IMG/VR virus record: IMGVR_UViG_3300010938_000951
Span: 202,900 to 266,899 of that record
Direction: 5' to 3' (one strand)
DNA: 64,000 nt
Part shown: positions 1 through 64,000 of the stretch, piece after piece
Layout of the letters: the number at the start of each line of letters is the position of its first letter
Numbering within the stretch: position 1 is the stretch's first letter
Translations under genes and position numbers: made by a program
Notes under the pieces: model-generated
The model's database searches: none
Told to the model about the DNA's origin: nothing
What the model saw: only the letters and a program-made list of their open reading frames with translations

Positions 1-20
1 GTTGTGATTTTGTAGCTGAA

Positions 21-320
21 ATGGAACAGTGTACAAAAGTACAAGCAGCACAGAAAATACTACAACTGTATGAATCAGATGTAGATGAGGATAATGTGTA
101 TAACGCTCAAGATTTTGAGGCGCGCCTCAAAATAATGATGGATTTTTCTGACACCGTGCGTGATTTTTATCAGACTTATTCGACCGAAGAATCCAGGGTA
201 TATGTTGAGCAAGCGTGCAAAAAATTCGACACGCTGAACCATAAAAAGAAGCTTAATAATGAAGCGCTGAGTCGCATTGTTGAGCAACTTAAAGAATACA
301 TAAACCTATATAAACCATGA
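21..320 (+). CDS. hypothetical protein, probably 5'-truncated by the window edge
   Basis: Frame is open upstream of ATG 21 to the window start; TGA overlaps the ATG of the next gene (ATGA 317-320). Confidence 0.7.
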   Translation: MEQCTKVQAAQKILQLYESDVDEDNVYNAQDFEARLKIMMDFSDTVRDFYQTYSTEESRVYVEQACKKFDTLNHKKKLNNEALSRIVEQLKEYINLYKP

Positions 321-1510
321 CTAATGCCATAATTCTTGGCGATGTGCATCTGGGTAAAGGAACAAACATTGGCAAAGGCGGTGTTGGTTCTACTCTTAAT
401 AGCCGCATCGTTGATCAACTAAATTTATTAGACTGGACGTTAGATCGTGCAGTAGAGCATCATGCCGATCACATCATCATCACCGGAGACGTGTTTGAAG
501 AGCCTAGACCACATCCAGGTCTGATTACATTATTTATCGCATGGCTAAAGAAATGTCAAGTCCATGATGTTAGCGTTCACATCATTGTTGGAAATCACGA
601 TATTTTACGCAATGGGCTTGTATCAAATTCCCCGCTCGATATCGTTAGCGAAGTCGAACTAGAAGGGATTAGTGTCTATAAAGACATTAACACCATCATA
701 CTTGGCACAACAGCATTTACACTGGTGCCATTTCGTGATAGAAAATCATTTAGTGTCAATTCTAATGCGGAAGCAATTTCGCTTGTACGCGATAGCCTTG
801 TCTATGAACTAGCTAGTATCCCAACTACCTATCGAAAAGTGTTAGTGGGACATTTGGCTATTGAGGGATCAATTCCTATCGGCGATGAAATTGATGATTT
901 GACCAATGAGTTGTTTTGTCCTTTGGATATGTTTCAAGGATATGACTATGTTTGGATGGGCCATGTTCATAAGCCGCAAGTAATGAAAAAGAAAAATCCT
1001 TACATCGCCCATATTGGAAGTATGGATATTTCTAACTTTGGCGAAACTGATCATGCAAAGCATATTGTCATCTTCAATTGCGAAGAGGATAATTGGACAA
1101 GGGAATTTTTGCCCACTAGGCCCTTGCAAAAGATTGCCATCAGTGTTCCAAAAGATACAGAAGATACAACCTCCTATGTTTTAGATGAAATTAAGAAAGC
1201 GGGCGTTCAAGATAAAGCGATCGTTAAGGTCGAAGTGTCTCTAACTTCTCCAGACTTGAAATCAATCAATAAAGCCGCTATCGAGAAATATTTGACAGGT
1301 CATGGTGCCTTTAATGTAAATGCCATTTACGAATCTAAAAAAGTTAATCTTATTAAAAAGGATAATACCAATACAATCGATTCAAAAATGGATGTGGCCG
1401 CTGCTATTAAGACCTATGCACAAACATATATAGAAGATGCTCTGCGTCCAGGTTTTATTGAATTGGCTATGGAAATTCATAATACCTATAAATCCGAGGG
1501 CAAAGAATGA
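317..1510 (+). CDS. sbcD: SbcD/Mre11-like metallophosphoesterase nuclease
   Basis: GDVH, TGD, VGNHD, GH and GHVH phosphoesterase motifs; coupled to an SMC-like ATPase. Confidence 0.92.
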   Translation: MTNAIILGDVHLGKGTNIGKGGVGSTLNSRIVDQLNLLDWTLDRAVEHHADHIIITGDVFEEPRPHPGLITLFIAWLKKCQVHDVSVHIIVGNHDILRNGLVSNSPLDIVSEVELEGISVYKDINTIILGTTAFTLVPFRDRKSFSVNSNAEAISLVRDSLVYELASIPTTYRKVLVGHLAIEGSIPIGDEIDDLTNELFCPLDMFQGYDYVWMGHVHKPQVMKKKNPYIAHIGSMDISNFGETDHAKHIVIFNCEEDNWTREFLPTRPLQKIAISVPKDTEDTTSYVLDEIKKAGVQDKAIVKVEVSLTSPDLKSINKAAIEKYLTGHGAFNVNAIYESKKVNLIKKDNTNTIDSKMDVAAAIKTYAQTYIEDALRPGFIELAMEIHNTYKSEGKE

Positions 1511-3732
1511 GACCATCTAGATTATATGTAAAAGATTTTATGTGCTATGATGACGCGTATATTGATTTCTCACAATTCAATTCGGCTCTTATCATAGGCA
1601 AATCAGATAATCCAGATGTTTCCAATGGTGTTGGCAAGACTACGCTTTTTAGAGCAATTGAATATGTTCTTTTTAATTACTCGGATGTTAATCTGGAAGA
1701 TATTATTCGTGATGATGCTGATAAGTGCAGTGTAACTCTTGATTTTATTGTAGGTAACGAGGAATACAGAGTCACGCGCACACGCACGCGCAAGGGTACA
1801 ACCGATCTTACTCTTTACAAACGTACTGCGTTGGATGGCGAAGAAACAGAAGTATTGCATTCTATTAATGGAGATCGTTACATTCCCTTATTAGATGATG
1901 TAGAAAAATACTGGAAAGACATATCTGGACGTCGTGCCGCTGACACTGACAAAGAGTTAGCAAAACTAGTTAAGGTGAATTTGAAATCCTTTAGGATATT
2001 TATTCACTTCTTACAACGTGATTTTGGTGGGTTAACAACAGCTACACCTGAAACGCGTAAAAAGATTTTGAAAGATGCTTTGAATTTAATTGTGTATTCA
2101 AAATTAGAAAAGCTTGCTAAAGAGAAATCGTCCGCCCTTCAAAAAGAGTCGGACAAATTTCGCACACTCATCAACAGCTTAGGGGATCCTGATGCTACTA
2201 TGGCAGAAATCTCTAGCAAATTAATAGATGTGGAAAAAGAAATTTCTAGTCGTTCACTTAAAGTTGGAGATTTAGAAGTTCAGATAAACGCAGCTAATGA
2301 AAATGTCAATAGGCTTGTTAATGAGCACTCTAATTTAGAAAGTAAATTCTCTAATTTGGTCGAGAAAGAACAATCTCTTAACGTAGAGAAAACCAAAATA
2401 GAAACATCTATTAAAGAATATACTACTAAAAAATCTAATGTTATTAAGGTTGCCCATGAGGCCGTAGCTGAGCTTAAACAATTGGAAGAAACTCAAATCA
2501 AACTAGTTGATTTAGATTATAATCAAATAGATGTTCTTTCCGAAAAGATTGTTTCAAATAAAGAAAAAATAGCCCAACTAAGCCTTACTATTCAAAATGA
2601 TTTGGCAAGAGTCGATAAGTTAAGAAAACCTATTCCTGAAGATGGCGAATGTGAAGAATGTCGCCAACCAATTACGGCAGAACATAGAAAAATTTGCCAA
2701 CAGAAACTTGATCAGGAGTTGCGTGAGAAGCAGGTTAATATTCAGTCTTGTAAGAAGGATATTGCTGCATTGAATGCTGAAAATGCCGTTCATCAGCAAA
2801 CCATTAATACATTAACGCTTTCTAAACAGCACCTAGAAAGTATTAACAACAAAATCTCTGCCAAGAAAAAAGAAGTTACTGATAAGCGTGCCATTCATGA
2901 TGAGTATAAGGTATTATTGGATAAGTTTACCTCTGAATTAGAAGATAAAATTAAAGAGATGGATGCTATTACTGAGCAGCTTCAAAACTCTTCTGCGATT
3001 AAAGAGGCAAAAATTCTTGAAAAACAAATTCAAGAAGAGAGGCAAAAAGCAAAATCTATTGAATCACAGATTCTTATCAATAATAAAGAACTGAATCATT
3101 TTAATAGCACCAAAGCTGTTTTACAACATGATTTAAATCAAAGAATAGATGAAAAGCGCAAGAAAATAGAATATACAAAGTTGCTAAAAGAAATTGAAGA
3201 CAAGTTAGGTATGTACCCAGCAGTTGTTCAAGCTTTTTCTAGTACTGGTATTCCTAATTTGATTATACAAAATGTTCTTGATGATTTACAAATTGAGGCC
3301 AATACATTGCTAGCTCAATTAAAACCGGGTCTACAATTATCTTTCTCAGTTGAGAAAACCGTAGAAAAGACAGGCGATCAAGCAGATACATTAGATATTC
3401 ATTATACCGTTAATGGTAAGAAACGATATTATGAAAATATTTCTGGGGCCATGCAATTAGCAGTTAACTTTAGTTTAAAGTTAGGTCTATCTTTCTTGTT
3501 GCAAAAATTAAGTGGCGTAGATGTTCGCTTCTTGTTGTTAGATGAGATTGATCAATCTTTAGATAAAGCTAGTGTAGATTTCTTTGCTGATATAGTGAAG
3601 CTCTTTTCTAAAGACTATACTATATTGGTCATTACTCATAATGATCGTTTGAAAGATAAATTCTCACATGCAGTGTTAGTGGAACAAGATATAAATATGG
3701 TATCACGTGCGAAGGTTGTATCTTCGTGGTGA
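1507..3732 (+). CDS. sbcC: SbcC/Rad50-like SMC ATPase
   Basis: Walker A GVGKTT, long coiled coil with central CEEC Zn hook, signature ISGAM, Walker B LLLDEID, H-loop ITHN. Confidence 0.92.
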   Translation: MRPSRLYVKDFMCYDDAYIDFSQFNSALIIGKSDNPDVSNGVGKTTLFRAIEYVLFNYSDVNLEDIIRDDADKCSVTLDFIVGNEEYRVTRTRTRKGTTDLTLYKRTALDGEETEVLHSINGDRYIPLLDDVEKYWKDISGRRAADTDKELAKLVKVNLKSFRIFIHFLQRDFGGLTTATPETRKKILKDALNLIVYSKLEKLAKEKSSALQKESDKFRTLINSLGDPDATMAEISSKLIDVEKEISSRSLKVGDLEVQINAANENVNRLVNEHSNLESKFSNLVEKEQSLNVEKTKIETSIKEYTTKKSNVIKVAHEAVAELKQLEETQIKLVDLDYNQIDVLSEKIVSNKEKIAQLSLTIQNDLARVDKLRKPIPEDGECEECRQPITAEHRKICQQKLDQELREKQVNIQSCKKDIAALNAENAVHQQTINTLTLSKQHLESINNKISAKKKEVTDKRAIHDEYKVLLDKFTSELEDKIKEMDAITEQLQNSSAIKEAKILEKQIQEERQKAKSIESQILINNKELNHFNSTKAVLQHDLNQRIDEKRKKIEYTKLLKEIEDKLGMYPAVVQAFSSTGIPNLIIQNVLDDLQIEANTLLAQLKPGLQLSFSVEKTVEKTGDQADTLDIHYTVNGKKRYYENISGAMQLAVNFSLKLGLSFLLQKLSGVDVRFLLLDEIDQSLDKASVDFFADIVKLFSKDYTILVITHNDRLKDKFSHAVLVEQDINMVSRAKVVSSW

Positions 3733-3741
3733 GGAGGTTGG

Positions 3742-4368
3742 ATGTATAGAATTGCGATTTGCGGTAAAGCTAACACTGGCAAGAATACATTAGCTAACCT
3801 ACTTTATCAAGAAGCCTACGAAAAAGATAATGCGACATTGATATCCAATGGGGGACTAGGCTTGCAAGCTTATTCTGGGAAGTTTATGGCGTTTGCTGAT
3901 CCAATCAAAGAAATTGTGATGACTATGTTTCCTAGAGCTAACAAGGAATGTTTATATGGCCCATCTCATTTGCGCGCAGAAATTATTCCTGGCGCTTTTA
4001 AAGATGGTAAACCGTTAACATATAGACAGGCTTTAATTGATATTGGTACAGAAGTAGGACGCAAATATAGTGATAGAATTTGGTTAGATAATTTTGATCA
4101 TCGTTTTGAAGAAATATCTAAAAAGAAATTGAACATTGTTGTAGTGACTGACGTTCGTTTTCGCAATGAATTTGACCACCTTAAGGAAAAGGGGTTTTTC
4201 CAAATCCGATTGTATCGAGATACAGGCGCTCCTGAGATCCAACATATTAGTGAAACTGGTCAAAGCTCTATTAAGGACGAAGAGTTTGACTATGTATTAA
4301 TCAACAATAAATCTCTGGAAGAATTAAAAGAGGAGGTTCGTTGTCAGATCATACCCAGAATTTCTTAA
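3742..4368 (+). CDS. deoxynucleoside monophosphate kinase (T4 gp1-like)
   Basis: P-loop GKANTGKNT, FADPIKE, RQALIDIGTEVGR, VVTDVRFRNE and HISE motifs. Confidence 0.85.
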   Translation: MYRIAICGKANTGKNTLANLLYQEAYEKDNATLISNGGLGLQAYSGKFMAFADPIKEIVMTMFPRANKECLYGPSHLRAEIIPGAFKDGKPLTYRQALIDIGTEVGRKYSDRIWLDNFDHRFEEISKKKLNIVVVTDVRFRNEFDHLKEKGFFQIRLYRDTGAPEIQHISETGQSSIKDEEFDYVLINNKSLEELKEEVRCQIIPRIS

Positions 4369-4718
4369 TAGAAAAGGCTATTAATACTTTCGTATATGCT
4401 CAAATGAGCGTTGAAGCCCTGAAAAAGAATTTCGTACCTAAATACCTGGCGACAGGAGAGCAAAAATTCTATCGCTTTCTAATCCTCTACGCTCTAAATA
4501 AACTAATATATATTGAAAAAGGCTCCTTCAAGGGTAAATCACCCGAGTTGGAGTTTTTAGATTATTATGACCAATTCATAATTTTGTATAGAAGAGAAGG
4601 TGAGGATGTTTATCTTGAGCTAGCCCGAGTATTTAGAAAGGCAGCGCATAAAGTTTATCGAGTTATGTTAAAAAAGAATATGACCGAGAGAAACGCAAAA
4701 TTCCTCAATTTGGTATAA
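4341..4718 (+). CDS. hypothetical protein (more likely start ATG 4404)
   Basis: ORF fills the gap between flanking genes; no motif recognised. Confidence 0.65.
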   Translation: MSDHTQNFLIEKAINTFVYAQMSVEALKKNFVPKYLATGEQKFYRFLILYALNKLIYIEKGSFKGKSPELEFLDYYDQFIILYRREGEDVYLELARVFRKAAHKVYRVMLKKNMTERNAKFLNLV

Positions 4719-4719
4719 T

Positions 4720-5754
4720 ATGGCAGTTATCAGCGTTACAATTACACAATCATCAGAACAAATAGTCGCCGGAATTCCTAAAACAGTTTCTATAACTACT
4801 AACATTCCAGCTACTATTGTTTATACATTGGATGGAACTGATCCGACCTTGTTTTCTACTATTTATACTGGTCCAATCTTTTTACCATTTGATGAATTAT
4901 TAGTAACTCTCAAAGTACTAGCCACTAATGGTGTCGATTCTTCTCCAATAGTTGTTGAGCAGTATATGACTGATATAGTTAATAGTAATGCTCGTTTGCC
5001 ACATGCTAGTACTACCGCTCAAGCTGGAAGTGTAATTCCTGATGCATATCCTTTTGGTACTCCGCCTTTTCAACCTCGGCAAGGTTATTTGAATCCGGCT
5101 GATGCTGGACCATATGGCGGGGCGGTTTATAATCCGGCTTTACCGGCCACCCCTACAGGTTTTGATGGCCAGGGTAACCCAACAGGCTATACTAACCAAC
5201 CATACAATATTACAAATTATCAGGTTACATATACAAATAGAGACGCCTCAGGTAATCAGGGCGGTAATATTGGGAACATACCCGGTAAAACTACGTTACC
5301 ATATCCAAGCGATGTGCAGCCAGATAGGGGACAAACTTCTGGACAGGGACCAGAAGAAAGCAGTCAGTTTACATCATTGTTTGATCCTAGGGCAATGGTT
5401 ATTTTTCAAGATTTTAGCAAAGAAGACCCTAACGATCCGCCACAAATTAATAGACAGTTTTTTACACTGGAAAACCCAGAAAGAGCAAGAGACGGCACAT
5501 TTTATTTTAATACAGGACAAGATGCCTCTGCTCCAATTAGTGGTTCATTTGTAAGGGCACATTATAATCCACGCACAAATACTATTACGCACTATTATAG
5601 AGACTCTTGGTCGAATAAATGGATTATTTCAACGGCCCCATATCAACCTACGGGTACATTTGATGGGAACATGGCTCAAATGGCCATGGGAACCAAGAGT
5701 GGCGCTGGCGTTGTTTTTGAATGGCTTCCATTTGCAAGACGTGTTCTATTCTAA
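4720..5754 (+). CDS. protein with N-terminal chitobiase/beta-hexosaminidase C-terminal-like Ig/FN3 domain and G/P/N-rich linker
   Basis: TIVYTLDGTDPT...IYTGPI motif typical of CHB_HEX_C-like domains. Confidence 0.6.
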   Translation: MAVISVTITQSSEQIVAGIPKTVSITTNIPATIVYTLDGTDPTLFSTIYTGPIFLPFDELLVTLKVLATNGVDSSPIVVEQYMTDIVNSNARLPHASTTAQAGSVIPDAYPFGTPPFQPRQGYLNPADAGPYGGAVYNPALPATPTGFDGQGNPTGYTNQPYNITNYQVTYTNRDASGNQGGNIGNIPGKTTLPYPSDVQPDRGQTSGQGPEESSQFTSLFDPRAMVIFQDFSKEDPNDPPQINRQFFTLENPERARDGTFYFNTGQDASAPISGSFVRAHYNPRTNTITHYYRDSWSNKWIISTAPYQPTGTFDGNMAQMAMGTKSGAGVVFEWLPFARRVLF

Positions 5755-5795
5755 ATCGATATATAGATTATTATACATTAAACGAAAGAATATTA

Positions 5796-6581
5796 ATGAC
5801 AGAAGATTTACGTTTGTCGGTTAGCAAGACCAAGACCTTCTTGGATTGTAAAGCTAAGTATAAATTTTGCTACATTGAAAAGTTACCACGAAAAGATTGG
5901 GATTTTCATATTTTTGGTAAGTTTTGCCATAGTGTTTTAGAGTATTTTCATAAACAATATATTGAGGGGTGCTTGTTACCATATAATGTTACTATGAATG
6001 ATGCTTTTAAGCATGCACTTTCTGAATTTAAAGATAAGATGACTCCTGAAATGAAAAAGGAATGTTGGCAAATTATTGACCAATATCTGCGTTTAATTAC
6101 AAAAGATAAACAAAGTGGTATGCCAGCCAACGTAATTGCTGTGGAAAAAAGATTTGATTTTGCCATCGCAGAAAATCTTGTTTTAAACGGAGCAATTGAC
6201 AGGATTCAATTAGATGACGATAATGTTATCCACGTGGCGGACTACAAGACCACCAAACATAAAAAATATTTGAAAAATGATTTCTTCCAACTTTTAACGT
6301 ATGCTTATGTTATAGTGTCCCAAGACCCAACTATAGAAAAAGTTAGAGCATCGTATATTTTACTCAGACACAATTTTGAATATGTAACAACTGAGTTTAA
6401 CAAGGAAGAAATTTTGGCAGTAAAAGATAAATATGAAGAATACGCAAAACAGATGCTTGCAGAAAAGGAGTTCCCTCCTAATCCAACCAACCTCTGTAAT
6501 TACTGCGATTATTTACAAGAATGTCCTGCCGGCAAGAGTAAAGCTTTTGATCAACAAGTTTACGGTGAAGTTAACTGGTAA
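5796..6581 (+). CDS. PD-(D/E)XK RecB/Cas4-like exonuclease with probable Fe-S cluster
   Basis: LSVSK..FLDC, GKFCHSVLE, GAIDRI, DYKT and C-terminal CNYCDYLQEC; ATG 5796 chosen over the track start at 5721. Confidence 0.85.
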   Translation: MTEDLRLSVSKTKTFLDCKAKYKFCYIEKLPRKDWDFHIFGKFCHSVLEYFHKQYIEGCLLPYNVTMNDAFKHALSEFKDKMTPEMKKECWQIIDQYLRLITKDKQSGMPANVIAVEKRFDFAIAENLVLNGAIDRIQLDDDNVIHVADYKTTKHKKYLKNDFFQLLTYAYVIVSQDPTIEKVRASYILLRHNFEYVTTEFNKEEILAVKDKYEEYAKQMLAEKEFPPNPTNLCNYCDYLQECPAGKSKAFDQQVYGEVNW

Positions 6582-6590
6582 GAGGAAACA

Positions 6591-7838
6591 ATGCAAATTG
6601 AAGTAACTGAATTAGAACCATGCAGACTGTCTGTTCACTATGAGGCTAACTTCCTGGAAATCTCTGATAAGAGAGCAGAAGTTGAAAGTGCTTTTAAGAA
6701 AGCTCCTGTACCAGGATTTAGACCAGGTAAAGTACCACCTGAAGCTATTAGAGTTCATTATCGTCAACAGATTGACGACTCTCTAAAGCGCGCGCTTGCA
6801 GAAGATGCATTTCACAATACTCTTTTCGAAAAGAAAATTAGACCACATGGTGCCCCACGTTTTAATAGTTTACTATTAGACGGCGGTAAGTTTACTTGTG
6901 ACTTTGAAATTCTAACCAAGCCCGATTTTGAAGTGCCTGCTTGGAAAGATATGGAAGTCGCAAAGCCACACGGGGAAATGGAAGCGTCTGTTCTAGCCGA
7001 GAAAATGATGCAAGAGTTGCGTGTTCGTTTAGGTGAAGTATCTCCTTATACCGATACTGATTTCGTTCAATCTGGAGACAATGTCATCATTGATTATAAA
7101 GGCACCGTAGATGGTCAAGTTGTTGATAGTCTAGTGGCTGAAGGAGAGATGATTACTATTGGTAATAGCCCATTAGCCGCTTTTGATAACAACTTATTAG
7201 GTATGTCCTTAGATGAAGTCCGTGAATTTGATTTCGTGGCACCTCCACAAGGATTACCATCTTTAGCTGGTAAAACTGTTCACTTTACAGTCACATTGAA
7301 GATGGGCTCTAAGACCGTTCCATGTGCCCTAGATGATGAAATGGCAAAAAAGATGGGTAAAAATACGTTTGAAGAATTACAGGAAACTGTATCTCAAGCA
7401 GCTTTTGCTCGTGCAGCTAATATGAATAAGATGGCAGTTCAAGAAGCAGTAGCTAGAAAACTTATTACTAGTGTTGATATTAAAGTTCCAAATTGGATGT
7501 CTTTATCTGAAGCGCAATATCTAAGCCACCAATCCCAACTAGATTGGAATGCTATGCAAGATTCAGACAGAGAGAAAATGATTGAAATGGCCGAGCAAAA
7601 TGTTAAGTTATCTTTGATTCTAGATAAGATTAGAGAATCTGAGCCGGAAGCACAGCTAACTGACCAGGAAGTGTTTGAAATTATCAAACAAAATTTGGCC
7701 AATACCAAAGTGACGCAAAGTTTAGATGAGGTCATTCAGCAAATGAATAAGACAGGTTATCTACAAATTTTGTTCCAGCGCATTAAAGATGAAAATACTA
7801 TGGATTACATAGTAAAGTCAGTAAAGTTGATTGATTAA
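6591..7838 (+). CDS. tig: trigger factor (ribosome-associated chaperone/PPIase)
   Basis: MQIEVTELEPC start, PGFRPGKVP ribosome-binding signature, FKBP-like GDNVIIDYKGTVDG segment, C-terminal chaperone domain. Confidence 0.9.
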   Translation: MQIEVTELEPCRLSVHYEANFLEISDKRAEVESAFKKAPVPGFRPGKVPPEAIRVHYRQQIDDSLKRALAEDAFHNTLFEKKIRPHGAPRFNSLLLDGGKFTCDFEILTKPDFEVPAWKDMEVAKPHGEMEASVLAEKMMQELRVRLGEVSPYTDTDFVQSGDNVIIDYKGTVDGQVVDSLVAEGEMITIGNSPLAAFDNNLLGMSLDEVREFDFVAPPQGLPSLAGKTVHFTVTLKMGSKTVPCALDDEMAKKMGKNTFEELQETVSQAAFARAANMNKMAVQEAVARKLITSVDIKVPNWMSLSEAQYLSHQSQLDWNAMQDSDREKMIEMAEQNVKLSLILDKIRESEPEAQLTDQEVFEIIKQNLANTKVTQSLDEVIQQMNKTGYLQILFQRIKDENTMDYIVKSVKLID

Positions 7839-7854
7839 TATAGGAGAAAGTATA

Positions 7855-8175
7855 ATGGGAAAGAAAGATAATGGTCCGCTAACTTCATTACCAAAGAAGT
7901 GGGATGATCTCATTAAAAAGATGCCAGAGTTCAAAGACACCGCTGATGCTGCTAGTGTCGAAGAGCTAAAGAAAATTATTGTTGACTGTGAAGGAAATAT
8001 TTACACAGTTAGTAGAGAAGAAGAAGCTGATGATAAACTCACTGCTGCCAGAGAAATGGCCAAAGAATTATCAGCACCTTATCGCGATGCAAAGAAAGTA
8101 CAACAAGCAAAAATTCAATATGCTCTACTTTGCTTGGAGAGTAAGGGAGTAGACTTAGATAATAAAGGCGACTAA
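7855..8175 (+). CDS. hypothetical helical protein
   Basis: GGAG RBS before ATG 7855; stop overlaps next start. Confidence 0.7.
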   Translation: MGKKDNGPLTSLPKKWDDLIKKMPEFKDTADAASVEELKKIIVDCEGNIYTVSREEEADDKLTAAREMAKELSAPYRDAKKVQQAKIQYALLCLESKGVDLDNKGD

Positions 8176-8453
8176 TGAAGGTCGAAAGGTTCCTAATTCA
8201 AGCATGCTGTAATAAAAAGCAGATTGTCTTTAAATTAGACAAAACTGTTGATCAAAGTTTGCTTGAAGTTCTGAAAAGTAATGGGTTCACAGAAGCTGCC
8301 CACTTTACTAAAGCAGGAATGCTATATGCCGATAATCTGGACTTAATAGTGACGGGTCCATTTGGTGGCGATAAGCTCAATGCTAAGTGTAAAAAAGCAG
8401 ATTGTGACCAAATCCTCAATGATTTTGAGGCTTTACTTGTCAGAACGGGGTGA
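8175..8453 (+). CDS. small Cys-containing hypothetical protein
   Basis: TAATG coupling to the upstream gene. Confidence 0.7.
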   Translation: MKVERFLIQACCNKKQIVFKLDKTVDQSLLEVLKSNGFTEAAHFTKAGMLYADNLDLIVTGPFGGDKLNAKCKKADCDQILNDFEALLVRTG

Positions 8454-9121
8454 TAATGGCAAAGGGTAAAGGTTCTATCGCTGAAATCAGAAAGAAAGTT
8501 ACCAAAACCCACGAATTCATTTCGACTTCTTATCATGAGGCTGGACACACGGTTTTTGCGTTGTTGCACCTTATGAAAGTCAGCTCTGTGTCTGTTTTTG
8601 AAAATAAACATTTTAAAAGAGTTCATGGAATTTGTTATTATGATTATCCTAGTGATTTTGATGAAATTCAAGATCCTGATTTGTTAAATACTTTACTTAA
8701 AGCCGAAATTGGTGTTAGTTATGCTGGTTTAATTGCAGAAACTTCTTTGTTTAGAAGTATTTCTGGTTCTAAGCAGACGCCAACTTTTATCAGTTACGGT
8801 TCGGCCGATGATAATAAATCAGCCCGAGAGGTGATTAAAAAATATAATCTAGCACCTCCTGGGCCTAAAAGAACAGCTTATAAAAGAAAAATTATGAATG
8901 AAGTTCAATCTGAGCTTCATTCTCACTGGGACGCGGTAATGGTTATAGCTCATGCGCTATTTCGCCATCGCCGTTTGTCCTTTGTTGATCTTCAAGACTT
9001 GCTTACTAAAAAAACACATAATAAAAAGTTTTGGAAAGATCAATTCAAAAAGATTAGTTATTTTTACGATAATAGCCAAAACCTTGACGAAAAAGATTTA
9101 AAATCTATATTGTCAAGGTAA
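8450..9121 (+). CDS. stand-alone peptidase M41 (FtsH protease domain)-like protein
   Basis: SYHEAGH zincin motif plus downstream YAGLIAE helix; no AAA+ or transmembrane part. Confidence 0.7.
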   Translation: MIMAKGKGSIAEIRKKVTKTHEFISTSYHEAGHTVFALLHLMKVSSVSVFENKHFKRVHGICYYDYPSDFDEIQDPDLLNTLLKAEIGVSYAGLIAETSLFRSISGSKQTPTFISYGSADDNKSAREVIKKYNLAPPGPKRTAYKRKIMNEVQSELHSHWDAVMVIAHALFRHRRLSFVDLQDLLTKKTHNKKFWKDQFKKISYFYDNSQNLDEKDLKSILSR

Positions 9122-9243
9122 TGTAAGACCCACACCGTATTCCCTGGCACAGTACACGCAGTCTATCCTTAGATTGAAAATTCCCCTGAGATTGGGTAAG
9201 ATGTACACACGTGTTACAATACACAACCATATCAGGAGGTCAT

Positions 9244-12200
9244 ATGACCGACTTTGTTTCTCTGCATAATCAGACGCAGTTTTCTATTCTTGATTCAATT
9301 ATTACACCAAAGGCCCTTTTCAAACGAGCAAAAGAGTTAGGACAAACAGCGATTGCAGTTACTGATCATGGCTCTTTAGCTGGAGCCTGGGATGCCTGGA
9401 AAGCTTCAAAAGAAACTGGTGTCAAACTTATTATTGGATGCGAGTGTTATTTTCAAGATGATGCATCTAATGTTAATGAAAAGTTCCGCCATATTGTATT
9501 GTTGGCGAAGAATGCCGTTGGATATCGTAATCTTTTGACGTTAAATAAGAAAGGTTTCGATCAGAGTTCTTTTGTAGGTAAGCGCGTTTATTCTGTACTT
9601 GATTGGAAGTTGCTGGAGCAGCATGCTGAGGGTTTAATTTGTTTAACAGCATGTGGTAATGGTATCATCAGCCAACCTATTATGAAGGGTAAAATGGATG
9701 AAGCAGAGAAAACTCTATTGCGACTTAAAGATTTGTTCGGTGATAATTTAGGTATTGAAATTCAGCCTAACAATATGAAGCGCGGTTCAAATATTTTTAA
9801 TGATGAAATCGATCAAGATTTTTTGAACAGACAATTAGTGAAGCTTGGCAAGAAACACAATGTTCGTGTTGTGGCTGCCTGTAATGCTCATTATCTAACT
9901 AAAGAAGATGCGGATGTACATGATGCATTCCTTGCTATTGGTGCGCATCAACCAAAGCATTCTGGTTTTCGTTTAAAGTATCCTGTACCAGAATTTTATC
10001 TCAAAACTGGCGATGAAGTTAAAGAGTTTTTTGCCAGAGTGTATCGCGATGACGCACAAACATTCGTTGACAATTCTGTATATTTTGCTAATCTGTGTGA
10101 AAAGCCTGAGTGGATTGATCCAAAGTTTTCCAATCCATCTGGCAAAGAGCTTCCTGTATTTCCTGTTAAAGATGAACCAGATTATCTGGAATTCCGTGAC
10201 TGGGTTATTCAGCAATCAGAAAGCATTCAAAAATTAGAGGAAGACAAGCTTTTCTTACGTTATCGTTGTATTAAACGTTTTGATTCTCGTGTAAAGAACC
10301 TTACTCCAGAGCAGCGTGAACAATATAATAAACGCATAGAAGAAGAGTTAGATGTTTTAGAGTACCACGGATTCTCCAGCTATATGCTCATTGTAGCAGA
10401 TTTTATAGAATGGGCTAGAAAAAATGAAATTGCTGTTGGTGAAGGCCGCGGCTCTGTTGGTGGTTCACTAGTAGCGTATTTGCTAGGAATCCATCAAGCA
10501 GATCCGATTAAATATAATTTGATTTTTGCTAGATTCCACAACAAAGAGAAGTCCAGCTTCCCTGATATTGATACCGACTTTGCACCGTCTGGTCGTGAAA
10601 AAGTACAAAACTATCTACGCCAGAAATATGGTGAAGATCATGTGGCGCACGTTAGTAACGTAAATACTATTACACCAAAAGTGTATGTTAAAGACATTGC
10701 TCGTATTTTTGAATTTGGCGGCTCTAAAGAGGAGGCGTTTAAGATTGGTAATGAAATCGCTAATTGTATTCCGGCGGAAATTCATTCTATTGAGGATGCA
10801 TTGGCAAAAGTTCCGCTATTTGCGGAATACGCCAAGAAATATCCAGAGTTCGAAAGATACAAGGATATCTGTGGAAAGTACCGTGCTTGGTCCACTCACG
10901 CCGGTGGTATTATCATCTCCGCTCGTCCCCTGACTGGACTTGTTCCACTCAGAAAGGATAAGGATGGAGCACTAGCTATTGAGTATGATAAGGATAAGGC
11001 CGAAGAAAATGGTCTAGTCAAAATGGATACCTTGGGCCTTTCAACTTTAGATATTATTGGCCAAGCTATGAAGCTGATCAAAGAGTCTGGAAAGACTCTT
11101 CCGGAAGATATTAATTATGACGAGTACGATCAAAGTGCTTACGATGTAATTTCAAATGGCGACACTTTCTGTGTCTTTCAGCTTGGAACATCTGGTGGAA
11201 CTATTGATTTGTGCAAACAAATCAAGCCAAGGTCTATCAATGATATTAGTTATATTAACTCACTTGCTCGCCCATCTGCTCGCGATATGAGAAAAGATTT
11301 TATCTTAACCAAAGATGGCAAGAAACCATTCGCACTACTACATCCTACTTTGGGTCGAGCATTTAATAATACATTTGGATTTGGTCTCTACGAAGAGTCT
11401 CTAATGTATTTAGCTCAAGATGTAGCTGGTTGGAGTTTGCACTCTGCTGACCGTTTGCGAAAACTTACGAAGGAAAAAGGTAAGAATCCCAAGAAAGCTC
11501 AAGAATGGCGCGCGGAATTTATTAAAGATGCCATTGCCAACAATGTTAATGAAAATATTGCTAAACGCATTTGGGATGAGGTCGTAGATAAATTCCAGGG
11601 TTATGGTTTTAATATGTCTCACTCTATCTTGTATTCTATGACAAGTTACAAGACAGCATACTTAAAAGCACACTACCCAATTGAATTTTTAATGGCCAAC
11701 TTAATGGCTGAAGTTAAGTCTAATGCACCAGATGCAAAAGGCAATATTGAGAAAATCAAAAAGGAAATTCGTAAACGTAGAGTTAAAATTGTTCCGCCTG
11801 ATATCAATAAATCACAACTCGCTTATACTATCGAAGATGGTAACAAACTAATTACTGGGCTAGATGCTATTAAATTTGTTGGTATTGATGCCATTAAGGA
11901 TATTATTGAGAAACGACCATTTACTAGCTTCTTTGATTTTATGTCTAGAGTTAGTTCGAAAACAGTACGTGCGAATAGTATTCAGGCTTTGGCGGCATGT
12001 GGCGCGCTTGATTCCTTCGGAATTTCTCGTAAGCTAATGTATCTGTATTGTTCAGATTACCGCAAGAAACTACAAGTGTGGCTTAAAAAGCACGATCCAA
12101 CTAAAGAAGAGTTTATTTATCCTTGGCCAGCAGAACCCAATTGGTCTATGCCGGAAATATATGCTTTAGAGCATTATTACCTTGGTGAATCATTTACTTG

Positions 12201-12756
12201 TAAACCTGCGTTAGCGTATGGTAAATTTTTTGATGGTGATGCTGTGACTGTTCAAGAAATTAAACGCATGAAAGATAAGGCCAATGTATCATCAGTGAAA
12301 GGTATTATTCGCGATTTCTTTGAATTCCGTGTTAAAAAAGAGGGCAAGTATTATGGTCAAGCCATGATCAAGGCTGTCATTGAAGACAAGAATGGCGATC
12401 AATGTACTTTAACTATTTTCCCGGATCGTTGGAAAATCGTACAAGAACGAATTCAAGAACTTAACAAAAAAGCCGAATTCGATATAGGTATAGCATTGTT
12501 CTTCTCTGGTAACACGAATTCTTATGAAGACGACATGGGAATCATATTGGATCAATTATACCACATTGCATTACCGCCCTCTCTTCCGGCCGATCTAAAA
12601 GCTAAGAAAATAAACCTTAAAGAGGCAAAAGCTAAGCTTTTCGGAGAAGTACCCGAGGAAAAACCTAAGAGTCCTCAAGAGATACTTGATCAAATAGAGG
12701 ATACTTTATATGATGAGGGTCTTATCGACTTGGATGACGAATCTGAGGATGACTGA
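9244..12756 (+). CDS. dnaE: DNA polymerase III alpha subunit (family C)
   Basis: PHP domain (TDHG, GCECY, CNAHY), GRGSVGGSLVAY, catalytic PDIDTDF, HAGG, KMDTLGL, YGFNMSHS, C-terminal OB fold; GGAGG RBS before ATG 9244; no intein seen. Confidence 0.97.
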   Translation: MTDFVSLHNQTQFSILDSIITPKALFKRAKELGQTAIAVTDHGSLAGAWDAWKASKETGVKLIIGCECYFQDDASNVNEKFRHIVLLAKNAVGYRNLLTLNKKGFDQSSFVGKRVYSVLDWKLLEQHAEGLICLTACGNGIISQPIMKGKMDEAEKTLLRLKDLFGDNLGIEIQPNNMKRGSNIFNDEIDQDFLNRQLVKLGKKHNVRVVAACNAHYLTKEDADVHDAFLAIGAHQPKHSGFRLKYPVPEFYLKTGDEVKEFFARVYRDDAQTFVDNSVYFANLCEKPEWIDPKFSNPSGKELPVFPVKDEPDYLEFRDWVIQQSESIQKLEEDKLFLRYRCIKRFDSRVKNLTPEQREQYNKRIEEELDVLEYHGFSSYMLIVADFIEWARKNEIAVGEGRGSVGGSLVAYLLGIHQADPIKYNLIFARFHNKEKSSFPDIDTDFAPSGREKVQNYLRQKYGEDHVAHVSNVNTITPKVYVKDIARIFEFGGSKEEAFKIGNEIANCIPAEIHSIEDALAKVPLFAEYAKKYPEFERYKDICGKYRAWSTHAGGIIISARPLTGLVPLRKDKDGALAIEYDKDKAEENGLVKMDTLGLSTLDIIGQAMKLIKESGKTLPEDINYDEYDQSAYDVISNGDTFCVFQLGTSGGTIDLCKQIKPRSINDISYINSLARPSARDMRKDFILTKDGKKPFALLHPTLGRAFNNTFGFGLYEESLMYLAQDVAGWSLHSADRLRKLTKEKGKNPKKAQEWRAEFIKDAIANNVNENIAKRIWDEVVDKFQGYGFNMSHSILYSMTSYKTAYLKAHYPIEFLMANLMAEVKSNAPDAKGNIEKIKKEIRKRRVKIVPPDINKSQLAYTIEDGNKLITGLDAIKFVGIDAIKDIIEKRPFTSFFDFMSRVSSKTVRANSIQALAACGALDSFGISRKLMYLYCSDYRKKLQVWLKKHDPTKEEFIYPWPAEPNWSMPEIYALEHYYLGESFTCKPALAYGKFFDGDAVTVQEIKRMKDKANVSSVKGIIRDFFEFRVKKEGKYYGQAMIKAVIEDKNGDQCTLTIFPDRWKIVQERIQELNKKAEFDIGIALFFSGNTNSYEDDMGIILDQLYHIALPPSLPADLKAKKINLKEAKAKLFGEVPEEKPKSPQEILDQIEDTLYDEGLIDLDDESEDD

Positions 12757-12858
12757 TATATAAGACATTAGTTGATAATAAAATGCCCGACAAATCGGGA
12801 AAATGATATAGATGATATCATTTGTATACAAAATCTATGCATAGTAAGGAATGAAGTT

Positions 12859-13803
12859 ATGCCAAAGATAAAGCTAAAGGAATGGGCCGATAGACACAAT
12901 CTGTCTTACATTACCGCAAATAGACATTTCCACGCAGGATTAATTCCTGGGGCTAGTCAGCTTGACTCTGGCACAATTCTTGTAGAGGATGACTCACCGG
13001 AGCAAACTATGGCTGGAACTGCTAGCACAAATGATGCAATGTCTCTCTTTTTAAAGAAAACGGTTGAATTTAGTAAGAATAATTCTTCTGTAGAGGATTT
13101 TGCAGCTTATGTTATCTCGAATTTTAGACTACAATTGAATAATACCACTGAACATTCTCCTAGATATTCAAAAAATAGACCGAAATCAGAAGATGTACAA
13201 AAGCATTTCCAGCAATTTTTGCCAGATAAAGAGTCTCAAGAAAGATTAAAGGAAGTTAAAAACCTTATCAAGGAGGGCAAGCCTGCTGGTGAAGTTATCC
13301 CAGCCGGCCTGTCTCAACAGGCATCTGAACTATCTCAAGTATTAGGAAACGCTCCTCCATTTGAAAGAATTCATCCTGATCCAGATGGTTTAGGAGATGA
13401 ATTTAGACTTATGCTTTCTGAAGCAGCCGCAGGGATGGCTTCAGATGGAAGAACGCCTACTGAAGGTTTGGTATCACGAAGTGTTGATTTTAACACAACT
13501 CCACAACAAATCAACTATACCGGCTCTACAAGCCAAACCTTCAGTAGCACCTCTTCTATAATTGGTGGCATGTCTGTTAATGCTAGTCATTTAGCTGGGG
13601 GCGCCCCATTTGGAGAGGTTAGCACGAATGGAATATTTTTAGCAGCAACGCCAGCATCAGTTTCTGTTCCAGTTACTTTCCAGCCAACTCAAAAAGAATT
13701 ACTATCAGCCACTCAAGTTATAGAAACTGCCGAAGCTGATGATCTTAGTGAAACCAACGAATTCCCACGTAAGCGTGGCAGAAAACCATCCAAGAAGAGA
13801 TAA
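12859..13803 (+). CDS. MerR/IS607-like N-terminal HTH protein with C-terminal AT-hook-like motif
   Basis: KLKEWADRHNLSYITANRHFHAGLIP...SGTILV at the N-terminus and PRKRGRKP at the C-terminus; AAGGA RBS before ATG 12859. Confidence 0.6.
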   Translation: MPKIKLKEWADRHNLSYITANRHFHAGLIPGASQLDSGTILVEDDSPEQTMAGTASTNDAMSLFLKKTVEFSKNNSSVEDFAAYVISNFRLQLNNTTEHSPRYSKNRPKSEDVQKHFQQFLPDKESQERLKEVKNLIKEGKPAGEVIPAGLSQQASELSQVLGNAPPFERIHPDPDGLGDEFRLMLSEAAAGMASDGRTPTEGLVSRSVDFNTTPQQINYTGSTSQTFSSTSSIIGGMSVNASHLAGGAPFGEVSTNGIFLAATPASVSVPVTFQPTQKELLSATQVIETAEADDLSETNEFPRKRGRKPSKKR

Positions 13804-13805
13804 GA

Positions 13806-14825
13806 ATGCAATTACCTAATCGTTTATCTCAGTTGTTACAGAAACAAACTGATAGATTATTAAAAGACCTATTGTCTGAGAATCCTGATGTTCTTAAGAG
13901 TTATGTTAATGGTGGTCTTGCTGCCGTCGGTGCAGTATTAGCGCCAATTAATGTGTTTATGAGGCATTTATTAACAGTTCAGGGACTAGATCCTGATGCT
14001 GTGCCAGGAGAGAAACAAAGGGCATTGATACGGGCAGCTTTCAATAGTACATTTGAAAATAATCACGAAAAAGATTATGATGATGATTATGATGTTTCTT
14101 GGGTTCATAAAAAGTATAATTCTATAAAAGACAAATTCAATGTCACAGAAGATAAGTTTATGGCCCTAACTGATTTGTCAAAATTAGATAATGCCCCTCC
14201 AGTTTTGACAAAAGTAAAATTTGATGAGCTGGTTCAAGATATTAATCCAGTAGCTCCCGAGTCTGAGAAGCGCGAATTGCCTTTAGTTAAAACATATATG
14301 CAAGATGAAATTCAGGCGCTTAAAGAATTTGTGGAGACTATGGATAAACACAGCCAAAAGGCTGGAATTAAAACATCTACTAAAAAAGCCAATAAGGGTA
14401 AGAGGCCAGGCGCTAGAGTTCGTAGGGTAACCAGCTCTACAACCATCAAAGATGAACCAACAACATTAGAAGTGAAGTCTGATCGTGTTGTGCGACCATC
14501 ATCTAAGAAATTGCCAGCTCGTAATTTGAAAGATTTAACCGCACAAAAGAAAGAGAAAGTTAAAGCTATTAAAGAAGCAACCCCTGAATTTCAAGCAGAA
14601 TTAAAAGCAAAATTAGCAAAAGCAACAGAACTAACTAGTCTTATGATAGAAAAGGGACTTTGCAGAGCAGATGATCAATCTCGTAAAGATCAAATTGAAT
14701 CAATGTTGTCTTGGACAGATAATAATTTTGATGCACTAGAAAGAGTAATTAACAAATATTCTCCTACTAAAGATGCAGTGGCTGAGAATAAATTCAAGGG
14801 CTCTTTTAGAAGAGTTCAGAAATAA
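13806..14825 (+). CDS. hypothetical protein with basic central region
   Basis: 339-aa ORF in operon; ends FKGSFRRVQK. Confidence 0.75.
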   Translation: MQLPNRLSQLLQKQTDRLLKDLLSENPDVLKSYVNGGLAAVGAVLAPINVFMRHLLTVQGLDPDAVPGEKQRALIRAAFNSTFENNHEKDYDDDYDVSWVHKKYNSIKDKFNVTEDKFMALTDLSKLDNAPPVLTKVKFDELVQDINPVAPESEKRELPLVKTYMQDEIQALKEFVETMDKHSQKAGIKTSTKKANKGKRPGARVRRVTSSTTIKDEPTTLEVKSDRVVRPSSKKLPARNLKDLTAQKKEKVKAIKEATPEFQAELKAKLAKATELTSLMIEKGLCRADDQSRKDQIESMLSWTDNNFDALERVINKYSPTKDAVAENKFKGSFRRVQK

Positions 14826-14832
14826 GGTACAA

Positions 14833-15288
14833 ATGCCAATTAGACGTGTTCAACAACAATCAGACAGAGGAAGTATTCGTGATTTGCAAAATGGAGATGA
14901 CGAAAAGTATCCTCCAACTGACTACGAATTACGCGTAAAAGAATTGTATGAACACGCTTTGGTTACTAAAAATCAAGCCTTAGTTGACTCCCTGGGCTTG
15001 ATTCCAATTAATGGTTCTGCTAATGATCCAGTTTCTATTTTTAGACACCGTGAATATATAAAGTCTCTTAGTTCAGAACTGGCGGATAAAATACAACAGA
15101 CAGCTAAAGAGATTGAAGGTTGTTTACATGTGGATGAAACGTCTTTGCCACAAGAAGTTAAGTGGTCTAGATATAAACAGGCTCATTCTTTGGCGGCTAT
15201 TTGTGAGGATATTGATATAGTTAAAGTGGCAAGTGCTGATGGTGGTACTTATACTAGAGCGAAAAGAAGTTTTAGAAGGGTAATCTAA
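14833..15288 (+). CDS. hypothetical protein
   Basis: AAGGT RBS before ATG 14833; ends KRSFRRVI. Confidence 0.7.
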   Translation: MPIRRVQQQSDRGSIRDLQNGDDEKYPPTDYELRVKELYEHALVTKNQALVDSLGLIPINGSANDPVSIFRHREYIKSLSSELADKIQQTAKEIEGCLHVDETSLPQEVKWSRYKQAHSLAAICEDIDIVKVASADGGTYTRAKRSFRRVI

Positions 15289-16121
15289 TGAAGTGTGTAT
15301 CCTGCGAAACAGAAATTAATCCAAAATGGAAGCATGCGATAGACATAAATGTGTGTCCATTCTGTGGTAAACATATCATGGAAGAGCATCTTAAAAATTG
15401 TCTAACTACTTTGGCTGCTGCCATGGATGCTATGTTAAAATATCCTGAGCAGTTAGATGATTGGCTATTGTCAAATCATAATTATATCAAAACGGATTCT
15501 CCTAATCTGAAACAGTTTCTTCCCAAAGAGGCTTTTAAAGAAATTCGTAAAGAGCTTGATGAGCAAGAGTTTCAGGAAAAGAAAAAATCTATCGTCAAAA
15601 TTAAAGTACCTACTGACGACGGTGATATTGTGGAACAAGAAGTGGTTGTCGAGAAGATGGTTACTGATGACAGGACTCAAACATTCCATGATCGCGCAAA
15701 CAATATGTTGAAGCAAGAGAAAGCCGTGGATGGTGACCCTAAAAGTGTCGCCGCAAAAACTAGGGATCTTAAAGCGATGGCAGAAAAAATCAAGCGAGAA
15801 GTTGCCGCGCAAGCGGAAGGTGGTATGGCACCTATGATCAGCAAAGAGATGATGGCCGAAGCAGATCCAGAAGCTGTACGAGAATTTCAGTCCATGATTG
15901 CTTCTGGTGATATAGTGTCTTCAAGTTTGCCTGCTGCCGCTGATGGTGATGATGACGATATTCCAGATGTTGTATTGGCTATGGCTAATATGAAAAAATC
16001 TGGATCTAAAGATGGTGGGGCTAACGAAAAAGATTTACATGCATTAGCAAAAATGCAAGCTAAAGCGCAGGGAGCTTCTAAACGATTGGGTTCTGGTAAA
16101 GGAAGTTTTTCAAGGGGATAA
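15288..16121 (+). CDS. N-terminal Zn-ribbon protein
   Basis: CVSC...CPFC; ends GKGSFSRG. Confidence 0.7.
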   Translation: MKCVSCETEINPKWKHAIDINVCPFCGKHIMEEHLKNCLTTLAAAMDAMLKYPEQLDDWLLSNHNYIKTDSPNLKQFLPKEAFKEIRKELDEQEFQEKKKSIVKIKVPTDDGDIVEQEVVVEKMVTDDRTQTFHDRANNMLKQEKAVDGDPKSVAAKTRDLKAMAEKIKREVAAQAEGGMAPMISKEMMAEADPEAVREFQSMIASGDIVSSSLPAAADGDDDDIPDVVLAMANMKKSGSKDGGANEKDLHALAKMQAKAQGASKRLGSGKGSFSRG

Positions 16122-16124
16122 ACC

Positions 16125-16430
16125 ATGGCAGTCAGAGTCGTTGACAATAAGAAACTGGAAATGACAGATGATGAATGGGATATGTACCAAAAAATCTGCA
16201 AATCATATACAGATATGACGGGTAAGGGCGAAGACCTTTTCATGGATCTTTTTGAGACTAACGATGATGGAATTATTGTTTTTCTAAAGCCGCCCTCTAA
16301 AAGAAGAACGAGCTTAGAAGTATTTTTATTTTTGATGTCATTAATGCAACACCAACATTTACGATTAATGCACCAACAAATTGATGAAGCAGTGGCCGAA
16401 ATAAAGAAAAACAATAAGGCCACTAAATAA
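16125..16430 (+). CDS. hypothetical protein
   Basis: ORF in operon with RBS-like GGGG upstream. Confidence 0.7.
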   Translation: MAVRVVDNKKLEMTDDEWDMYQKICKSYTDMTGKGEDLFMDLFETNDDGIIVFLKPPSKRRTSLEVFLFLMSLMQHQHLRLMHQQIDEAVAEIKKNNKATK

Positions 16431-16484
16431 TTATTTGTCGAGAAAAAGTTCGCATAATTCAATTTAACAGGGAGAAAGACAAAC

Positions 16485-16994
16485 ATGAGCCAACCAGTAA
16501 GACTAGGCGATGTTTTAGGTTCTAACCTTGAGGAAGATTTCAAGAATTTCGACCTCACGGAAATTCAAAAAGTATTAGAACAGCTAAGGGATGCAGATGC
16601 TATTGATTTGGCACATGCAGAGCTTTTACAACAACAAGCATTAAGGGGAGCAGATATCTTAGCAGATTATCTAGCTAAGATGGTAAAGACAGTAGCGTAT
16701 CTAGAATCGAAAGTGAATAGTACGAAGAATAAAGTGTCCTTAGATTATGTTGCGCCAGATGGCTCAAGAACGACAGTGGACATGAAGAAATGGGCAGGAG
16801 AATCATCGCCCGAAGTCGAAGCAGTACAAATAAAATTAGCAGAAGCCAAGGGCGGTAAGATGGCCCTGGACCGAAAATACGAGATTTTAATCAAAGCTCA
16901 CCACCATTTTAAAGATATTGCGGGCGGGCTTCGAAAGACGATCCTCGGTTATAGTTCAGGGGCTGGCAACGCACCTGGCGAAGGCTACGAATAA
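16485..16994 (+). CDS. helical protein, possible UvsY-like recombination mediator
   Basis: Coiled-coil character, size and position immediately before recA; function is inference only. Confidence 0.4.
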   Translation: MSQPVRLGDVLGSNLEEDFKNFDLTEIQKVLEQLRDADAIDLAHAELLQQQALRGADILADYLAKMVKTVAYLESKVNSTKNKVSLDYVAPDGSRTTVDMKKWAGESSPEVEAVQIKLAEAKGGKMALDRKYEILIKAHHHFKDIAGGLRKTILGYSSGAGNAPGEGYE

Positions 16995-17005
16995 GAGGAG
17001 AAAAA

Positions 17006-18205
17006 ATGTCAGATGATAAGAAAAAGAAAGCCGATAAGCTAACCGCATTTTTCCGAAGTTTCGCAGATGCAGACGCTCAGCTAGACGTTAGACTTGCCCA
17101 TGAAACCGTGGGAGAAAAGTTGCCAGTCATTTCGACGGGCTCATTAGCTCTTGATGATGCACTTTCATCCGGTGGATTGCCAAAAGGTAGATTAATTCAA
17201 TATTATGGCGCTCCTGGTAGCGGTAAAACTTTGATGACCATGTTGGCAATCAAAGAAGCACAACTTCAAGATCCAACATCTCAACAAATGTTTATTGATG
17301 CTGAAGGTACTTTTGATGCCAAATGGGCAGAGACTTTAGGGTTAGATTCATCTAGAATTATTGTTGTTGACGGTGAAACGGCTGTTATTGGTCGTAACTG
17401 TTTTGAGATGATTCTTGGCGTTCCAAAAGAAGACAAAAAGACTCATGAGCTAGTCGGCAAATCGAAACAAGGCTTGCTCGATATGATTATGGCAGGAGAG
17501 TTTAATATCAATATGGTTGTATTAGACTCACTTGGTGCCATTATTCCACCAGGCGAAGATGTTTCGGTTGTTGGAAAGATGAATATGGCCTTATTGGCAA
17601 GGTTCTTAACTACTACTTTCCGTAAGCTTTCTCTTGATGCAAATAGAGCGCAAGTGCCATTTATTTTCATCAATCACAAGAAAGCTAATATGGATCCTTA
17701 TGGTGTGGACCATTCGTTCTCTGGCGGAAATACTTATGCTCACTTCTTGAGCGCTAACGTTTACTTTGAAGCGGTAGCACGTGCAGATGCACAAATCTTG
17801 GATGAAAAAGAGCAAAAGGTCGGACATACGATGCGTGCAACCATTGAAAAATCGAAGTTTGGCCCTTACCCACGTAAGTGCGAATTCAAAGTTAACTTCG
17901 GAATCGGCGTTATAGATAAGCACGAAGAAATCGCACAATTAGCTGTTGATTACAATGTAATTGTAAAGACCTCTACTGTAACCCATGAATATGGCGATCA
18001 GAAATGGGTCGGATTCAACAAAGTGTGTGAAGCTATTAAAGACAATCCTGCATTAGCTGAGGAGTTGGTTGTTAAAATTGGCCAAGCTCGTGAAGCAAAG
18101 TGGGATGCAGCCCGCAAGGAACAAGAGGCAAAAAAAGCCAGTGTAACTGCCAGTGATGATGCTGGTCTTGAAGTAGAATCAAAAAAGAGTAAGAAAGGTA
18201 AGTAA
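17006..18205 (+). CDS. recA: RecA/UvsX recombinase
   Basis: ISTGSLALDDALSSGGLPKGRLIQYYG, Walker A GAPGSGKT, FIDAEG, VVLDSL, FINH, GGN. Confidence 0.95.
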   Translation: MSDDKKKKADKLTAFFRSFADADAQLDVRLAHETVGEKLPVISTGSLALDDALSSGGLPKGRLIQYYGAPGSGKTLMTMLAIKEAQLQDPTSQQMFIDAEGTFDAKWAETLGLDSSRIIVVDGETAVIGRNCFEMILGVPKEDKKTHELVGKSKQGLLDMIMAGEFNINMVVLDSLGAIIPPGEDVSVVGKMNMALLARFLTTTFRKLSLDANRAQVPFIFINHKKANMDPYGVDHSFSGGNTYAHFLSANVYFEAVARADAQILDEKEQKVGHTMRATIEKSKFGPYPRKCEFKVNFGIGVIDKHEEIAQLAVDYNVIVKTSTVTHEYGDQKWVGFNKVCEAIKDNPALAEELVVKIGQAREAKWDAARKEQEAKKASVTASDDAGLEVESKKSKKGK

Positions 18206-18207
18206 TT

Positions 18208-18558
18208 ATGCCAATTGATTTGGGCCCTAATAGTCTTTTAGGTGCACAAGCACCTTCGCTCAAGAAACCTCCATTTCTAATTACATTAGAAGATGGTGTT
18301 TCAGGGAAGACTCGTAATTTTCAGAGATTTATTTCTTTGGATAAGCCTGAATCTGTAAACGGCTTTGTCCAAGTCAAAGGAATTTTCTGTGATAAAGACG
18401 AAGACGAAATAATCAAAAGCTTTGCGGACATCTTGACAAATACTTCTAAAGAATTAATTTTGGAGATGATGTTTCCGCTACACAGAATTCATAGCATTAG
18501 AAGTTTAGTATTTAATGCAGTGAAATCTGTAACAACCCCCAATAAAGAATCTAAGTAA
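18208..18558 (+). CDS. hypothetical protein
   Basis: ORF in operon. Confidence 0.7.
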   Translation: MPIDLGPNSLLGAQAPSLKKPPFLITLEDGVSGKTRNFQRFISLDKPESVNGFVQVKGIFCDKDEDEIIKSFADILTNTSKELILEMMFPLHRIHSIRSLVFNAVKSVTTPNKESK

Positions 18559-18587
18559 GATATTATGGTTATGAAAGCGAGTAATAG

Positions 18588-18908
18588 ATGAAAAGGAATG
18601 TTCGTAAAGTTTATCTAGGTACTGTTTGGCCAGACCCAGCAGACATAGATGAGTTGGTCTTTACAAAGATCAATACGGTATTAAGTGGCCAATCTGGTAG
18701 CAACTGGACTGGAACAATGTCAAAACTGATGACTGCTATTAACAGAGTTTCTAGCAGGCGTCAGAGAGATCAATTGCCCGGTTCCCCTGGTGCTCTCAGA
18801 GTGGTAATCAATAGAATAGCCAATAGGCTACGTAACAGAGGTATTGGAGTAAGATTTGGCCGTACCACTGACCACGCCCGCACTCGTTACGTAAGATTTA
18901 CACAATAA
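18588..18908 (+). CDS. small basic protein, possible winged-helix DNA-binding protein
   Basis: Arg-rich; helix-helix-beta hairpin pattern (WTGTMSKLM...ALRVVINRIANRLRNRGIGVRFGR). Confidence 0.5.
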   Translation: MKRNVRKVYLGTVWPDPADIDELVFTKINTVLSGQSGSNWTGTMSKLMTAINRVSSRRQRDQLPGSPGALRVVINRIANRLRNRGIGVRFGRTTDHARTRYVRFTQ

Positions 18909-18993
18909 TGTGATAGAGCTACGATCGATTGTTTTGTTAAGTAGATAAACGTACTAGAAAAGTACAAAGAAGAAATAACATTTGGAGATCAAA

Positions 18994-19713
18994 ATGAGTA
19001 CATTCGGTGAAGTATCTTGGAATGATGATGTGTTCCCAGGCGATAACAAGAAGCAAACAAACAGCAAAGACCTCTTTCTTCGTTTAGATGAGGGTCCGAA
19101 CGAAATCCGTATTCTGACCCAGCCACACCAGTACTTGGTACACAAGTACAAGAAAGAAGGTGACAACGGTTTCGGACAGAAAGTTCAGTGCTCCGCAATC
19201 CACGGAAGCTGCCCTCTCTGTGCGGATGGCGATAAGGCCAAGCCACGTTGGTTGTTAGGTGTCATTAGTCGTAAGACTAACACCTACAAGATTTTGGATA
19301 TCTCTTTCGCTGTGTTTTCACAGATTAGAAAGTATAACAAGAATCCAAGATTTGGTGATCCAACCAAATATGACATCAACATTGAAGTTGATAAGAACGG
19401 TGGTGCCACTGGATATTACAGTGTTCAAGCCTTACCAAAGGAACCACTATCAGCCGCTGACCAAGTAATTAAGGACAGCATTGATTTTGATGACCTGAAG
19501 CGCAGAGTCACTCCTCCTACCCCTGAAAAAGTTCAGGCTAGATTGGACAAGATCAATGGTGTAACGACCAACGGTGCACCAGCTCCTTCCGCATCGGCCC
19601 CAGCCGCTGCTAAGAAAAGCACCAAGGCTGCCGCTCCAGCCGTCAGCATGACTGATGATGAGGAACTAGATAAGTCCTTTCCTAACTATGAAGGTGACGA
19701 AGCTCAGTCCTAA
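18994..19713 (+). CDS. T4 gp32-like single-stranded DNA-binding protein
   Basis: FLRLDEGPNEIRIL, CSAIHGSCPLC Zn site, YKILD, GDPTKYDI, Ala-rich linker and acidic C-terminal tail; GGAG RBS. Confidence 0.8.
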   Translation: MSTFGEVSWNDDVFPGDNKKQTNSKDLFLRLDEGPNEIRILTQPHQYLVHKYKKEGDNGFGQKVQCSAIHGSCPLCADGDKAKPRWLLGVISRKTNTYKILDISFAVFSQIRKYNKNPRFGDPTKYDINIEVDKNGGATGYYSVQALPKEPLSAADQVIKDSIDFDDLKRRVTPPTPEKVQARLDKINGVTTNGAPAPSASAPAAAKKSTKAAAPAVSMTDDEELDKSFPNYEGDEAQS

Positions 19714-19738
19714 ATCTATCACTCCCTAGATAGTCAAA

Positions 19739-19780
19739 AGGCCCATAACCTATTTGGTTATGGGCCTTTCTGTTTTATTT
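19739..19780 (+). terminator. intrinsic terminator after SSB
   Basis: 12-bp stem AGGCCCATAACC/GGTTATGGGCCT followed by a T-rich tract. Confidence 0.85.
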
Positions 19781-19795
19781 GATATATTACCAGGT

Positions 19796-20368
19796 ATGGT
19801 TAAAACGGTCTTAGGATTCGACGCATCGAGTACGACTATTGGTTATTCTATATTAAGTTGGGACGAAACAACAAATAATATAGCCTTTGTCAAAGCCGGC
19901 TACATTAAACCAAAGAAGACAGGATCTATTATTGAAAGAATAGTAGATACTAGAAATCAGGTTCAAAAAGTTATTGTTGATGCTAAACCTGATTATATTT
20001 CAATTGAAGAGATTATTCAATTTATGAAAGGCAAAAGCACAGCAAAAACTATTATTATGTTGACTACATTTAATAGGATGATTTGTTTAACGGCTTATGA
20101 TTATCTTGGTAAAGAACCTACTCTTTATAGTGTTATGACTATTCGTCATGGATTAAAGACCACCAAAGATTTACCAAAAAAAGAAGATATGCCGGCCCTT
20201 GTCGCCCAACATTTAGGAATTACGTTTCCCTACGAGTATAATAAGAAGGGCGGCATTAAAATCGAAAGCTATGACAAAGCTGACGGTGTTGCAGTGGCCC
20301 TTTATCACGCATTGGCCTTATCGGGCAAGGTGAAATCTAAAGGAAAGTCTAAAGGCAAGAAGAAATGA
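19796..20368 (+). CDS. RuvC-like Holliday junction resolvase
   Basis: VLGFDASSTTIGY, ISIEE and DKADGVAVA acidic catalytic motifs of the RNase H/RuvC fold. Confidence 0.8.
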   Translation: MVKTVLGFDASSTTIGYSILSWDETTNNIAFVKAGYIKPKKTGSIIERIVDTRNQVQKVIVDAKPDYISIEEIIQFMKGKSTAKTIIMLTTFNRMICLTAYDYLGKEPTLYSVMTIRHGLKTTKDLPKKEDMPALVAQHLGITFPYEYNKKGGIKIESYDKADGVAVALYHALALSGKVKSKGKSKGKKK

Positions 20369-21294
20369 ATTTAAAGGAAGCCTACGCAATTTTAGAATTG
20401 TCTCCCGGTGCCACGCCAGAGGAAGTCAAGAAGAAGTACCGAGAACTTACTAAAAAATATCACCCTGACATAAATAAAGAGCCGGGAGCAGAAGAGAAGT
20501 TCAAGAAAATTAATGAAGCTCATGAAGTTGTCAAGACTGGTAAAAGTACTGATTTACAGGATCGTATGCCAAGACAGGGAGGGTTTCATCGTCAACAGCA
20601 ATTCATTCAATTAGAAAATGTTGAAATGTTTACAACTATTTCTTTCAAGGAATCTGTTTTAGGTTGTAAGAAAGAGATTAAATATGATCGTCAAACCAAA
20701 TGCCAAAATTGTAATGGTCAAGGTGAAATAAGACTCCATAATGGCTGCAAAAAATGTGGTGGGCGAGGGCAGATTACTACTCGGCAAGGAAATATGATAG
20801 TTATGACCACTTGTGATGAGTGTTATGGTCGTTCTAATGTATCAACCTGTGATGTATGTAGTGGTAATGGTACCGTCCAGGCGCACGCATCTGTGCACGT
20901 GTCTATACCTGCGGGTATTGTAAATGGCAATACATTGCGATTGCAGGGTATGGGAAATTTTGCCGGCTCTTTTATGGGTCTAGCTGATCAATATACAGAT
21001 GCATTTTTGCATGTAGCAGTTACTCCAGAGCCTGGATTATCTTTAGATGGGCAAAATGTAATAAGTACGCTTACTATTTCGTTATTAGATGCATTGCGTG
21101 GCTGTAAACGTATGGTGAAAACCATTCATGGTGAAAAAGAAATTCAAATTAAACCGCAATCCAGAAATCATGATGAGGTAATTATTCCTCATCATGGGGT
21201 AAATAATATGGGTAATCAAAAGGTTATTTTGGATGTAGAATACCCTAAGAATACTGATAAATTGATTAGTGTTCTATTAGATGAGGTAGTATAA
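20365..21294 (+). CDS. dnaJ: DnaJ (class A Hsp40) co-chaperone
   Basis: J domain with HPD, four CxxCxGxG-type Zn repeats, C-terminal substrate-binding domain. Confidence 0.93.
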   Translation: MNLKEAYAILELSPGATPEEVKKKYRELTKKYHPDINKEPGAEEKFKKINEAHEVVKTGKSTDLQDRMPRQGGFHRQQQFIQLENVEMFTTISFKESVLGCKKEIKYDRQTKCQNCNGQGEIRLHNGCKKCGGRGQITTRQGNMIVMTTCDECYGRSNVSTCDVCSGNGTVQAHASVHVSIPAGIVNGNTLRLQGMGNFAGSFMGLADQYTDAFLHVAVTPEPGLSLDGQNVISTLTISLLDALRGCKRMVKTIHGEKEIQIKPQSRNHDEVIIPHHGVNNMGNQKVILDVEYPKNTDKLISVLLDEVV

Positions 21295-21656
21295 TGCCAC
21301 TTGCATTACATTGTACGAATACGCACATAGATAAATTTGGAAAAAAGAAAACTTGCGGTCAAGTTGAGCCATATATGGATCCAAAGACTGAACAGGTATT
21401 TTGTCCGTTATGCGATAATGAAATGCCGAATGTGACGCATTTTACAAAAGTTACCTTAAAAAATCTTAAACAATTTCGTACTAAACCACAAATTCCATTT
21501 GGCGTTAAGTGCCAAAATTGCGGGAAAGAAGCACAACCACAAATTGTAGGCGACGATATAGTGTGTCCTGGGTGTGCAAAACCTCATTCTCATTTAAGCG
21601 AGCCTTTCAAGCTTATGTTGAAAGATAAGCTACGAACCGTAAATAAAGACGTATAA
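21294..21656 (+). CDS. double Zn-ribbon protein
   Basis: C...C, CPLC, CQNC and CPGC pairs; TAATG-coupled on both sides. Confidence 0.75.
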   Translation: MPLALHCTNTHIDKFGKKKTCGQVEPYMDPKTEQVFCPLCDNEMPNVTHFTKVTLKNLKQFRTKPQIPFGVKCQNCGKEAQPQIVGDDIVCPGCAKPHSHLSEPFKLMLKDKLRTVNKDV

Positions 21657-22420
21657 TGCTGGAAAAGATAGTTGAATCTTGCCGATTTTTGCTAAATAGC
21701 TATCCGGACGCGCGGCCTAGCAAGTCCTATCTTGATTCGCGCCTTAGTGATAAAAGCCAAGAGCTTTTTCAGTTTGGCTATTTTCCTGGCGTACAAAATA
21801 TGTCGGTGTTAACAGATTTAGTAGGTGAAGAGGCCCTTGCCAAAGAAAAGCTTCTATTTTCTAAGGAAATAGAAGATTCGTTATTTCCACGTAAAGTGCA
21901 GTATTGTTATTTTGAGGATTATCCCTTGGTAATGCCTTTTAAAGATCCTTATGGTAAGGTTGTTGGCCTAGTAGGTAGGACACTTTTGCCCGATAAGGAA
22001 CAAAAGGAAAAGGGAATTTCTAAATACAAAAATACTAAATTTGAAAAGGGTAATTTTCTTTTTGGTCTTTATGAAAACAAACAGTCTATTTTAGACCGGG
22101 GATTTGTTTATATTGTAGAGGGTCAAATAGATGTAATTAAGGCTTCAGAAGTAGGATTAAGAAATATTGTAGCTTTAGGAAATTCTAATATGACTTCCTA
22201 TCAATTTTCAGTCATTAGCAGATACTCTAATAACATATTTTTGCTATTAGATAATGACGAAGCGGGTCAAAAAGGGAGGAAACGGATCGTTAATAAGTTT
22301 GGGCAATTTGCCAATATTCGTAATTTTTACTTACCTGACGACTACAAAGATATAGATGAATACATCACTAAACGAGGAATTAGTGATCAGGGAGAGCTAT
22401 CTTTTGGTGTCAAAGATTGA
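21656..22420 (+). CDS. dnaG: DnaG-type primase catalytic core (no Zn-binding domain)
   Basis: MPFKDPYGKVVGLVGR, KYKNT, TOPRIM IVEGQIDV and LDNDEAG, KDIDEY. Confidence 0.88.
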   Translation: MLEKIVESCRFLLNSYPDARPSKSYLDSRLSDKSQELFQFGYFPGVQNMSVLTDLVGEEALAKEKLLFSKEIEDSLFPRKVQYCYFEDYPLVMPFKDPYGKVVGLVGRTLLPDKEQKEKGISKYKNTKFEKGNFLFGLYENKQSILDRGFVYIVEGQIDVIKASEVGLRNIVALGNSNMTSYQFSVISRYSNNIFLLLDNDEAGQKGRKRIVNKFGQFANIRNFYLPDDYKDIDEYITKRGISDQGELSFGVKD

Positions 22421-22494
22421 AATTTCTTAGAAATTTTCATCTTTCCTCTATTGATATATTGTGATTGTATCTTTTCTTTATCTAGGGGTCAAAG

Positions 22495-22935
22495 ATGGAA
22501 CGTAGAAAAAATCGCAGTGACAAATACCAGTGGGTTTTGCTTGAAACAGTTTGTTCAAATGATATGATGGAGGCGTTTTGCAATGAGGATAGTATCTCAG
22601 CAAGACTTAATCCGTTTGAATACAATGAGGACTTAATTGAATTAGAAGAGCAGCTCAAAAAAGAGTTTTGGAGGGTGGTTGATACTTTATTGACTCCAAG
22701 ACAAAGAGAAGTAATTAGACTTTATGCTGATGGCTATACCCAGATGGAGATAGCTAAAATGCTGAATGTAAATCAAAGCAGCATTACAAAAAGCCTTAAC
22801 GGAAACGTAGATTATAAGAATGGAAAGAAAATCTATGGCGGGGCTAGAAAGAAAATCCGTAAGATAATTGAAAATGATGAGAAAATCAAGGATATTCTCA
22901 GCAAAATGGCAGAGTGTCGTGATGAAAAGTGGTAA
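22495..22935 (+). CDS. sigma-70 region 4-like HTH transcription factor
   Basis: LTPRQREVIRLYADGYTQMEIAKMLNVNQSSITKSL; no recognisable region 2. Confidence 0.75.
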   Translation: MERRKNRSDKYQWVLLETVCSNDMMEAFCNEDSISARLNPFEYNEDLIELEEQLKKEFWRVVDTLLTPRQREVIRLYADGYTQMEIAKMLNVNQSSITKSLNGNVDYKNGKKIYGGARKKIRKIIENDEKIKDILSKMAECRDEKW

Positions 22936-23038
22936 TATTCTGAAATCTACGTAGTAGGTATATTGCCAATAAAGTACAGAATTAGTATCAATATTACTCT
23001 ATTTAAGATAGGGTACGTTCTGTTCAACGGGAGACATA

Positions 23039-23503
23039 ATGCCAAAATTTAATATAGATTACTCAGGTTTGGCCAATCAGATTACAAAGAGGGCTTATCG
23101 TCTTTCTGATGTAAAAGATCAGTTAGAAACTGTGGCTTTTGATGTGGTTAGATTTAAGGATGGCGACAAGGGTGCTGAACTTTGGCAAGTTCAAAGCGCA
23201 GATGATGGAGATTACATCGTTGCCTTATATGATGAAGAAGAGGTTGAAAAAACTGCTTCTGCTAATCCTTGGGGCGTTTACGTTTCTAAGAATGGACATG
23301 ATTTACAAGTTTCTTACAAGGGAGATCCTCTTGTAAGATTTGCTGCTTCCAAGCTTGGAATTCCAAGTTCAGAGCTACATAAGGCTGAACAGTACCTACC
23401 AGAAAAGCTTGCCACAAATAAGAAGCTCGTCAAAGCACTTTTGAGTGAGCTAAGTGAAACAGCTAGACTAGAGGTATCCAAGAGATACCCGGAACTGGTA
23501 TAA
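23039..23503 (+). CDS. hypothetical protein, first gene of the head module
   Basis: GGGAG RBS; contains VEKTAS motif. Confidence 0.75.
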   Translation: MPKFNIDYSGLANQITKRAYRLSDVKDQLETVAFDVVRFKDGDKGAELWQVQSADDGDYIVALYDEEEVEKTASANPWGVYVSKNGHDLQVSYKGDPLVRFAASKLGIPSSELHKAEQYLPEKLATNKKLVKALLSELSETARLEVSKRYPELV

Positions 23504-23518
23504 TAGAATAGGTGTTCA

Positions 23519-25117
23519 ATGAGCCTTGATAAAATACATCAACTAGTAGGTACCTTAGCTAAAGCAGTAGATGACAATCAGAAGATTGCCACTCCAATTT
23601 TAGCTGCCAAATTAGCAAGATATGTTGAAGCCTATCCTCAAGATAAAACCATCGGCGCAATGTCTCGTGTTATCGACAAGATGGCTAGCAACAATACAAA
23701 CTTTATTCGTAAAGCAGAACTAAAGTCCCTTTACGCAAAACTGTATCAGCATGGCACAAAATTTGCTGAGTTATTTACAGATGAGCTAGGCGAAACAGCC
23801 GAGCCAGAAATTACTACTTATCAACGTGATGAGGCTGTCAAAGCTGTTGATTACCGTGCAGGCGATCAGGTTTTGGCTAATGCATTGGAAAGCGTATTTG
23901 ATAAACATGCTCCGCTTAAGATGTATTCACAGCCGGTAGCTGAAAAAGCTATGAGATCCGTAGGTACTACCTTGGACGCTTGGAACTTGAAACCATCTCA
24001 TTTAACTGTTAGTGATGGTAATGACAAATTTATTGTTATTAAAGCTGATTATGAAACTCCAAAAGGAGTTACATCTTTCTACGTCCCAGTAGAAGTAAAT
24101 AAAAATGATGTGGTTGAACCTCAGGTTTTTATGGGCAATACTGGTCCAGAAGATTTGAATCATACAACTATTAAGGCTTATCTAAGACAACAAGCAGGCA
24201 CCAAAACTAAGATTGGAGCTACTGATATTCTAACTGCATTGACACATGCAACTAGCAGTAAGCGTGAAATTTCTGCGGCTGAATTAGCTGTTACCAGAAT
24301 GAATGCAGAGCGTGCTGGTCAATCAGAATTTTTCCAAGGACAAGTTGTTGGGTTGAAAGTAGAAGCCGCTCCAAAGAGCGATGTTTCTCTTCCTAAGTCT
24401 GATGAATTTGTGTCTTTTGAAGATAAGTTTACTACTCCACAAGGGCTTGCTTCTTGGAGATTTGGTGCTGAAAAAGTAGGTACTGCTAAGGCGCATATCT
24501 CTCGTGAACTACAATCCATGGGATTTGCAAATCACCAAGTAGTTATCACTGGCAATGATGAAAATACCATTTTCTGTGGCGTTTCTCTAGATACTGGTAA
24601 AGTTGCTTTTACTGTTCCAGTAAAAGTTGCTAATAACAAGCTACAAAAACCAACTATTATGTTATGTAATGGTTCTATTGCTACATTTGATAGAAAAGGT
24701 ATTAATAGCTTAGTTTCTGAAAATAAAACAGATGTTAAAGTTGCTGCTGTAGCTTCTAATATGGCATCTCTCAAGCCAAGCGAAGTTGTTAATAATTTAC
24801 GTCAGGCTTTGGCAGAAGAAAATTATGCAAAGGCAGAAGATGCTCTCAATGTATTAGCTAATGCTGGTGATGAGAAGGCATATGCACTTGCGTTCCAGTT
24901 ATATATGACAGGGTTAGCTGGTGTCAAAACTGCTGAAACTAAGTGCTCTAAGATGATTAAGAGCGCTAATAGTGAATATCCGATCTGTTCGCATACGGGG
25001 CTACCTGTCAACAAGGTATACCAAGATAAGAATGGATATTGTCGCCCATTATATCGTAAAGGTATGGACGAGACTTACGAGGGAGCTTCCTTTATTAACG
25101 CCAAGATTTTCGGGTGA
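23519..25117 (+). CDS. hypothetical putative virion protein
   Basis: 532-aa ORF with C-terminal Cys/His cluster and KxA motifs. Confidence 0.75.
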   Translation: MSLDKIHQLVGTLAKAVDDNQKIATPILAAKLARYVEAYPQDKTIGAMSRVIDKMASNNTNFIRKAELKSLYAKLYQHGTKFAELFTDELGETAEPEITTYQRDEAVKAVDYRAGDQVLANALESVFDKHAPLKMYSQPVAEKAMRSVGTTLDAWNLKPSHLTVSDGNDKFIVIKADYETPKGVTSFYVPVEVNKNDVVEPQVFMGNTGPEDLNHTTIKAYLRQQAGTKTKIGATDILTALTHATSSKREISAAELAVTRMNAERAGQSEFFQGQVVGLKVEAAPKSDVSLPKSDEFVSFEDKFTTPQGLASWRFGAEKVGTAKAHISRELQSMGFANHQVVITGNDENTIFCGVSLDTGKVAFTVPVKVANNKLQKPTIMLCNGSIATFDRKGINSLVSENKTDVKVAAVASNMASLKPSEVVNNLRQALAEENYAKAEDALNVLANAGDEKAYALAFQLYMTGLAGVKTAETKCSKMIKSANSEYPICSHTGLPVNKVYQDKNGYCRPLYRKGMDETYEGASFINAKIFG

Positions 25118-25120
25118 CCC

Positions 25121-25948
25121 ATGAGTGTAATTAGGTTGGCAGACCTCTTAGCGCATAAATATGAGCTGGCGTCTGAGGGAGCCGCCTCATTGCAGAGCGT
25201 CATGCGTGATGTTGAGACTAAGATAAAAGACGCTTACAGAAATTATATTGACCTTAAGACTATTACGTCTAAAGCGTACAATGCTATTCCTATTATGGCT
25301 CATCAGGGCGAGCCACATAGTCAAAAAATAGTAGGTCATATGCAGATTATTACTGCAAATATTAATGACCTTATCAAGCATCCCGCACGTTTATTTAAAG
25401 CTATTAATAAAGTTTTAGCTCTAATTTCTTCTTTAGACGAAGCCATTAAGAATACTAAAAAGAAGTCACCAGAGCATTTACCAACTCAACAAGTTCTTAA
25501 CGCTACATTAAGTGATTTAAGTAGACTAGAAAATTCATTAAAAAGGTTCTCTTCATTAATGGTAGGCGCTGCTAAATTACTTAAGCCATTTGTTCCGCCT
25601 GACGAAGAAGGTAAAGGCGCAGAACTTGAAGGTGATGTAGTTGTACCAGAAGCTTTACCATTAACTAAGAATGAAAGAAGACAATTCTTTTTAATGTATC
25701 CAAATGAAGCTGCAGCTTATGGATTTACTGGACCATCTTTGATCGACAATCTAGATATTGTTCTTCAGATTTTGGAAGAGCCCGGAATGTCTAAAGAATT
25801 TGATAAATTTGTTAGAGCAATCAAGCAACAAGAGATACCTAGAAATGGTGCTTTAATTAAGGGATTAGCTGATAAAATTAGACAATTAATAGAGCGCAGA
25901 CAGACTAATGTTTCTGCATTAGAGAACAAACCAACTTTTGAGGAATAA
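25121..25948 (+). CDS. hypothetical helical protein
   Basis: ORF in operon. Confidence 0.7.
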   Translation: MSVIRLADLLAHKYELASEGAASLQSVMRDVETKIKDAYRNYIDLKTITSKAYNAIPIMAHQGEPHSQKIVGHMQIITANINDLIKHPARLFKAINKVLALISSLDEAIKNTKKKSPEHLPTQQVLNATLSDLSRLENSLKRFSSLMVGAAKLLKPFVPPDEEGKGAELEGDVVVPEALPLTKNERRQFFLMYPNEAAAYGFTGPSLIDNLDIVLQILEEPGMSKEFDKFVRAIKQQEIPRNGALIKGLADKIRQLIERRQTNVSALENKPTFEE

Positions 25949-25959
25949 GAGGCTACACT

Positions 25960-26673
25960 ATGAGAATTTCTGAACTATTGAATGCAATGGCTTCTTGGCT
26001 AGAAAGCCCAAACAACGAAGCTCTGTTGCTTGCTGAAGCTGATGAAAAGTGCATGCAAGTAGTAGCAGAATCTTGTGTTCTAGCTGCTGCTCTGTTAAAG
26101 AAGGCGGCTGATGAAGTGGATGTTCTTGAGCCACCAAGCGCTTCTGCAATTACTCCAGAGTCAGTAGAAGAGACTGCTGCTTTAGCGCAAGCTTTAGATG
26201 AGTCCGGTGATCCACAACTTAAGAGAGTTGCGTCTGTATTAGATGAGCTTCTTTTAACTATTGCTGCCCCACCAAATGCTTACGCTGAGCGTAAAGATTT
26301 AGTCGATTCAAGAGCAGAAGAAATTAGAAAAAAGTATGAAGGGCCTCGCAAAGATTTGCACAAATATAACCAAATTGAGAAATCAGAAAAGGCCATTGAG
26401 AACAGTGGTTTTACCAAAGAATATAAAATTCTAGAAGCCCCTCTCAGTTCACGTTACTGCCCAGACCATCCAGGTGCGCAAATTGCACGTGTAGGCGAGC
26501 ACGTATGGCAATGTGAGCTTGATAAAAAAACTTACAATTTTGAAACTGGTTTTGAATTAGCTAATGGCTCAAAGGTTCCTGGTGGAGATGTATCACAACA
26601 AACTAATGGCTTAGATACTCCATTCCATGCAATCTTTGATACACGTGAGGGAAGACTGGGCTATAACAAGTGA
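25960..26673 (+). CDS. hypothetical protein with C-terminal Zn-ribbon-like motif
   Basis: CPDH...WQC; carries the shared ALDESG..ASVLD helix motif. Confidence 0.72.
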   Translation: MRISELLNAMASWLESPNNEALLLAEADEKCMQVVAESCVLAAALLKKAADEVDVLEPPSASAITPESVEETAALAQALDESGDPQLKRVASVLDELLLTIAAPPNAYAERKDLVDSRAEEIRKKYEGPRKDLHKYNQIEKSEKAIENSGFTKEYKILEAPLSSRYCPDHPGAQIARVGEHVWQCELDKKTYNFETGFELANGSKVPGGDVSQQTNGLDTPFHAIFDTREGRLGYNK

Positions 26674-26822
26674 TTGACCAAGAAATTGAAAACTTCACAA
26701 AGGTCATAAGAGAGGTTTTGTTACAGTTAGATCCGGAGGCGGCTCGGCTTTTCTTAGACCGTTTCACGGAGAAATTGAATGAACAAAAACGCACTCAAAA
26801 AAATTCTGGAACATCCAGATAA
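26670..26822 (+). CDS. 50-aa mini-protein paralogous to the C-terminus of 26779..27537 (not in ORF track)
   Basis: GTG overlaps upstream TGA (GTGA); translation VIDQEIENFTKVIREVLLQLDPEAARLFLDRFTEKLNEQKRTQKNSGTSR. Confidence 0.7.
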   Translation: MIDQEIENFTKVIREVLLQLDPEAARLFLDRFTEKLNEQKRTQKNSGTSR

Positions 26823-27537
26823 AGATGAGATTATTGCTAAATTAGTTTTGGATTATCCTCCAAAAGATATTCATGAATGGCTTGCTGGCAAATATACAAA
26901 TGTCAGTGAAGCTAAATTTGTTGTTGCTGAAAAATCAATTAAAGTATTCAAAGATAACTATCTAGACGTCTATTCCATGATCCGAGAAGACATGATGAAG
27001 ACGAAACAAGCTGTGGCTACCAGCACAGAAGAACAGCTTGAATTAGCTGTTAAAAACAACTCTACTTATAAGAGTAAGATGTTAGAATTAGCTGGTAAAG
27101 AAATAGATGTACGTCAAATGGTTGCCCATTTGTGCATTGCTATCGAAACGCGCTTAGGTCAAGTATTTGATGAAATTCAAGAGGACCCACGCAATATCAA
27201 TACAAAGATTGATCGTGTTTTGATTGAGTATGGTGAGTTATTAGGGGGCCTTTTGGAAAAATACTATAAATTCACAGAGAACCCGGCAGATATGGTTATC
27301 CAGCACAACGTGACTTTGCAGGCTGTGGATCAGCATATTTCGGTATTTCATGATGTAATCCGAGATGTTTTGTCTCAATTAGATTTGGAAAGCTCTATGT
27401 TATTTATGGAACTTTTTCAAGCTAAAATGGCTAAGCTAAAGGCTCCAACTCAGGAAAAACCTCTAAATACGGACATGAAATTAGCCGAAGCCAAGCTACT
27501 TAATGAAACAATTAACCAAAAGTTAAACAATCAATAA
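26779..27537 (+). CDS. helical protein with N-terminal HTH-like segment (possible terminase small subunit, unproven)
   Basis: GGAG RBS; N-terminal KILEHPDKDEIIAKL...DIHEWL, then coiled helices. Confidence 0.55.
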   Translation: MNKNALKKILEHPDKDEIIAKLVLDYPPKDIHEWLAGKYTNVSEAKFVVAEKSIKVFKDNYLDVYSMIREDMMKTKQAVATSTEEQLELAVKNNSTYKSKMLELAGKEIDVRQMVAHLCIAIETRLGQVFDEIQEDPRNINTKIDRVLIEYGELLGGLLEKYYKFTENPADMVIQHNVTLQAVDQHISVFHDVIRDVLSQLDLESSMLFMELFQAKMAKLKAPTQEKPLNTDMKLAEAKLLNETINQKLNNQ

Positions 27538-29375
27538 TGCCAGAAAATAAACCTTCTAAAACTCCAATTATCGATATGCCTTCCAAAAAGCAATTGGCAA
27601 AGGTTATTGGACCTTATTCTGATAAAGAATTAGAGCTTACTCCAGAAATGGAAGAGAAGATGAAGAAGCTTATGGAGTTTTTTGATTTCTATGGAATAGA
27701 TTATAGTAAATTCAAACCAGAGTTTCTGTCATTTATAACAGATAAGAAGGCTTATCCTAATTATGATCAGTATCAATATATTGCCGGCCAACATGATTTA
27801 AAAAAATGGATGTATGCTCTGAAAGATATCCACTACAAACAAAAAGCGGGATTCCCATATCGTGAGGCTATTAAACGAGCAACTCAAGGTTGGGCGAAGA
27901 TGGAAATTTATGATTTCCTAAATTGGCTAAGGTTTTACGAAGAAGGGGCTCACATGAAATATAAGTTTGCACAAGTCTGGTATGAAAATGGTCAGCCAGG
28001 TTACTTCTTACATATAAAGCCAGATGCTCCTAAGGAGCCAGCACCTCATTACGATGCTAATGCTGTCAATGACGCTCGTGAAGAGGCAGAGCGCAGAGAA
28101 GAAAAAAGACAGCTTATTGAAAAACAACGTTCTAAGATTATAGGACGTTTGGATTCTGCGGAAAAACTTTTGCGCTCTCAAGAGGGTCAAGAGTTTGCTG
28201 GTAAAGAGTTAGAAAATTTGATGGAAGCTATTTACACTCTTAAAAAGAAAGTGCAGCTTGTTAATAAACTTAGCGTCTCTACTCGTTTGTATGAAGACAT
28301 GATCGTTCGTGAAGGAAATGTTCTTAAGCGTAATGGTTTTACCAAAGCTGCTGAAGTTTTATATTCTTTGGCTCAAACTCCTGGTGCGTCTGGAGAATCT
28401 GCTCAAGGCACACCAGAGGCTGGTGCTGTTCCACCACCATCCCCACCAGCAGATCCATCAGGAGCAGGTAATCCTGGTGCTCCCGGAGGATTACCAATGC
28501 CACCTCCGCCAGGCGCCCCAAATATACAGACCCCTGTGGGTGGTGACCAAAATGATCCCCCTCAACCAAAAGGCATTAAAGAATTCATTGATAATATGAA
28601 TGAGGGCAATAAGACAGATGCTTCAGAATCTGATGATGAATTAGAAGTAGAAGATTCTGAAGATACATTAATGGTAACAGAAGCTCAAGCTGTTGCGCCT
28701 GTAACTCCACCGCCTCCCCCGGCCGCATTGGAAGATGTTCCAATGACAGACGCCCCTCCACCAGATAGAAATCCTCCCGCATTCGTCCCAGAGGCTACCC
28801 CTAAAGAACCAACCAAAACAGAAGAAGAGCCATTAGAAGTAACTGAAGAAGATTTGCCACCACCAGGCGGAGATACTCCTTCTGGCGGCGCTGGTGCCAG
28901 CATAGATAGTAAAATCGATAGTGCATTTCAAAATGTAACAATGGAAGAAATTGTATCTGAATTGGAAGATATCTCTACATATTTTAAAGTGCGTGAGATA
29001 CCAAGACGTTTAGCACGTTTAGATATGATGTTTGATGCTAAGGGAATTTCAGCTTATTTCCCAAGTTTAGCTGAAGCTCAAAACAGAGCTTTGGATGCTA
29101 ACAACTATATTGCTACTCGTATTGATGATATTCTAGCCAAAGTACGTGGAGCTATGGCTACATCTGATATCGCCACCAAATTAAAAACAGATCAAGAAAA
29201 AGAAAAACAGCGCAAACAGATGAGAAAAGAGCAAGAAAATGCTGAACTTGAGGGAGCAACTCCAACAGAAAAAGAAACGCCAACAGTAGAATTAGGTGAG
29301 CTAGGAACTCCTCCGGCTCCTCCAGCAGCCCCAGCAGCTCCTCCAGCGGCCCCACCAAGACCACCAGCAGTCTAA
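27537..29375 (+). CDS. Pro-rich putative head protein
   Basis: 612 aa; Pro/acidic linkers, KxA motifs and shared helix motif. Confidence 0.72.
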   Translation: MPENKPSKTPIIDMPSKKQLAKVIGPYSDKELELTPEMEEKMKKLMEFFDFYGIDYSKFKPEFLSFITDKKAYPNYDQYQYIAGQHDLKKWMYALKDIHYKQKAGFPYREAIKRATQGWAKMEIYDFLNWLRFYEEGAHMKYKFAQVWYENGQPGYFLHIKPDAPKEPAPHYDANAVNDAREEAERREEKRQLIEKQRSKIIGRLDSAEKLLRSQEGQEFAGKELENLMEAIYTLKKKVQLVNKLSVSTRLYEDMIVREGNVLKRNGFTKAAEVLYSLAQTPGASGESAQGTPEAGAVPPPSPPADPSGAGNPGAPGGLPMPPPPGAPNIQTPVGGDQNDPPQPKGIKEFIDNMNEGNKTDASESDDELEVEDSEDTLMVTEAQAVAPVTPPPPPAALEDVPMTDAPPPDRNPPAFVPEATPKEPTKTEEEPLEVTEEDLPPPGGDTPSGGAGASIDSKIDSAFQNVTMEEIVSELEDISTYFKVREIPRRLARLDMMFDAKGISAYFPSLAEAQNRALDANNYIATRIDDILAKVRGAMATSDIATKLKTDQEKEKQRKQMRKEQENAELEGATPTEKETPTVELGELGTPPAPPAAPAAPPAAPPRPPAV

Positions 29376-29383
29376 GGAGATAA

Positions 29384-30154
29384 ATGAAACTCCGTGAACT
29401 GCTTCAAGAAATGAAGAGAGTCCAGGTAAATATAGGCGCATCTACGCCGTATATTTGCGGAGGTACGCCCAGAGATAAATACATGGGCAAATTAGAAAAT
29501 ATTGCAGACATAGATATGACTACTGGAGATAAAACTGTAGACTATCTATCTCAAGAATTTTATTTAACATTACGTAAAAGGTATAACGTTACTAGAAAAA
29601 CTATGGATGATGGACATAGTACGATTTTCATTGGCAGTTTGAAAATTGATTTCTCTTCAAATTTTATTGTACCAAATATTGATCAAGAGCTGGCAAAATT
29701 AGGAATTACTAAACCAACAGATATGCAACGCGAAATGTTTAGTCGTGATTTTACTTGCAACTCATTATTGCTTACTACAGATTTAAAACAAGTTTTAGAC
29801 CCAACCAAAAGAGGATTCAAAGATATTAAAGATAAGAAAATACGTACTTGTTTATCACCAGAAATTACATTAACATCTAATAGAAATAGGGTGGTAAGGG
29901 CTATTTATTTAGCTTGTAAATTGGATTTCGATATAGACGATTCAATTATAGATTTTGTGCGCCAACATCCAGATTCTGTAAAAATCTCAACTGAGAAATC
30001 TATGAATGATAAGTTGAATGAAGCGTTCTCTAGAAATCCAGAGAAGGCTGCAGCACTTATTACACAAATGAATCTCTGGAGCTATATTCCAATTACAGAA
30101 AAAGTTTATCCATATTATATAAAACAAATTAAAGGTAAAACTAATGTCGGTTAA
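29384..30154 (+). CDS. class II (CCA/poly(A) polymerase family) nucleotidyltransferase, head/neck only, atypical templating motif
   Basis: GGTPRD, DIDMTT, SRDFTCNSL, DPTKRGFKDI, SNRNRVVRAIYL; AAGGAG RBS. Confidence 0.85.
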   Translation: MKLRELLQEMKRVQVNIGASTPYICGGTPRDKYMGKLENIADIDMTTGDKTVDYLSQEFYLTLRKRYNVTRKTMDDGHSTIFIGSLKIDFSSNFIVPNIDQELAKLGITKPTDMQREMFSRDFTCNSLLLTTDLKQVLDPTKRGFKDIKDKKIRTCLSPEITLTSNRNRVVRAIYLACKLDFDIDDSIIDFVRQHPDSVKISTEKSMNDKLNEAFSRNPEKAAALITQMNLWSYIPITEKVYPYYIKQIKGKTNVG

Positions 30155-30896
30155 TAAGCAAGCCTATTTTCAGGGTGGTGGCGGTGTAAATGAGCCAAAA
30201 CCAAAGAAGAAGAAATATAAATCTGATCCTGCTATTGTAGTTCAGCCAAGGTTCAAAGAGCCGTTTTATCGCAATTACGATTTATACAATGTTCCGGGCG
30301 AGCACGGCCCAGGCGCCGGTTGGCACGACATGAAAAAGTATAAATCGGTTTCAGAATTTCTAAAAGCCAAAAGAAAGAAGCTGAAGGACAAGTACAAAGC
30401 CGACGACTCTTGGATTTTGGATGATAATTCAAAAACGAAGAAAAATCCAAATATTGAAGCTCGTGCCGCCGTTTTTGAGGAAATTATTAAAAACGCTATC
30501 GATTTTCCAATTGATGATCAGATTGATGAGGGGTTGGGCGGACCATTTGAGACAGATACTGTTAATGATAATCCAGTAGGATATGCTAATTTAACAGGCG
30601 GAAAATTAGATGAATATTTGCCAAAAAATGATTTTGAAGGTAAATTACCAACTAATTTAGATTTTGGTAGGGACTATGTTGAGAGGCAAGAGCCTGGTCG
30701 TGGGCTATTAGATGATATTATTGAAAAACTTTTCAATAAGTATTTACCAGCATCGGAAACAGATTTATTTGGATTACCAGATGGTATTGAACCAAATTCT
30801 GATTTAGATGCAGAACAGACAATGGATGTAGAAGAGCCATTTACTGGAACATCCGATATTGGCACTGATATGTATAAGGATAATTGGATCGTCTAA
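30144..30896 (+). CDS. acidic hypothetical head-module protein
   Basis: N-terminal NKQAYFQGGGGVNEP motif shared with the scaffold. Confidence 0.75.
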   Translation: MSVNKQAYFQGGGGVNEPKPKKKKYKSDPAIVVQPRFKEPFYRNYDLYNVPGEHGPGAGWHDMKKYKSVSEFLKAKRKKLKDKYKADDSWILDDNSKTKKNPNIEARAAVFEEIIKNAIDFPIDDQIDEGLGGPFETDTVNDNPVGYANLTGGKLDEYLPKNDFEGKLPTNLDFGRDYVERQEPGRGLLDDIIEKLFNKYLPASETDLFGLPDGIEPNSDLDAEQTMDVEEPFTGTSDIGTDMYKDNWIV

Positions 30897-30914
30897 AACC
30901 AATCATTATCATTG

Positions 30915-30930
30915 CATACAACCGCATATT
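30915..30930 (+). promoter_or_regulatory. candidate late-promoter motif MATA-N6-YATWWY
   Basis: CATAcaaccgCATATT; similar elements at 37078, 53808, 55106, 55159, 58493, 60449 and 61603, all intergenic. Confidence 0.4.
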
Positions 30931-30963
30931 ATCATATAAAGAAAGCACTCTAGAGGTACCTAA

Positions 30964-32040
30964 ATGACTTTACAATCGACAGCACAACAGCTATACGTCA
31001 TAGACCCGGTTTCCCCAGCGTCACAACTACCAGCTCATGACGAACATTCAGTTATAGCTATACCTCCACACCTACACCATGGTGGCGAGGAAGAGCTTAT
31101 GAGTGGGCCTATTGAAGTGTCCGAGCCGGGGGAAATTGAAATTCTTATAGAAGACATTCCAGGCGCTCCTCCAGGAACTAAGGATCCAGAAATTGAAGTT
31201 GTTGATGAATCATTGCAAGTTGAAGATAACAATGAAGCAAAAAAGGAAACCGAAAAAGACGAAAAGGGTAGTAAATGGAATTGGTCAAAGCACGGTCCAC
31301 ATGGCTTTGTAGCTTGGGTCAAGGAAAGACTTGATTCTGTTCCAAAACACTCAGGATACGATTCTGCCGGACTAGAGCGCGCCATGGCTTACATGGAAAA
31401 ATTAGACAATGAAATTTCTAAGGCCATGAGAATGGATCTTGATTCTGAATTAGACGCCAATCAGGTCGAGAAGATTCGCTCTCAATTAGATGAAGGTTTA
31501 GCTCGTTTGCGTGATCGTCTTGATAAGGTTAAAGAATCCAAAAAGTCTTCTCGTAAAAAGAAGAAGACCGCTGCCGATTTGAAGTCTCAAATTGACAAAG
31601 TGCTTGAAAAATATGCAGATGAAGATTTACAAGCATGGGTAGAGGATACTGGTGTTCCAGGCGAAGAATGGAGCGCAGAAAAAGTAATTGTACAACTCGC
31701 TAATGAAGGCTTTGAACCTGGTTTTGAAGGCACTAACATCGTTAAAGAGGCTCAAAAAATTACTGGTGTGCAAGGTGTTTATGTAACCGTTCCTCTTTTA
31801 ATCTCTAGGGTGGCTCGTGTTTGCATTAATGGTACTGTATCTGCGGGACATGATATTGAAGATTTATACAGACGCCAAGTAGCTAAGTATAAATTAGATG
31901 ATCGTGAGCAGGCTGAAGTAAGACAATTACTATGGGATATGGGCTATCCACTTCGTGAAGACCGTGGATTCTTCCCAGAAGATGACCTAGAAGTATACGA
32001 TACTGATAACATGGATTGGGCAGCTAACTACAGGGCATAA
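30964..32040 (+). CDS. hypothetical head-module protein
   Basis: GAGG RBS; IVKEAQ and KKTAA motifs. Confidence 0.75.
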   Translation: MTLQSTAQQLYVIDPVSPASQLPAHDEHSVIAIPPHLHHGGEEELMSGPIEVSEPGEIEILIEDIPGAPPGTKDPEIEVVDESLQVEDNNEAKKETEKDEKGSKWNWSKHGPHGFVAWVKERLDSVPKHSGYDSAGLERAMAYMEKLDNEISKAMRMDLDSELDANQVEKIRSQLDEGLARLRDRLDKVKESKKSSRKKKKTAADLKSQIDKVLEKYADEDLQAWVEDTGVPGEEWSAEKVIVQLANEGFEPGFEGTNIVKEAQKITGVQGVYVTVPLLISRVARVCINGTVSAGHDIEDLYRRQVAKYKLDDREQAEVRQLLWDMGYPLREDRGFFPEDDLEVYDTDNMDWAANYRA

Positions 32041-32041
32041 T

Positions 32042-32674
32042 ATGGTTAAAAATTCTAGACACCAAGGTGTCATTAGTAGACAATCTGATGAATCTTATAG
32101 CGAAGATCATTGGTTGAAGGAGTTTGAAAACAAACTTCAAAAAACCAGCGTACAGCCTCGTGGTCATAGCCTATTTGATCAGATTAGCTCCATCATGAAT
32201 ACTAAATCCAAATATCCATCAGTACAAGCTGCAGTTGATGATATGATGCAGCGCAGTGGATTAACAGCTTATTTGGATAATGTTAAAACATCTACAGAAG
32301 AAACTTCAGGCAAACCAAAGAAAACCGCTCAATTAAAAGAAGACTCTAAAATTCCTGATGTAATTAAAGCTAAACCAAGCATCAAACACACTCTAGAGAA
32401 TATTATCAGGGAAACAAGAGGAAATATTCCAGTTCCAGCTATAATTAGTCGTTTGCGAGCCCTTCATGCGGCTGATATTAGTGATGAAAGTGCTTGGGAA
32501 GATGAGAAACTCATTCGTTTAGTTAGCAGTTGTAATCTACAAGCCAAGAAGGACAATCCTGGAAACTATGATCATTTTGATGATCTAGGTAGAGGAGACC
32601 ATTCTACTGCTGATTCTGATATTGATGCGTCCAATACTGATGCATTTAACGCTTTAATGCCTGCAAAAATTTAA
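32042..32674 (+). CDS. hypothetical head-module protein
   Basis: ORF in operon; KKTAQ motif. Confidence 0.75.
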   Translation: MVKNSRHQGVISRQSDESYSEDHWLKEFENKLQKTSVQPRGHSLFDQISSIMNTKSKYPSVQAAVDDMMQRSGLTAYLDNVKTSTEETSGKPKKTAQLKEDSKIPDVIKAKPSIKHTLENIIRETRGNIPVPAIISRLRALHAADISDESAWEDEKLIRLVSSCNLQAKKDNPGNYDHFDDLGRGDHSTADSDIDASNTDAFNALMPAKI

Positions 32675-32685
32675 GTGCTTTGCAC

Positions 32686-33192
32686 TTACCCAGCCTGTTT
32701 TTGAGTATTTCTAGTGGGCCTAATTACTATTTCAGGCTTATCATGTGGACAATATCCAAAAAATCCTTTAGCACAGTTGCAATTATAGCATAATAATTGA
32801 TATTCTTCTTTAGGAAAGTTATTTTTAATTAGCCAACGGTATAATTTACCACCAGATTTCTTACCATTTTGTCGTCGATCTTCTGCACCATCATTATTTA
32901 TGTGATCAATAGTTAGAAATTCTAAGGTAGTTTCCCCACAACAAGTGCATTTGCCACCATAGGCTTCTATAATTTTTTGTTTAACACTAAGATCATAAAC
33001 TCTTTGTTGTTCTCTTATTATTTCTTTTCTATTTGTATATCTTCTTTTGCTATATTCTTTACAACAAAAGATACACATATATTTAGCCTGTTTAATATCG
33101 GAAGGTCTAGTATTATCTTTAGTTAGGCTTTTGAAGCATACAGTGCAGCTTTTGCCTTCAAAACTATATTGTCGTTTTTTCTTATCTGTCAT
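32686..33192 (-). CDS. free-standing HNH (His-Me finger) endonuclease
   Basis: N-terminal CTVC/CIFC Zn finger; CTCCG...LTIDHINNDG...LLCYNCNCAK HNH core; antisense to its neighbours. Confidence 0.88.
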   Translation of the reverse strand: MTDKKKRQYSFEGKSCTVCFKSLTKDNTRPSDIKQAKYMCIFCCKEYSKRRYTNRKEIIREQQRVYDLSVKQKIIEAYGGKCTCCGETTLEFLTIDHINNDGAEDRRQNGKKSGGKLYRWLIKNNFPKEEYQLLCYNCNCAKGFFGYCPHDKPEIVIRPTRNTQKQAG

Positions 33193-33214
33193 GGGTATAT
33201 TTCAGAATATATCC

Positions 33215-35092
33215 ATGAACAATGATACTTATAAAGAAATGTTTTATAGGTTTAAGGATAAGCTAGCTAATCTTGATCCGGTAGAATTTTGCCAGAAACA
33301 TTTAACACTTGAAGGAGAGCCATTTTCTCTCGTAGGCAACGGGTATAAACCTTTCAGCGATATCTATAGATACATTGGAATTAAGGCATTAGAAAAAGAT
33401 TCTAAACCAGTTATTCTAGTAAAGGGACGTCAGGTAGGTGCTACTACCATGGCAAGCGCCCTTGAAATGTATTTCATGGGCTCTGGTTTATTTGGAGATG
33501 GATTCCGTCCACCAATTCGTGTTATTCATGCTTTTCCTCAATTAGAATTAGCGGCAGCTTATTCAAAAACTAAACTCAATCAAATGATTTCTCAGGCTAA
33601 AATCCCTGAGGGAGCCGTAGAAAATAAAGCATCTCGTCCAAAGTCTTTCATGCAGCAATTGCTTGATACTACGACTGCTACTAATGACTCTTTACATTTT
33701 AAACAATTCTTGGGCGGAAATCACTTGTGGATTGAATCTACTGGTGTAGATGCCGACAGAATCATGGGTCGTACCGCTGATATCATATTTTTTGACGAGG
33801 TACAGAAAACTACCAGTGTAGCTATTGGAAACGCGCTTAAAATTTTAACCAACGCCAAATATGGTAAGCCAACTAAAGGCGTACAAGTATTTTTTGGAAC
33901 GCCACGTCGTAAGGGATCTGATTATCATAAGATGTGGCAATCATCATCTCAGCAGTATTATTATCTTGGATGCGAAAAATGCGAAAAGCATTTTCCTCTT
34001 TATACTCCAGGTTCTGATGATTGGGAAAAAGTTTGGATTCACGGTATGATTGTTAAATGTACCCATTGTGGTCATGAACAAGATAAACTACAAGCACAAG
34101 AACGTGGTAAGTGGGTTCCGCTAAAAGATCCAAACGATCCAGATTGCGCAATGGTTGGGTTTCATATTAACCAACTTTACATGCCAAAATTTACACGAGA
34201 AGATATTGAAAAAGAAAAGCCTGGTAAACATCCGATCAACACAGAGCGCGTTTTTCAAAATGAGGTTCTTGGAGAGTTTTATCAAGGTGATGCTACCCCA
34301 ATGTCTCCAGAAGACATTCGTGTAAATTGTGCCGATTTCGAAAGAAAATTTAGCCCTCGTATTTTGCCAGCTAAAGGTGTAACGCAACAATTAACTGTAC
34401 TTGGAATCGACTACGGTGCACGTTCAGATTTGGAACAACTAGCAGACCCAGAAAGAGTAAGACCAGCAGGACAATCTTATAGTACAGCAGTTGTATTACA
34501 AACAAAAGGCCCAAGTATACTATCAATTGAGTTTGCTACCAAATTTAAACGAAATGACATAGAAAGCAAAAAAGGTATAATTGATCAGTTGATGAGACAG
34601 TACAGTATACAATTGGCTATTGGAGACATTGGTTATTCTAATGACTTCTCATCTCTATTGCATAATACATACGGAGATAGATACTTAGTGTCTCGTGCTC
34701 ATAATAAAGTTAATGAGCATGTTAAGTTCAATCATGAAGCTTTTCCAAAAGAAATTGTTTTTGAAAGAGATTTTTATATTAGTGAACTTTACGATCAAAT
34801 GAAAAAAGGATTAGTTAGGTTTCCATATGGCGATTATGAGAAAATCGCATGGCTTATTGATCATTGTTGTAGTATGGAATTAAAACCATCTATTTCTAAA
34901 TATGGAGATCATACAGTACATTATGTTAAAGGCGGCACTCCAAACGATGGATTTATGGCATTATTAAATGCTTATTTGGCCTATAAATTCCTGGTAAGTC
35001 GAGGGTTTACAAATAATAATCCAACATTACACAATACTAAAAACTTGACGAAACCTATGGTAATTACTGGCTATGTACCTAGGAAGTTCTAA
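33215..35092 (+). CDS. terL: terminase large subunit (GpA-like, with Zn finger)
   Basis: Walker A VKGRQVGATT, Walker B FFDEVQ, coupling GTP, CEKC...CTHC, nuclease GIDYG; start at ATG 33191 or 33215 rather than 33047. Confidence 0.9.
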   Translation: MNNDTYKEMFYRFKDKLANLDPVEFCQKHLTLEGEPFSLVGNGYKPFSDIYRYIGIKALEKDSKPVILVKGRQVGATTMASALEMYFMGSGLFGDGFRPPIRVIHAFPQLELAAAYSKTKLNQMISQAKIPEGAVENKASRPKSFMQQLLDTTTATNDSLHFKQFLGGNHLWIESTGVDADRIMGRTADIIFFDEVQKTTSVAIGNALKILTNAKYGKPTKGVQVFFGTPRRKGSDYHKMWQSSSQQYYYLGCEKCEKHFPLYTPGSDDWEKVWIHGMIVKCTHCGHEQDKLQAQERGKWVPLKDPNDPDCAMVGFHINQLYMPKFTREDIEKEKPGKHPINTERVFQNEVLGEFYQGDATPMSPEDIRVNCADFERKFSPRILPAKGVTQQLTVLGIDYGARSDLEQLADPERVRPAGQSYSTAVVLQTKGPSILSIEFATKFKRNDIESKKGIIDQLMRQYSIQLAIGDIGYSNDFSSLLHNTYGDRYLVSRAHNKVNEHVKFNHEAFPKEIVFERDFYISELYDQMKKGLVRFPYGDYEKIAWLIDHCCSMELKPSISKYGDHTVHYVKGGTPNDGFMALLNAYLAYKFLVSRGFTNNNPTLHNTKNLTKPMVITGYVPRKF

Positions 35093-35115
35093 AGCGCCTA
35101 AATACTGAGCTTTAC

Positions 35116-35124
35116 TGATATATC
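35116..35124 (+). promoter_or_regulatory. candidate YGATATAT promoter/operator motif
   Basis: TGATATATC; same motif intergenic at 5758, 12754, 19780 and 22452. Confidence 0.4.
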
Positions 35125-35169
35125 ATATTTTGTGTATTCTAGTAGAGGGTATAGTGGAACAGAGGTTAC

Positions 35170-37044
35170 ATGGCTGGTATTAAAAAATCGGGATTAGGAG
35201 ATCATCCGTCCTTTTCAGCAAAGTTCTTACAGGGCAGATCCACCACCCCTCAAGTAAGTGCTATTATGGCTCAGGGTGTTTCTGGAGAAAGAAGAGTTAT
35301 TCTTTCAGACGAAGTAGACCAAGGATATTTTAGAGACGGTTCTGGGCCAAGTTTAAATAAAATGGCACTAAATTCTCCCACAAGTGCTTCAAATGTAGTC
35401 TCTTCAGTGGGTTTCAAGAAAAATGCTCAAGTAGTTTCTTCAGTTGGAGGAATGTTTCGTGGTATTCATGGAGATTCCGTTAAGCAAACTCCTGAAGTAT
35501 ATTCCCCTCTTTGGCTTAATAGTAATCTAAACCTTCCCAGGGACCGTGCAACAATCAATGCATGGTGTCGTAGCTTTTTTGCTTTAAATCCATTTGTACA
35601 CAATGCTATTAGTTTACATAGCACTTATCCTATTAGCAAGCTTTCTATTAAATGTCCAAACAAAGATATTGAAAAATTCTTTGATGATATGATTGAAGAA
35701 ATTGATTTAATGAATATTTGCGTACAAATTGCCCAAGAATATTGGCTTTTAGGAGAAGCATTTGTTTATGCAGAATTAGATGAAGGTAAAGGCAAGTGGA
35801 GTCGCCTACACATTCAGAATCCAGATTTTATGCTTGTCAAACGTACGGTTGTAGCAAGCGAACCAATCATCATGCTTCGTCCTGATGAAAACCTCAAAAA
35901 AATTATTTTCTCAAATCGTCCAACTGATATTGAACAACGTAAACAATTAAATCAACACATCATTGATTCTGTTAGACGTGGTGAAAATATTCCACTAGAC
36001 AATTTCCACGTATCACATTTGGCTCGTCGTATTAGTCCATACGAAATCAGAGGCACAGGATTACCTGTTTGTATTTTCCGTCAGTTAATGTTATTCGACA
36101 AATTGCGTGAATCTAAATATGCACAGTCTGATAATATGATCAATCCATTGACTTTGGTTAAGATTGGTTCGGCTGATTATAAGCCAACTTTTGCTGACCT
36201 AGAAGCTTGGAGAAGTGTATTTGAAGAAGCGCAGTACGATAAAGACTTTAAGATATTTACCCATGAAGGAGTAGCGGTTGAAAGAGTAGGTTGGGGACAG
36301 GGAATCTATGATATCTCTGGAGATATTACTCAGCTACTTAAAGAAATTTTTATTGGGTTATTCGTACCACCTGTTATGATGGATGGTGGCGATACTACCA
36401 CTTATGCTAATGCTGGTGTAGCTTTGGACGTTCTTCGTCAGAGGTACATGCAGTTCCGTAACATGATGTCCATTTGGTTAAAGAATAAGATTTTTGCTCC
36501 AATCTCCAAAATTCAAGGGTTTTATGACTACTCTGGTGGAGAGAAACAACTTATTGTTCCTGAAATTGATTGGAATCACATGTCATTATTTGATGCTGGA
36601 GATTATATCAATAGTTTAATGACATTATCTCAAGGACAAGCGGATCAAAAGAGAGTATCTATTCATACTCTTTATCGTTCATTGGGTCTTGAGTACGAAG
36701 ATGAAGTACGTAAAATGCGTAAAGAAAATATTCAAAATGCAATTGCTAAGAAAGAAATTGCCGCGTTAGATCAAATGGATCTAAATGCTCTTCGTGCTTT
36801 GGATGATGAGGATGAAATTCCAGAACCAAAACAACCGGGTGCTGGACAAGAACAACCAGTACCAGGAGAGATGCCAGGAGGAGCACCGGGTGGATTACCA
36901 GATTTGGGTCTACCAGGCGGTGGCCCTCCACCACCTCCACCACCAGGTGGCGGTGGACCTCCACCACCACCTCCTCCGCCACCAGAAGGCGGTCCACCAG
37001 GCGGTGGACCTCCAGCAGGCGGAGCACCTCCACCAGCTCCATAA
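35170..37044 (+). CDS. portal protein with N-terminal extension and poly-Pro/Gly C-terminal tail
   Basis: Directly follows terminase; NAWCRSFFALNPFVHNAISLHSTYP, YWLLGEAFVY and HLARRISPYEIRG portal-like segments. Confidence 0.8.
   Translation: MAGIKKSGLGDHPSFSAKFLQGRSTTPQVSAIMAQGVSGERRVILSDEVDQGYFRDGSGPSLNKMALNSPTSASNVVSSVGFKKNAQVVSSVGGMFRGIHGDSVKQTPEVYSPLWLNSNLNLPRDRATINAWCRSFFALNPFVHNAISLHSTYPISKLSIKCPNKDIEKFFDDMIEEIDLMNICVQIAQEYWLLGEAFVYAELDEGKGKWSRLHIQNPDFMLVKRTVVASEPIIMLRPDENLKKIIFSNRPTDIEQRKQLNQHIIDSVRRGENIPLDNFHVSHLARRISPYEIRGTGLPVCIFRQLMLFDKLRESKYAQSDNMINPLTLVKIGSADYKPTFADLEAWRSVFEEAQYDKDFKIFTHEGVAVERVGWGQGIYDISGDITQLLKEIFIGLFVPPVMMDGGDTTTYANAGVALDVLRQRYMQFRNMMSIWLKNKIFAPISKIQGFYDYSGGEKQLIVPEIDWNHMSLFDAGDYINSLMTLSQGQADQKRVSIHTLYRSLGLEYEDEVRKMRKENIQNAIAKKEIAALDQMDLNALRALDDEDEIPEPKQPGAGQEQPVPGEMPGGAPGGLPDLGLPGGGPPPPPPPGGGGPPPPPPPPPEGGPPGGGPPAGGAPPPAP
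36901..37041 (+). repeat. poly-proline/glycine low-complexity tract
   Basis: CCA/CCT repeats encoding GGPPPPPPPGGGGPPPPPPPPPEGG. Confidence 0.9.
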
Positions 37045-37125
37045 TCTTTTAATTCAATTGAATAACCCTCTCTTGTGAATAATCCAGCATTGTTTTAGCT
37101 ATTACGCACAAGTAGAGGGTTTTCC

Positions 37126-38382
37126 ATGGATAAATTAGCTCAAAGTAAAAGACAAACGGGTCGTGGCTTTTTCAATAAATTGAGAGAGCAAGTTAATAGA
37201 CCAGGTGCCATTTTAGAAGGTATTTTCAAACCAGAGCTAGATAGAGTTATGAAATCTCTAGGCGAGCTAGATGACCGTGTTCGTTCTGAAATTACTGGTA
37301 CTAAAATTGGTAATGCTGAAGAGCCAGCTATTAAAATGTCTGGCAAAGACCTATTAAAGGAAGCTCGTAAAGCTTTTAATCGTCGAGAATATATGAGTGG
37401 AGTTTCTGATTTGGCTATGTTCCACAAGAAACTTCAAAATATGGCAAATGATATCGACAAGTTTTTTGTTGATGTTAATAAAATCCATCATAAATTTTTA
37501 TTCCAAGGAGTTGACGAAGAAAAGTTAAAGAGACTTCGTGAACATATGGAGCCAAAAGCGGCTTCTGTAATTGCAGACCAATTACTTAAAGAAGCTGGCC
37601 TTATTGATGAGATCGTTAATATTGTTTCTAGACGTGGTCGTGGTTTAGCTGCTTGGGAAAAGAAGTATCCAAAGGAAACTAAAGCATTACGTGAAGGTGG
37701 TTCTCGTTTGATTGATCAGGCAGAAGCTACTTTAGAGAGTGTTATTTCTGCTTTGAAAGAAATGGCTACAGCTCGCGCCATTCGCAGACCAGATGATTAT
37801 ATGGATGCAGCCGCTAAAATTAAAGCAGCTTTTAATAAGTTTGATTCCGGCGATAAAGGATTTAGATCGTTTTATCAAAATGCAGTAATGCCTTGGATGA
37901 AAATTAAAGATGAAATTGAAAAGCAACAACAAGCTCAACAGCCAACCGTACCAACTACCACCGGGCCAAAACCAGGACAAGTAGAATTGGGTGGGCAACC
38001 TCCAACACCACCAATGCCACCGCCTCCTCCAACCACTCCAGGCGGAACACCTGCTCCTGTGCCGGCACAATCTCCTCCAGCAACACCTCCATCCAAGCCA
38101 GTTTTACAATTAATGCCAGAAGAGGATGAAGCCGCTCCAGATACTGAAAAGACGCCACCACCTCCACCAGAACCTCCTGTTAAAGTTCGTGTTGCGCCTT
38201 CAGTTAATCCTCCAAAGGTTAGAGTTGCTCATTCTAGTTTTTATAAATCATTAGAGGCAATGAGTAATGAAGATCCTCGTATTGTCTGCGCATATGTTAC
38301 CAAGTATGCTAAATCTATTCAAGGAGATGATCCAGAAACAGCTATTAAATTGTTTTCTATTGTTAAGCAAATAAAGGGCTAA
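37126..38382 (+). CDS. helical, Pro-rich putative head protein
   Basis: GAGG RBS; MDKLAQ and LLKEAG motifs. Confidence 0.75.
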   Translation: MDKLAQSKRQTGRGFFNKLREQVNRPGAILEGIFKPELDRVMKSLGELDDRVRSEITGTKIGNAEEPAIKMSGKDLLKEARKAFNRREYMSGVSDLAMFHKKLQNMANDIDKFFVDVNKIHHKFLFQGVDEEKLKRLREHMEPKAASVIADQLLKEAGLIDEIVNIVSRRGRGLAAWEKKYPKETKALREGGSRLIDQAEATLESVISALKEMATARAIRRPDDYMDAAAKIKAAFNKFDSGDKGFRSFYQNAVMPWMKIKDEIEKQQQAQQPTVPTTTGPKPGQVELGGQPPTPPMPPPPPTTPGGTPAPVPAQSPPATPPSKPVLQLMPEEDEAAPDTEKTPPPPPEPPVKVRVAPSVNPPKVRVAHSSFYKSLEAMSNEDPRIVCAYVTKYAKSIQGDDPETAIKLFSIVKQIKG

Positions 38383-38386
38383 AAAT

Positions 38387-39406
38387 ATGGGAAAACAGGT
38401 GCCAAAGACAAATACACCAGTCTCAGACGCACAAATGGCACAGGCAATTGTAAATGTCTGGCAGCGTTTGTTTGGCACAGCTCCGTCTAAAGAGCAGGTG
38501 TATATGATTATGGCACAAAACGCTATTGAAACTGGTCGTGATAGAAAATCTATGCACAATTATAATGTTGGCAATATTATAGTTGGAACTACCGATCATG
38601 ATTATTTTCTTGGCGGAGATTGGATGTATGCCGACAAAGCGCAAACCGTAAAAAAACCAATCACTCAAAAATTTCGCGCCTACAATACCCTAGAGGAAGG
38701 TGTATCTGATTATCTTAATTTGTTAAGTAAAAGTAGAAGATATGCAACAGCTTGGCAGCATATTTTACATCCAGATATTCGTGCTTATTCTAAAGCACTT
38801 CATGATGCTGGATATTATGGAGCCAAGGAAGAAGATTACACAAAAGGACTGCTCGGACAATTTAAAAGTTTCGATAAAGGTAATTCTTACTCGGTTGCTA
38901 TGTCTGGTAGCCGTAATCAACCATCTACAATGGTTGCTAAACAGGAAACGCAAGATATGGGCGAGTTAAATCAAGTTATACAAAATCTAATGAATGAGTT
39001 TAGATTATCTGCCACCAATTATAATTTGAAAAAATTATATAAAGCAGCTTTACCTACTCATAATATACTGATTACAATCAAAGCTAGCGATCGTGTTAGT
39101 GCAATTGAATTCTCTCAAGTTCTTTGTGCCGCTTTGGATGAAGATTTACTTTCTACTTCATATCCTCATACTGATGGCAATGAAGTAGAAGTAGAATGTT
39201 CCATTTCTGGCCCTGAGCAAGAATGTTTTGCGGCCGTTAAACAAATGACAGAAGCTGTTGCTGAAACATTTAAAGATGCTACAACGAAAATTGGTGGAAT
39301 TACTGTTAAAACACAGTTAATTATGAATAAAAAATCATCTTATCAACCCATCAGTCCTAGAAGCGCTGATACTAACCACAGGAATTTCCTGCTTAAATTC
39401 ATTTGA
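38387..39406 (+). CDS. GH73/FlgJ-like peptidoglycan hydrolase fused to an unknown C-terminal domain
   Basis: AQNAIETG catalytic Glu, FRAYNTLEEGVSDY, ALHDAGYY...DY. Confidence 0.75.
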   Translation: MGKQVPKTNTPVSDAQMAQAIVNVWQRLFGTAPSKEQVYMIMAQNAIETGRDRKSMHNYNVGNIIVGTTDHDYFLGGDWMYADKAQTVKKPITQKFRAYNTLEEGVSDYLNLLSKSRRYATAWQHILHPDIRAYSKALHDAGYYGAKEEDYTKGLLGQFKSFDKGNSYSVAMSGSRNQPSTMVAKQETQDMGELNQVIQNLMNEFRLSATNYNLKKLYKAALPTHNILITIKASDRVSAIEFSQVLCAALDEDLLSTSYPHTDGNEVEVECSISGPEQECFAAVKQMTEAVAETFKDATTKIGGITVKTQLIMNKKSSYQPISPRSADTNHRNFLLKFI

Positions 39407-39415
39407 GGAAACACA

Positions 39416-39811
39416 ATGCCAACTGAACAACAAATTTTGGATGCGGTGCAGAATCATCAAGGTTCAGGAAAGACTTTTGCTGAATTTCTAGCTGAAGTAT
39501 TCAAGGACAAGTTCATTGAGATTTACGTTGGTGACTCTTATGAAGACGTCAGTACAGAACAAATTTCTACTACTTATCCTGCCGTATTTTGTGGAAAAGT
39601 AATAGCTGCTTATCGAGAGTGTTTAATTATTAATTGCGCTTTTGTGACTAGGAATAAAACTCTAGCTCTTGGAAATATAATGTTTATTAATGAAAGAGCA
39701 ATAAGAGCACTTAATGAAATTGATGGTAATGGCACATTAGAAGAAATGATGCTTAGAAGTAAAGAGTCTTTAGAGATTAGAGAAAGATTTATACTTAACA
39801 AAACGAAGTGA
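39416..39811 (+). CDS. small beta-rich protein, possible Sm/Hfq-like fold
   Basis: IEIYVG...VFCGKVIAAYRECLII...IMFINERAIRAL strand pattern; fold call is inference. Confidence 0.45.
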   Translation: MPTEQQILDAVQNHQGSGKTFAEFLAEVFKDKFIEIYVGDSYEDVSTEQISTTYPAVFCGKVIAAYRECLIINCAFVTRNKTLALGNIMFINERAIRALNEIDGNGTLEEMMLRSKESLEIRERFILNKTK

Positions 39812-39814
39812 GCA

Positions 39815-40567
39815 ATGAGAAACCTAGATGATATTTTACAGCTTGCTAGCACTTATGAAGAACAGTGCATACAAGATTTGGTAAAAGTGGCGAAGATTCG
39901 TCAATTACCAGATGGTAAGTATCGTGTGCTTTCTCAAAAGGGCAAAGATTTAGGTACATATAAATCTAGAAAAGCTGCCGAAAAGCGTCTTCGTCAGGTA
40001 GAGTTTTTTAAACACTTAGACAAGTCTAAAGCTGATGATCAGGGCAATGCAATTGCTCCAATTGATTTAACTAGTGCTGATGAATTTAGTTACTCTGCTC
40101 TTATGAGAAAACTACGTCAAGAAGCCTCTCCAGAACAAGTTAGAGTATTTCTTACTATTTTTAAATCACAATTTGATAAAGCTGTCAAAAGTAAAGTTCA
40201 TAAACCAGAGAGAATAGCTTTACAAAATGCTATTATCAAGTTTCATAAGATACATCCAGTAAAACTTGATAAAAAGATGGTTAAATGTGCTGCTGTGGCT
40301 GAATTAGGAGATCCTGACAGTGTTGGTAGATATTTAGCTGATATTGTTAAATTCATGTTAGCTAGATTGCCACCTCAAAAGCGCCCAAGAGCAGCACAAG
40401 TATTGAAACAAAAATTCACTGTAATGAGCGAGAATGCAATTGCAGGTAAAAACATGCCGCCAGCCGCTGTGTATGGTCAGGCAATTACTTTCGTTAAACA
40501 CGTTCTTTTCAACCAAGATGCCACATACATTAGAAATGTGTTGAATAGTTTGTCGAGGAACCTATGA
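39815..40567 (+). CDS. hypothetical head-module protein
   Basis: LVKVAK and MVKCAA motifs; small basic domain KIRQLPDGKYRVLSQKGKDLGTY. Confidence 0.72.
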   Translation: MRNLDDILQLASTYEEQCIQDLVKVAKIRQLPDGKYRVLSQKGKDLGTYKSRKAAEKRLRQVEFFKHLDKSKADDQGNAIAPIDLTSADEFSYSALMRKLRQEASPEQVRVFLTIFKSQFDKAVKSKVHKPERIALQNAIIKFHKIHPVKLDKKMVKCAAVAELGDPDSVGRYLADIVKFMLARLPPQKRPRAAQVLKQKFTVMSENAIAGKNMPPAAVYGQAITFVKHVLFNQDATYIRNVLNSLSRNL

Positions 40568-41334
40568 TCAAAAGATTTCGCCCAGTAATTCCTGGGGTTT
40601 TGTATCGTGGGTCAGCTCCAACTCCACAAGATGTGTTAGAGTTAAAAGATAAACTAGGAATCAAAAAAATTGTCAGTTTAGATAAAAAAGCTGGTGAAGC
40701 TATTTCTCGTGCTTGTAAAATGTTGGGTATTGATCAGGTAAAATTATATATTGAACATGATAGAAAAACACTTTACGATTTCCTGTCTCAAAATATGAGA
40801 AAATTATTTTTAGAAGACGGTCCTACATTTGTACATTGTCAAGAAGGAAAAGATCGAACAGGATTAGCTTGCGCAATGGTAAAGTGCAAATTTTTAGGAA
40901 TGAATCCAGAAAAAGCAATACAAGAAGCAAAATCACTAGGGTTTGGTATAGGTTTACCTCTTAATATAACGAATACTTACGAAAAGATAATACGTCATTG
41001 TAAGCCAGAGAAAGACACAAATAGTGCTGATATAGTGTCAAATGAAAGAGAATATAAGGGTGATAATCGCGACTCTTTTCTAGACGAAGCACATCAAGGA
41101 TCTTTTGCTCCTCACCTAGATCATACGCGCCAAAACCCAATGGACGCCGTCTACACTTATATAAATGATCAGTCGCCTACTCGTCAAAATTATCCAGATA
41201 CATCATTATTTCGGTATGATCCTGAGAAGGGTGATGTAATTCCTAATGTTGGCGAATTTGATAATGATGCTGGACAAAGGGGATTCGGTCCAACAGAAAA
41301 CTACAATGGTTTCTTTTCAGAGGTAGGGCACTGA
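40564..41334 (+). CDS. cysteine-dependent tyrosine/dual-specificity phosphatase family protein
   Basis: LYRGSAP, KKIVSL and catalytic HCQEGKDRTG (HCxxGxxR). Confidence 0.88.
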   Translation: MIKRFRPVIPGVLYRGSAPTPQDVLELKDKLGIKKIVSLDKKAGEAISRACKMLGIDQVKLYIEHDRKTLYDFLSQNMRKLFLEDGPTFVHCQEGKDRTGLACAMVKCKFLGMNPEKAIQEAKSLGFGIGLPLNITNTYEKIIRHCKPEKDTNSADIVSNEREYKGDNRDSFLDEAHQGSFAPHLDHTRQNPMDAVYTYINDQSPTRQNYPDTSLFRYDPEKGDVIPNVGEFDNDAGQRGFGPTENYNGFFSEVGH

Positions 41335-41997
41335 ATGATTAAAAAGTCTTATTCTGTACAAATGAGCTATGACGTGACTGATAGTGAAAGACATCAGGCA
41401 GAGAGAGCGCTTGTGTATTTTAAGGCCGCTGAAAAGTATTTGACACAAGCATCTGATCATTTGAACATTATGAAGACCCCTTTTAAAGATAATCCTGATA
41501 TGACACCAGATGATGTAATGAAAGCTCGTGCTGTTATTAGGCGTTTTCGTGATAAAGCCATTGAAAATTTTGATAGATTTAAGAAGGTCGCATTTGATTG
41601 TGTAAATTTAATGCAAACATTTTCTAGTGATACACAAACACTCAAATTGATGAAATCATTCATTTCATCAGTTGATGATTTAGAAGTTAGTGTTAATCAA
41701 TTTGCTGATTTATTTAATGATTTACAATCAAAGGATTTTGTCAAAGATGTAGTTTCTGCTATTGAATCTATTCAAAAACAGTGTGATGAGATTGATGAAA
41801 TCATTGATGAAAGAATAAAATCTCATATTCAAACAAATATCTTAGCTACTAGTTGGGTAGATTCAATTAGTAATGACTTGCAAATGAAAATAGAGAAGAA
41901 AACCCCATTAATTGTGGATCTTTATAATCAAAGGCAAGAACAATTAAATGAAGCGGTGGAGGAAAGAAGCACAGGTTCAAGCCAAGAAAAATGGTAA
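41335..41997 (+). CDS. hypothetical helical-bundle protein
   Basis: ORF abutting the phosphatase gene. Confidence 0.72.
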   Translation: MIKKSYSVQMSYDVTDSERHQAERALVYFKAAEKYLTQASDHLNIMKTPFKDNPDMTPDDVMKARAVIRRFRDKAIENFDRFKKVAFDCVNLMQTFSSDTQTLKLMKSFISSVDDLEVSVNQFADLFNDLQSKDFVKDVVSAIESIQKQCDEIDEIIDERIKSHIQTNILATSWVDSISNDLQMKIEKKTPLIVDLYNQRQEQLNEAVEERSTGSSQEKW

Positions 41998-42090
41998 TAT
42001 CTCTGTATAATAGATAAAGTTTTCGGTTTTAAACCGGAAATTTGTAGCAATATTACATTATACCTGTGTGGTCTCCCATTTGGAGAGTTT

Positions 42091-42246
42091 ATGTTTATTA
42101 AACACGGTGATGGAAAAATACTAAACGTTGTTGATAGCGAAGAATTAACTGAAGAACAAAAGAACGCTGTCAAGAAGGTTTCTAAAGAGTTCGTCAAGCA
42201 ATCTGACGAGTCAACTGATTCTTCTAAAAAGAAGTCAGGGAGCTAA
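42091..42246 (+). CDS. 51-aa small protein (not in ORF track)
   Basis: GGAG RBS at 42082; MFIKHGDGKILNVVDSEELTEEQKNAVKKVSKEFVKQSDESTDSSKKKSGS; stop 5 nt before the protease ATG. Confidence 0.7.
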   Translation: MFIKHGDGKILNVVDSEELTEEQKNAVKKVSKEFVKQSDESTDSSKKKSGS

Positions 42247-42251
42247 TATAC

Positions 42252-45200
42252 ATGACCATTATTAAATTAGGCGAAGCTCACGAGATTAAATTGGAAAGCA
42301 TGGAATCATGTCTTCCAGAATTGAGTGCTGATGTCTTAGAGAACTTTAGGAAATTTGCTGCTAATCTAAAGAAGATTGCACCTAAAGCAGAAGACTTTCT
42401 TTATTTTTCTGCTGTCATGATGCATGCCGCAGAAGCATCTGCATTAAACGAAGATGGTACACCAAAATTAACACTTAAAGGTGAGCCAGTACAAGTTGGA
42501 TGGGATACTAGCGGAGGCACATGGAAGTGGATTAGCAATGATCCAAGTATTCGACCATATAAAAATTCTAATGGCGATATATTTCCAGAAGCCGAATTAA
42601 CCAAAGCTTATAAAAAATGGAAGCACAAGCCTCTTTGCGTGGATCATAAATCAAGTTCAGTAGACCACGTTAGAGGCTTTATTGTTGATACTTATTATGA
42701 TCGCAATCTCAAGAGAGTAATTGCATTATGTGCCTTAGATAAGGCCGGATTCCCTCAATTAGCCAGACAAGTAGCTACTGGCGTTTCAACTTGCGTATCA
42801 ATGGGTACAGCAGTTGGTAGGGCAATTTGCTACGATTGTGGTAGAGTCGCTCGTGCAGAGCAGGACTTCTGCAATCATATGAAAAACAAGACTTGCTACG
42901 GCGAAATCAACGTAGACCTTAATCCAATTGAGTTGTCTATCGTTGTAAATGGTGCTGATCCTAGAGCCAACATCAAAAACATCATCGCCGCAGCTAACAC
43001 CATGAATACGTACCTTGAAAATCGTGCTAAGGAACTAGAAAAACTTGCCGATCTCAAGTTTCATGCTACTATTGGTGTAGATGACCCACAAGGTCATGAG
43101 GGTGGCGGTTCTGCAACTTTCAATGTTCAAGCAAATGACATTGACAAGTTCAAAACTGATTTAGATGAAGCATTTAGGAAAGTTCAAGAGTTTAAAAACG
43201 TAAAAATTTCTGAACTAGATACTAATTCTTCAGCATCTAATCAATCGTCGGGTTCGATTGCCATGGATGAAGGCGCACCCACGGATTCTGGATTGGCTCT
43301 CCAAACTCCGCAAACTAACAGGTTTGCATCCGCAGATGTAGAGGCGGAATCATTGGCTGAGCTTCAGCAAGTTACTGCATCAATTGAAGCAACGTTAAGT
43401 CAAATGAAAAAGAGCTTGGATAAGTTAGCTAAAACTACTTCTACAAAAACACAAGAGGAAAATATGTCTGGATCAAAAGAAATTAATAAGCAAGCTTATT
43501 TCCAGGGCGGCGGTGGCGTAAATGAGCCAACTCCAGGTCAAGTTAAGTATCCAAAAGACGGACTCAATGAGCAGCTTCGTGAGAACGAGGATAAGCACAT
43601 GGTGGGTCAGCCTCCTTTCCCTGAGGTAGGTCCAGTCGATGGTATGCACCCTTCACCAGCTTCGGCTGATCCTTCTGGGGAGTTAGAGCGTAAGAAGATG
43701 CTCGCTCGTGCAGAAGCAGAAGAGCGTGCTCTTAAGCGTAATGCCATTGTAAATATGGTTAAGGATACACTAAAGAACAAAGAAGCCTACTGGCAAGGTG
43801 GTGGCGGTGTTAACGAGCCAACTCCAGGTAAGGCAAAGTATCCAAAGGATAAACTAAACGAAGAACTTCGTGATTACGAAGATAAGCAGATGGTTGGTCA
43901 ACCACCATTCCCTGGCGTTGGTCCAGTTGATGGTTTGCATCCATCTCCATCTTCAGCAGATCCAAAAGACGAATTAAAGCGCAAGCAAATGCTCGCACGC
44001 GCACAACTACGTGCAAGATTCGTTAAGGCTGCAAATAATGATGGAACTCAAAACAAAGCAAAGAGCGCTTGGGAAGTATTCCTAGGTGATAAGCTATTGT
44101 TAACTGCTTCTGTTGATGAACTATCCGGAGGCAATACTGCAGTTCTATATGATTCAATTGCAACCAAAGAATTTGGTACTAAGTTAATTGAAAAAGTTAA
44201 GGTACAAGGCGCTGATGCTGTATCTAAACTAATCAAGAAGGCACAAGGCGCTCCTCCAGCTCCTCCTCCAGGTGACCCATCTAGCGCAGCTCCTCCAGCC
44301 GATCCAGGCGCAGGCGCTCCAGATGCTGGTCCTCCAGCAGAAGATACGGGTGGTTCTGGCGATCCAAAGCAAACTGCCGTCGAACTTTCTGAAAAAGTAA
44401 GAGACCTAAGCTCTGATCTAGTCGAAGCTGTTCGTGCTTTAACTGGCGAACAAGCTGAGATGGGTGGTCCAGAAGCTGGTGGTGTTGGTGGTCCTGCTGG
44501 TGGTCCAATGGCCGCTGATGACCAAGATGCTCGTAAGAAGAAGGATGACAAAGAATCTACCGCTTCTGATAGCTTCAGTGCTAATACTCTTAACACTTTA
44601 AGAAAAGAACTTAATGGCGCACTAACTCATGCCATGAAAGAATCTATTGCGGAACTTGCTGAGCACAAGCAAGAACTAGATATGATTGCTGGTATGTATG
44701 ACAAGGGTGCTGTAACTCCATCTAACCAGGAGTTTGTGGGTACTATCGTAGAAGATGCATTAAATGAAGCTAAAACTGCCGTAGCAGATGGTTTCAAACT
44801 AATGACAGCTTTTGTTAAGTATGCTCGTGGTACTAAGGCCATTGTCAAGCGTGCTGAAATTGAATCAGAATTGCAAGCACTAGCCGAAGGAGATACCGAA
44901 ATGAGCGACAAAGAAGATAGTCACTCCGCAGACGGCGGTGACTTGATGGGACTAATTAACGACACCAATGCAGATTTGGATGCCGTTCAAGAGATGATGG
45001 GTGATGACCAAAGCCACGAAGGCAGTTTAGATGAACTTCTAGACGAACCAGTAGGCGAAGAATCACTAGGAGGTCTTGAAGGAGAGGATCTACTAACAGG
45101 TTTGGCTGACGATAACGACCTTACTTTCGAACAAGGTGAGAAAGTTCCACCAGAGTTGGCCGGAAAGAAGTTAACTATGGCATCTTATGATGATAGAGCT

Positions 45201-45947
45201 GGTCGTGCAGCCCTCAGAGCCAAGTTGGCCGCTGATGCTCTCGGCAAGGAAGAGGATGGAGAAGTCCAAGATATGTCTAAACAAAAGTTTAGTGATATGT
45301 TAGACGCTTCTCAGAAGCACACTGATGGTCAAACTGAGTTGGATGTTAAACCATCTGATAGTCTTGGATTAGTTGAAACTGTTCAAGAAGTAAACAAGGC
45401 CATGATGGATGTTGCTAAGGCTCCACCAAAGGTTCGTAAAGAAGCAGAAGTTATTCAGAGACTTGTTTCTGAAGGTAAGCTTGATCCAAAGGACGTAGAT
45501 GCTCTAGCATCCTACGGATTAGATGGCGAAGCAGTTGCTTACTGGAAGAAGTATTATGGTGAAGTTGATGGCGGAAGTGAATTTGCTAGTGAATTGGTAA
45601 AGGAACACGTCAAGTCAGCAATGGAAGAAGAGCTTAACAAGTTCCGCGTCAAGTTAGCTCGCGCATACGAACTTACCTATGACATGGTTGATCGTGGACT
45701 ATGCCGTCATGACAGAGCAACTATCTCTGATCAAGTTGACCAAATTATGAAGTTTAATGATGATGCATTCGAATCTCTAAAGAAGGTTGTTGCCCGTCAT
45801 GAACCAGGTGCCCTCCGCAAGGCAGCAGGTACCATTCCACAAGTTGGTCTTAGAGTTGATGGAGAATTCTCTCCAGCTCAAGCAGTAGAGGATGACTCTT
45901 ACGCCCAGTTGTCAGCCCTCTTTGGTAACAAAAAGGGTGTGTTCTAA
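42252..45947 (+). CDS. prohead maturation protease fused to long scaffold
   Basis: PLCVDH, GFIVD, VSMG catalytic Ser, CYDC...CNHM insert, ELSIV..GADP; then about 950 aa of acidic/coiled-coil scaffold. Confidence 0.82.
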   Translation: MTIIKLGEAHEIKLESMESCLPELSADVLENFRKFAANLKKIAPKAEDFLYFSAVMMHAAEASALNEDGTPKLTLKGEPVQVGWDTSGGTWKWISNDPSIRPYKNSNGDIFPEAELTKAYKKWKHKPLCVDHKSSSVDHVRGFIVDTYYDRNLKRVIALCALDKAGFPQLARQVATGVSTCVSMGTAVGRAICYDCGRVARAEQDFCNHMKNKTCYGEINVDLNPIELSIVVNGADPRANIKNIIAAANTMNTYLENRAKELEKLADLKFHATIGVDDPQGHEGGGSATFNVQANDIDKFKTDLDEAFRKVQEFKNVKISELDTNSSASNQSSGSIAMDEGAPTDSGLALQTPQTNRFASADVEAESLAELQQVTASIEATLSQMKKSLDKLAKTTSTKTQEENMSGSKEINKQAYFQGGGGVNEPTPGQVKYPKDGLNEQLRENEDKHMVGQPPFPEVGPVDGMHPSPASADPSGELERKKMLARAEAEERALKRNAIVNMVKDTLKNKEAYWQGGGGVNEPTPGKAKYPKDKLNEELRDYEDKQMVGQPPFPGVGPVDGLHPSPSSADPKDELKRKQMLARAQLRARFVKAANNDGTQNKAKSAWEVFLGDKLLLTASVDELSGGNTAVLYDSIATKEFGTKLIEKVKVQGADAVSKLIKKAQGAPPAPPPGDPSSAAPPADPGAGAPDAGPPAEDTGGSGDPKQTAVELSEKVRDLSSDLVEAVRALTGEQAEMGGPEAGGVGGPAGGPMAADDQDARKKKDDKESTASDSFSANTLNTLRKELNGALTHAMKESIAELAEHKQELDMIAGMYDKGAVTPSNQEFVGTIVEDALNEAKTAVADGFKLMTAFVKYARGTKAIVKRAEIESELQALAEGDTEMSDKEDSHSADGGDLMGLINDTNADLDAVQEMMGDDQSHEGSLDELLDEPVGEESLGGLEGEDLLTGLADDNDLTFEQGEKVPPELAGKKLTMASYDDRAGRAALRAKLAADALGKEEDGEVQDMSKQKFSDMLDASQKHTDGQTELDVKPSDSLGLVETVQEVNKAMMDVAKAPPKVRKEAEVIQRLVSEGKLDPKDVDALASYGLDGEAVAYWKKYYGEVDGGSEFASELVKEHVKSAMEEELNKFRVKLARAYELTYDMVDRGLCRHDRATISDQVDQIMKFNDDAFESLKKVVARHEPGALRKAAGTIPQVGLRVDGEFSPAQAVEDDSYAQLSALFGNKKGVF
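43488..44003 (+). repeat. 75-aa internal duplication in the scaffold (43488-43712 and 43779-44003)
   Basis: KQAYFQGGGGVNEPTPG...MLARA versus KEAYWQGGGGVNEPTPG...MLARA, period 291 nt. Confidence 0.95.
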
Positions 45948-45973
45948 AGCTTAAACCTAGAACGAGGATACAA

Positions 45974-46660
45974 ATGAAAAACCAAAGCGTATCAGATTTT
46001 GTAGCTGCAACAATGAATGCAGTTCTAAACAGCAAAGAACACAAATCGCTGTTTGATGTCCAGTACAAGTATGCTCAAGACATGAATGATGCAAAGCATA
46101 AGAAAGATTCTATGTGCGCCGAGCACGGTAAGATGGATTCATGTGAGGCAGATGATAACGATGCTCGCAAGGCAAAGAAGGATTCTGACGAAGACGAATC
46201 TTCTGCATGGGATGATAATGATGCTCGCAAGAAGAAGGATCCTGATGATGACGATTCTTGCATGGCCGATGATGATAATGATGCACGCAAGAAGAAGGAT
46301 TCTGACGAAGACGACTCTTCTGCCGATGATGGTCTAGAGACTTCTGCCGCATTTGATGTTGCTATTGATAGTCTTCTAACTGCATCTGCCGCCCTTGATT
46401 CTGTTGGTCTTGGACGTGGTTCTGCTCTTACTTTGAAGATTGCCTCTCTAGTTGTTGAAGCTAAGAAGAAGGACAAGGATTCTAAGAAGAAGGATTCTAA
46501 GAAAGATTCTAAGAAGGACTCACAGTCTGCTAAAGACAAGAAGTCTGACAAGAAGGACTCCAAGAAGGATTCTAAGAAAGACTCACAGTCTGCCAAGGAT
46601 AAGAAGTCTTCTGATAAGAAAGACTCTAAGAAGGACGACAAGAAGTCTTCTAAGAAATAA
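45974..46660 (+). CDS. highly charged low-complexity protein (DDNDARKKKD and KKDS repeats)
   Basis: GAGG RBS; repeats visible at DNA and protein level. Confidence 0.8.
   Translation: MKNQSVSDFVAATMNAVLNSKEHKSLFDVQYKYAQDMNDAKHKKDSMCAEHGKMDSCEADDNDARKAKKDSDEDESSAWDDNDARKKKDPDDDDSCMADDDNDARKKKDSDEDDSSADDGLETSAAFDVAIDSLLTASAALDSVGLGRGSALTLKIASLVVEAKKKDKDSKKKDSKKDSKKDSQSAKDKKSDKKDSKKDSKKDSQSAKDKKSSDKKDSKKDDKKSSKK
46151..46330 (+). repeat. 3 x 60-nt tandem repeat
   Basis: GATGATAAYGATGCWCGCAAG starts at 46151, 46211 and 46271. Confidence 0.9.
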
Positions 46661-46674
46661 TTATCAGAGGAATA

Positions 46675-47160
46675 ATGTTCAAACAAGGCAGCTTTGAGGA
46701 CGAACTCTATCGTTCGATGGAGAAGACTTTAGTCAAAAACCAAACCGAAAATAGACACGGATTCAATAAGCTAGCCAAAGCTACTGATCTTTTGAATACT
46801 GCGGCCGATATTTTCGACCGTGCAGGCATGCGCAAAGAATCAGAAGAAGTTACAAAAGTCTTGCGATCAGTTGCTATTGATCAATTGATCAGCGAGGCTT
46901 TTTCTTTGTCTGATTTAATGAGTAAAATCGATGTTTTAGGCATCAATGAGCATGATTTGCATAATATGTTAGAAATGTCTACGCCAGCTCAATTGATTAC
47001 TTTGGCAAAGAAAATTGCTAGTGTTCTTAAAGGAGATAGCTCTCTATCCGAAGAGGCAGAGAAGTTAGCTAAAGAACATGATATTACTGATCCAGAAGTT
47101 AAAGATAAGTTGGTTGATAGAATCATGACCGCACTAAAGGTCGCTAAGTTTTTTGTATAA
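46675..47160 (+). CDS. hypothetical head protein, N-terminal paralog of 47168..48004
   Basis: SFEDELYRSMEKTL...ATDLLNTAADIFDRAGM versus LFEDELIAGMEKQL...AECLHAALEIFEEQGM. Confidence 0.78.
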   Translation: MFKQGSFEDELYRSMEKTLVKNQTENRHGFNKLAKATDLLNTAADIFDRAGMRKESEEVTKVLRSVAIDQLISEAFSLSDLMSKIDVLGINEHDLHNMLEMSTPAQLITLAKKIASVLKGDSSLSEEAEKLAKEHDITDPEVKDKLVDRIMTALKVAKFFV

Positions 47161-47167
47161 GGACACA

Positions 47168-48004
47168 ATGGCTAAATCTCTTTTTGAAGATGAACTAATT
47201 GCAGGAATGGAAAAGCAATTGCGCAAGCAAGCTTCGGCCGAGAGACCAAGCCTTGTTAAGGCCGCAGAGTGCCTTCACGCTGCTCTAGAAATTTTTGAAG
47301 AGCAAGGGATGACCGCTAGGGCCGATCAAGTTTTACAACTTCTACAAAAGCTTGGACAAAGCAATGAATCTCGTGATGTTCAACAAATGCCATCATTGCA
47401 TAAACTAATGGAAGCGGGCTTGACCCAACGTGATATGCATGAATTTGCAAAGGGTAATCCAATGGCTAAAGCTAAATTCAATTTAGTTTTACGTAGTTTG
47501 GGTTATTCAGATCATCAGATTGGAAATTTTATTGGTAAAACTAATGTAATGTCTGAAGAAGATGCTAAAGCAGTATTGGATCCAAATCGTTCTTTTAGTA
47601 AAATTTATGATTGGTTAAGCGATCCATCTAAACCAGTAGATCCAAAAAATCCACAACCTGGTGAATCTCTTTCTTTCAAGAGTATGGCTCAAAAGAAGCC
47701 AGGCAGACCAGACAGAATTAGCGATCGTCACACTAAAGGTTTATCTGCTGAAAAAATGGTTAAAAACCTAGAAGACCATGGTCACCCTATGAATTTAGCT
47801 GATGATGGTATTTTGGATGTTCCGCCACCTTTAGATATGAATAATTTAAAGGAATCTGATTTTGAGTCGGGATTTGGTGAATTTGCTAATTTATTATCTG
47901 ATATTGGAGATTCAGATAATTTATTAGAAGTGGATATTAATGACACTCTAGAAGTATCAGAAAATGATATTCCAATGGATGATTTCGAGGACGAAAGAGA
48001 TTAA
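47168..48004 (+). CDS. hypothetical head protein with acidic C-terminus
   Basis: AAGGA RBS before ATG 47168; N-terminus paralogous to the upstream gene. Confidence 0.78.
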   Translation: MAKSLFEDELIAGMEKQLRKQASAERPSLVKAAECLHAALEIFEEQGMTARADQVLQLLQKLGQSNESRDVQQMPSLHKLMEAGLTQRDMHEFAKGNPMAKAKFNLVLRSLGYSDHQIGNFIGKTNVMSEEDAKAVLDPNRSFSKIYDWLSDPSKPVDPKNPQPGESLSFKSMAQKKPGRPDRISDRHTKGLSAEKMVKNLEDHGHPMNLADDGILDVPPPLDMNNLKESDFESGFGEFANLLSDIGDSDNLLEVDINDTLEVSENDIPMDDFEDERD

Positions 48005-48054
48005 TCCGAGGGTTATATAGGTACTAGAGCGGTATAGGTGATAGAAGGACACTC

Positions 48055-48744
48055 ATGCTAAGACTAGTACAGGTTGGCAATACTTTGCCAGTAAGTTTCA
48101 TTGTTGATCCGTCTGCTGAATTTCAGCCAGGACAAATTGCCGAATTAACTGTTATCGGCAATCAAGTAATGGCTACAGTCAGCAATGGAACTGCACCTAT
48201 TGGTGTTATCGATGACATCAAAACCAAGGCATTTACTAATGTTTCTTGGAATGAAACTGTTATCGTTCCCGCTGTTGGTGTTCCTGGCCCTAATGGGACT
48301 TTGGTTACTCCAGTTGATATTAAAGCAGAATTAAGAAAACCAAACATAGTTCCATCCAGTTTTAATTCTACAGTTAATGTAGTTTTAAATCCTGTGAATG
48401 GAATTATTACTTTTGTAGCTGGTACGCCTTTGAATTTAGATTTAGCTGGTACTGGCCAGCCAAATGCTATTAAAGCAATTGTTAATTATACTTATCAAGT
48501 AGCCAATATTCCTGGAGATGATAGCACTGCTGGTTCTGGTAGAATGACTGTATGGTTTGAAAGAATGTTTTTTCAAACTGACCAATATGAAACTAATCAG
48601 CAATATCCTGTCCGAGCGAATTTATATGTTAGCGAAACTGGTTTCTTGACTACTCGCAGGCCAAGCCCAATTCATCCTGCTGTAGGTATGGTTACAGCCC
48701 CTCCTACACCGATGAACCCAATGATTGAAGTTCTTTGGTTCTGA
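48055..48744 (+). CDS. probable capsid decoration/cement-like protein
   Basis: Beta-rich; MLRLVQVG..P..F start and TAGSGRMTVW motif shared with 55248..56000. Confidence 0.55.
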   Translation: MLRLVQVGNTLPVSFIVDPSAEFQPGQIAELTVIGNQVMATVSNGTAPIGVIDDIKTKAFTNVSWNETVIVPAVGVPGPNGTLVTPVDIKAELRKPNIVPSSFNSTVNVVLNPVNGIITFVAGTPLNLDLAGTGQPNAIKAIVNYTYQVANIPGDDSTAGSGRMTVWFERMFFQTDQYETNQQYPVRANLYVSETGFLTTRRPSPIHPAVGMVTAPPTPMNPMIEVLWF

Positions 48745-48839
48745 GCTAAAGCCTCTGAAATAGCTGCATATTCTTTTATTTAGTATGAGCTTTCTATATT
48801 ACAGCATAATATAGACAATCTATTCATTTGAGGCCACCA

Positions 48840-49982
48840 ATGACTTTTAAACACACGAAATTTGAGGATTCTCCAACTATGCGAGCCTTAGAAAAAGTTG
48901 CCAAGGACAAGGGTTTAGTTAAACCGGAAACTCTTCAAAAGAAGGCTTCTGTTGCTAAAAAGGCTAATTATGCTCCTACTGATAATCTCATGGAGAATAT
49001 TCTTAAGCTTTGTGCTGGTTTGAGAGACGCTGGTCTTGTAAAAGAAGCTGCTGAAATTGAAACTAACTATCTTAATTATAAGCGCGCCCAAACTCTATAT
49101 GAAACTTCTAAAGAGAAGGGTGAAGATTTAGTACAATCCGCTCATCCAAAAGGAAGCCATAAATTGGAAGGCGTTGATGGTGAAGAGGCAACATTTGAAG
49201 ATATTATTGATCAACATCTTAAAATAATGAAGGCCATAGAAAAGAAGCCAACTGGAAAATTATCAGAAGCTAAAGCTAAAGACATTATTAAAGCAGTCAA
49301 AATGGCCTTGGCACAAGCTGCCACTATTGATGACGTTAAAAATATTACACGCCAAATCAAAGAAAAAGTTAATCAGATTAATGAACTAGCAAGCCCAGAA
49401 CTTACAATTGGTATGGGAATGTTTGTTAACAGCATAAATTCCAAAATGGATAATCCAACCGTTTACAATCTAACCGAGGCAAAGGGTGTATTGGCTCGTT
49501 TGTATAAGAGATTGGATCCAAGTTTTATTAGTGGCGCTACTTGGGGAGCTGGTGGCTTATCCGATTATACTTGGGGTAGAGTTAAGCCATTATTTTCTCT
49601 AATCAACAATTTACTATCTCAAGCCATAGATAAGCGTAGAAGCTTTGATGAATCTGAGCAAAGTAAATTAGAAGGTAGACCAGATCCAAATGCCCCTCCT
49701 CCACCACCAAAAGCAGATCCGGCCGCAGATATGGTAAGAAAAATTAATGGCCTTGCAGCGCAATTTGATGCTGTAGCAAATCAGATTGCATCGGATGATC
49801 CAAAAGATACAGAAGCTCTTGAAGGCACAAAGAAGTGGCTAAGAGACAAAGCCGGTGCTCTCAGAGGGCTCGCTAGTCAATTCCAAAACGAAACTGATAA
49901 GGAAGCAGTTACGAACGTATATCAAGCCACATTAAATAAGTATCAAGCTGCTCTTGCAAAAACTCAACAGGATTGGGCATAA
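48840..49982 (+). CDS. putative internal head/ejection protein
   Basis: Helical; multiple KxA motifs; LYET...AHP segment shared with 53852..55099. Confidence 0.6.
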   Translation: MTFKHTKFEDSPTMRALEKVAKDKGLVKPETLQKKASVAKKANYAPTDNLMENILKLCAGLRDAGLVKEAAEIETNYLNYKRAQTLYETSKEKGEDLVQSAHPKGSHKLEGVDGEEATFEDIIDQHLKIMKAIEKKPTGKLSEAKAKDIIKAVKMALAQAATIDDVKNITRQIKEKVNQINELASPELTIGMGMFVNSINSKMDNPTVYNLTEAKGVLARLYKRLDPSFISGATWGAGGLSDYTWGRVKPLFSLINNLLSQAIDKRRSFDESEQSKLEGRPDPNAPPPPPKADPAADMVRKINGLAAQFDAVANQIASDDPKDTEALEGTKKWLRDKAGALRGLASQFQNETDKEAVTNVYQATLNKYQAALAKTQQDWA

Positions 49983-51208
49983 TGTCAAAATACTTAAAGT
50001 ATTTTAAATCAGAATTTGAGAAGTATGCGCAAGATATTGGCGCACCTCCTCCTAGACCATCAAGAGGTGGTGGAGCTGCCGCTAAGCCAACTGCTGCCAA
50101 ACCGACCACCACTACTACTGGTCGTGGTGGTATTGGTGGACCACCAGCGCGTCCAAGTGCTGCCCCAGCACGTTCTGGTGGCGGTGGTTATGTTGATATT
50201 AAGCCAATTAGAAATATGCAACTTGCTATTCAAAATTTGGCAAAAACAATATCTGCAACGATTAATTATGATGCGCTTTTAAAATCTATGCAAACTCCAC
50301 CTGGTGCGCCTACTGATCAAGATAAAAGTTCTTTTCAAGCAGGTTACGGTAAAGATATGTTTAGTAACTTTATGATTAATAACTATCTACATCGTGGTGA
50401 CGTAAAAGGCGTTGAGTACGATACCGATCCGAAACGAACAAAAATGTTAGATAAGAAACCTTCTGATCTTAAAAGCATGTTTGTTATTTTAGATTCTTTA
50501 CAAAGAATTGGCCGTGAAAAATCAGAAGCATTTGCTGATGGTAATTGGGGTCCGCGTACCAATAATGCGCTAAAGAATGTTTCTGCCATTGCTACTGCCA
50601 TTAGTAGACTTGGCAGTGAATTAGGCATGCAATCTGAAACCTTTGATGTTAGCAAGATTGCTGAATTAGGATCTCTAATTCCAGCAAATGAAACAGATAT
50701 TTCTTTGCAAGAAAAAATTCAAACAGCCCCAAAAATTACCCAAATTTTGACTGGTGTTCGTGATTTATTTCTAGATTTTAAACAGCAAGTGTTTATGAAT
50801 CCTACATATCGTAATTTCATTGAAGGTAAAGCTCCAATGATGACATTTGGCCCACAAAAAGAAAAAGGCGTAGGTGAAACGGCTGGTGAGAAACCAATTT
50901 TAGCAGACCTACAAAAAAGTGGCCCACAAAGTAGATATGTTCAACACCCATCAGCAACTATGTCAGTTACTATAGATAAAAAACTAATTCCTGTACAATG
51001 GCAAAATATGGATGTTAGACCATTCTCTATTACCGCTGCAGATTTGTTAAGCCCACAAGCTTTTGATAATTGGGTTGCAAAAAGCAATATACTAATGACT
51101 CTTAAACAACAAAATCCAGAAAGTTGGAATAATGTGTTAAGATCCATTTTAACACAAGTAAAAGCACAAGTTGATCAAAAATTAGGATCAGCACAGCAAG
51201 GAGCATAA
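49982..51208 (+). CDS. putative internal head/ejection protein
   Basis: FEKYAQ motif at residues ~12-17 followed by a G/P/A linker. Confidence 0.6.
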   Translation: MSKYLKYFKSEFEKYAQDIGAPPPRPSRGGGAAAKPTAAKPTTTTTGRGGIGGPPARPSAAPARSGGGGYVDIKPIRNMQLAIQNLAKTISATINYDALLKSMQTPPGAPTDQDKSSFQAGYGKDMFSNFMINNYLHRGDVKGVEYDTDPKRTKMLDKKPSDLKSMFVILDSLQRIGREKSEAFADGNWGPRTNNALKNVSAIATAISRLGSELGMQSETFDVSKIAELGSLIPANETDISLQEKIQTAPKITQILTGVRDLFLDFKQQVFMNPTYRNFIEGKAPMMTFGPQKEKGVGETAGEKPILADLQKSGPQSRYVQHPSATMSVTIDKKLIPVQWQNMDVRPFSITAADLLSPQAFDNWVAKSNILMTLKQQNPESWNNVLRSILTQVKAQVDQKLGSAQQGA

Positions 51209-51209
51209 T

Positions 51210-52703
51210 ATGAGTTTCATTTATGATAAAAACTTACTGGCTGAGCTAATTAAAAGCGCTATAGATCATGAAGTAAAATTTAACAAACATGGTCAACTAG
51301 CAGCCGATCCAAATGTAAATTTAGAGTTTCGTAATTATCTAACTTTAACAAAAAAGTTGGCAGATCAGTTAGAGCAAAAATATTTTCCTTCTGGCCCAGG
51401 TGAAACTGTTGTAACTACTGGAACTGGTAAAGAAGCGCAATTAGGAGTTCCTGATTTATCCAGTTTGGGTAATTTTTTTGACTTTATGGTAAATAATCAA
51501 ATCATGGTTGACAATAAAAGAATTGTCTACAGTGCCAATGAGCAGCCACCAGATCCAAGATTATGGAAGCCAGTCACAGCTCAACAAATTAAGTTCATGA
51601 TGGAAACGCAAAATGAACAAAATGAGCGTACACAGTTTCAAGCTGACTATTATGTCAATCGTGATTTATTAGTTAAGTACGTAAATTCTATTTTACGAGA
51701 CTCCTCTAAAGAAGATGATGAAACTCAAAAATTTATAAAGACAATGCTTGGCGCTCGTCTTCAGGATATTAATCGTATCTTTAGAACCAAATTAACTACC
51801 GAATATAAAGAGCCAGAAAAAGTTCTACCAGATAATACAGTACTTGATAACACGCCAAAAGATATGGACCCACAAACATGGTTTAATCGTGGTAATATTC
51901 CATTAACCATTGGCGATCTTAAAGGCGGAACTGCATTTAATGCTTGGTTAAGCGGTAATAGTATTTCTATTAAGGTTGATAATCGTCAAATGATGATTAA
52001 TCATCCAGAATTTGATCGTTGTGCAATAATGAGAATTCTAAATTCTAGAGCAAAATACAATCTAGATAGAGCTACATCTGCACAAGCTCAACAAGTTGCT
52101 ACTATTTATGCGCAGAGAATACAAGCTCTTGCTGGTGAACTAAAGTGTGATTTGAGTGATAAATCAAGTCAACAGCAGCAACAACAGCAACAGGGTCAAG
52201 GACAAGGTTTGTCTGGTGCTTCTCCACAAATCTTGCAACAACTTTCCAGCTTGCGTCCATTTAATGCTCAATATATTAGCTTTCCAGAAATCAAGAAGTT
52301 TATTGAATTATATACTAAATATGCAAATGACGCAGATGTTACCAAGACCGCTGCAGATTTAAATGGATATATGGAAGCTTTCAAATCATATCTTGGAATG
52401 CGTGGAGACACTTTCCAGCTTACCAATATAGATAATAATAGATTTAAGAGTATGCTTAAGAATCCATCTGCTGCTCGCCAAGCTGCTGATCTTTTGTATG
52501 ATATCGTTGTATATGCTGGCCAGTTATATCAACGTCTAGTTGTTTCATTACAAACTGTTGCACAAGACGCCGAAAGAGCAAAGTATATTGATTATCGTGG
52601 TATGCAGCAACAGGTAACTCCTGGCGGCCCACAACAAACCAATGTTACTGATTTAAATGATTTGAGACAAAGTTTATCTAGAGAATGGATGGCTAGAAGA
52701 TGA
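51210..52703 (+). CDS. putative internal head/ejection protein
   Basis: 497-aa helical ORF with poly-Q tract; FNKHGQ motif variant. Confidence 0.6.
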   Translation: MSFIYDKNLLAELIKSAIDHEVKFNKHGQLAADPNVNLEFRNYLTLTKKLADQLEQKYFPSGPGETVVTTGTGKEAQLGVPDLSSLGNFFDFMVNNQIMVDNKRIVYSANEQPPDPRLWKPVTAQQIKFMMETQNEQNERTQFQADYYVNRDLLVKYVNSILRDSSKEDDETQKFIKTMLGARLQDINRIFRTKLTTEYKEPEKVLPDNTVLDNTPKDMDPQTWFNRGNIPLTIGDLKGGTAFNAWLSGNSISIKVDNRQMMINHPEFDRCAIMRILNSRAKYNLDRATSAQAQQVATIYAQRIQALAGELKCDLSDKSSQQQQQQQQGQGQGLSGASPQILQQLSSLRPFNAQYISFPEIKKFIELYTKYANDADVTKTAADLNGYMEAFKSYLGMRGDTFQLTNIDNNRFKSMLKNPSAARQAADLLYDIVVYAGQLYQRLVVSLQTVAQDAERAKYIDYRGMQQQVTPGGPQQTNVTDLNDLRQSLSREWMARR

Positions 52704-53800
52704 TATCTAATAGTGAAGTCAGTTTTTGTGTAGATACACTGCTTGTAGAGACAATTTTGGGAGATCCAAAACTTTACAAGAAGGCTGGCTTCGTCCAAGA
52801 TTTGCTTGGTAAAGTTAAAGAGTATTTTAGTCACCAAATTGATCCACAAAATCCAGTTAAAAGCGTAATAGATATTTTAGCCCCAGGTGCTTTGTGGTTA
52901 TTATTTCAATCTATTGGTATTGGTAAATGGGGTTTTCTATTAGGTTTATTAATGGATGTATTCCACGTTGATGTGAGTGGTATGCTTACTTCTCTATGGA
53001 ATAAAGTTAAAGAGATGGTAGGTAGTGGTAAAAAAACTTCTTCATCTGAGATTGATGCCGCAACACAATCTACTGTTCAAGAGTTTAATAAGCCGCCAAC
53101 ACCCGAAGAGGAACAAAGAGGGCTTGAAGCTCTTAAACAAAAACAGCAAGAGCAACAAACACAAAAGGCTGATGATCAAAAAGTTTATAGTTCACTTGAA
53201 CTATTAGAAGATGCCAGATTGTTTAGATTGGCTCTTATTGATTATGAAACTCAGGCACTTAGACTTACTAAAGAAGGGTTTAATAAAACGGCTGGATTTT
53301 TTGGCGATACTAAAGCTAAAGGCACCAGTTTATTAGGCAAAATTTTTGGTTGGATTATTAAGCTAGCATTAGCTTCTGCTGGTTTGATGGTTGCAGGCGA
53401 TGTTGCTAATGAAATGTTAGGTAGACCAAGTGCTTTGAGTGGAACTTATCAACGTGGCCAAGAGTCCTCTGAATCACAAGCTCCTGCTCCACCACAAGCC
53501 AAACAAACCAAGTTCCCACCAAAGGGAGATGGCCCATTACCAGCATCTATACCAATAGTTAATAATCCTCAGAATATTGAAAACTTCTTAGTTCAAATTA
53601 CTAAAGATGTATATTCTGGATTAGATAATAAAGAAAATCTTATCAGAAACTCACCAGCTTTTCAGGCTGTTAAAGATAATATTGTTTGGTACAATACTCA
53701 TAATGAGGGCTCGTCTGTTACATTTATTCCGGGCTTATTTAAAACGAAAAAGCAACTGGTAGACTACTATATTGATGATGTAGCTAAAAGTGCTCCATAA
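52700..53800 (+). CDS. putative membrane-inserting ejection protein
   Basis: Hydrophobic segments (ALWLLFQSIGIGKWGFLLGLLM; IFGWIIKLALASAGLMVAG) after LYKKAG and FNKTAG motifs. Confidence 0.6.
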   Translation: MISNSEVSFCVDTLLVETILGDPKLYKKAGFVQDLLGKVKEYFSHQIDPQNPVKSVIDILAPGALWLLFQSIGIGKWGFLLGLLMDVFHVDVSGMLTSLWNKVKEMVGSGKKTSSSEIDAATQSTVQEFNKPPTPEEEQRGLEALKQKQQEQQTQKADDQKVYSSLELLEDARLFRLALIDYETQALRLTKEGFNKTAGFFGDTKAKGTSLLGKIFGWIIKLALASAGLMVAGDVANEMLGRPSALSGTYQRGQESSESQAPAPPQAKQTKFPPKGDGPLPASIPIVNNPQNIENFLVQITKDVYSGLDNKENLIRNSPAFQAVKDNIVWYNTHNEGSSVTFIPGLFKTKKQLVDYYIDDVAKSAP

Positions 53801-53851
53801 AATCGGGCATAACAGAACATATCATTATAATTTCTTTTTAGGTGAAACCAC

Positions 53852-55099
53852 ATGAGAAAAAGCGAGATATTTGAAAGTTTTGTCAAGATTGCCCAAGAGA
53901 GGGGACTTGTGTCTCAAGCCGATCATGCTGAGCACACTGAGACATCTTTCTCTGAGACTAATCCAAGATTTGATTCGTTAACTATTGAGCAAATCAGCAA
54001 ACTTTACAATACCAAACCACAGCAACCAAAAGATATGGAATACAAGCGCAATATTATCGAAGATGCGCATCCAGAGTCGGTTGTTGTTTCACCTTCTTAT
54101 GATAAATTAAATGGTCTCGTTGAAAACGAAAATGAAGGCCAAGCTATTCGCGCCCGCATTGTTATGAAGGATCCGGATGGCCATTTGATCAATCGTAAAT
54201 ATGCCAAGAAGAACTTATTGCTTTCTTTGGTGCGCGTTGCTAATGAGCTAGACGCTCGCAACAACGATGAACTTCGTAAATTGGCTGATGTTTGTTTAGC
54301 GCAATCCAGCGGTCAAATGGAAAAGAAAGCTTATGCTATTGCTATTGTGGCAGCCGTTGCTGTAGTATTAGGTGCCATTTATGCAAAACAACATTTACGT
54401 TTTCATAGCGATGGTTGGGCAAGAGATTATGAAAAGACTATGTCTGAAATTGATGATTTGTTAAATTCTAACACAAATTGGGGTGTTGGTTATGCGTACA
54501 CCCCACAATTCATTCAAATTGTGAATAATCTTAAAGCAGAATTAGGAAAACTAAACGCTGTAGTTATGAAGGCAATTCCAATCTTAGAAAAGATGGAAAC
54601 ACCCCGCAATGCTGAAGAATTAAAGGCAATGATTGATAAGCCAGAAACTCAAGAAGCCGCTAAGGTATTACAAGAATTCCAAGATCAAATGAAGAGTTCT
54701 TATCCATTCATTAATACTGTTATTACTAATTTTGGCAATGAAGGATTTAAACAGCGCGCAATTGCTCAAAAAGGTTTTCTATCATCTCTTGTTGACTCCT
54801 CCGAAATTTTGCATGGCGGCAAGGGATTAGTAGCTGATGATTTTGATGATGTTAAACATGCTCTTCAGACTTTAAAAGTAGATTTGACTAATTTAGCCAA
54901 GACTTTGCAAGGCGCTGAAAGTGTTAAACAAAAAGCTCAACAGGATTTGTCTTCTGGCCAGGCAGAGGTTGCTTCTACATTTACGCAACCTGCGCAACAA
55001 TCTGGTGGTACACAAGCCCCAGGTGGAAAACCAAGTGAGCCAGGCAAAGATATCGAAGAAGAAGCAAAAGGCATATTAGGAGGTCTTTTCGGAGGATAA
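53852..55099 (+). CDS. putative membrane-inserting ejection protein
   Basis: MEKKA directly followed by hydrophobic YAIAIVAAVAVVLGAIYA. Confidence 0.6.
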   Translation: MRKSEIFESFVKIAQERGLVSQADHAEHTETSFSETNPRFDSLTIEQISKLYNTKPQQPKDMEYKRNIIEDAHPESVVVSPSYDKLNGLVENENEGQAIRARIVMKDPDGHLINRKYAKKNLLLSLVRVANELDARNNDELRKLADVCLAQSSGQMEKKAYAIAIVAAVAVVLGAIYAKQHLRFHSDGWARDYEKTMSEIDDLLNSNTNWGVGYAYTPQFIQIVNNLKAELGKLNAVVMKAIPILEKMETPRNAEELKAMIDKPETQEAAKVLQEFQDQMKSSYPFINTVITNFGNEGFKQRAIAQKGFLSSLVDSSEILHGGKGLVADDFDDVKHALQTLKVDLTNLAKTLQGAESVKQKAQQDLSSGQAEVASTFTQPAQQSGGTQAPGGKPSEPGKDIEEEAKGILGGLFGG

Positions 55100-55247
55100 T
55101 ATGGGCATAGCCCAATATCTTTTGTGACTCTTAAATATTTTTTTATTGAAAACATATCAATAAAGAAGTATCTTCGTAGATTTTGTAAGTAATAGGTGTA
55201 AGTAACCATGCCCCTTGAGGCATTTGAAGATTAAATAGGAAAATACA

Positions 55248-56000
55248 ATGGCTCTAAAACTTTTACAACCAGGCATTCAGCCACTAGGTCAGTTTGATGG
55301 TCTTGATGCAGATGTTCTACAAACCAAGGGTGGCGAAGTTGTTACTTTCACATACGTAACCACTTCTGGTCAACCAGGTGTTTTCACCGCAGGTCAAGAC
55401 CAAGCCGCTTATGACCAGTTTGACGGTTATGTCAACGCATCTGGTACTTTTAAGCGCCCAGCAGTAACCAAGACCCATGCCGGTCTTAACTTTGCCGCTC
55501 GTCCATTGATGCTATCTGACGATGGTATTCAGGGATACGGAACTCTCTTCGGAGCAGTTGTTGGTGGCGCTGTTGGTCAACAAGTAAACGGTCCAAACAG
55601 CTACACTGGTGCTGTACTTGGCCCTCACACTGCAACCGGCTCTGGTAAGACCACTTGCTGGGATAAGCCAGGTCTCTATGCAGTATCCTTGGACGCAACT
55701 CACTCCAGCTTGCAGCCAACCAACACCACCCTAACTGGCGGTGATGCTCTAGGCTTTACAACTGGCGGTCTTTTGACTCAGGCAACTAACGCTGCTTCTG
55801 TATCCTCCAACGGTTCTGCCGTAGGCTCTGGTGGTGTCGCTGTTGTTGTTGGTCGTCTAGTAGAGTTCAACACCAACCAGTCTTTGGTAACCACTCCAAA
55901 CTACTTGGTTGCTGCTTTGAACAGCCCATCTGGTAACGTCTCTTCTGTACAACCACGTGCATTTACATTCGCTACCATCTACTTTGCTCCACCAGCATAA
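55248..56000 (+). CDS. probable capsid decoration/minor capsid protein
   Basis: Directly upstream of MCP; G/T-rich beta protein; TATGSGKTTCW motif paralogous to 48055..48744. Confidence 0.6.
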   Translation: MALKLLQPGIQPLGQFDGLDADVLQTKGGEVVTFTYVTTSGQPGVFTAGQDQAAYDQFDGYVNASGTFKRPAVTKTHAGLNFAARPLMLSDDGIQGYGTLFGAVVGGAVGQQVNGPNSYTGAVLGPHTATGSGKTTCWDKPGLYAVSLDATHSSLQPTNTTLTGGDALGFTTGGLLTQATNAASVSSNGSAVGSGGVAVVVGRLVEFNTNQSLVTTPNYLVAALNSPSGNVSSVQPRAFTFATIYFAPPA

Positions 56001-56131
56001 GTAACTGAATAAACTTCTCTAGCCGAGAGGCTGGGGGAGACGTAAGTCTCAAAGTCCTTAACTGGGCACCTCTCACCCTTTTAACTGTAAGATAAAGCTG
56101 GTAAGACTGGCAAATTTTTCTAGGAGAACCT
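56001..56131 (+). other. structured intergenic leader upstream of major capsid gene
   Basis: Hairpins closed by GAGA (56025-56028) and GTAA (56042-56045) GNRA loops, plus a third GCTGGT/ACTGGC wobble stem. Confidence 0.5.
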
Positions 56132-57145
56132 ATGAATATGTTTAGTGGTAAAGGCGAAATTAACGCCTCATCTTTCAAAGATGCATTGCAGGCATTGGTA
56201 AAGTATGCAGCCATTCTCGAAGAGAATGTTCCTGCCAACCAAGGTCTCGCCGGCCAACCAGCATTGAGCGATGAGAAGCGCGATGAGTTGATCACTCGTG
56301 CTATCATGACTCAGGACGGAAAGATTGCTCTTGCTCAGGCAATGGCAAACCCAATCCGTAGAAACTTAGATTACCACGGCATTGCCCGTCGTGCTCTAGT
56401 AGTTGATCCACTACCACAGGGAGCAATCCCAACCTACGACCGTGATATTGACGTAGCTGCTGTTGTTATTTCTAGCAACGGTACTGGTCCAGAATCCCGT
56501 GTCTTCGGTGACCGTGTAGTAGTTCCTGAGTTTGAAATCTACGCCAACCCAACGGTTCGTATCGCTGAGGTAAAGCGTCGTAGATTCAACGTCATTGACA
56601 GAGCAGTTCAGAAGGCTCGCCAAGAAATCATGGCCCAGGAAGATGCAAACATCTTCGCAGCTCTTGATGCGGCAGCCTCCGTTGAGAACACTCTCACTGA
56701 CATCGCCGATGCAGGTTTGCTAAAGCGTGACTTAGTTGAAATTAAGCAACAGATTGACCGTTGGGACTTGGTAACCACCAAGTACTTTATGAACATCAAC
56801 GAGTTCACTGACATCCTCAAGTGGGGATCTGGTGGTGGACAAGGTGTTGGCGGAGGAGACTTCGATCCAGTAACCATGCGTGAAGTTCTACAAACTGGTC
56901 TATACGCCCACATCTGGGGCACTGACATTATGGTCAGCAAGATTGTTCCACCTGGAACCATCTACGGTGTAGCCGATCCTGAGTTCGTTGGTGTAATGCC
57001 AATCCGTCAGGACATCGAAGTTCTACCAGCAGACGAGCCAAAGCAATTGAAGCTCGGATGGGTAGTCTCTGAGATTATCGGTATCGCCATTGTAAATCCT
57101 CGCGGATGCGCAGCAGGCAGAAAGAGCGTTGTTATCGGAGCCTAA
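56132..57145 (+). CDS. major capsid protein (HK97 fold)
   Basis: 337 aa; position after protease/scaffold and decoration genes; biased codon usage; strong terminator follows; ARRALVVDPLPQGAIPTYDRD, PEFEIYANP, RQEIMAQEDANIF pattern. Confidence 0.82.
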   Translation: MNMFSGKGEINASSFKDALQALVKYAAILEENVPANQGLAGQPALSDEKRDELITRAIMTQDGKIALAQAMANPIRRNLDYHGIARRALVVDPLPQGAIPTYDRDIDVAAVVISSNGTGPESRVFGDRVVVPEFEIYANPTVRIAEVKRRRFNVIDRAVQKARQEIMAQEDANIFAALDAAASVENTLTDIADAGLLKRDLVEIKQQIDRWDLVTTKYFMNINEFTDILKWGSGGGQGVGGGDFDPVTMREVLQTGLYAHIWGTDIMVSKIVPPGTIYGVADPEFVGVMPIRQDIEVLPADEPKQLKLGWVVSEIIGIAIVNPRGCAAGRKSVVIGA

Positions 57146-57171
57146 TTAAGCTACTGATTAGCTAAAAGCGT

Positions 57172-57208
57172 AAAGCCTCCTAGAGAAATCTAGGAGGCTT
57201 TTTTATTT
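57172..57208. terminator. bidirectional intrinsic terminator between MCP and convergent CCA gene
   Basis: AAAGCCTCCTAGA-GAAA-TCTAGGAGGCTTT followed by TTTATTT. Confidence 0.9.
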
Positions 57209-58452
57209 CAGTATTGTCTAGCATGCTCTAACAAACGATACTTAGTGTTATTCTGCGGGTTACGAAGAATTTCCAAATAACATTCATCCAATGCTTTTTT
57301 GATTCGAGGGCCAGCGGGCATTCCGGCAGCTATCAAATCATCTCCATTGATTGCCATTTCCTTGCGGGTTAAGACAACTAATCCTTTGTATTCCTCTAAC
57401 AATGCTCCAGCAGCCAAGCCCATAGGCTCAGCCAAATGTAGAAATTGTTTGAGGGTCACTTCCCAAGGGTCAGGGCTATGATTCTTTACCACCGCCATAA
57501 AGCTTTTATAGGCAGATTCAGAATGCTTTTCTTCAAATATAAAAAACTTTTCCAAAAGCTGTAATAAGAAAATAACTCTTTTGATTTCTTTGTTGGAGAA
57601 TTTCAAGTTGATTAATTCCTGTTGAACTTGTTCTATTGGAAGTTTATTATATAGAAAAGCCAATCTGGTTTCTAAAGTACCAAGACATTGATCTTGATGC
57701 GGAAGTAGGGGTAATTGTCTACCAGCCAAAAGTGGACAAGCAATATCGAGAGCGCCTGAATCTCTTAGAATTTGTAATCCATAAGATGGATGTGCAGACA
57801 TTAAGGTTTTAGATAATTCATCGCTAATACGTTCTTTTGACACTTTTTTCAAAGTATCAAGGCTTTCTTTCATACCTTGGAAAGTATTTTCATCAACTGC
57901 ATATCCAAAACGAGCAGCAAAACGAGCAACTCTCATAATGCGTAATCCGTCTTCTTGAAAGCGAACTAAGGGGTTTCCAACAGCTTTAATTAACCTTCTC
58001 TTTAAATCTGTAGCTCCATCAAATGGATCTGCAAAACGATGGCTAATGGGATCATATGCGATTGCATTAATAGTTAAATCTCGTCGAGCCAAGTCTTGGT
58101 TGACATCCATGACGAAGAAGACTTCATCAGGTCTACGGCCGTCAGAATATTCTCCTTCTATACGGAAAGTAGTAACTTCGAAGTGGTTTTCAACACCTTC
58201 TCCCATACAAACTGTGACTGTACCATGTTGCAGGCCAGTTGGAATGGTTTTGGAGAAAAGTTCCATTACTTTTTTAGGACTAGCATCCGTAGTGATATCC
58301 CAATCCTTGGGCTTCTGCCCCAGGAGAAGGTCACGTACACAACCACCTACTATAAAAGCCTGATAATTATGCTCATAAAGTATTTTGCAAATCTCAATTG
58401 CTTGGGGATGGATTAGATGTGTAGAAATAGGTCGATGTTCCATGGCGAGCAC
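57208..58452 (-). CDS. cca: tRNA nucleotidyltransferase (CCA-adding family, class II, no HD domain)
   Basis: Strand confirmed by reading the reverse complement (CAT at 58441-58443, TCA at 57208-57210); GGCVRD, DWDITT, RIEGEYSDGRRP loop, RRDLTINA, EDGLRIMRVARF, ERI, INGDDL tail. Confidence 0.93.
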   Translation of the reverse strand: MLAMEHRPISTHLIHPQAIEICKILYEHNYQAFIVGGCVRDLLLGQKPKDWDITTDASPKKVMELFSKTIPTGLQHGTVTVCMGEGVENHFEVTTFRIEGEYSDGRRPDEVFFVMDVNQDLARRDLTINAIAYDPISHRFADPFDGATDLKRRLIKAVGNPLVRFQEDGLRIMRVARFAARFGYAVDENTFQGMKESLDTLKKVSKERISDELSKTLMSAHPSYGLQILRDSGALDIACPLLAGRQLPLLPHQDQCLGTLETRLAFLYNKLPIEQVQQELINLKFSNKEIKRVIFLLQLLEKFFIFEEKHSESAYKSFMAVVKNHSPDPWEVTLKQFLHLAEPMGLAAGALLEEYKGLVVLTRKEMAINGDDLIAAGMPAGPRIKKALDECYLEILRNPQNNTKYRLLEHARQY

Positions 58453-58538
58453 TTTAAAACTTAAAAATTACGTGTCAAGCGGTCGTGTGTGTAATAAGTA
58501 GGCATATTACTAGAGTTCTATCAAAAAGACAGAGGAAA

Positions 58539-59249
58539 ATGAGTTTGTTAGAGGTTACCGACTTTTACAATTTGATTTCCAGGGGTTCCCAGGATGTGGG
58601 GTCTAGGAAACAATCCAGAATGCTACGTAAAGTAGCATTGGAATCAGTAACGTCTGGTCAAGGGTTTACTAAATTAGCCTTTGATACTCGTCGTATTGAT
58701 CAAGAAACTGAATACAATCCTCGTAGGGGACTTCAAAATTATCAACGTAGTGAACAATTTATTTCTGAAGGCATTGCTCAGCGAGTAAAGAATTTTGCTA
58801 AACTTCGTAAAGTTCTTAATGGAATAAAAGAAGTATATGGAAAAGAATATGAATGGCAAGATAGTAATGCCCGTATTCTATTAACCGCTGTTGATAAAGG
58901 ATTGCGCACTGGTATTGATGATGGAGATTTTGGGGCTCAAAATCAGCCAGGCGTAGGCAGCTTTGACTATTTAGAAGAACTTATGAATGTTAGATATCGT
59001 TTAACTTATGACGATCTAACTAGAATGGGTGAAGCAGAACTAAAGAATGTTATATTAGCAAAGGATGAAGAGCTTGTTCGCAAGGATGTAAAACAAGCTT
59101 TAGAAATCACCAAAACCGATGTTGCTACTAAGGGTTATGACTCACTAATTGAAAAGCTTTTAGAAGGATGCAAAGCAAGTGCTGAGAATCCAGATGTTGA
59201 AAGAACTATCACCATAACCATTAGAGACAAATTTCATAAAGAGGGCTAA
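58539..59249 (+). CDS. hypothetical protein
   Basis: GAGGA RBS before ATG 58539; LRKVAL motif. Confidence 0.72.
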   Translation: MSLLEVTDFYNLISRGSQDVGSRKQSRMLRKVALESVTSGQGFTKLAFDTRRIDQETEYNPRRGLQNYQRSEQFISEGIAQRVKNFAKLRKVLNGIKEVYGKEYEWQDSNARILLTAVDKGLRTGIDDGDFGAQNQPGVGSFDYLEELMNVRYRLTYDDLTRMGEAELKNVILAKDEELVRKDVKQALEITKTDVATKGYDSLIEKLLEGCKASAENPDVERTITITIRDKFHKEG

Positions 59250-59252
59250 GTC

Positions 59253-59942
59253 ATGGGAATGAATGTTTTCGCCCCCAATCAGCCTCAATGTGGACAATTT
59301 GTAGTAAGAAATGTCTCGCCACAACGTAAGACAATTTTTATTTTCAATTATCCAATCAATCTAAACGAAACTAGAGATTTACTAAAAATACCAGGAATCT
59401 TTGAGGCTGAAATTAAATCATCTTTAATGAAAGGAACTTTAAGAAGAAAGTTCTTAAATAAAGATATTGAACTAGTAATTAGTAATATTGATTTATTACA
59501 ATTCACCGATTGTGGAATCCAGTATCTAGAAGGTTATGGATTTACTACTGGTGTTAGAGTGGGATTTGATCAATTAGATGGTTATGTACAAAACTTAATT
59601 ACAAGTGGTGGCGGTGGCGGTCTTACTCCTCAGCAACATCAAACATTAAGACATTTAATTCATTTTATTGATCAAGGTCCAGGTGATGGTTTTGCATCAG
59701 GAGCATTCAAAGAAATCCTACCAAATAATAGTGCATTTCCAACATCTGTTACTTGGTATTTAGATGTAGCAAAAACAAAAAAGCTAGTTGAAAAATTTAT
59801 CACTTACACTAACAATACTTTCCCAACCACCATTCATTGGAATATGTATGACACAGATGGTGTAACTATTATCCATACGGTTATCGATACTATCACATAT
59901 AATTCTGCCTTTGAAGCCACCAGAACAAGGACGATAATCTAA
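59253..59942 (+). CDS. hypothetical probable virion protein
   Basis: Two parts joined by a GGGGG linker. Confidence 0.7.
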   Translation: MGMNVFAPNQPQCGQFVVRNVSPQRKTIFIFNYPINLNETRDLLKIPGIFEAEIKSSLMKGTLRRKFLNKDIELVISNIDLLQFTDCGIQYLEGYGFTTGVRVGFDQLDGYVQNLITSGGGGGLTPQQHQTLRHLIHFIDQGPGDGFASGAFKEILPNNSAFPTSVTWYLDVAKTKKLVEKFITYTNNTFPTTIHWNMYDTDGVTIIHTVIDTITYNSAFEATRTRTII

Positions 59943-60442
59943 TGTCTACCGAGTCACCAGCAGCGATTCTGTTTAATGAGCTTGGGTTTCCAATTGGAGT
60001 CCTGTATGATGGCTACGTCTATCGTTTACAAACACAGACAACAATTGATGACTCTGCTGGCCATGGACCAGTTACAGTTAAGCCGGGTGGTCAAGCGGCC
60101 GTCTCGTCCGACCGCGCCCTGGTTGTTGCCATCTCTCCAAACAATTCTTTTACAGTTAGTCCTACAAAACCAGCTACTAGCACTACATCTAGTGTGGCTG
60201 CATCTTTAAGCAATACTGTATTGCTGCCATCTAATAGTGTTAGAATAGGGGCAACTATTTATAATGACTCTTCATCATCATTATTATATGTAAAATTAGG
60301 TTCCACTGCTAGTAATACCGATTTTACAGTTAAAATTTTTCCATTAGGATATTATGAAGTTCCTTATGGATATACTGGTGAAATAGATGCAATTTGGTCT
60401 GTAGCCAGTGGTTTTGCTAGGATAGATGAATTAACACCATAA
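59942..60442 (+). CDS. virion surface/fibre-like beta protein
   Basis: C-terminal domain paralogous to that of 60504..61535 (RIGATIYN..LYVKLG..YYEVP..YTG). Confidence 0.6.
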   Translation: MSTESPAAILFNELGFPIGVLYDGYVYRLQTQTTIDDSAGHGPVTVKPGGQAAVSSDRALVVAISPNNSFTVSPTKPATSTTSSVAASLSNTVLLPSNSVRIGATIYNDSSSSLLYVKLGSTASNTDFTVKIFPLGYYEVPYGYTGEIDAIWSVASGFARIDELTP

Positions 60443-60503
60443 ACTACGAATAAACTAATATAATATAAGTAAGTAAACCAATTTTAACTTACGTGAGGCT
60501 TAA

Positions 60504-61535
60504 ATGTCAGGAGTATCTCCATCTTCAGTTTTGTTCAGCTCTGACGGCTATGAATTAGCCGTAACTTCGGGTGCTGCGTTCATCCCAGGTACACGTAGTA
60601 TTCTGTTTGCAGGTAATGATGGCACAGATACTCGTACCGTTTTAGTTGACTCGCTTGGTCGTCCAATAATTGTTGGCGCTGGCACAGCCGGTTCACCTGC
60701 TGGCGGAGTTGTATCTGTTCAGGGTGTAGTAGGCGGTACCGCTCTACCAATTTCTGGTACAGTCGCAGTAAGCTCTGTTTCTGGTACAGTAGCTGTTACC
60801 CAATCAACTTCTCCATGGGTTGTAAGCGGTACAGTTACTTCTAATCAAGGTACGCCTAACTCTCTAGCAAATGCTTGGCCAATTACCATCACTGACGGTT
60901 ATGGTCAAATTCAAGGTTCTGCTGTAAACCCTATTTATGTAACAGGATCTATTACAGCAACTAACCCATCTGTAGGAACAGATGATGGTCCGGCACTTGG
61001 TTTCGATACACAAGTTGGTGGTATTGTAAGCACTGCTGCTCCAACTTACACTAACGGCGATCTAAAAGCATTATCTCTAACTACTCTTGGTGGTCTAAGA
61101 ATTGATGGCGTATATGCAACTGGTACAGCTAATGCTACTGCTGCTGATGCCATAGTTTCCGGTGGTTATGTAACTACTGCTGCTCCAACTTATACGACTG
61201 GCCAGCTAAATGCTCTATCACTTGATACGGCTGGTAGTTTGCGTGTAGTAACCAAGAAAGCATCCGCCTCTACTGTTACCGCTGTTGCCGCTGTAGCTAA
61301 CTCAAGCTATACTGCTCTAGCAGCTAACACTAGCAGACTTGGTGCATTTATCTTTAACAACACTGGTAAAACTTTGTACATCAAGCTTGGTGCAACTGCT
61401 AGCACAACTAGCTTTACAACTGTACTCTTTAACCAAGCTTACTGGGAAGCACCAGCAGATTACACCGGTATCATTGATGTATTCTCACCAACTGGTACCG
61501 CTGGAACAGTACTTGTAACTGAAATCACTCCATAA
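60504..61535 (+). CDS. G/T/A/S-rich virion surface/fibre-like protein
   Basis: N-terminal AGNDGTDTR...GAGTAG.PAGGV module shared with 61635..63734. Confidence 0.6.
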   Translation: MSGVSPSSVLFSSDGYELAVTSGAAFIPGTRSILFAGNDGTDTRTVLVDSLGRPIIVGAGTAGSPAGGVVSVQGVVGGTALPISGTVAVSSVSGTVAVTQSTSPWVVSGTVTSNQGTPNSLANAWPITITDGYGQIQGSAVNPIYVTGSITATNPSVGTDDGPALGFDTQVGGIVSTAAPTYTNGDLKALSLTTLGGLRIDGVYATGTANATAADAIVSGGYVTTAAPTYTTGQLNALSLDTAGSLRVVTKKASASTVTAVAAVANSSYTALAANTSRLGAFIFNNTGKTLYIKLGATASTTSFTTVLFNQAYWEAPADYTGIIDVFSPTGTAGTVLVTEITP

Positions 61536-61563
61536 TCTAATTGAATAAGTTAGTATGAATGTC

Positions 61564-61600
61564 AAAAAGCCCACTAGAATATAGTGGGCTTTTTATTTTG
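61564..61600 (+). terminator. intrinsic terminator
   Basis: AAAAAGCCCACTA-GAATA-TAGTGGGCTTTTT followed by ATTTT. Confidence 0.88.
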
Positions 61601-61634
61601 TTCATAATACAGCATTAAACTAGGAAGAGGAAAC

Positions 61635-63734
61635 ATGTCATCAGGCTCAGAAGCAGTATTATATGATATTTATGGCGATCCTATGGCCGTTGAAGTGGAC
61701 ACTGCCATACCAGCGGGAACAGCTACTCTGGTCATTGGTGGCTCTGATGGTACTAATGCTAGGTTTATTAGAGTAGATTCTGATGGCTATCAAATGGTAA
61801 TGGGCTCAGGAACGGCAGGTTTTCCTAGTTCTGGAGTTATTACTATTCAAGGAGTTGTTGGTGGCATAAATGTACCAATATCTGGAACTGTTACAGCTAA
61901 TGCGGGATCTGGAAATTTTGCGGTTGTTCAAGCTACTGCCTCTAATCTATTAGCTAGTGTTGGCGGTTTAGGAGCAGCGGGAGCTGCTCCAGTTGGCAAT
62001 CCAGTTTTAATTGGAGGCTCTGATGGTACAAATACTAGAACAATTAGAACTGCAACTGATGGAACTGTTAGAGTCGATCCAACAGGCACAACCACACAAC
62101 CAATTTCAGGAACTGTTACAGCAAATGCTGGATCTGGCACTTTCACTGTGGCTGGAACTGTTACAGCAAATATTGGAACTCCTGGTGCATTAGCTTTAGA
62201 TGCTACATTAGCCAAATTAACTATTGCGCCAAATACTGCTATTGGCTCAAATACTTTGGCTATGGTTGGTGGCCATGTTACTACAGTATCTCCTACGTAT
62301 ACTAATGGAAATATTAATCCGTTGTCACTTACCACAGCCGGGGCTTTAAGGGTTGATGGATCTAATGTAGTACAGCCAGTTTCAATAAATGCTGGCAATA
62401 ATAATATTGGAGATGTAGATGTAGCTACAATAGCCGGAGTAGCAGATTCAGGAAATTCTAGTACATCAACTTTAGGATCAGGAGCCACTTTTACCGGAAC
62501 TGCTTTTGATACGTTAAATTTTCCGACTGCTGTAGTTATTGTTAAATCAGATGTGGCTTCAGCTACTAACGGATTAAAATTTCAATGGTCAGGAGATGGA
62601 ACTAATTGGGATGTTGAGTCAGGATCTGAAGTTTTAGCAAATGGCGGTAGAGGTTTTCATGTATCTCATCGTGGAAGATATTTTAGAATTCAATATGTAA
62701 ATGGCGGTTCTGCTCAAACATTTTTCCGATTGAATGTTATTCATAGACCATCAACAGTAGGAATTATTACTAGACCGTTAGATGATAATATTGACGACAA
62801 AAATTTTGCCCAGATTACCAGATCGGTGTTAACGGCTAAAACTCCTGGCGGCTCTTATGTTAATATCAATGCTAACAATGGTGGTAATCTAAAAACCACA
62901 AATGATTCCGCTTATAATGAAGATACTGTTCATAATACTGGTGATATGGGAACATTTGTACTCGGTGTACGAAACGACTCAGCATCTTCATTAACCAATG
63001 CAAATGGAGATTATTCTCCATTTGCAACCGATTCGGCTGGGCGCTTGGGAGTATCAGACTTGGGCGGCTCTATTACTGTTGATGGAACCGTTATTACAGT
63101 AGGCGCCGCTGCTGATGGTGCTCCTCCATCTGGTAATCCTGTACTTATAGCAGGACAAGATGGCACAAATGTTCAAACGCTAAAAACTGATACTGTTGGT
63201 CGTATTGAAGTGGCAGTCACAGGCACCCAACCAAGTTTTTATGCTGTATTTGATCGCATTACATTAGCTACGAACAAATATCTTGCAACTTTATTTAACA
63301 CAAGTTCCACTAGAAAAGTAGTTATTCAGAGAATTTGGGTTTATAATTGGCAATCAGGCGCTGTTGTTGGCGCTAATGGAGACTCTGTATTATGGAGAAT
63401 TACTGCTCGTACAGCAGGAACTACAGTTACACCACGCGCAGAAGATTCTAATGATACATTGTCTGCAGGCATTTCAGCAGATACAAATAGTACAGTAGTT
63501 ACTCAAGATCATTTAATTATGAGAATAATTCATAGCGGTGATGAGACTAATTTAGCAAATGCTAACTGGGTAAACGCTCCTGTTTTTGCTAATCATGCTT
63601 TACGTTATGAAAGAAAAAGTGGAAATAGAGGAATTACTTTGCGACAAAATCAAGGTATTTCATTACAGTGGATAACTGGAGATGCCGATGGTACTTGGTC
63701 TATTGTTTATGAATTTACAGATGAGGCATCATGA
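61635..63734 (+). CDS. G/T-rich tail-fibre/surface-like protein with repeated GNPVLI.G.DGTN modules
   Basis: 699 aa; internal repeats; beta-sandwich-like C-terminal segment. Confidence 0.6.
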   Translation: MSSGSEAVLYDIYGDPMAVEVDTAIPAGTATLVIGGSDGTNARFIRVDSDGYQMVMGSGTAGFPSSGVITIQGVVGGINVPISGTVTANAGSGNFAVVQATASNLLASVGGLGAAGAAPVGNPVLIGGSDGTNTRTIRTATDGTVRVDPTGTTTQPISGTVTANAGSGTFTVAGTVTANIGTPGALALDATLAKLTIAPNTAIGSNTLAMVGGHVTTVSPTYTNGNINPLSLTTAGALRVDGSNVVQPVSINAGNNNIGDVDVATIAGVADSGNSSTSTLGSGATFTGTAFDTLNFPTAVVIVKSDVASATNGLKFQWSGDGTNWDVESGSEVLANGGRGFHVSHRGRYFRIQYVNGGSAQTFFRLNVIHRPSTVGIITRPLDDNIDDKNFAQITRSVLTAKTPGGSYVNINANNGGNLKTTNDSAYNEDTVHNTGDMGTFVLGVRNDSASSLTNANGDYSPFATDSAGRLGVSDLGGSITVDGTVITVGAAADGAPPSGNPVLIAGQDGTNVQTLKTDTVGRIEVAVTGTQPSFYAVFDRITLATNKYLATLFNTSSTRKVVIQRIWVYNWQSGAVVGANGDSVLWRITARTAGTTVTPRAEDSNDTLSAGISADTNSTVVTQDHLIMRIIHSGDETNLANANWVNAPVFANHALRYERKSGNRGITLRQNQGISLQWITGDADGTWSIVYEFTDEAS

Positions 63735-64000
63735 GTATAACTTTAGGTTCAGGGCTGATACAAATAAATCGTGATTGGGCCGGATTCAAATCTGTTGTTG
63801 CATCTAAATCATTATCTATGCAATATGAAGATACAGGCAGCCAGTATGAAATATTTGCCATTGATAGTATGATAGTATATACTACTATTATATATACTGG
63901 CACTGTTCCTACTGGTGCAGGAATAACACAAGTAGATAATGACAATAATAAATCTGATTTTGAAACAAATTTCAAGCCATTTGCTAACCAACCATTAACC
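63731..64000 (+). CDS. hypothetical protein, 3'-truncated by window
   Basis: ATGA overlap with the upstream stop; 90 open codons (MSITLGSGLIQINRDW...) to the window end. Confidence 0.7.
   Translation, partial: MSITLGSGLIQINRDWAGFKSVVASKSLSMQYEDTGSQYEIFAIDSMIVYTTIIYTGTVPTGAGITQVDNDNNKSDFETNFKPFANQPLT

What the first reader, a model, noticed from the sequence alone, without database searches (positions are those of the whole stretch)
13806..16121. Three consecutive unrelated genes share a C-terminal K-[GR]-S-F-[RS]-R tag
The C-termini are ...FKGSFRRVQK* (14825), ...AKRSFRRVI* (15288) and ...GKGSFSRG* (16121), although the proteins are otherwise dissimilar. This looks like a short linear docking, degron or phospho motif recruiting three early proteins to one partner, analogous to SSB-tail or clamp-binding peptides. 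An alternative is partial DNA constraint, since AAGGG/AAGGGG could serve as the RBS of the next gene, but that does not explain the S-F codons.
Basis: partly seen in the sequence, partly recalled or inferred. Interest (0 to 1): 0.6.

Follow-up and report, generated by a model that had tools for sequence, protein, structure and literature searches.

The report
Shared docking tail, three phage proteins
Three neighbouring, otherwise unrelated genes of an uncultured ~490-kb phage end in the same short, strongly conserved peptide; it most resembles the strand by which RecA-type recombinases grip one another, so it probably tethers these proteins to the recombinase encoded next door, but binding has not been shown.

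Summary
The three ORFs end in FKGSFRRVQK, AKRSFRRVI and GKGSFSRG. SF[RS]R occurs only four times in the 424-ORF genome fragment, always within 10 residues of a C-terminus. The tails are the best-conserved part of each family: P3 120/120 homologues, P1 67/68, P2 84/86. P3 and P1 keep them through synonymous and codon-family changes and variable spacing to the next gene. That refutes the RBS explanation for P1 and P3; the P2 tail does overlap the P3 RBS. The families are otherwise unrelated and largely disordered. P2 carries a second copy at its N-terminus, and distance to the C-terminus varies, so a C-degron is unlikely.

Best reading (confidence 0.4): a portable recombinase-docking peptide. 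Its invariant positions G-x-G-x-Phe-x-Arg coincide with the RecA polymerisation motif (E. coli G22-K-G-S-I26-M-R28). In P3 a helix precedes it, as in RecA. A RecA-family gene lies 2-3 genes downstream in all 33 related loci, and DnaE lies upstream. Precedents are the RecA-NT motif of UmuC/ImuB and BRC/FxxA repeats.

The similarity is short and statistically modest. The one complex prediction gave no verdict. The partner is therefore inferred, not shown.

The parts
13806..14825 (+). P1, 339 aa, ORFan family, mostly low-confidence/disordered
   Evidence: No Pfam or PHROG family hit beyond one far-below-cut-off Pfam match. ESM Atlas model pLDDT 0.42. 68 homologues, all from metagenomic huge-phage contigs.
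14793..14816 (+). P1 tail motif F-K-G-S-F-R-R-V (residues 330-337)
   Evidence: G332 and F334 invariant, F330 and R336 >=90% in A3. 67 of 68 homologues carry F-x-G-[SPV]-F-[RK]-R 1-7 aa from the end. Codons vary synonymously and spacing to the next gene varies.
14833..15288 (+). P2, 151 aa, helical core with disordered ends
   Evidence: AF2 mean pLDDT 66, with residues 1-9 and 137-151 below 50. No PDB fold match.
14833..14850 (+). P2 N-terminal copy M-P-I-R-R-V (family: M-P-[IFY]-R-[RT]-V)
   Evidence: Conserved across 86 homologues. Same hydrophobic-R-R-V pattern as the C-terminal tail.
15262..15285 (+). P2 tail motif K-R-S-F-R-R-V-I (residues 144-151); its last codons double as the RBS of P3
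   Evidence: F147 and R149 invariant, V150 >=90%. 84 of 86 homologues have SF[RKTW]R. AGAAGGGTAATCTAATG is nearly invariant at DNA level.
15288..16121 (+). P3, 277 aa: N-terminal CxxC...CxxC zinc-ribbon domain, long acidic low-confidence middle, C-terminal helix plus tail
   Evidence: phrog_4875 (unknown function) matches residues 1-48. 377 homologues, none annotated.
15288..15581 (+). P3 N-terminal domain (residues 1-98), confidently folded, no known fold found
   Evidence: pLDDT about 82-91. Foldseek and VIA-align found nothing significant.
16023..16091 (+). P3 C-terminal helix (residues 246-268) directly preceding the tail
   Evidence: AF2 secondary structure, pLDDT up to about 79. hhalign aligns it with the RecA N-terminal helix.
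16095..16118 (+). P3 tail motif G-K-G-S-F-S-R-G (residues 270-277)
   Evidence: G270, F274 and R276 invariant, G272 and S275 >=90% in 84 sequences with mean column identity 46%. 120 of 120 homologues carry the motif. Ser uses TCN and AGY, Arg uses AGR and CGN, and the next ATG is 1-25+ nt away.
17006..18205 (+). RecA-family recombinase, the proposed docking target; own presumed polymerisation motif Q-L-D-V-R-L-A-H-E at residues 25-33
   Evidence: Pfam RecA 1.5e-32, phrog_97 UvsX-like 1.4e-53. PDB RecA chains E about 1e-30 versus UvsX 9e-15. The gapless alignment anchored on ISTGSL puts V28 (F or Y in most relatives) opposite E. coli Ile26.
9211..12756 (+). DnaE-type (C-family) DNA polymerase, conserved upstream neighbour with acidic tail ...LYDEGLIDLD...
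   Evidence: tblastn hits annotated DNA polymerase III alpha in phage records. Synteny across loci.
12772..13803 (+). P0: conserved neighbour with AT-hook-like tail P-R-K-R-G-R-K-P-S-K-K-R (likely true start ATG at 12859)
   Evidence: Tail conserved in nearly all loci. Context only; it does not carry the motif.
16125..16994 (+). Two small conserved genes between P3 and the recombinase (101 aa; 169 aa ending P-[GE]-E-G-Y-E)
   Evidence: No family or PDB hit. The 169-aa gene sits where T4-like phages have uvsY; this is inference from position only.

Best explanation
The tails are a portable recombinase-docking peptide. It is a phage version of the RecA-family 'polymerisation motif', the short strand whose hydrophobic residue plugs into a pocket on the neighbouring protomer.

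P1, P2 and P3 are largely disordered adaptor-like proteins. Each would use the tail (G-x-Phe-x-Arg-small/aliphatic) to occupy the free protomer-interface pocket of a RecA-family ATPase. The likeliest target is the phage RecA/UvsX-like protein encoded 2-3 genes downstream; the host RecA is possible instead or as well. Docking would tether their other domains (the P3 zinc ribbon, the P2 helical core) to recombinase monomers or filament ends.

Given the conserved order DnaE - P0..P3 - recombinase, the likely purpose is to couple strand invasion to replication, or to control filament growth. P2, with a copy at each end, could bridge two protomers.

Shown: the motif, its protein-level selection, its sharing by unrelated families, and the synteny. 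Inferred: the partner, the pocket and the consequence.
For: (1) Invariant tail positions map onto the invariant positions of the RecA motif. E. coli RecA reads F-G-K-G-S-I-M-R-L, against P3 G-K-G-S-F-S-R, P1 F-K-G-S-F-R-R-V and P2 K-R-S-F-R-R-V. Ile26 is the polymerisation residue, replaced by Phe in RadA/Rad51/Dmc1 and mimicked by BRC repeats (PMC2672939).

It hits E. coli RecA exactly at K23-R28.

(3) hhalign of the P3 family against RecA residues 1-50, and against a 68-sequence RecA N-terminal profile, places its single best local alignment on the P3 C-terminal helix plus tail (E 0.087 and 0.041). AF2 gives helix 246-268 followed by the tail, the same helix-then-strand layout as RecA-NT.

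(4) A position matrix built from the tails ranks GKGSIMRL 2nd of 346 windows in RecA.

(5) The phage recombinase's own motif is D-[FYV]-[RK]-[LMF]-A, an FxxA type aligned with Ile26. It resembles S-F-R-R-[VA].

(6) All 33 related loci have a RecA-family gene 2-3 genes after P3, of two different subtypes, and DnaE lies before P0 wherever the locus extends that far upstream.

(7) Precedent: RecA-NT-like motifs in C-terminal extensions of UmuC, YqjW, UvrX and ImuB (PMC6511836). The ImuB motif is experimentally required for binding the RecA homologue ImuA' in the ImuA'-ImuB-DnaE2 cassette (PMC11791113). E. coli UmuC shows G-R-G-T-L-Y-F-A after a helix.
Against: The similarity covers only about 7 residues and is statistically modest. 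A full RecA-NT HMM does not retrieve P1-P3 from the phage proteomes. A BLOSUM profile of the RecA strand ranks the P3 tail 8th of 81,176 windows, and the P1 and P2 tails are not in the top 12. With the RecA-NT profile, the best hhalign matches for P1 and P2 are not at their tails.

No Pfam DUF4113 or other family hit was found. I reached RecA after considering several other motif classes from memory, so a look-elsewhere discount applies.

The P3 tail is unchanged whichever of the two recombinase subtypes is present. That fits a very conserved target such as host RecA, or a non-recombinase partner.

The single complex prediction returned no verdict, so it counts neither for nor against. No binding experiment exists.
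Confidence: 0.4

Rival explanations
1. The tails are a docking motif, but for a different hub. Candidates include the phage DnaB-type helicase, the DnaE polymerase (whose conserved acidic tail could pair with the basic tails), a chaperone (the phage encodes DnaJ and trigger factor) or a host protein.
For: Everything that shows a shared, selected linear motif applies equally. DnaE with a conserved acidic tail is the immediate upstream neighbour. DnaJ and trigger factor are in the window. DnaB is present in complete relatives. The P3 tail does not co-vary with recombinase subtype.
Against: No sequence resemblance to known helicase-, clamp-, SSB- or chaperone-binding peptides was found. RecA is the only known motif whose invariant positions match those of the tails.
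Confidence: 0.3
2. The tails are small nucleic-acid-binding modules (basic plus aromatic, RGG-like), giving three proteins affinity for ssDNA or RNA rather than for a protein.
For: Composition is K/R-rich with one aromatic residue. The P3 tail is Gly-rich (for example R-G-K-G-G-F-S-R-S-G in relatives). The proteins sit in a replication/recombination module.
Against: Strict invariance of single positions (G, G, F, R) and of their spacing over 30-100% identity is more typical of pocket docking than of diffuse electrostatic binding. Neighbouring proteins have generic K-rich tails that vary freely.
Confidence: 0.12
3. The tails are a C-terminal degradation or adaptor signal (a ClpX-type basic C-motif or SspB XB-like peptide), timing removal of three proteins.
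For: C-terminal location. Basic residues followed by aliphatic ones (R-R-V-I) recall, from memory only, MuA-type ClpX tags and the SspB L-R-V-V-K tail.
Against: The conserved positions are internal (G-x-F-x-R), while the last 1-8 residues vary in length and identity. A natural variant seen in three metagenomes extends the P3 tail by 7 residues. P2 has an N-terminal copy.
Confidence: 0.08
4. The tails are a DNA-level constraint (RBS of the next gene) or a meaningless relic of gene duplication.
For: The P2 tail codons overlap the P3 RBS and are nearly invariant at DNA level. The genes are adjacent.
Against: The P3 and P1 tails persist through synonymous and codon-family switches, and with intergenic gaps up to about 50 nt. 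The families share no other similarity. The tail is the most conserved block in each family, not a decaying relic.
Confidence: 0.03

Closest known systems
RecA-NT-like motif in C-terminal extensions of bacterial Y-family polymerases (UmuC, YqjW, UvrX, ImuB; N-terminal part of Pfam DUF4113)
   Same: A short helix-plus-strand copy of the RecA N-terminal oligomerisation motif, placed in the C-terminal region of an unrelated protein. It docks that protein onto RecA or a RecA homologue (PMC6511836; shown experimentally for ImuB-ImuA', PMC11791113). It also sits in a cassette with a C-family polymerase (DnaE2) and a RecA homologue.
   Different: Here the carriers are three phage ORFan families with no polymerase domain. 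The motif is at the very C-terminus and uses Phe rather than Ile/Leu/Val. Only the strand part is clearly similar in P1 and P2. There is no DUF4113 hit. Binding is untested.
BRC repeats / FxxA motifs of BRCA2 and other RAD51 partners
   Same: A partner protein mimics the recombinase's own Phe-containing polymerisation motif and occupies the protomer-interface pocket (abstracts listed). Several unrelated partners reuse the same motif. The phage recombinase's own motif is FxxA-type, D-[FY]-[RK]-x-A.
   Different: These are eukaryotic, with no homology to P1-P3. The tails have Arg at +2 and a variable small or aliphatic residue at +3 instead of strict Ala. A second (LFDE-like) module was not looked for.
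The RecA N-terminal polymerisation motif itself (E. coli residues 21-29)
   Same: The pattern G-K-G-S-hydrophobic-x-R, preceded by a helix.
   Different: In RecA it is N-terminal and part of the recombinase. Here it is C-terminal on other proteins. A full-length RecA-NT HMM does not detect them.
SSB C-terminal tail and beta-clamp-binding peptides
   Same: The principle: one short terminal peptide recruits many unrelated proteins to one hub.
   Different: SSB tails are acidic (D-D-D-I-P-F) and clamp peptides are Q-L-[SD]-L-F (from established knowledge); these tails are basic G-S-F-R-R. No beta clamp or Pfam SSB was detected in complete relatives.

Membership tests
RecA-NT-like motif (Y-family polymerase type, DUF4113) | Detectable homology to the RecA N-terminal helix plus strand | tested here: inconclusive
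   P3: the best hhalign local alignment falls on its C-terminal helix plus tail (E 0.087 against E. coli RecA 1-50; E 0.041 against a 68-sequence RecA-NT profile). For P1 and P2 the best matches are not at their tails. hmmsearch with the RecA-NT HMM does not retrieve any of the three.
RecA-NT-like motif (Y-family polymerase type, DUF4113) | Match to Pfam DUF4113 | tested here: not met
   Pfam scan of P1, P2 and P3 at E <= 0.1 gave no such hit.
RecA-NT-like motif (Y-family polymerase type, DUF4113) | Conserved Gly turn and hydrophobic strand residue at RecA positions 22, 24 and 26, plus Arg28 | tested here: met
   P3 invariants G270, G272, F274 and R276. P1 invariants G332, F334 and R336. P2 invariants F147 and R149, against the E. 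coli RecA sequence.
RecA-NT-like motif (Y-family polymerase type, DUF4113) | Physical binding to RecA or a RecA homologue at the protomer interface | not testable with these tools
   The one complex prediction returned no verdict. No experiment exists.
RecA-NT-like motif (Y-family polymerase type, DUF4113) | Genomic association with a RecA-family gene | tested here: met
   33 of 33 loci have a RecA-family gene 2-3 genes downstream of P3.
BRC / FxxA motif | Phe-x-x-Ala core | tested here: inconclusive
   Phe is invariant. Position +3 is A, S, G, T, V or I, not strictly Ala.
BRC / FxxA motif | Second downstream module (LFDE type) and BRCA2 context | not tested
   The tails end 1-8 residues after the motif, so no downstream module can exist. 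Upstream modules were not examined.
Beta-clamp-binding peptide | Q-L-[SD]-L-F-like sequence and a clamp to bind | tested here: not met
   The tail sequences do not fit. There was no DNA_pol3_beta N-terminal-domain hit in the window's genome or in five related records, four of them 97-100% complete, and no C-terminal-domain hit in the window's genome.
SSB-type acidic tail | Acidic C-terminal D-D-D-I-P-F-like peptide | tested here: not met
   The tails are basic. P3 does have an internal conserved D-D-D-[DE]-I-P at residues about 220-226.
C-terminal degron | Dependence on the extreme C-terminal residues or free carboxylate | tested here: not met
   The motif lies 1-8 residues from the end, with variable terminal residues. 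A 7-residue extension variant exists. P2 has an N-terminal copy.

The most novel reading that the evidence does not exclude
Huge phages have evolved their own BRC-like system. A portable Phe-x-Arg 'polymerisation-motif mimic' is appended to several unrelated, disordered adaptor proteins. These dock on RecA-family protomer interfaces to couple a DnaE replisome to recombinase filaments (recombination-dependent replication), or to cap host RecA filaments and so blunt SOS or RecA-dependent defence. This would be the first viral example of recombinase control by protomer-interface mimicry, and one of several 'tail codes' used by this phage clade.
Probability: 0.35. Interest if true: 0.75.

Novelty: new variant of a known kind. 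Interest (0 to 1): 0.6.

Why it matters
If the tails dock on a RecA-family protomer interface, control of recombinases by polymerisation-motif mimicry would be shown in viruses too. It is already known from BRCA2-RAD51 in eukaryotes and UmuC/ImuB-RecA/ImuA' in bacteria. Three large ORFan families (about 70 to about 380 homologues each, all unannotated) would also gain a testable role.

It would supply a minimal natural peptide, about 8 residues, for probing or blocking RecA-type filament assembly. It would also suggest how ~490-kb phages that carry DnaE but no recognisable clamp or SSB organise recombination-dependent replication.

Independently of the partner, the locus is a clean example of a selected short linear motif in phage proteins. 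Together with the second tag noticed in this clade (...LKAFW), it suggests that terminal peptide 'addresses' are a general organising principle there.

Tried and rejected
- **Complex prediction.** The result was no verdict, so it counts neither for nor against binding.
- **Family scans.** Pfam and PHROG scans of P1-P3 and their neighbours gave no informative family; P3 residues 1-48 matched only phrog_4875, of unknown function.
- **ESM Atlas.** Nothing useful was returned.
- **Folds.** AF2 models of P3 and P2 gave no significant match by Foldseek against the PDB or, for P3, by VIA-align wide.
- **PDB sequence searches.** phmmer of the P3 last 45 aa against the PDB found no hits. The 169-aa neighbour gave no UvsY or other meaningful hit, so its uvsY-like role rests on position only.
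- **Cultured relatives.** blastn and tblastn against 50,697 phage records found no relatives of P1 or P3. DnaE found only relatives at about 30% identity.
- **Prokaryote genomes.** A scan of 185,579 genomes found no P3 relative, so the host remains unknown.
- **Clamp, SSB, helicase.** No clamp or SSB was found; DnaB is present in complete relatives.
- **Unbiased RecA scans.** hmmsearch of the three phage proteomes with a RecA-NT HMM did not retrieve P1-P3. The BLOSUM profile scan gave only rank 8 for P3.
- **Motifs recalled from memory and rejected as poorer fits.** These were the FtsZ C-terminal peptide, MinD/FtsA membrane-targeting helices, PDZ ligands, the SspB XB peptide, ClpX C-motif 2, the T4 gp32 LAST motif, encapsulin cargo-loading peptides and DnaK-binding cores.
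Full report
**Setting**

The window is the last 64 kb of a 266,899-bp IMG/VR virus record, 39% G+C, with genes almost all on the + strand. CheckV rates the record 62% complete. An identical copy of the middle protein lies on a 490,849-bp contig. The nearest complete relatives are 452-481 kb. So this is a fragment of an uncultured ~490-kb 'huge' phage.

It has no close relative among 50,697 deposited phage records. P3 has no relative in 185,579 prokaryote genomes.

The finding sits in a replication/recombination module. In order, the genes are:
- Mre11/SbcD-like and Rad50/SbcC-like
- dNMP kinase
- a PD-(D/E)XK nuclease
- trigger factor
- DnaE-type polymerase (9211-12756)
- P0 (12772-13803)
- P1 (13806-14825), P2 (14833-15288) and P3 (15288-16121)
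- two small genes
- a RecA-family recombinase (17006-18205)
- RuvC-like, DnaJ, a zinc-ribbon ORF and a DnaG-type primase core

**The observation**

The only correction is that P2 starts at 14833; homologues all begin MPIRRV.

In a greedy set of 424 ORFs (84,144 aa) from the whole record, SF[RS]R occurs four times. All four lie within 10 residues of a C-terminus, which has a probability of about 1e-5. Three of them are these consecutive genes. The fourth is a 316-aa protein outside the window, whose ...G-S-F-R-R-V-E-Q-P-Q-V-F-D-R-F end is also conserved.

Profile-profile comparison finds nothing in common between the three families except the tail.

**Protein-level or DNA-level?**

One scan of IMG/VR with P3 returned 33 syntenic loci at 30-85% identity.

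- **P3.** Across these loci the motif G-x-G-x-F-S-R is kept. Ser is written TCT, TCA, TCC or AGT; Arg is AGA, AGG, CGA, CGC or CGG; Gly uses all four codons; Phe uses both. The next start codon lies from 1 to more than 25 nt downstream, with its own RBS.
- **P1.** The same holds, including loci with 40-50 nt gaps.
- **P2.** The last codons (AGA AGG GTA) are nearly invariant at DNA level and sit 5-13 nt before the P3 ATG. Here the RBS constraint is real and is added to the protein constraint. The upstream Ser still switches AGT/TCT, and Arg-to-Trp variants keep a GGAG.

In larger samples, 120 of 120 P3 homologues, 67 of 68 P1 homologues and 84 of 86 P2 homologues carry the motif, 1-8 residues from the end. 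The single P1 exception is the N-terminal half of a split gene.

The motif holds the invariant columns of each alignment:
- P3: G270, F274 and R276 invariant; G272 and S275 >=90%; mean column identity 46%.
- P1: G332 and F334 invariant; F330 and R336 >=90%; mean column identity 32%.
- P2: F147 and R149 invariant; V150 >=90%.

**What the carriers look like**

P1 is predicted mostly disordered.

P2 is a modest-confidence helical protein with disordered ends. Its N-terminus, M-P-[IFY]-R-[RT]-V, repeats the hydrophobic-R-R-V pattern of its own tail. The motif therefore works at either terminus and does not need a free carboxylate.

P3 has three parts: a confidently folded N-terminal zinc-ribbon domain (residues 1-98), a long acidic low-confidence middle, and a C-terminal helix (246-268) followed directly by the tail.

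None of the folds matches a solved structure.

A structured or helical module, a flexible linker and a short invariant terminal peptide make up the architecture of proteins that dock on a hub.

**Which hub?**

The invariant pattern G-x-G-x-Phe-x-Arg coincides with the polymerisation motif of bacterial RecA. The E. coli protein, translated here from the K-12 record, reads ...E-K-Q-F-G-K-G-S-I-M-R-L-G.... Ile26 of that strand docks in a hydrophobic pocket of the neighbouring protomer. It is Phe in RadA, Rad51 and Dmc1, and BRC repeats of BRCA2 bind Rad51 by imitating it (PMC2672939).

The supporting tests were:
- hhalign of the 84-sequence P3 alignment against RecA residues 1-50 puts its only local alignment on A-S-K-R-L-G-S-G-K-G-S-F-S-R-G versus I-E-K-Q-F-(gap)-G-K-G-S-I-M-R-L-G-E-D (E 0.087).
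- Against a profile of 68 distinct RecA N-termini fetched here, the alignment lengthens into the preceding helix (19 columns, E 0.041).
It hits RecA exactly at K23-R28.
- A matrix built from the tails ranks G-K-G-S-I-M-R-L second of 346 RecA windows, despite its Ile.

The phage recombinase is closer to bacterial RecA than to T4 UvsX. In a gapless alignment anchored on I-S-T-G-S-L, it carries Q-L-D-[FYV]-[RK]-[LMF]-A-H-E with the aromatic residue opposite Ile26. That is an FxxA-type motif, which the tails S-F-R-R-[VA] also resemble.

Every one of the 33 loci has a RecA-family gene 2-3 genes after P3. Four loci have a divergent 334-aa subtype paired with a different small upstream gene.

**Precedent**

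Timinskas and Venclovas found a RecA-NT-like helix-plus-strand motif in the C-terminal extensions of UmuC, YqjW, UvrX and ImuB. They proposed that it binds RecA or ImuA in the manner of a neighbouring protomer (PMC6511836).

For ImuB this was later shown experimentally: two hydrophobic residues of the motif are required for binding the RecA homologue ImuA' (PMC11791113). E. coli UmuC, translated here, shows ...A-K-E-G-R-G-T-L-Y-F-A-G... after a helix.

The ImuA'-ImuB-DnaE2 cassette consists of a RecA homologue, an adaptor with RecA-NT and a C-family polymerase. The conserved order here, DnaE - P0..P3 - recombinase, parallels it.

**Mechanism proposed (inferred)**

Each tail inserts its Phe into the protomer-interface pocket of a recombinase monomer, or of the protomer at the filament end whose pocket is free. 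Arg at +2 and the preceding Gly turn would play the roles of RecA R28 and G22/G24.

This would tether the P3 zinc-ribbon domain, the P2 helical core and P1 to the recombinase. P2, being bivalent, could bridge two protomers.

Depending on stoichiometry, the outcome would be one of three things:
- delivery of factors to filaments, coupling strand invasion to the DnaE replisome
- chaperoning of monomers, as BRC repeats do
- capping of filament growth

The P3 tail does not change with recombinase subtype. The preceding K-G-S matches bacterial RecA better than it matches the phage enzyme. Host RecA therefore remains a live alternative target.

**Weaknesses**

- The resemblance spans about seven residues.
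- An unbiased hmmsearch of the phage proteomes with a full RecA-NT HMM does not find P1-P3.
- A BLOSUM profile of the RecA strand ranks the P3 tail only 8th of 81,176 windows and does not rank P1 or P2 highly.
- With the RecA-NT profile, the best hhalign matches of P1 and P2 lie elsewhere. For P2 the match is an internal segment, A-L-x-x-S-L-G-L-I ... P-V-S-I-[FY]-R (E 0.008), which AF2 models as helical.
- I reached RecA after weighing several other motif classes from memory, so the nominal probabilities need a discount.
- There is no DUF4113 hit.
- The single complex prediction returned no verdict, and no binding experiment exists.

I therefore put 0.4 on recombinase docking and 0.3 on docking to some other hub. 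The remainder is split among nucleic-acid binding, a degradation signal and DNA-level or relic explanations. The last is refuted for P1 and P3.

**Verdict**

The best-supported identity is a new, viral variant of the known 'recombinase polymerisation-motif mimic' (RecA-NT-like motif, BRC/FxxA), carried by three ORFan families. It is not a demonstrated member of DUF4113 or of the BRC family.

Noticed in passing
G000 genome 72052-72279 and 84276-84719 (outside the window); G001 21458-21826, 69467-69700, 109261-110075, 341970-342317, 350562-350837, 409126-409566; five in G003; L032:9278-9724: A second shared C-terminal tag. At least 14 small, scattered proteins in three related genomes end in [RK]-x-x-[NK]-[LM]-K-A-F-[WLT]. 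14 of 17 occurrences of [LM]KAF are at the extreme C-terminus. This looks like another terminal 'address' peptide in this phage clade.
   Followed up: partly
window 14833-14850 and about 14962-15057: P2 has a conserved N-terminal M-P-[IFY]-R-[RT]-V that mirrors its C-terminal S-F-R-R-V. It also has an internal conserved A-L-x-x-S-L-G-L-I ... P-V-S-I-[FY]-R-H-R-E, which gives its best hhalign match to the RecA N-terminal helix (E 0.008), although AF2 models the second part as helix.
   Followed up: partly
window about 15945-15965 (P3 residues about 220-226): P3 contains a conserved internal acidic D-D-D-[DE]-I-P, reminiscent of the bacterial SSB C-terminal tail. No Pfam SSB was found in this or complete related genomes.
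   Followed up: no
window 12700-12756, 13765-13803, 16975-16994, 18180-18205, 20340-20368: Other conserved terminal tails occur in the same module. DnaE ends in an acidic L-Y-D-E-G-L-I-D-L-D... tail. P0 ends in the AT-hook-like P-R-K-R-G-R-K-P-S-K-K-R. The 169-aa protein ends in P-E-G-[YW]-[ED]. The recombinase and the RuvC-like protein end in K-rich tails.
   Followed up: no
G000 genome 92370-93320 (L035:6371-7321); L036-L041: A fourth protein (316 aa, His-rich, no Pfam hit) carries Q-G-S-F-R-R-V 10 residues from its end, within a larger conserved C-terminal block. It lies in an NAD-salvage-like region. Whether it uses the same partner is unknown. A 68-aa protein in G001 (350189-350395) ends R-G-T-F-R-R-V-T.
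   Followed up: partly
L004, L005, L006 (three metagenomes, identical), positions 4518-5535 and 6001-6813: A natural variant: P1 is split into two overlapping ORFs (240 + 127 aa), and a 1-nt deletion removes the P3 stop. The P3 motif is then followed by 7 extra residues that run over the start of the next gene.
   Followed up: partly
L012, L013, L014, L029 versus all other loci, downstream of P3: At the same position the clade uses one of two alternative cassettes. One is a 169-aa protein plus a ~400-aa RecA-like recombinase. The other is a 140-aa protein plus a divergent 334-aa RecA-family protein with an acidic W-containing tail. This looks like a module swap.
   Followed up: partly
window 6591-7838 and 20365-21294: The phage encodes a full trigger factor (N, FKBP and C domains) and a full DnaJ (J, Cys-rich and C-terminal domains) inside its replication/recombination module.
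   Followed up: no
window 21294-22420: The DnaG-type primase (254 aa) has only the catalytic core and Toprim domains. A separate 120-aa zinc-ribbon ORF lies immediately upstream, possibly a split-off zinc-binding domain.
   Followed up: no
whole record and relatives G001-G005: These 430-490-kb phages carry a DnaE-type polymerase and a DnaB-type helicase, but no detectable beta-clamp N-terminal domain or Pfam SSB. IMG/VR labels several of them 'provirus', although no relative of P3 exists in 185,579 prokaryote genomes.
   Followed up: partly

What the first reader, a model, noticed from the sequence alone, without database searches (positions are those of the whole stretch)
23039..57145. Shared hydrophobic-x-K-x-A motif across about 20 head-module proteins: a candidate maturation-protease code
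Seen in translations: VEKTAS (23039), MIKSAN (23519), YKFAQ and DKKAY (27537), VNKQAY and IIKNAI (30144), IVKEAQ (30964), KKTAQ (32042), FKKNAQ (portal), MDKLAQ and LLKEAG (37126), LVKVAK and MVKCAA (39815), INKQAY, NKEAY, LIKKAQ and LRKAAG (scaffold), YKYAQ (45974), LRKQAS (47168), LQKKAS and YKRAQ (48840), FEKYAQ (49982), LYKKAG and FNKTAG (52700), FVKIAQ and MEKKAY (53852), LRKVAL (58539), and LVKYAA at residues 22-27 of the major capsid protein. The motifs often sit at the border between a short N-terminal leader or helical block and a linker or new domain. Established: T4 gp21 and phiKZ/SPN3US proteases cleave many head proteins at short consensus sites ending in Glu. Inference: the protease at 42252 cleaves after Ala in a Lys-x-Ala consensus, a specificity I do not know to be described. 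If so, this motif predicts a large packaged proteome and its mature N-termini from sequence alone.
Basis: partly seen in the sequence, partly recalled or inferred. Interest (0 to 1): 0.85.

Follow-up and report, generated by a model that had tools for sequence, protein, structure and literature searches.

The report
Shared Lys-x-Ala tag on head proteins
About twenty otherwise unrelated head proteins of this giant phage share a short tag (hydrophobic-x-Lys-x-Ala), far beyond chance and conserved in hundreds of related phages. It most likely marks where the phage's own head-maturation protease recognises and trims them, but no experiment has yet shown the cut.

Summary
All 28 strings exist. [LIVMFYW]-x-K-x-A occurs 58 times in the 30 proteins of 23039-57145, against 22.8 expected (z 7.5). 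The 27 upstream proteins have 15 against 15.8. Seventeen of the 30 carry it in their first 50 residues (2.9 expected). The excess survives local shuffles and is specific to this order and spacing. It is not explained by paralogy or by a DNA-level signal.

In orthologues of 24-60% identity, the hydrophobic residue, Lys and Ala (or Gly/Ser) are kept while both x positions drift. This holds for 20 sites in head-module families and none in upstream families. Conserved copies flank the protease domain of the 1231-aa protease-scaffold protein (42252-45947), punctuate its scaffold part, and sit in the major capsid protein (MCP) and portal leaders. Bacillus phage G, the closest cultured relative, has the same tag at the N-termini of its protease, portal and several small proteins.

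Best reading (about 0.6): this is the recognition and cleavage code of the prohead protease, probably doubling as a capsid-targeting leader. It would be a Lys/Ala analogue of T4 L/I-x-E and phiKZ S/A-x-E. Cleavage itself and the exact bond cut (after Ala, or after Lys) are inferred. A helical docking tag that is not cut remains a live rival.

The parts
42252..45947 (+). Protease-scaffold polyprotein, 1231 aa. It carries 12 h-x-K-x-A copies against 3.0 expected, most of them conserved.
42381..42971 (+). Prohead-protease domain, about residues 44-240. His132 (42645-42647) and Ser183 (42798-42800) are invariant. A CxxC...CxH insert is present.
   Evidence: phrog_18299 'head maturation protease', E 1e-11. 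Alignments with phage G gp19, Lu11 gp072 and 25 metagenomic homologues. AF2 core pLDDT mostly above 85. Foldseek top hit is T4 gp21, but at E 0.09.
42345..42359 (+). FRKFA (res 32-36): candidate N-terminal self-processing site, just upstream of the conserved protease core that begins around ..IAPK.EDFLY.
   Evidence: F-x-K-x-A is kept in most of 26 homologues, and phage G gp19 has LVKTAA at the aligned place.
43035..43049 (+). LEKLA (res 262-266): candidate C-terminal self-processing site, just after the protease domain and followed by a variable linker.
   Evidence: Kept in 0.86 of orthologues with x1 at 0.24. Conservation drops from 0.73 upstream to 0.29 downstream.
43416..43496 (+). LDKLA (389-393) and INKQA (411-415). 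The second immediately precedes repeat module 1 (YFQGGGGVNEP...).
43773..43787 (+). KNKEA (508-512), immediately before repeat module 2 (YWQGGGGVNEP...).
   Evidence: K kept 0.90, A kept 1.00
44229..44243 (+). LIKKA (660-664), followed by a variable Pro-rich linker.
   Evidence: Kept 1.00, x positions 0.38 and 0.38
44811..44855 (+). FVKYA (854-858) and IVKRA (864-868), at the end of a conserved helical block and before an acidic variable region.
45432..45446 (+). VRKEA (1061-1065).
45813..45827 (+). LRKAA (1188-1192).
   Evidence: Kept 0.81, x2 at 0.10
56195..56209 (+). LVKYA (res 22-26) in the N-terminal extension of the major capsid protein (ORF 56132-57145). Phage G MCP starts at about residue 42 of this protein.
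   Evidence: L in 115 of 121, K in 116 of 121, A in 121 of 121, while residue 23 varies. The first 45 residues are the most variable part of the MCP. The motif is kept in MCPs of 35-71% identity. Phage G comparison.
35413..35427 (+). FKKNA (res 82-86) in the variable N-terminal 100 residues of the portal (ORF 35170-37044).
   Evidence: Kept 0.94, x positions 0.32 and 0.04. Phage G portal has MAKQA at residues 16-20, and homology of the portal bodies starts after both motifs.
37126..37140 (+). MDKLA, residues 1-5 of ORF 37126-38382.
   Evidence: Kept in 0.98 of 58 orthologues of 45% mean identity, x positions 0.36 and 0.12. Flexible in the AF2 model.
37579..37599 (+). LLKEA (res 153-157 of ORF 37126), in a disordered linker between two helical domains.
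   Evidence: Kept 0.95. The AF2 linker 144-167 has pLDDT below 50.
23081..23095 (+). ITKRA (res 15-19 of ORF 23039).
   Evidence: Kept 1.00, x positions 0.33 and 0.10
27960..27974 (+). YKFAQ (res 142-146 of ORF 27537), the Y-K-x-A-Q variant. FTKAA at 28338-28352 is also conserved.
30150..30164 (+). VNKQA (res 3-7 of ORF 30144), a 7-aa leader before the YFQGGGGVNEP module. IIKNA at 30483-30497 is also conserved.
31738..31752 (+). IVKEA (res 259-263 of ORF 30964), between a hypervariable stretch and a conserved C-terminal domain.
   Evidence: Kept 1.00. Upstream conservation 0.07 with indel score 0.86; downstream conservation 0.79.
39878..39892 (+). LVKVA (res 22-26 of ORF 39815). MVKCA at 40277-40291 is also conserved.
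46064..46078 (+). YKYAQ (res 31-35 of ORF 45974).
   Evidence: K kept 0.94, A kept 0.94, x at 0.19
46762..46776 (+). FNKLA (res 30-34 of ORF 46675, a paralogue of 47153).
   Evidence: Too few orthologues to test conservation.
47219..47266 (+). LRKQA (23-27) and LVKAA (34-38) of ORF 47153.
   Evidence: Each kept 0.80
48888..49091 (+). Four copies in the first 90 residues of ORF 48828: LEKVA (21), LQKKA (36), LVKEA (70), YKRAQ (84).
   Evidence: Kept 0.73-0.93 in a family of 39% mean identity
50015..50029 (+). FEKYA (res 15-19 of ORF 49973), followed by a Pro-rich linker.
   Evidence: Kept 0.95 in a family of 30% mean identity, x positions 0.19 and 0.24
51279..51293 (+). FNKHG (res 24-28 of ORF 51210), a Gly variant. 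Orthologues have h-x-K-x-[G/A]-Q.
52772..52786 (+). LYKKA (res 25-29 of ORF 52700).
   Evidence: Kept 0.90, x positions 0.38 and 0.26
53879..53893 (+). FVKIA (res 10-14 of ORF 53852). MEKKA (156-160, nt 54317-54331) is also conserved.
   Evidence: Kept 0.94 and 0.96 in 51 orthologues
58623..58679 (+).
   Evidence: Kept 0.87 and 1.00

Best explanation
[L/F/I/M/V]-x-K-x-[A, less often G or S] is the recognition motif of the phage's own prohead (head-maturation) serine protease. That protease is the N-terminal domain of the 1231-aa protease-scaffold polyprotein (ORF 42252-45947).

The motif marks three kinds of place:
1. Short N-terminal leaders of 5 to about 90 residues on at least 15 otherwise unrelated head-module proteins, including the MCP (residues 22-26) and the portal (82-86).
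2. Both flanks of the protease domain.
3. Module borders inside the scaffold part of the polyprotein.

Proposed mechanism: the tagged proteins co-assemble with the protease-scaffold core inside the prohead. The protease then cuts at the motif, most likely just after the small residue (P5 hydrophobic, P3 Lys, P1 Ala). This removes the leaders, frees the protease, and chops the scaffold so it can leave before DNA enters. The leaders probably also act as capsid-targeting sequences, as in T4.

Shown: the motif's excess, its position bias, its conservation and protein-level selection, its presence around a prohead-protease homologue, and its recurrence in phage G and in a distant relative.

Inferred: that cleavage occurs at all, which bond is cut, and that the tagged proteins are packaged.
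For: Statistics: 58 copies against 22.8 expected in the head module and 15 against 15.8 upstream. 17 of 30 proteins against 2.9 expected have a copy in the first 50 residues. The excess is robust to local shuffles and specific to order and spacing. It is present in each sub-block: 37126-41997, 42252, and 45974-55099.

Conservation with drifting x positions: 20 such sites in 29 head-module families, none in 10 upstream families. Synonymous codons vary freely at the conserved Lys and Ala. There are only two paralogous pairs within the head module.

Protease identity: phrog_18299 at E 1e-11. His132 and Ser183 are invariant across homologues, including phage G gp19 and Lu11's annotated head maturation protease.

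Sites flank the protease domain, and the N-terminal one is shared with phage G gp19. The scaffold part carries many copies, as does the putative scaffold of a distant relative, L234.

The module YFQGGGGVNEP starts exactly at +1 after K-x-A, twice inside 42252 and after a 7-aa leader in ORF 30144. Phage G gp10 starts ...LKKVS then FDGGGG.

In ORF 37126 the conserved copy at 153-157 lies in a disordered inter-domain linker.

Precedent: T4 L/I-X-E with a 10-aa capsid-targeting sequence, phiKZ S/A-X-E, SPN3US A-X-E, with multiple redundant sites in propeptides (PMC9026906; PMC10052503).
Against: - There is no direct evidence of cleavage for any protein.
- The conserved positions (h0, x2/A, +3 hydrophobic; a small or polar residue at -1 that could cap a helix) also fit one face of an amphipathic helix. 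AF2 draws the copies flanking the protease domain (res 32-36, 262-266) as helices.
- Some conserved copies lie inside confidently folded helices and are probably structural (37126:76 and 37126:391). Conserved copies also occur inside the TerL and portal bodies.
- A test of whether sites sit at borders between conserved and variable sequence gave no uniform trend.
- The Foldseek match to the T4 and herpesvirus proteases is not significant (best E 0.09), and Pfam finds no protease domain.
- The phage G MCP has no leader at all.
- The second copy before the protease core, LKKIAP, has Pro at +1, and its Lys is not conserved.
Confidence: 0.6

Rival explanations
1. Docking or capsid-targeting helix that is not cut. 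The motif would be the conserved face of a short amphipathic helix. It would bind a common partner in the prohead (scaffold core, protease or inner shell surface), load the tagged proteins, and stay attached. This works like an encapsulin cargo-loading peptide, or like the targeting half of the T4 capsid-targeting sequence.
For: The logo has hydrophobic residues at h0, x2 and +3, a small residue at the Ala position, a small or polar residue at -1 that could cap a helix, and no Pro inside. AF2 predicts helices at the copies flanking the protease domain. The strong N-terminal bias suits a loading tag. In T4, targeting and processing reside in different residues of the same 10-aa leader (PMC9026906).
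Against: - Copies flank the protease domain and sit between scaffold modules, where a loading tag has no obvious use.
- Leaders such as MDKLA or MSVNKQA followed by a Gly run are too short and too close to flexible sequence to form a stable helix.
- A conserved copy lies in a disordered linker.
- The MCP, which builds the shell, carries one too.
Confidence: 0.2
2. Same protease code, but the bond cut is after Lys (h-x-K | x-A). This is a charge-reversed copy of the T4 register (L/I-x-E |), with the small residue at P2'.
For: P3 hydrophobic with P1 charged is exactly the T4 and phiKZ layout (PMC9026906). Lys is almost never replaced by Arg, which suits a P1 pocket. LKKIAP before the protease core has Pro at +1, which would block a cut after Ala.
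Against: - The repeated module and its free-standing copy start at +1 after Ala, not after Lys.
- The Ala position accepts only A, G or S (0.77, 0.19, 0.04), which is typical of a small S1 pocket.
- The Lys of LKKIAP is not conserved, so that copy is probably not a site.
Confidence: 0.12
3. No function. The pattern would be a by-product of composition (Lys- and Ala-rich helical proteins), of paralogy, of the reader's selective eye, or of a nucleotide-level signal near the starts of late genes.
For: Head-module proteins are somewhat richer in Ala (0.088 against 0.070). A few listed copies are not conserved.
Against: - Within-protein and 10-25 aa block shuffles keep z at 6.6-7.5.
- Permuted orders and other spacings are not enriched.
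- An unbiased triple scan recovers L-x-K-x-A.
- Only two paralogous pairs exist within the head module.
- Lys and Ala are conserved with variable x positions in families of 30-47% identity.
- Synonymous codons vary at the conserved positions.
Confidence: 0.02
4. Lys-centred modification or cross-link motif. The invariant Lys would be the substrate of an acyl-transfer, isopeptide or similar reaction that fixes internal proteins in the head.
For: Lys is strictly preferred over Arg. HK97-type capsids are known to use Lys isopeptide chemistry (my own knowledge).
Against: No candidate modifying enzyme was found in the module. The location in variable leaders, in linkers and around the protease domain fits removal better than fixation.
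Confidence: 0.04

Closest known systems
T4 prohead protease gp21 with its L/I-X-E sites and the 10-residue capsid targeting sequence of the internal proteins
   Same: A three-position consensus shared by many head proteins. It occurs in short N-terminal leaders, at many places in the scaffold core, on both ends of the protease itself, and in the major capsid protein. The leader probably doubles as a loading tag.
   Different: The residues differ: Lys and a small residue instead of Glu. The motif spans five positions rather than three. The protease is fused to a roughly 1000-aa scaffold. No sequence similarity to gp21 was detectable, and the fold match is only suggestive (E 0.09).
phiKZ gp175 and SPN3US gp245 prohead proteases (S/A/G-X-E, A-X-E) of giant myoviruses
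   Same: A giant phage with many internal head proteins. The portal and MCP are among the likely substrates. Several redundant motif copies occur within one propeptide (compare ORF 48828, with four copies in 90 residues).
   Different: P1 is Glu there. Here h-x-E-x-A is not enriched (23 against 19). The substrates were shown by mass spectrometry there and are only predicted here.
Bacillus phage G gp19 (protease homologue) and the N-terminal leaders of phage G head-module proteins
   Same: It is the closest cultured relative: MCP 54% and protease domain 32% identical. gp19 has LVKTAA at the place aligned with FRKFAA. The portal has MAKQAAS at residues 16-22. gp13, gp20, gp38, gp56, gp9 and gp10 begin with ..L-x-K-x-[A/S].
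   Different: The phage G protease is a separate 300-aa protein. Its MCP has no leader. Its leaders are more uniform and more basic, of the type M-K-(K/R)-L-x-K-x-A, at the very N-terminus. I found no paper describing the motif or any cleavage sites for phage G. The 2020 structure and proteome paper is not in the library.
Herpesvirus assemblin, consensus (V/L/I)-x-A | S
   Same: It belongs to the protease fold group that phage prohead proteases belong to (PMC9026906). It cuts after Ala and releases itself from a protease-scaffold fusion. So P1 Ala has a precedent (my own knowledge).
   Different: The register differs: there P3 and P4 are hydrophobic and P1' is Ser. Here P3 would be Lys, P5 hydrophobic, and +1 is Q, E, S, A or G with Ser at only 0.12.
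Encapsulin cargo-loading peptides
   Same: A short conserved terminal peptide that brings unrelated proteins into an HK97-fold shell.
   Different: Those peptides are usually C-terminal, are not cut, and have a different sequence (my own knowledge). Here copies also lie inside the scaffold and around a protease.

Membership tests
Prohead (head-maturation) serine protease of the HK97 gp4 / T4 gp21 / herpesvirus assemblin kind (for ORF 42252, residues about 44-240) | Profile or sequence similarity to known prohead proteases | tested here: met
   phrog_18299 'head maturation protease' at E 1e-11 over residues 105-213. 27% identity to Lu11 gp072, annotated as head maturation protease, and 32% to phage G gp19. 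Pfam-A gave no hit.
Prohead (head-maturation) serine protease of the HK97 gp4 / T4 gp21 / herpesvirus assemblin kind (for ORF 42252, residues about 44-240) | Conserved His and Ser about 50 residues apart (the catalytic pair) | tested here: met
   His132 and Ser183 (in S-M-G) are invariant in 26 homologues, in phage G gp19 and in Lu11 gp072. Calling them catalytic is by analogy.
Prohead (head-maturation) serine protease of the HK97 gp4 / T4 gp21 / herpesvirus assemblin kind (for ORF 42252, residues about 44-240) | Assemblin-like fold | tested here: inconclusive
   The AF2 core has pLDDT mostly above 85. The Foldseek top hit is T4 gp21 (5jbl, E 0.09, probability 0.51), followed by many herpesvirus proteases (probabilities mostly 0.1-0.5). 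No hit has E below 0.001.
Prohead (head-maturation) serine protease of the HK97 gp4 / T4 gp21 / herpesvirus assemblin kind (for ORF 42252, residues about 44-240) | Gene lies between portal and major capsid protein, next to or fused with the scaffold | tested here: met
   Portal at 35170, protease-scaffold at 42252, MCP at 56132.
Prohead (head-maturation) serine protease of the HK97 gp4 / T4 gp21 / herpesvirus assemblin kind (for ORF 42252, residues about 44-240) | Proteolytic activity on head proteins | not testable with these tools
   Needs expression or virion proteomics.
Consensus-site propeptide processing of large myovirus heads (T4 L/I-X-E; phiKZ and SPN3US S/A/G-X-E) | One short consensus shared by many otherwise unrelated head proteins and absent as an excess elsewhere in the genome | tested here: met
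Consensus-site propeptide processing of large myovirus heads (T4 L/I-X-E; phiKZ and SPN3US S/A/G-X-E) | Sites lie in N-terminal propeptides, in the scaffold or core proteins, and on the protease itself, often in several copies | tested here: met
   17 of 30 proteins have a copy in the first 50 residues. 12 copies occur in 42252, including both flanks of the protease domain. Four copies occur in the first 90 residues of ORF 48828.
Consensus-site propeptide processing of large myovirus heads (T4 L/I-X-E; phiKZ and SPN3US S/A/G-X-E) | Glu at P1 | tested here: not met
   The conserved residues are Lys and Ala/Gly/Ser. h-x-E-x-A is 23 against 19 expected. This would be a different specificity, so it works like these systems but is not a member of the Glu-specific group.
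Consensus-site propeptide processing of large myovirus heads (T4 L/I-X-E; phiKZ and SPN3US S/A/G-X-E) | Mature virion proteins start right after the consensus | not testable with these tools
   No virion data exist for this uncultured phage. The phage G proteome paper and its supplements are not held.
T4-type capsid targeting sequence | An N-terminal leader of about 10 residues that ends in the protease site | tested here: inconclusive
   Leaders of 5-40 residues ending in the motif are present: MDKLA, MSVNKQA, and the copies at 49973:15-19 and 53852:10-14. Phage G leaders are 8-12 residues. That the site is cut has not been shown.
T4-type capsid targeting sequence | The leader is necessary and sufficient for packaging into the head | not testable with these tools
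   Needs reporter fusions in a cultured relative.
Herpesvirus assemblin substrate consensus (V/L/I)-x-A | S | P1 Ala, P1' Ser, P3 hydrophobic | tested here: not met
   If the cut is after Ala, P3 is Lys and +1 is Q 0.16, E 0.12, S 0.12. Only the small P1 residue would be shared.

The most novel reading that the evidence does not exclude
A prohead-protease specificity not described before: hydrophobic-x-Lys-x-(Ala/Gly/Ser), cut after the small residue. It would be used across the phage G-like clade of huge phages, with over 300 contigs in IMG/VR alone, many of them from genomes of 200-480 kb. One five-residue code would then define the processed and packaged head proteome (at least 15-20 proteins per genome, including MCP, portal, protease and scaffold) and also serve as the capsid-targeting signal.
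Probability: 0.45. Interest if true: 0.72.

Novelty: new variant of a known kind. Interest (0 to 1): 0.62.

Why it matters
Head maturation by a protease that reads one short code is known in detail only for T4 and the phiKZ/SPN3US group, and both codes end in Glu. A Lys/Ala code in the phage G lineage would show that the same assembly logic evolved a different chemistry.

It would allow the internal or ejected head proteins of hundreds of uncultured huge phages to be listed from sequence. All of them here have unknown function.

It is directly testable, because phage G is cultured and its virions have already been analysed by mass spectrometry.

If the leaders also load proteins into the head, they would be a ready-made packaging tag for this clade.

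Tried and rejected
1. Chance, composition or paralogy. Rejected by whole-protein and block shuffles, order and spacing controls, an unbiased triple scan and self-BLAST.

2. A DNA or RNA signal near gene starts. Rejected because synonymous codons vary at the conserved Lys and Ala.

3. Looking for published cleavage data.
- The phage G structure and proteome paper is not held.
- The 2025 phage G genome paper has no cleavage data, and no supplements are held.
- The phage G tail paper has none either.
- Four literature searches found no description of a K-x-A motif.

4. Sequence search of the protease region against PDB chains found nothing. Pfam on the protease-scaffold, the MCP and the tagged proteins gave no informative domain. 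PHROGs on ten more proteins found nothing.

5. The idea that every site sits at a border between conserved and variable sequence was tested. Only some do, and in both directions.

6. The second copy before the protease core (LKKIAP) was dropped as a site, because its Lys is not conserved in homologues.

7. LIKSA at 51210:13 was dropped in favour of FNKHGQ at residue 24, which is the conserved one.

8. PaBG and Lu11, more distant relatives of the MCP and protease, lack the motif in the MCP N-terminus, and Lu11 also lacks it in its protease N-terminus. They cannot serve as test cases.

9. ORF 55248 has no detectable similarity to the phage G decoration protein gp26.

10. A genome-wide survey of phage G leaders was not run. 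Only 40 kb around its head genes was examined.

Full report
**What the window is.** The window is the last 64 kb of IMG/VR contig IMGVR_UViG_3300010938_000951 (266,899 bp). Nearly all genes are on the + strand.
- The major capsid protein (MCP, 56132-57145) matches phrog_2522 and is 54% identical to the phage G MCP gp27.
- The portal is 35170-37044.
- The large terminase (TerL) is 33047-35092. By orthologues its true start is Met58 of that ORF.
- ORF 42252-45947 (1231 aa) starts with a prohead-protease homologue.
- More than 300 IMG/VR contigs carry this MCP, and the 80 retrieved are at least 90% identical; several exceed 200 kb and the largest is 480 kb.
- Their neighbouring head genes are only 24-60% identical. 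That made a conservation test possible.

**Check of the observation.**
- With residues shuffled within each protein, [LIVMFYW]-x-K-x-A occurs 58 times against 22.8 +/- 4.7 in the 30 proteins of 23039-57145.
- It occurs 15 times against 15.8 in the 27 proteins upstream.
Nothing comparable appears upstream.
- The three positions are jointly required, and Arg does not replace Lys.
- Seventeen of the 30 proteins have a copy in their first 50 residues, against 2.9 expected. The upstream set has 1 of 27. Beyond residue 50 there is still an excess of 36 against 19.4.
- Shuffling within blocks of 10-25 residues leaves z at 6.6-7.4.
- The five other orders of the three residues give 23-42 copies, and other spacings give 13-39.
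- The excess holds without ORF 42252 (46 against 19.7) and in each sub-block of the module.
- Self-BLAST finds only two paralogous pairs among these proteins: 30144 with part of 42252, and 46675 with 47153.

**Conservation.** I aligned each window protein with its orthologues from 230 related loci. I then asked, at every copy, how often each position is kept among sequences below 85% identity.
- The N-terminal copies show a characteristic pattern. In ORF 49973 (family mean identity 30%, average Lys conservation 0.26), the copy at residue 15 keeps h 1.00, x 0.19, K 0.95, x 0.24, A/G 1.00.
- The same pattern holds for 53852:10 and 53852:156, 52700:25, 48828:36 and 48828:70, 47153:23, 37126:1 and 37126:153, portal:82, 23039:15, 39815:22 and 58485:61.
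- Using a fixed rule (h, K and A each at least 0.8, mean of the x positions at most 0.55), 20 of 75 copies in 29 head-module families qualify. None of 11 copies in 10 upstream families do.
- Copies deep inside proteins are mostly lost in orthologues and are chance: 49973:226, 51210:368 and 51210:377, 60504:249.
- The small position accepts Gly and rarely Ser. Family-weighted shares are A 0.77, G 0.19, S 0.04.
- Two variants are also conserved: Y-K-x-A-Q (27537:142, 45974:31, 48828:84) and N-K-x-A-Y-[F/W]-Q-G (42252:411 and 42252:509, 30144:3).
- At the conserved Lys and Ala, AAA/AAG and all four GCN codons are used freely. Selection therefore acts on the protein.

**The MCP.** Among 120 homologues of 87-99% identity, the first 45 residues are the least conserved part (0.68-0.72, against about 0.9 or more, mostly at least 0.95, elsewhere). 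Yet L22, K24 and A26 are kept in 115, 116 and 121 of 121 sequences, while residue 23 varies.
- In cluster representatives of 35-71% identity, the aligned place reads IVKYAS, MAKFAS, LIKYAH, LTKYAA and MDKFAS.
- It is absent from PaBG- and Lu11-like MCPs.
- The phage G MCP begins at about residue 42 of the window protein. The tagged extension is therefore outside the conserved fold.

**The protease-scaffold protein.**
- Residues 105-213 match phrog_18299, 'head maturation protease', at E 1e-11.
- The first 260 residues align with phage G gp19 (32% identity) and Lu11's annotated head maturation protease (27%).
- N-x-N-G-D, His132, S183-M-G and a Cys/His cluster are conserved. His132 and Ser183 also stay invariant in 25 metagenomic homologues.
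- An AF2 model has a confident core.
- The best Foldseek hit in the PDB is T4 gp21, followed by many herpesvirus proteases, but none is significant (best E 0.09). I count the fold as consistent, not shown.
- F-x-K-x-A lies just upstream of the conserved core in most homologues, and as LVKTAA in phage G gp19.
- [L/I/F]-x-K-[L/I]-[A/S/T] follows the domain at 262-266 and leads into a variable linker.
- Further conserved copies lie at 389, 411, 508, 660, 854, 864, 1061 and 1188.
- Residues about 408-500 and 505-595 are a tandem duplication. Each copy begins right after K-x-A with Y-[F/W]-Q-G-G-G-G-V-N-E-P.
- The same module opens ORF 30144 after the 7-residue leader MSVNKQA.
- Phage G gp10 reads ...LKKVS followed by FDGGGG. 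This is the best available hint that the functional boundary is just after the small residue.

**Relatives.**
- In the 40 kb around the phage G head genes, 4 of 18 proteins (gp4-gp21) have the motif in the first 30 residues, against 0.7 expected (p 0.004).
- gp13, gp20, gp38 and gp56 begin with M-K-(K/R)-..-L-x-K-x-A. The portal has MAKQAAS at residue 16.
- A contig whose MCP is only 35% identical (L234) has about ten h-x-K-x-[A/S] copies in the 608-aa protein upstream of its MCP.

**Structure of one substrate.** For ORF 37126, AF2 used 48 sequences and gave pLDDT 76.5.
- The conserved copy at 153-157 lies in a disordered linker (residues 144-167) between two helical domains.
- The copy at residues 1-5 lies in a flexible N-terminus.
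- The copies at 76 and 391 lie inside confident helices.
- So conserved copies are not all alike. Some are probably structural.

**Interpretation.** The layout is that of the T4 and phiKZ/SPN3US systems: one short consensus in N-terminal leaders, in the scaffold and on the protease itself, often in several copies (PMC9026906; PMC10052503). The residues differ, so this is not a member of the Glu-specific group.

I take it as the recognition and cleavage motif of the protease at 42252, with a probable second role in loading proteins into the prohead (confidence about 0.6).
- The bond cut is not determined. After the small residue is favoured by the module boundary and by the A/G/S tolerance. After Lys would mirror the T4 register.
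- The main rival is a helical docking tag that is not cut. The logo fits one face of an amphipathic helix, and AF2 draws the copies flanking the protease domain as helices.
- The two readings are not exclusive.

No accessible paper describes this motif, but the key phage G proteome paper could not be read.

**Verdict.** The finding is genuine, statistically strong and conserved. Its most likely meaning is a new variant of a known kind of system. It can be tested in cultured phage G.

Noticed in passing
window 43470-44040 (ORF 42252 residues about 408-595) and 30144-30330: There is a tandem duplication of a roughly 90-residue module (Y-F/W-Q-G-G-G-G-V-N-E-P-T-P-G..K-Y-P-K-D..) inside the scaffold. 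The same module opens ORF 30144 (44% identity over 63 aa). Phage G gp10 has a related start. Its function is unknown.
   Followed up: partly
window 14568-14765 (ORF 13806 residues 255-320) and 45609-45806 (ORF 42252 residues 1120-1185): A protein of the upstream (replication-side) region shares a 66-residue stretch (35% identity, E 1e-10) with the C-terminal domain of the protease-scaffold protein.
   Followed up: no
homologues of ORF 42252 (P0042, P0054-P0057): Several metagenomic homologues of the protease domain carry intein or homing-endonuclease domains (PF05203, PF14890, PF14528). The window copy has none.
   Followed up: no
window 56132-57145 and loci L002-L081: The MCP is unusually conserved (87-100% identity in more than 100 clusters), while adjacent head genes are only 24-60% identical.
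   Followed up: partly
window 56141-56194 (MCP residues 4-21); P0181-P0314; L082, L083: A second, older N-terminal element, F-[N/D]-x-x-G-[E/Q]-[L/I]-N-A-[S/Y]-[S/D]-[K/R]-x-[D/E]-A, precedes the Lys-x-Ala copy. It is kept even in MCPs of 30-37% identity, including PaBG and Lu11, which lack the Lys-x-Ala copy. It may be a scaffold-binding or propeptide element.
   Followed up: partly
window 33047-33217 and 32686-33192 (- strand): The first 57 codons of the TerL ORF are absent from most orthologues, so the true start is probably at 33218. A 168-aa ORF on the opposite strand ends just before that point.
   Followed up: partly
window 29384-30154 (+), 57208-58452 (-), 40564-41334 (+), 38387-39406 (+): Several enzymes lie inside the head module: two PolyA_pol/CCA-adding-type nucleotidyltransferases (one on the opposite strand next to the MCP), a dual-specificity/tyrosine phosphatase homologue, and a glucosaminidase homologue. 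None has a conserved N-terminal Lys-x-Ala copy.
   Followed up: partly
L001 (phage G 3298-44119): gp38, gp53, gp56, gp57, gp17, gp5: Many small phage G proteins, including some well downstream of the MCP, start with a basic leader of the type M-K-(K/R)-L-x-K-K. The family looks larger than the head gene block. A genome-wide count was not made.
   Followed up: partly
P0017, P0024 (homologues of ORF 42252): Source names of two close homologues are metagenome-assembled genome (MAG) labels from Cytophagaceae and Flammeovirgaceae. This hints at Bacteroidota hosts for this clade, whereas phage G infects a Bacillus/Lysinibacillus host.
   Followed up: no
window 48055-48744 and 55248-56000: Two well-conserved proteins of the head block (75-87% and 47-61% identity) have no conserved N-terminal copy of the motif. 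That would fit proteins added to the outside of the shell. ORF 55248 shows no similarity to the phage G decoration protein gp26.
   Followed up: partly

What the first reader, a model, noticed from the sequence alone, without database searches (positions are those of the whole stretch)
29384..30154. Head-cluster nucleotidyltransferase with a rewired base-templating pocket
The catalytic GG..RD/DxD and RDFT.N motifs are intact. However, the class II amino-acid template RF.EDxxR reads TLTSNRNR (E to S, D to N, R kept), RRD becomes SRD, and RxxRF becomes RAIYL. The 256-aa protein also lacks the tRNA-measuring body/tail. Established: the Asp/Arg of EDxxR read the Watson-Crick edge of CTP/ATP, and engineered changes there shift specificity toward U/G. 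A canonical CCA enzyme with intact EDGLR is encoded separately at 57208, so this copy is free to do something else. Inference: a novel RNA-tailing (U/G or mixed) or protein/nucleotide-modifying enzyme co-expressed with virion genes and possibly delivered at infection.
Basis: partly seen in the sequence, partly recalled or inferred. Interest (0 to 1): 0.8.

Follow-up and report, generated by a model that had tools for sequence, protein, structure and literature searches.

The report
Minimal CCA-type nucleotidyltransferase, megaphage core gene
A roughly 490-kb phage, and every relative examined, carries a stripped-down copy of the enzyme that normally rebuilds the CCA end of tRNA: it keeps the catalytic machinery, lacks the tRNA-measuring half, has a naturally altered nucleotide-selecting pocket, and is paired with a disordered partner protein, so it is probably an RNA-end tailing enzyme of unknown specificity rather than an ordinary CCA enzyme.

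Summary
ORF 29384-30154(+) encodes a 256-aa class II nucleotidyltransferase made of head and neck only (Pfam PF01743; AF2 pLDDT 95; Foldseek matches the first ~240 residues of CCA-, A- and CC-adding enzymes). All catalytic residues are intact. The template EDxxR reads S-N-R-N-R, RRD reads SRD, and RxxRF reads RAIYL.

- The gene is a core gene. All 80 related phage loci (40-89% identity) keep it in the same gene order just upstream of terminase and portal, and it is nearly as conserved as terminase.
- The full-length CCA enzyme at 57208 is the accessory copy. All 8 related large records carry the short enzyme; only 3 also carry a full-length one.
- The pocket change is derived and coupled. Basal orthologues have D-P-[KR]-R; the crown clade has N-[KR]-N-R.
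- The templating Arg is kept, so a switch to U/G is not implied.
- The downstream disordered protein (30144-30896) is fused to the enzyme in many relatives.
- Basal orthologues are fused to M15 peptidase, tail lysozyme or an RNA-repair HAD domain. This hints at virion delivery but does not show it.

Most likely this is an active RNA 3'-end nucleotidyltransferase that is not tRNA-measuring. Its substrate and NTP preference are untested. It is a new variant of a known kind.

The parts
29384..30154 (+). Short class II nucleotidyltransferase (256 aa), head and neck domains only
   Evidence: ORF. Pfam PF01743 E 4e-12. AF2 pLDDT 95.3. Foldseek to 4wby, 6qy6, 3h39 and 1miv at probability 1.0 over ~240 columns.
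29374..29379 (+). Shine-Dalgarno AAGGAG, overlapping the last two bases of the upstream gene's TAA stop (29373-29375) and 4 nt before the ATG
   Evidence: Read directly from the sequence. It indicates tight operon linkage with the 612-aa upstream gene.
29459..29515 (+). Motif A: G26-G27-T-P-R30-D31 helix turn and the catalytic D42-x-D44
   Evidence: G26, G27, R30 and D42 are invariant and D44 is present in 189 of 190 family members.
29648..29650 (+). D89, the third catalytic carboxylate (aligned to Glu of the A-adding enzyme)
   Evidence: HMMER alignment to 4wby. D in 187 and E in 3 of 190 members.
29741..29761 (+). Motif B: S120-R-D-F-T-C-N126 (canonical RRDFTxN; the first Arg is replaced by Ser throughout the family)
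   Evidence: Alignment. S120 in 186 of 190; R121 in 190; D122 in 189.
29876..29890 (+). Motif D, the nucleotide template position: S165-N166-R167-N168-R169 in place of E-D-x-x-R
   Evidence: Alignment. Invariant N166, N168 and R169 in 121 close homologues. Derived from D-P-[KR]-R in basal orthologues.
29897..29911 (+). Motif E: R172-A-I-Y175-L176 in place of RxxRF
   Evidence: Alignment. R172 in 190 of 190; Y175 in 150 of 190.
30144..30896 (+). Downstream partner (250 aa), largely disordered. It overlaps the NTase stop by 11 nt. It has a conserved AYFQGGGG junction motif, a Lys-rich patch, an NYD.Y / KYKS..EF motif and an acidic tail.
   Evidence: Homologous tails are fused in-frame to the NTase in 15 of the cluster representatives, and a single open reading frame spans both genes at ten or more of the 80 loci. 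ESM Atlas model pTM 0.18. AF2 of the natural fusion L031 gives a tail pLDDT below 50 except a helix at about 310-330.
27537..29375 (+). Upstream 612-aa protein with a Pro-rich low-complexity centre, always immediately 5' of the NTase
   Evidence: Conserved position in every locus that extends far enough upstream, and in the distant contig L005. No family match.
23039..32674 (+). Conserved core block w154-w532-w275-w237-w252-w612-NTase-w250dn-w358-w210 of uncharacterised proteins
   Evidence: Same order in 80 IMG/VR loci at 40-89% NTase identity. Relative conservation is given.
33047..35092 (+). Terminase large subunit (context)
   Evidence: Pfam GpA_ATPase E 8e-14.
35170..37044 (+). Portal protein (context)
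   Evidence: phrog_16240 portal E 3e-49.
57208..58452 (-). Canonical full-length CCA-adding enzyme (accessory paralogue)
   Evidence: Pfam head, RNA-binding and tRNA_NucTran2_2 domains. NCBIfam NF009814 at 319 bits against a cut-off of 290. EDGLR, RRD and RxxRF motifs.

Best explanation

Shown:
- It has the complete two-metal active site and the helix that carries the nucleotide template.
- It lacks the body and tail that dock and measure the tRNA acceptor/T-arm helix.
- It is a vertically inherited core gene of a clade of roughly 350-490-kb phages.
- It is translationally coupled to a disordered, Lys-rich then acidic protein that is fused to it in many relatives.
- Its template evolved once from D-P-[KR]-R to N-[KR]-N-R and was then held fixed.

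Inferred:
- It adds nucleotides to 3'-OH ends of RNA without measuring a tRNA.
- Substrate or partner recruitment is supplied by the disordered tail protein, in the way that the basic C-terminal region serves E. coli PAP I.
- Because the C-to-A switching apparatus of CCA enzymes is missing (the Asp of the template and the BxA motif), it most likely adds one kind of nucleotide, as short tails or single additions, rather than CCA.
- With R169 retained, A or C remains the most likely nucleotide, but this is open.
- Its fixed place in the operon just upstream of terminase and portal, and the fusion of basal orthologues to cell-wall hydrolase domains, make late expression and possible packaging plausible.
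For: - Fold and motifs.
- Core-gene status and synteny: 80 of 80 loci share the order w612-NTase-(w250dn)-w358-w210-TerL-portal.
- Conservation: NTase median identity is 61%, against TerL 70%, w612 40% and w358 43%.
- Distribution: all 8 large related records have it and only 3 have a full-length enzyme.
- Phage specificity: only 3 MAG hits among the representative genomes of 185,579 species, one of them on a 383-kb contig.
- Partner: in-frame fusions to the tail protein occur in many relatives. The tail is disordered apart from one helix.
- Template evolution: D166 with K/R168 in 68 members, N166 with N168 in 77, mixed states in only 9 of 190. The N type forms the crown clade.
- tRNA maturation does not need it: 63 of 65 phage tRNA genes already encode CCA.
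[quoted passage not shown] The BxA motif and flexible loop serve A-addition (PMC2910056). In PAP the Arg, not the Asp, sets specificity (PMC2532741). D and R of the template were irreplaceable for CCA or A repair in vivo (PMC11784652).
Against: - No activity, substrate or expression data exist, and no RNA sequencing run was listed.
- Basal orthologues keep the canonical D...R pair, and one is fused to an RNA-repair HAD domain. A tRNA-end repair role for the whole family therefore cannot be excluded.
- The tail protein's role in RNA binding is a guess from composition. AF2 gives no confident docking.
- The neighbours have no assignable function, so the operon context says little.
- Nothing excludes a non-RNA acceptor.
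Confidence: 0.45

Rival explanations
1. It is a minimal but genuine tRNA 3'-end repair enzyme with CC-, A- or CCA-adding activity. tRNA binding is supplied by the basic tail protein, and the enzyme backs up or complements host and phage CCA enzymes against nucleases that trim acceptor ends.
For: - The nearest solved relatives are all tRNA nucleotidyltransferases.
- The genome invests heavily in translation and RNA repair: 65 tRNAs and at least 3 RNA-ligase-family genes.
- Basal orthologues keep D...R with a variable first position, as in CC-adding enzymes (PMC11784652).
- P0236 fuses the domain to HAD_SAK, an RNA-repair phosphatase family.
- CCA enzymes have a primer-based backup for nucleotide choice (PMC2532741).
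Against: - There is no body or tail to select tRNA.
- In the crown clade, the template Asp that was irreplaceable for A and CCA repair in vivo is Asn (PMC11784652).
- The BxA residues are lost.
- It scores 54 bits against a cut-off of 290 for the CCA equivalog model.
- A repair accessory would be expected to be sporadic, like the full-length copy (3 of 8 records), not universal and syntenic.
Confidence: 0.25
2. It is a virion-packaged effector. The enzyme, with its disordered tail as a packaging or ejection module, is loaded into the head and enters the cell with the DNA. There it tails or repairs RNA at the very start of infection. This concerns location and timing and can be combined with either activity above.
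For: - Its position is fixed directly upstream of TerL, portal and the protease-domain protein.
- Orthologues in the basal branch, in the same synteny (L005), are single ORFs joining the NTase to Peptidase_M15_3 and Phage_lysozyme2 (P0196, P0211). That architecture is typical of virion-associated lysins and of the polyvalent proteins predicted to be packaged (PMC5512222).
- The neighbouring proteins are disordered and low in complexity.
- There is a weak phiKZ internal-head-protein similarity in w275 (E 0.02, below cut-off).
Against: - There are no virion proteomics for any member, because the clade is uncultured.
- The fusions are in distant orthologues (about 35% identity), not in this phage.
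- The whole region from DnaG to portal is collinear core genome, so adjacency is weak evidence.
- The phiKZ_IP hit is not significant.
Confidence: 0.25
3. It acts on a non-RNA acceptor or uses dNTPs: for example tailing DNA ends during packaging or replication, nucleotidylylating a protein, or making or modifying a small nucleotide.
For: - Motif B, which is involved in ribose recognition (PMC2910056), is changed from RRD to SRD in 186 of 190 members.
- The gene lies next to the terminase.
- Pol-beta nucleotidyltransferases in polyvalent proteins have been predicted to modify proteins (PMC5512222).
Against: - The fold and every motif are those of the RNA-tailing class II clade.
- R121 and D122 of motif B are invariant. 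Which Arg contacts the 2'-OH could not be checked here.
- No known class II member has a non-RNA acceptor.
- There is no match to defence or anti-defence families.
Confidence: 0.08
4. It is an inactive structural relic (a pseudoenzyme).
For: Three of the five class II motifs deviate from the consensus.
Against: - All metal ligands and the GG..RD turn, R121, D122, R169 and R172 are invariant or nearly so over 190 sequences down to about 25% identity.
- The deviating residues are themselves fixed.
Confidence: 0.02

Closest known systems
Class II CCA-adding, CC-adding and A-adding tRNA nucleotidyltransferases (e.g. Aquifex aeolicus A-adding enzyme 4wby/1vfg, Planococcus halocryophilus 6qy6, Thermotoga maritima 3h39, Geobacillus 1miv)
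   Same: Same head and neck fold (Foldseek probability 1.0, TM by query 0.6-0.7). It keeps motif A, the third carboxylate, the R-D of motif B, the D..G..D of motif C, the Arg of motif D and the first Arg of motif E.
   Different: - No body or tail.
- The template Asp is Asn, with a coupled change of the residue before the Arg.
- The first Arg of RRD is Ser.
- The BxA residues are lost.
- The loop region is predicted as an ordered helix.
- It fails the NCBIfam CCA equivalog cut-offs.
- It is paired with or fused to a disordered protein instead.
Bacterial poly(A) polymerase I (PcnB; 3aqk/3aql)
   Same: Same catalytic core. PAP does not need the flexible loop, and its specificity rests on the template Arg rather than the Asp (PMC2532741). 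From my own knowledge, PAP uses a basic C-terminal region for RNA binding, which is a possible analogy to the Lys-rich tail protein.
   Different: PcnB has EDxxR and RRD and a folded C-terminal RNA-binding domain (PF12627), which is absent here. It scores 33 bits against a cut-off of 306 for TIGR01942.
Engineered template variants of class II enzymes (Cho, Verlinde and Weiner 2007, as cited in PMC3925840 and PMC2532741)
   Same: It shows that changing the Asp and Arg of motif D re-programmes nucleotide choice.
   Different: Those variants replaced both residues so as to reverse the hydrogen-bond polarity. Here only the Asp is changed (to Asn) and the Arg stays, so the engineered U/G outcome cannot be transferred.
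Polyvalent or virion-delivered phage proteins (PMC5512222) and virion-associated lysins
   Same: Basal orthologues join the NTase to Peptidase_M15 and a tail lysozyme in one ORF next to packaging genes.
   Different: The protein in this window carries no such domain, and packaging is untested.

Membership tests
Class II nucleotidyltransferase superfamily (PolyA_pol head, PF01743) | Profile match above the curated threshold | tested here: met
   47 bits against a cut-off of 23, E 4e-12.
Class II nucleotidyltransferase superfamily (PolyA_pol head, PF01743) | GGxxRD helix turn, DxD and a third carboxylate | tested here: met
   G26, G27, R30, D31, D42, D44 and D89 are present. G26, G27, R30 and D42 are invariant in 190 members; D44 189/190, D89 187/190 (E in 3), D31 172/190.
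Class II nucleotidyltransferase superfamily (PolyA_pol head, PF01743) | Head plus helical neck fold | tested here: met
   AF2 pLDDT 95. Foldseek probability 1.0 to 46 class II chains.
Bona fide class II CCA-adding enzyme | Amino-acid template EDxxR or DDxxR | tested here: not met
   It reads S-N-R-N-R. N166 is invariant in 121 close homologues. The range of natural templates is from PMC11784652.
Bona fide class II CCA-adding enzyme | [quoted passage not shown] | tested here: not met
   256 aa. The model ends after the neck. There is no PF12627 or PF13735 match, unlike the copy at 57208.
Bona fide class II CCA-adding enzyme | DxxRRD motif B and a BxA motif flanking a flexible loop | tested here: not met
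   Motif B reads E-x-x-S-R-D. The aligned BxA positions are F94 and V96/P97. The loop region is predicted as helix 99-105 at pLDDT above 90.
Bona fide class II CCA-adding enzyme | NCBIfam equivalog score | tested here: not met
   54 bits against a cut-off of 290 (NF009814). The canonical paralogue scores 319.
Bona fide class II CCA-adding enzyme | CCA addition to tRNA | not testable with these tools
   This needs an enzyme assay.
Bacterial poly(A) polymerase I (PcnB) | Family model score and C-terminal RNA-binding domain | tested here: not met
   TIGR01942 33 bits against 306. No PF12627 match.
Virion-packaged or polyvalent effector proteins | Fusion to cell-wall hydrolase or other effector domains, encoded with virion genes | tested here: inconclusive
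   Met in the basal orthologues P0196 and P0211, in conserved synteny. Not met in this protein.
Virion-packaged or polyvalent effector proteins | Presence in virions | not testable with these tools
   The clade is uncultured and no proteomics are available.
Known defence or anti-defence nucleotidyltransferases (PADLOC models) | Profile match | tested here: not met
   No PADLOC family at E<=0.01.

The most novel reading that the evidence does not exclude
The whole clade of roughly 400-500-kb phages depends on a packaged, minimal class II polymerase. Its naturally re-programmed template (N-[KR]-N-R) would make it add a nucleotide other than the C/A programme to host or phage RNA 3' ends at the onset of infection. 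That would make it a natural counterpart of the engineered template-swap enzymes and a new host-takeover or RNA-protection mechanism.
Probability: 0.12. Interest if true: 0.85.

Novelty: new variant of a known kind. Interest (0 to 1): 0.58.

Why it matters
Class II CCA-adding enzymes are the textbook case of a protein acting as a template for nucleotide choice. According to a 2025 selection study, natural enzymes vary the template only at its first position, and the Asp and Arg are irreplaceable. This family offers three things.
- A natural series runs from D-P-[KR]-R to N-[KR]-N-R, with a coupled second-site change. It lies on a minimal head-and-neck scaffold that is conserved nearly as strongly as the terminase across a large uncultured megaphage clade.
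- It is a ready-made test of what the catalytic core does without its tRNA ruler, and of how the pocket can be re-tuned in nature.
- It raises the question of why a huge phage that already encodes CCA in its tRNA genes needs such an enzyme as a core function.

If it proves to be packaged or to tail non-tRNA RNAs, it would add a new kind of phage takeover or RNA-protection activity.

Tried and rejected
- Neighbour annotation found nothing significant for the ten block proteins. I tried Pfam at E<=1, PHROGs, NCBIfam, PADLOC and ESM Atlas. The Sel1-like Atlas hits (score 0.75) and the phiKZ_IP hit (E 0.02) are below any usable threshold.
- My visual guess of ParB-like or SLT-like motifs in some C-terminal extensions was not supported by Pfam.
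- P0239, a 7,704-aa prediction with four PolyA_pol heads and Cpn10, looks like a read-through or mis-called gene and was set aside.
- Programmed frameshifting between the NTase and the tail gene was rejected. The unfused genomes have an ordinary overlapping ATG start, and the fused genomes are simply in frame.
- Promoter and terminator scans were at background: 47 against 53.7 expected, and 15 against 11.7.
- Rfam found no RNA family in the window.
- No RNA sequencing run was listed, so expression could not be examined and read laying was not used.
- No RNA-polymerase beta-prime motif was found in the 267-kb record, so the block is not an obvious phage RNAP module.
- AF2 of a natural fusion did not give a confident docked tail.
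- I could not verify from the held papers which Arg of RRD contacts the ribose 2'-OH. The dNTP idea therefore rests only on 'RRD is involved in ribose recognition' (PMC2910056).

Full report
**1. What is there**

The ORF at 29384-30154 (+) is real. It starts 4 nt after an AAGGAG Shine-Dalgarno that overlaps the TAA stop of the upstream 612-aa gene. Its last 11 nt overlap the ATG of the next gene. The three genes therefore form a tightly coupled unit.

The product matches the Pfam PolyA_pol head domain (E 4e-12) and, more weakly, two PHROG 'tRNA nucleotidyltransferase' families.

- GGTPRD and D42-x-D44 (motif A).
- D89, the third carboxylate.
- S-R-D-F-T-C-N on RRDFTxN (motif B).
- D139..G144..D147 (motif C).
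- S-N-R-N-R on E-D-x-x-R (motif D).
- R-A-I-Y-L on R-x-x-R-F (motif E).

An AlphaFold2 model built on 71 homologues is very confident (pLDDT 95.3, pTM 0.90). Foldseek aligns about 240 of its 256 residues to the head and neck of A-adding, CCA-adding and CC-adding enzymes and poly(A) polymerase (probability 1.0; TM 0.6-0.7 by query, 0.36-0.49 by target). The body and tail are absent. [quoted passage not shown]

**2. Where it comes from**

The window is the last 64 kb of a 266,899-base IMG/VR record. That record is in turn the 3' part of a 490,849-base JGI metagenome contig. Related records of 428-473 kb are rated complete, one with direct terminal repeats. This is therefore a megaphage, and the 'provirus' label is probably a trimming artefact.

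The accessible 267 kb carries 65 tRNA genes, and 63 of them already encode CCA. It also carries at least three RNA-ligase-family genes and no RtcB. DNA runs that hold the sequence are soil and groundwater metagenomes. No RNA run was listed.

**3. The family**

At 90% clustering there are 752 homologues, nearly all 247-260 aa, on contigs of up to 496 kb. An exhaustive search of 50%-identity representatives found 199 clusters at E<1e-10. Among the representative genomes of 185,579 prokaryotic species only three MAG contigs carry a relative, one of them a 383-kb contig binned as Chitinophagales. The family is in practice phage-specific.

Across 190 members down to about 25% identity:
- G26, G27, R30, D42, R121 and R172 are invariant.
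- D44, D89, S91, E117, S120, D122, N126, D139, D147 and R169 are kept in at least 186 of 190.

This rules out a decaying pseudoenzyme.

**4. It is a core gene and the canonical CCA enzyme is the accessory one**

In 80 IMG/VR loci with 40-89% NTase identity the gene order is always (DnaG - sigma-like) - w154 - w532 - (w275) - w237 - w252 - w612 - NTase - (tail protein) - w358 - w210 - TerL - portal. The same upstream block is recognisable in a contig whose NTase is only about 35% identical.

The NTase diverges almost in step with the terminase. Its median identity is 61%, against 70% for TerL. In 64 to 70 pairwise comparisons it is more conserved than w612, w358 or w210.

All eight large related records contain the short enzyme. 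Only three also contain a 418-466-aa PolyA_pol enzyme, and complete genomes of 472,749 and 428,320 bases have the short one alone.

The copy at 57208-58452 (-) in this window is a textbook CCA enzyme. It has EDGLR, RRD and RxxRF, the head, RNA-binding and tRNA_NucTran2_2 domains, and an NCBIfam equivalog score of 319 against a cut-off of 290. The short enzyme scores 54 on the same model.

The short enzyme performs the function that the clade cannot do without.

**5. The pocket**

Orthologues at the same syntenic position fall into two states. Basal lineages read x-D-P-[KR]-R, which keeps the canonical Asp...Arg pair but has a variable first position. The crown clade that contains the window reads x-N-[KR]-N-R.

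The two changed positions co-vary. D166 occurs with K/R168 in 68 sequences and N166 with N168 in 77. Mixed states occur in only 9 of 190. The basic residue moves from position 168 to 167.

In the 121 closest sequences N166, N168, R169, R172 and Y175 never vary. The change is therefore derived, coupled and then held under purifying selection. That is the signature of a re-tuned pocket, not a relaxed one.

What the change does cannot be read from sequence.
- PMC11784652 reports that natural A- and CCA-adding enzymes use only EDxxR or DDxxR. CC-adding enzymes vary only at the first position. When all three template positions of the human enzyme were randomised with codons that included Asn and Ser, no replacement of the Asp or the Arg survived selection for A or CCA repair. 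This argues against ordinary A or CCA addition by the crown-clade enzyme.
- PMC2532741 shows that in E. coli poly(A) polymerase D212A stays A-specific, and only loss of the Arg scrambles nucleotide choice. R169 is kept in 188 of 190 members.

That result does not transfer here.

Two further family-wide deviations point away from the CCA programme.
- The first Arg of RRD, a motif involved in ribose recognition (PMC2910056), is Ser in 186 of 190 members.

**6. The partner**

The 250-aa product of 30144-30896 is predicted to be disordered (ESM Atlas model pTM 0.18). From N to C it carries:
- a conserved AYFQGGGG motif at its N-terminus;
- a Lys-rich patch;
- an 'NYD.Y ... KYKS..EF' motif;
- an acidic tail.

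Homologous tails are fused in-frame to the NTase in 15 of the cluster representatives. A single open reading frame also spans both genes at ten or more of the 80 loci. Fused and overlapping-gene arrangements alternate among close relatives, so no frameshift needs to be invoked.

AF2 of a natural 487-aa fusion (L031) reproduces the NTase with confidence. The tail stays below pLDDT 50 except for a helix around residues 310-330, at 76-82.

This repeated fusion and fission is good evidence that the two products act together. That the tail supplies RNA or partner binding is my inference from its composition.

**7. Hints on location**

In the basal D-P-[KR]-R branch the NTase is followed by a Trp-rich linker and then by one of the following:
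- Peptidase_M15_3 (P0211, 29 bits against a cut-off of 23);
- Peptidase_M15 plus phage tail lysozyme (P0196, a single 783-aa ORF without stops, in conserved synteny);
- a HAD domain of the 'Swiss Army Knife' RNA-repair families (P0236).

Cell-wall hydrolase domains on large multidomain phage proteins are typical of virion-associated lysins. They are also typical of the 'polyvalent' proteins predicted to be packaged and injected (PMC5512222). The HAD fusion points instead to RNA-end healing.

In this phage the gene lies 2.9 kb upstream of TerL, 5 kb upstream of the portal gene and 12 kb upstream of a 1,231-aa protein with a prohead-protease domain. However, the entire DnaG-to-portal region is collinear core genome, so adjacency alone is weak evidence. 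Packaging is possible but unproven.

**8. Conclusion**

The most economical reading is as follows. The protein is an active RNA 3'-end nucleotidyltransferase of the class II type. It has lost the tRNA ruler and works with a disordered partner. In the clade that includes this phage it has a re-tuned nucleotide pocket.

I put 0.45 on that mechanism and 0.25 on a minimal tRNA-end repair enzyme. Virion delivery is a compatible add-on at about 0.25. Non-RNA chemistry and a pseudoenzyme get small probabilities.

It should not be filed as a CCA-adding enzyme or as PcnB, because defining features of both were tested and not met. It is a new variant of a known kind.

I rate the interest as moderate to high, mainly for two reasons:
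- It is a natural template variant outside the range described for this well-studied enzyme family.
- It is a core gene of an entire megaphage clade and has no assigned role.

Noticed in passing
G000:C1:176544-176700 (outside the window; same virus record): There are two tRNA genes with a CUA (amber-suppressor) anticodon. TAG ends only 3 of 166 long ORFs in the 267-kb record (TAA 98, TGA 65). This suggests TAG avoidance or partial recoding.
   Followed up: partly
G000:C1:8441-179348 (outside the window): The record has 65 tRNA genes covering all amino acids, and 63 of them encode the 3' CCA. Three have odd anticodon loops.
   Followed up: partly
whole record; window 1-64000: The IMG/VR 'provirus, 62% complete' record is the 3' 267 kb of a 490,849-base contig. 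Relatives are complete at 428-473 kb, one with terminal repeats. The provirus call is probably a trimming artefact of a free megaphage.
   Followed up: partly
window 32686-33192 (-) and TerL 33047-35092 (+); loci L025, L036, L040-L042, L046, L057, L058, L068, L080, L083, L085: A weakly HNH / endonuclease VII-like gene (Pfam E about 0.008-0.009, below both curated cut-offs) sits on the opposite strand abutting the TerL start. In a dozen relatives the TerL match is split into two pieces 0.3-2 kb apart, which suggests an intron, intein or homing-endonuclease insertion.
   Followed up: no
window 30162-30185: The motif A-Y-F-Q-G-G-G-G is conserved at the NTase/tail junction whether the genes are fused or separate. 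It may be a processing site or a docking motif.
   Followed up: no
window 42252-45947: A 1,231-aa protein whose N-terminal ~110 residues match a head-maturation protease PHROG. The rest is unassigned.
   Followed up: no
window 25121-25948: w275 is the least conserved block member (about 27% identity) and is absent from many relatives. It has a sub-threshold similarity to phiKZ internal head proteins (E 0.02).
   Followed up: no
window 23519-25117 and 25960-26673: w532 has an internal repeat ('F.VPV.V.N...P') and a Cys/His-rich C-terminus. w237 also ends in a Cys/His-rich, zinc-ribbon-like segment. Both are strongly conserved core proteins without any family match.
   Followed up: no
window 9211-12756: A DnaE-type DNA polymerase III alpha subunit (PHP, NTPase, finger and HhH domains) is the phage replicase.
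   Followed up: no
P0239 (library protein, not in the window): A 7,704-aa predicted protein with four PolyA_pol head domains and a Cpn10 domain. It is probably a read-through of several genes or a product of another genetic code.
   Followed up: partly
L090:5001-5693 (JAIXLO010000160.1, 383-kb contig): The only long cellular-genome hit is a 383-kb contig binned in a Chitinophagales MAG. It is probably a mis-binned relative of this phage and a possible hint to a Bacteroidota host.
   Followed up: no
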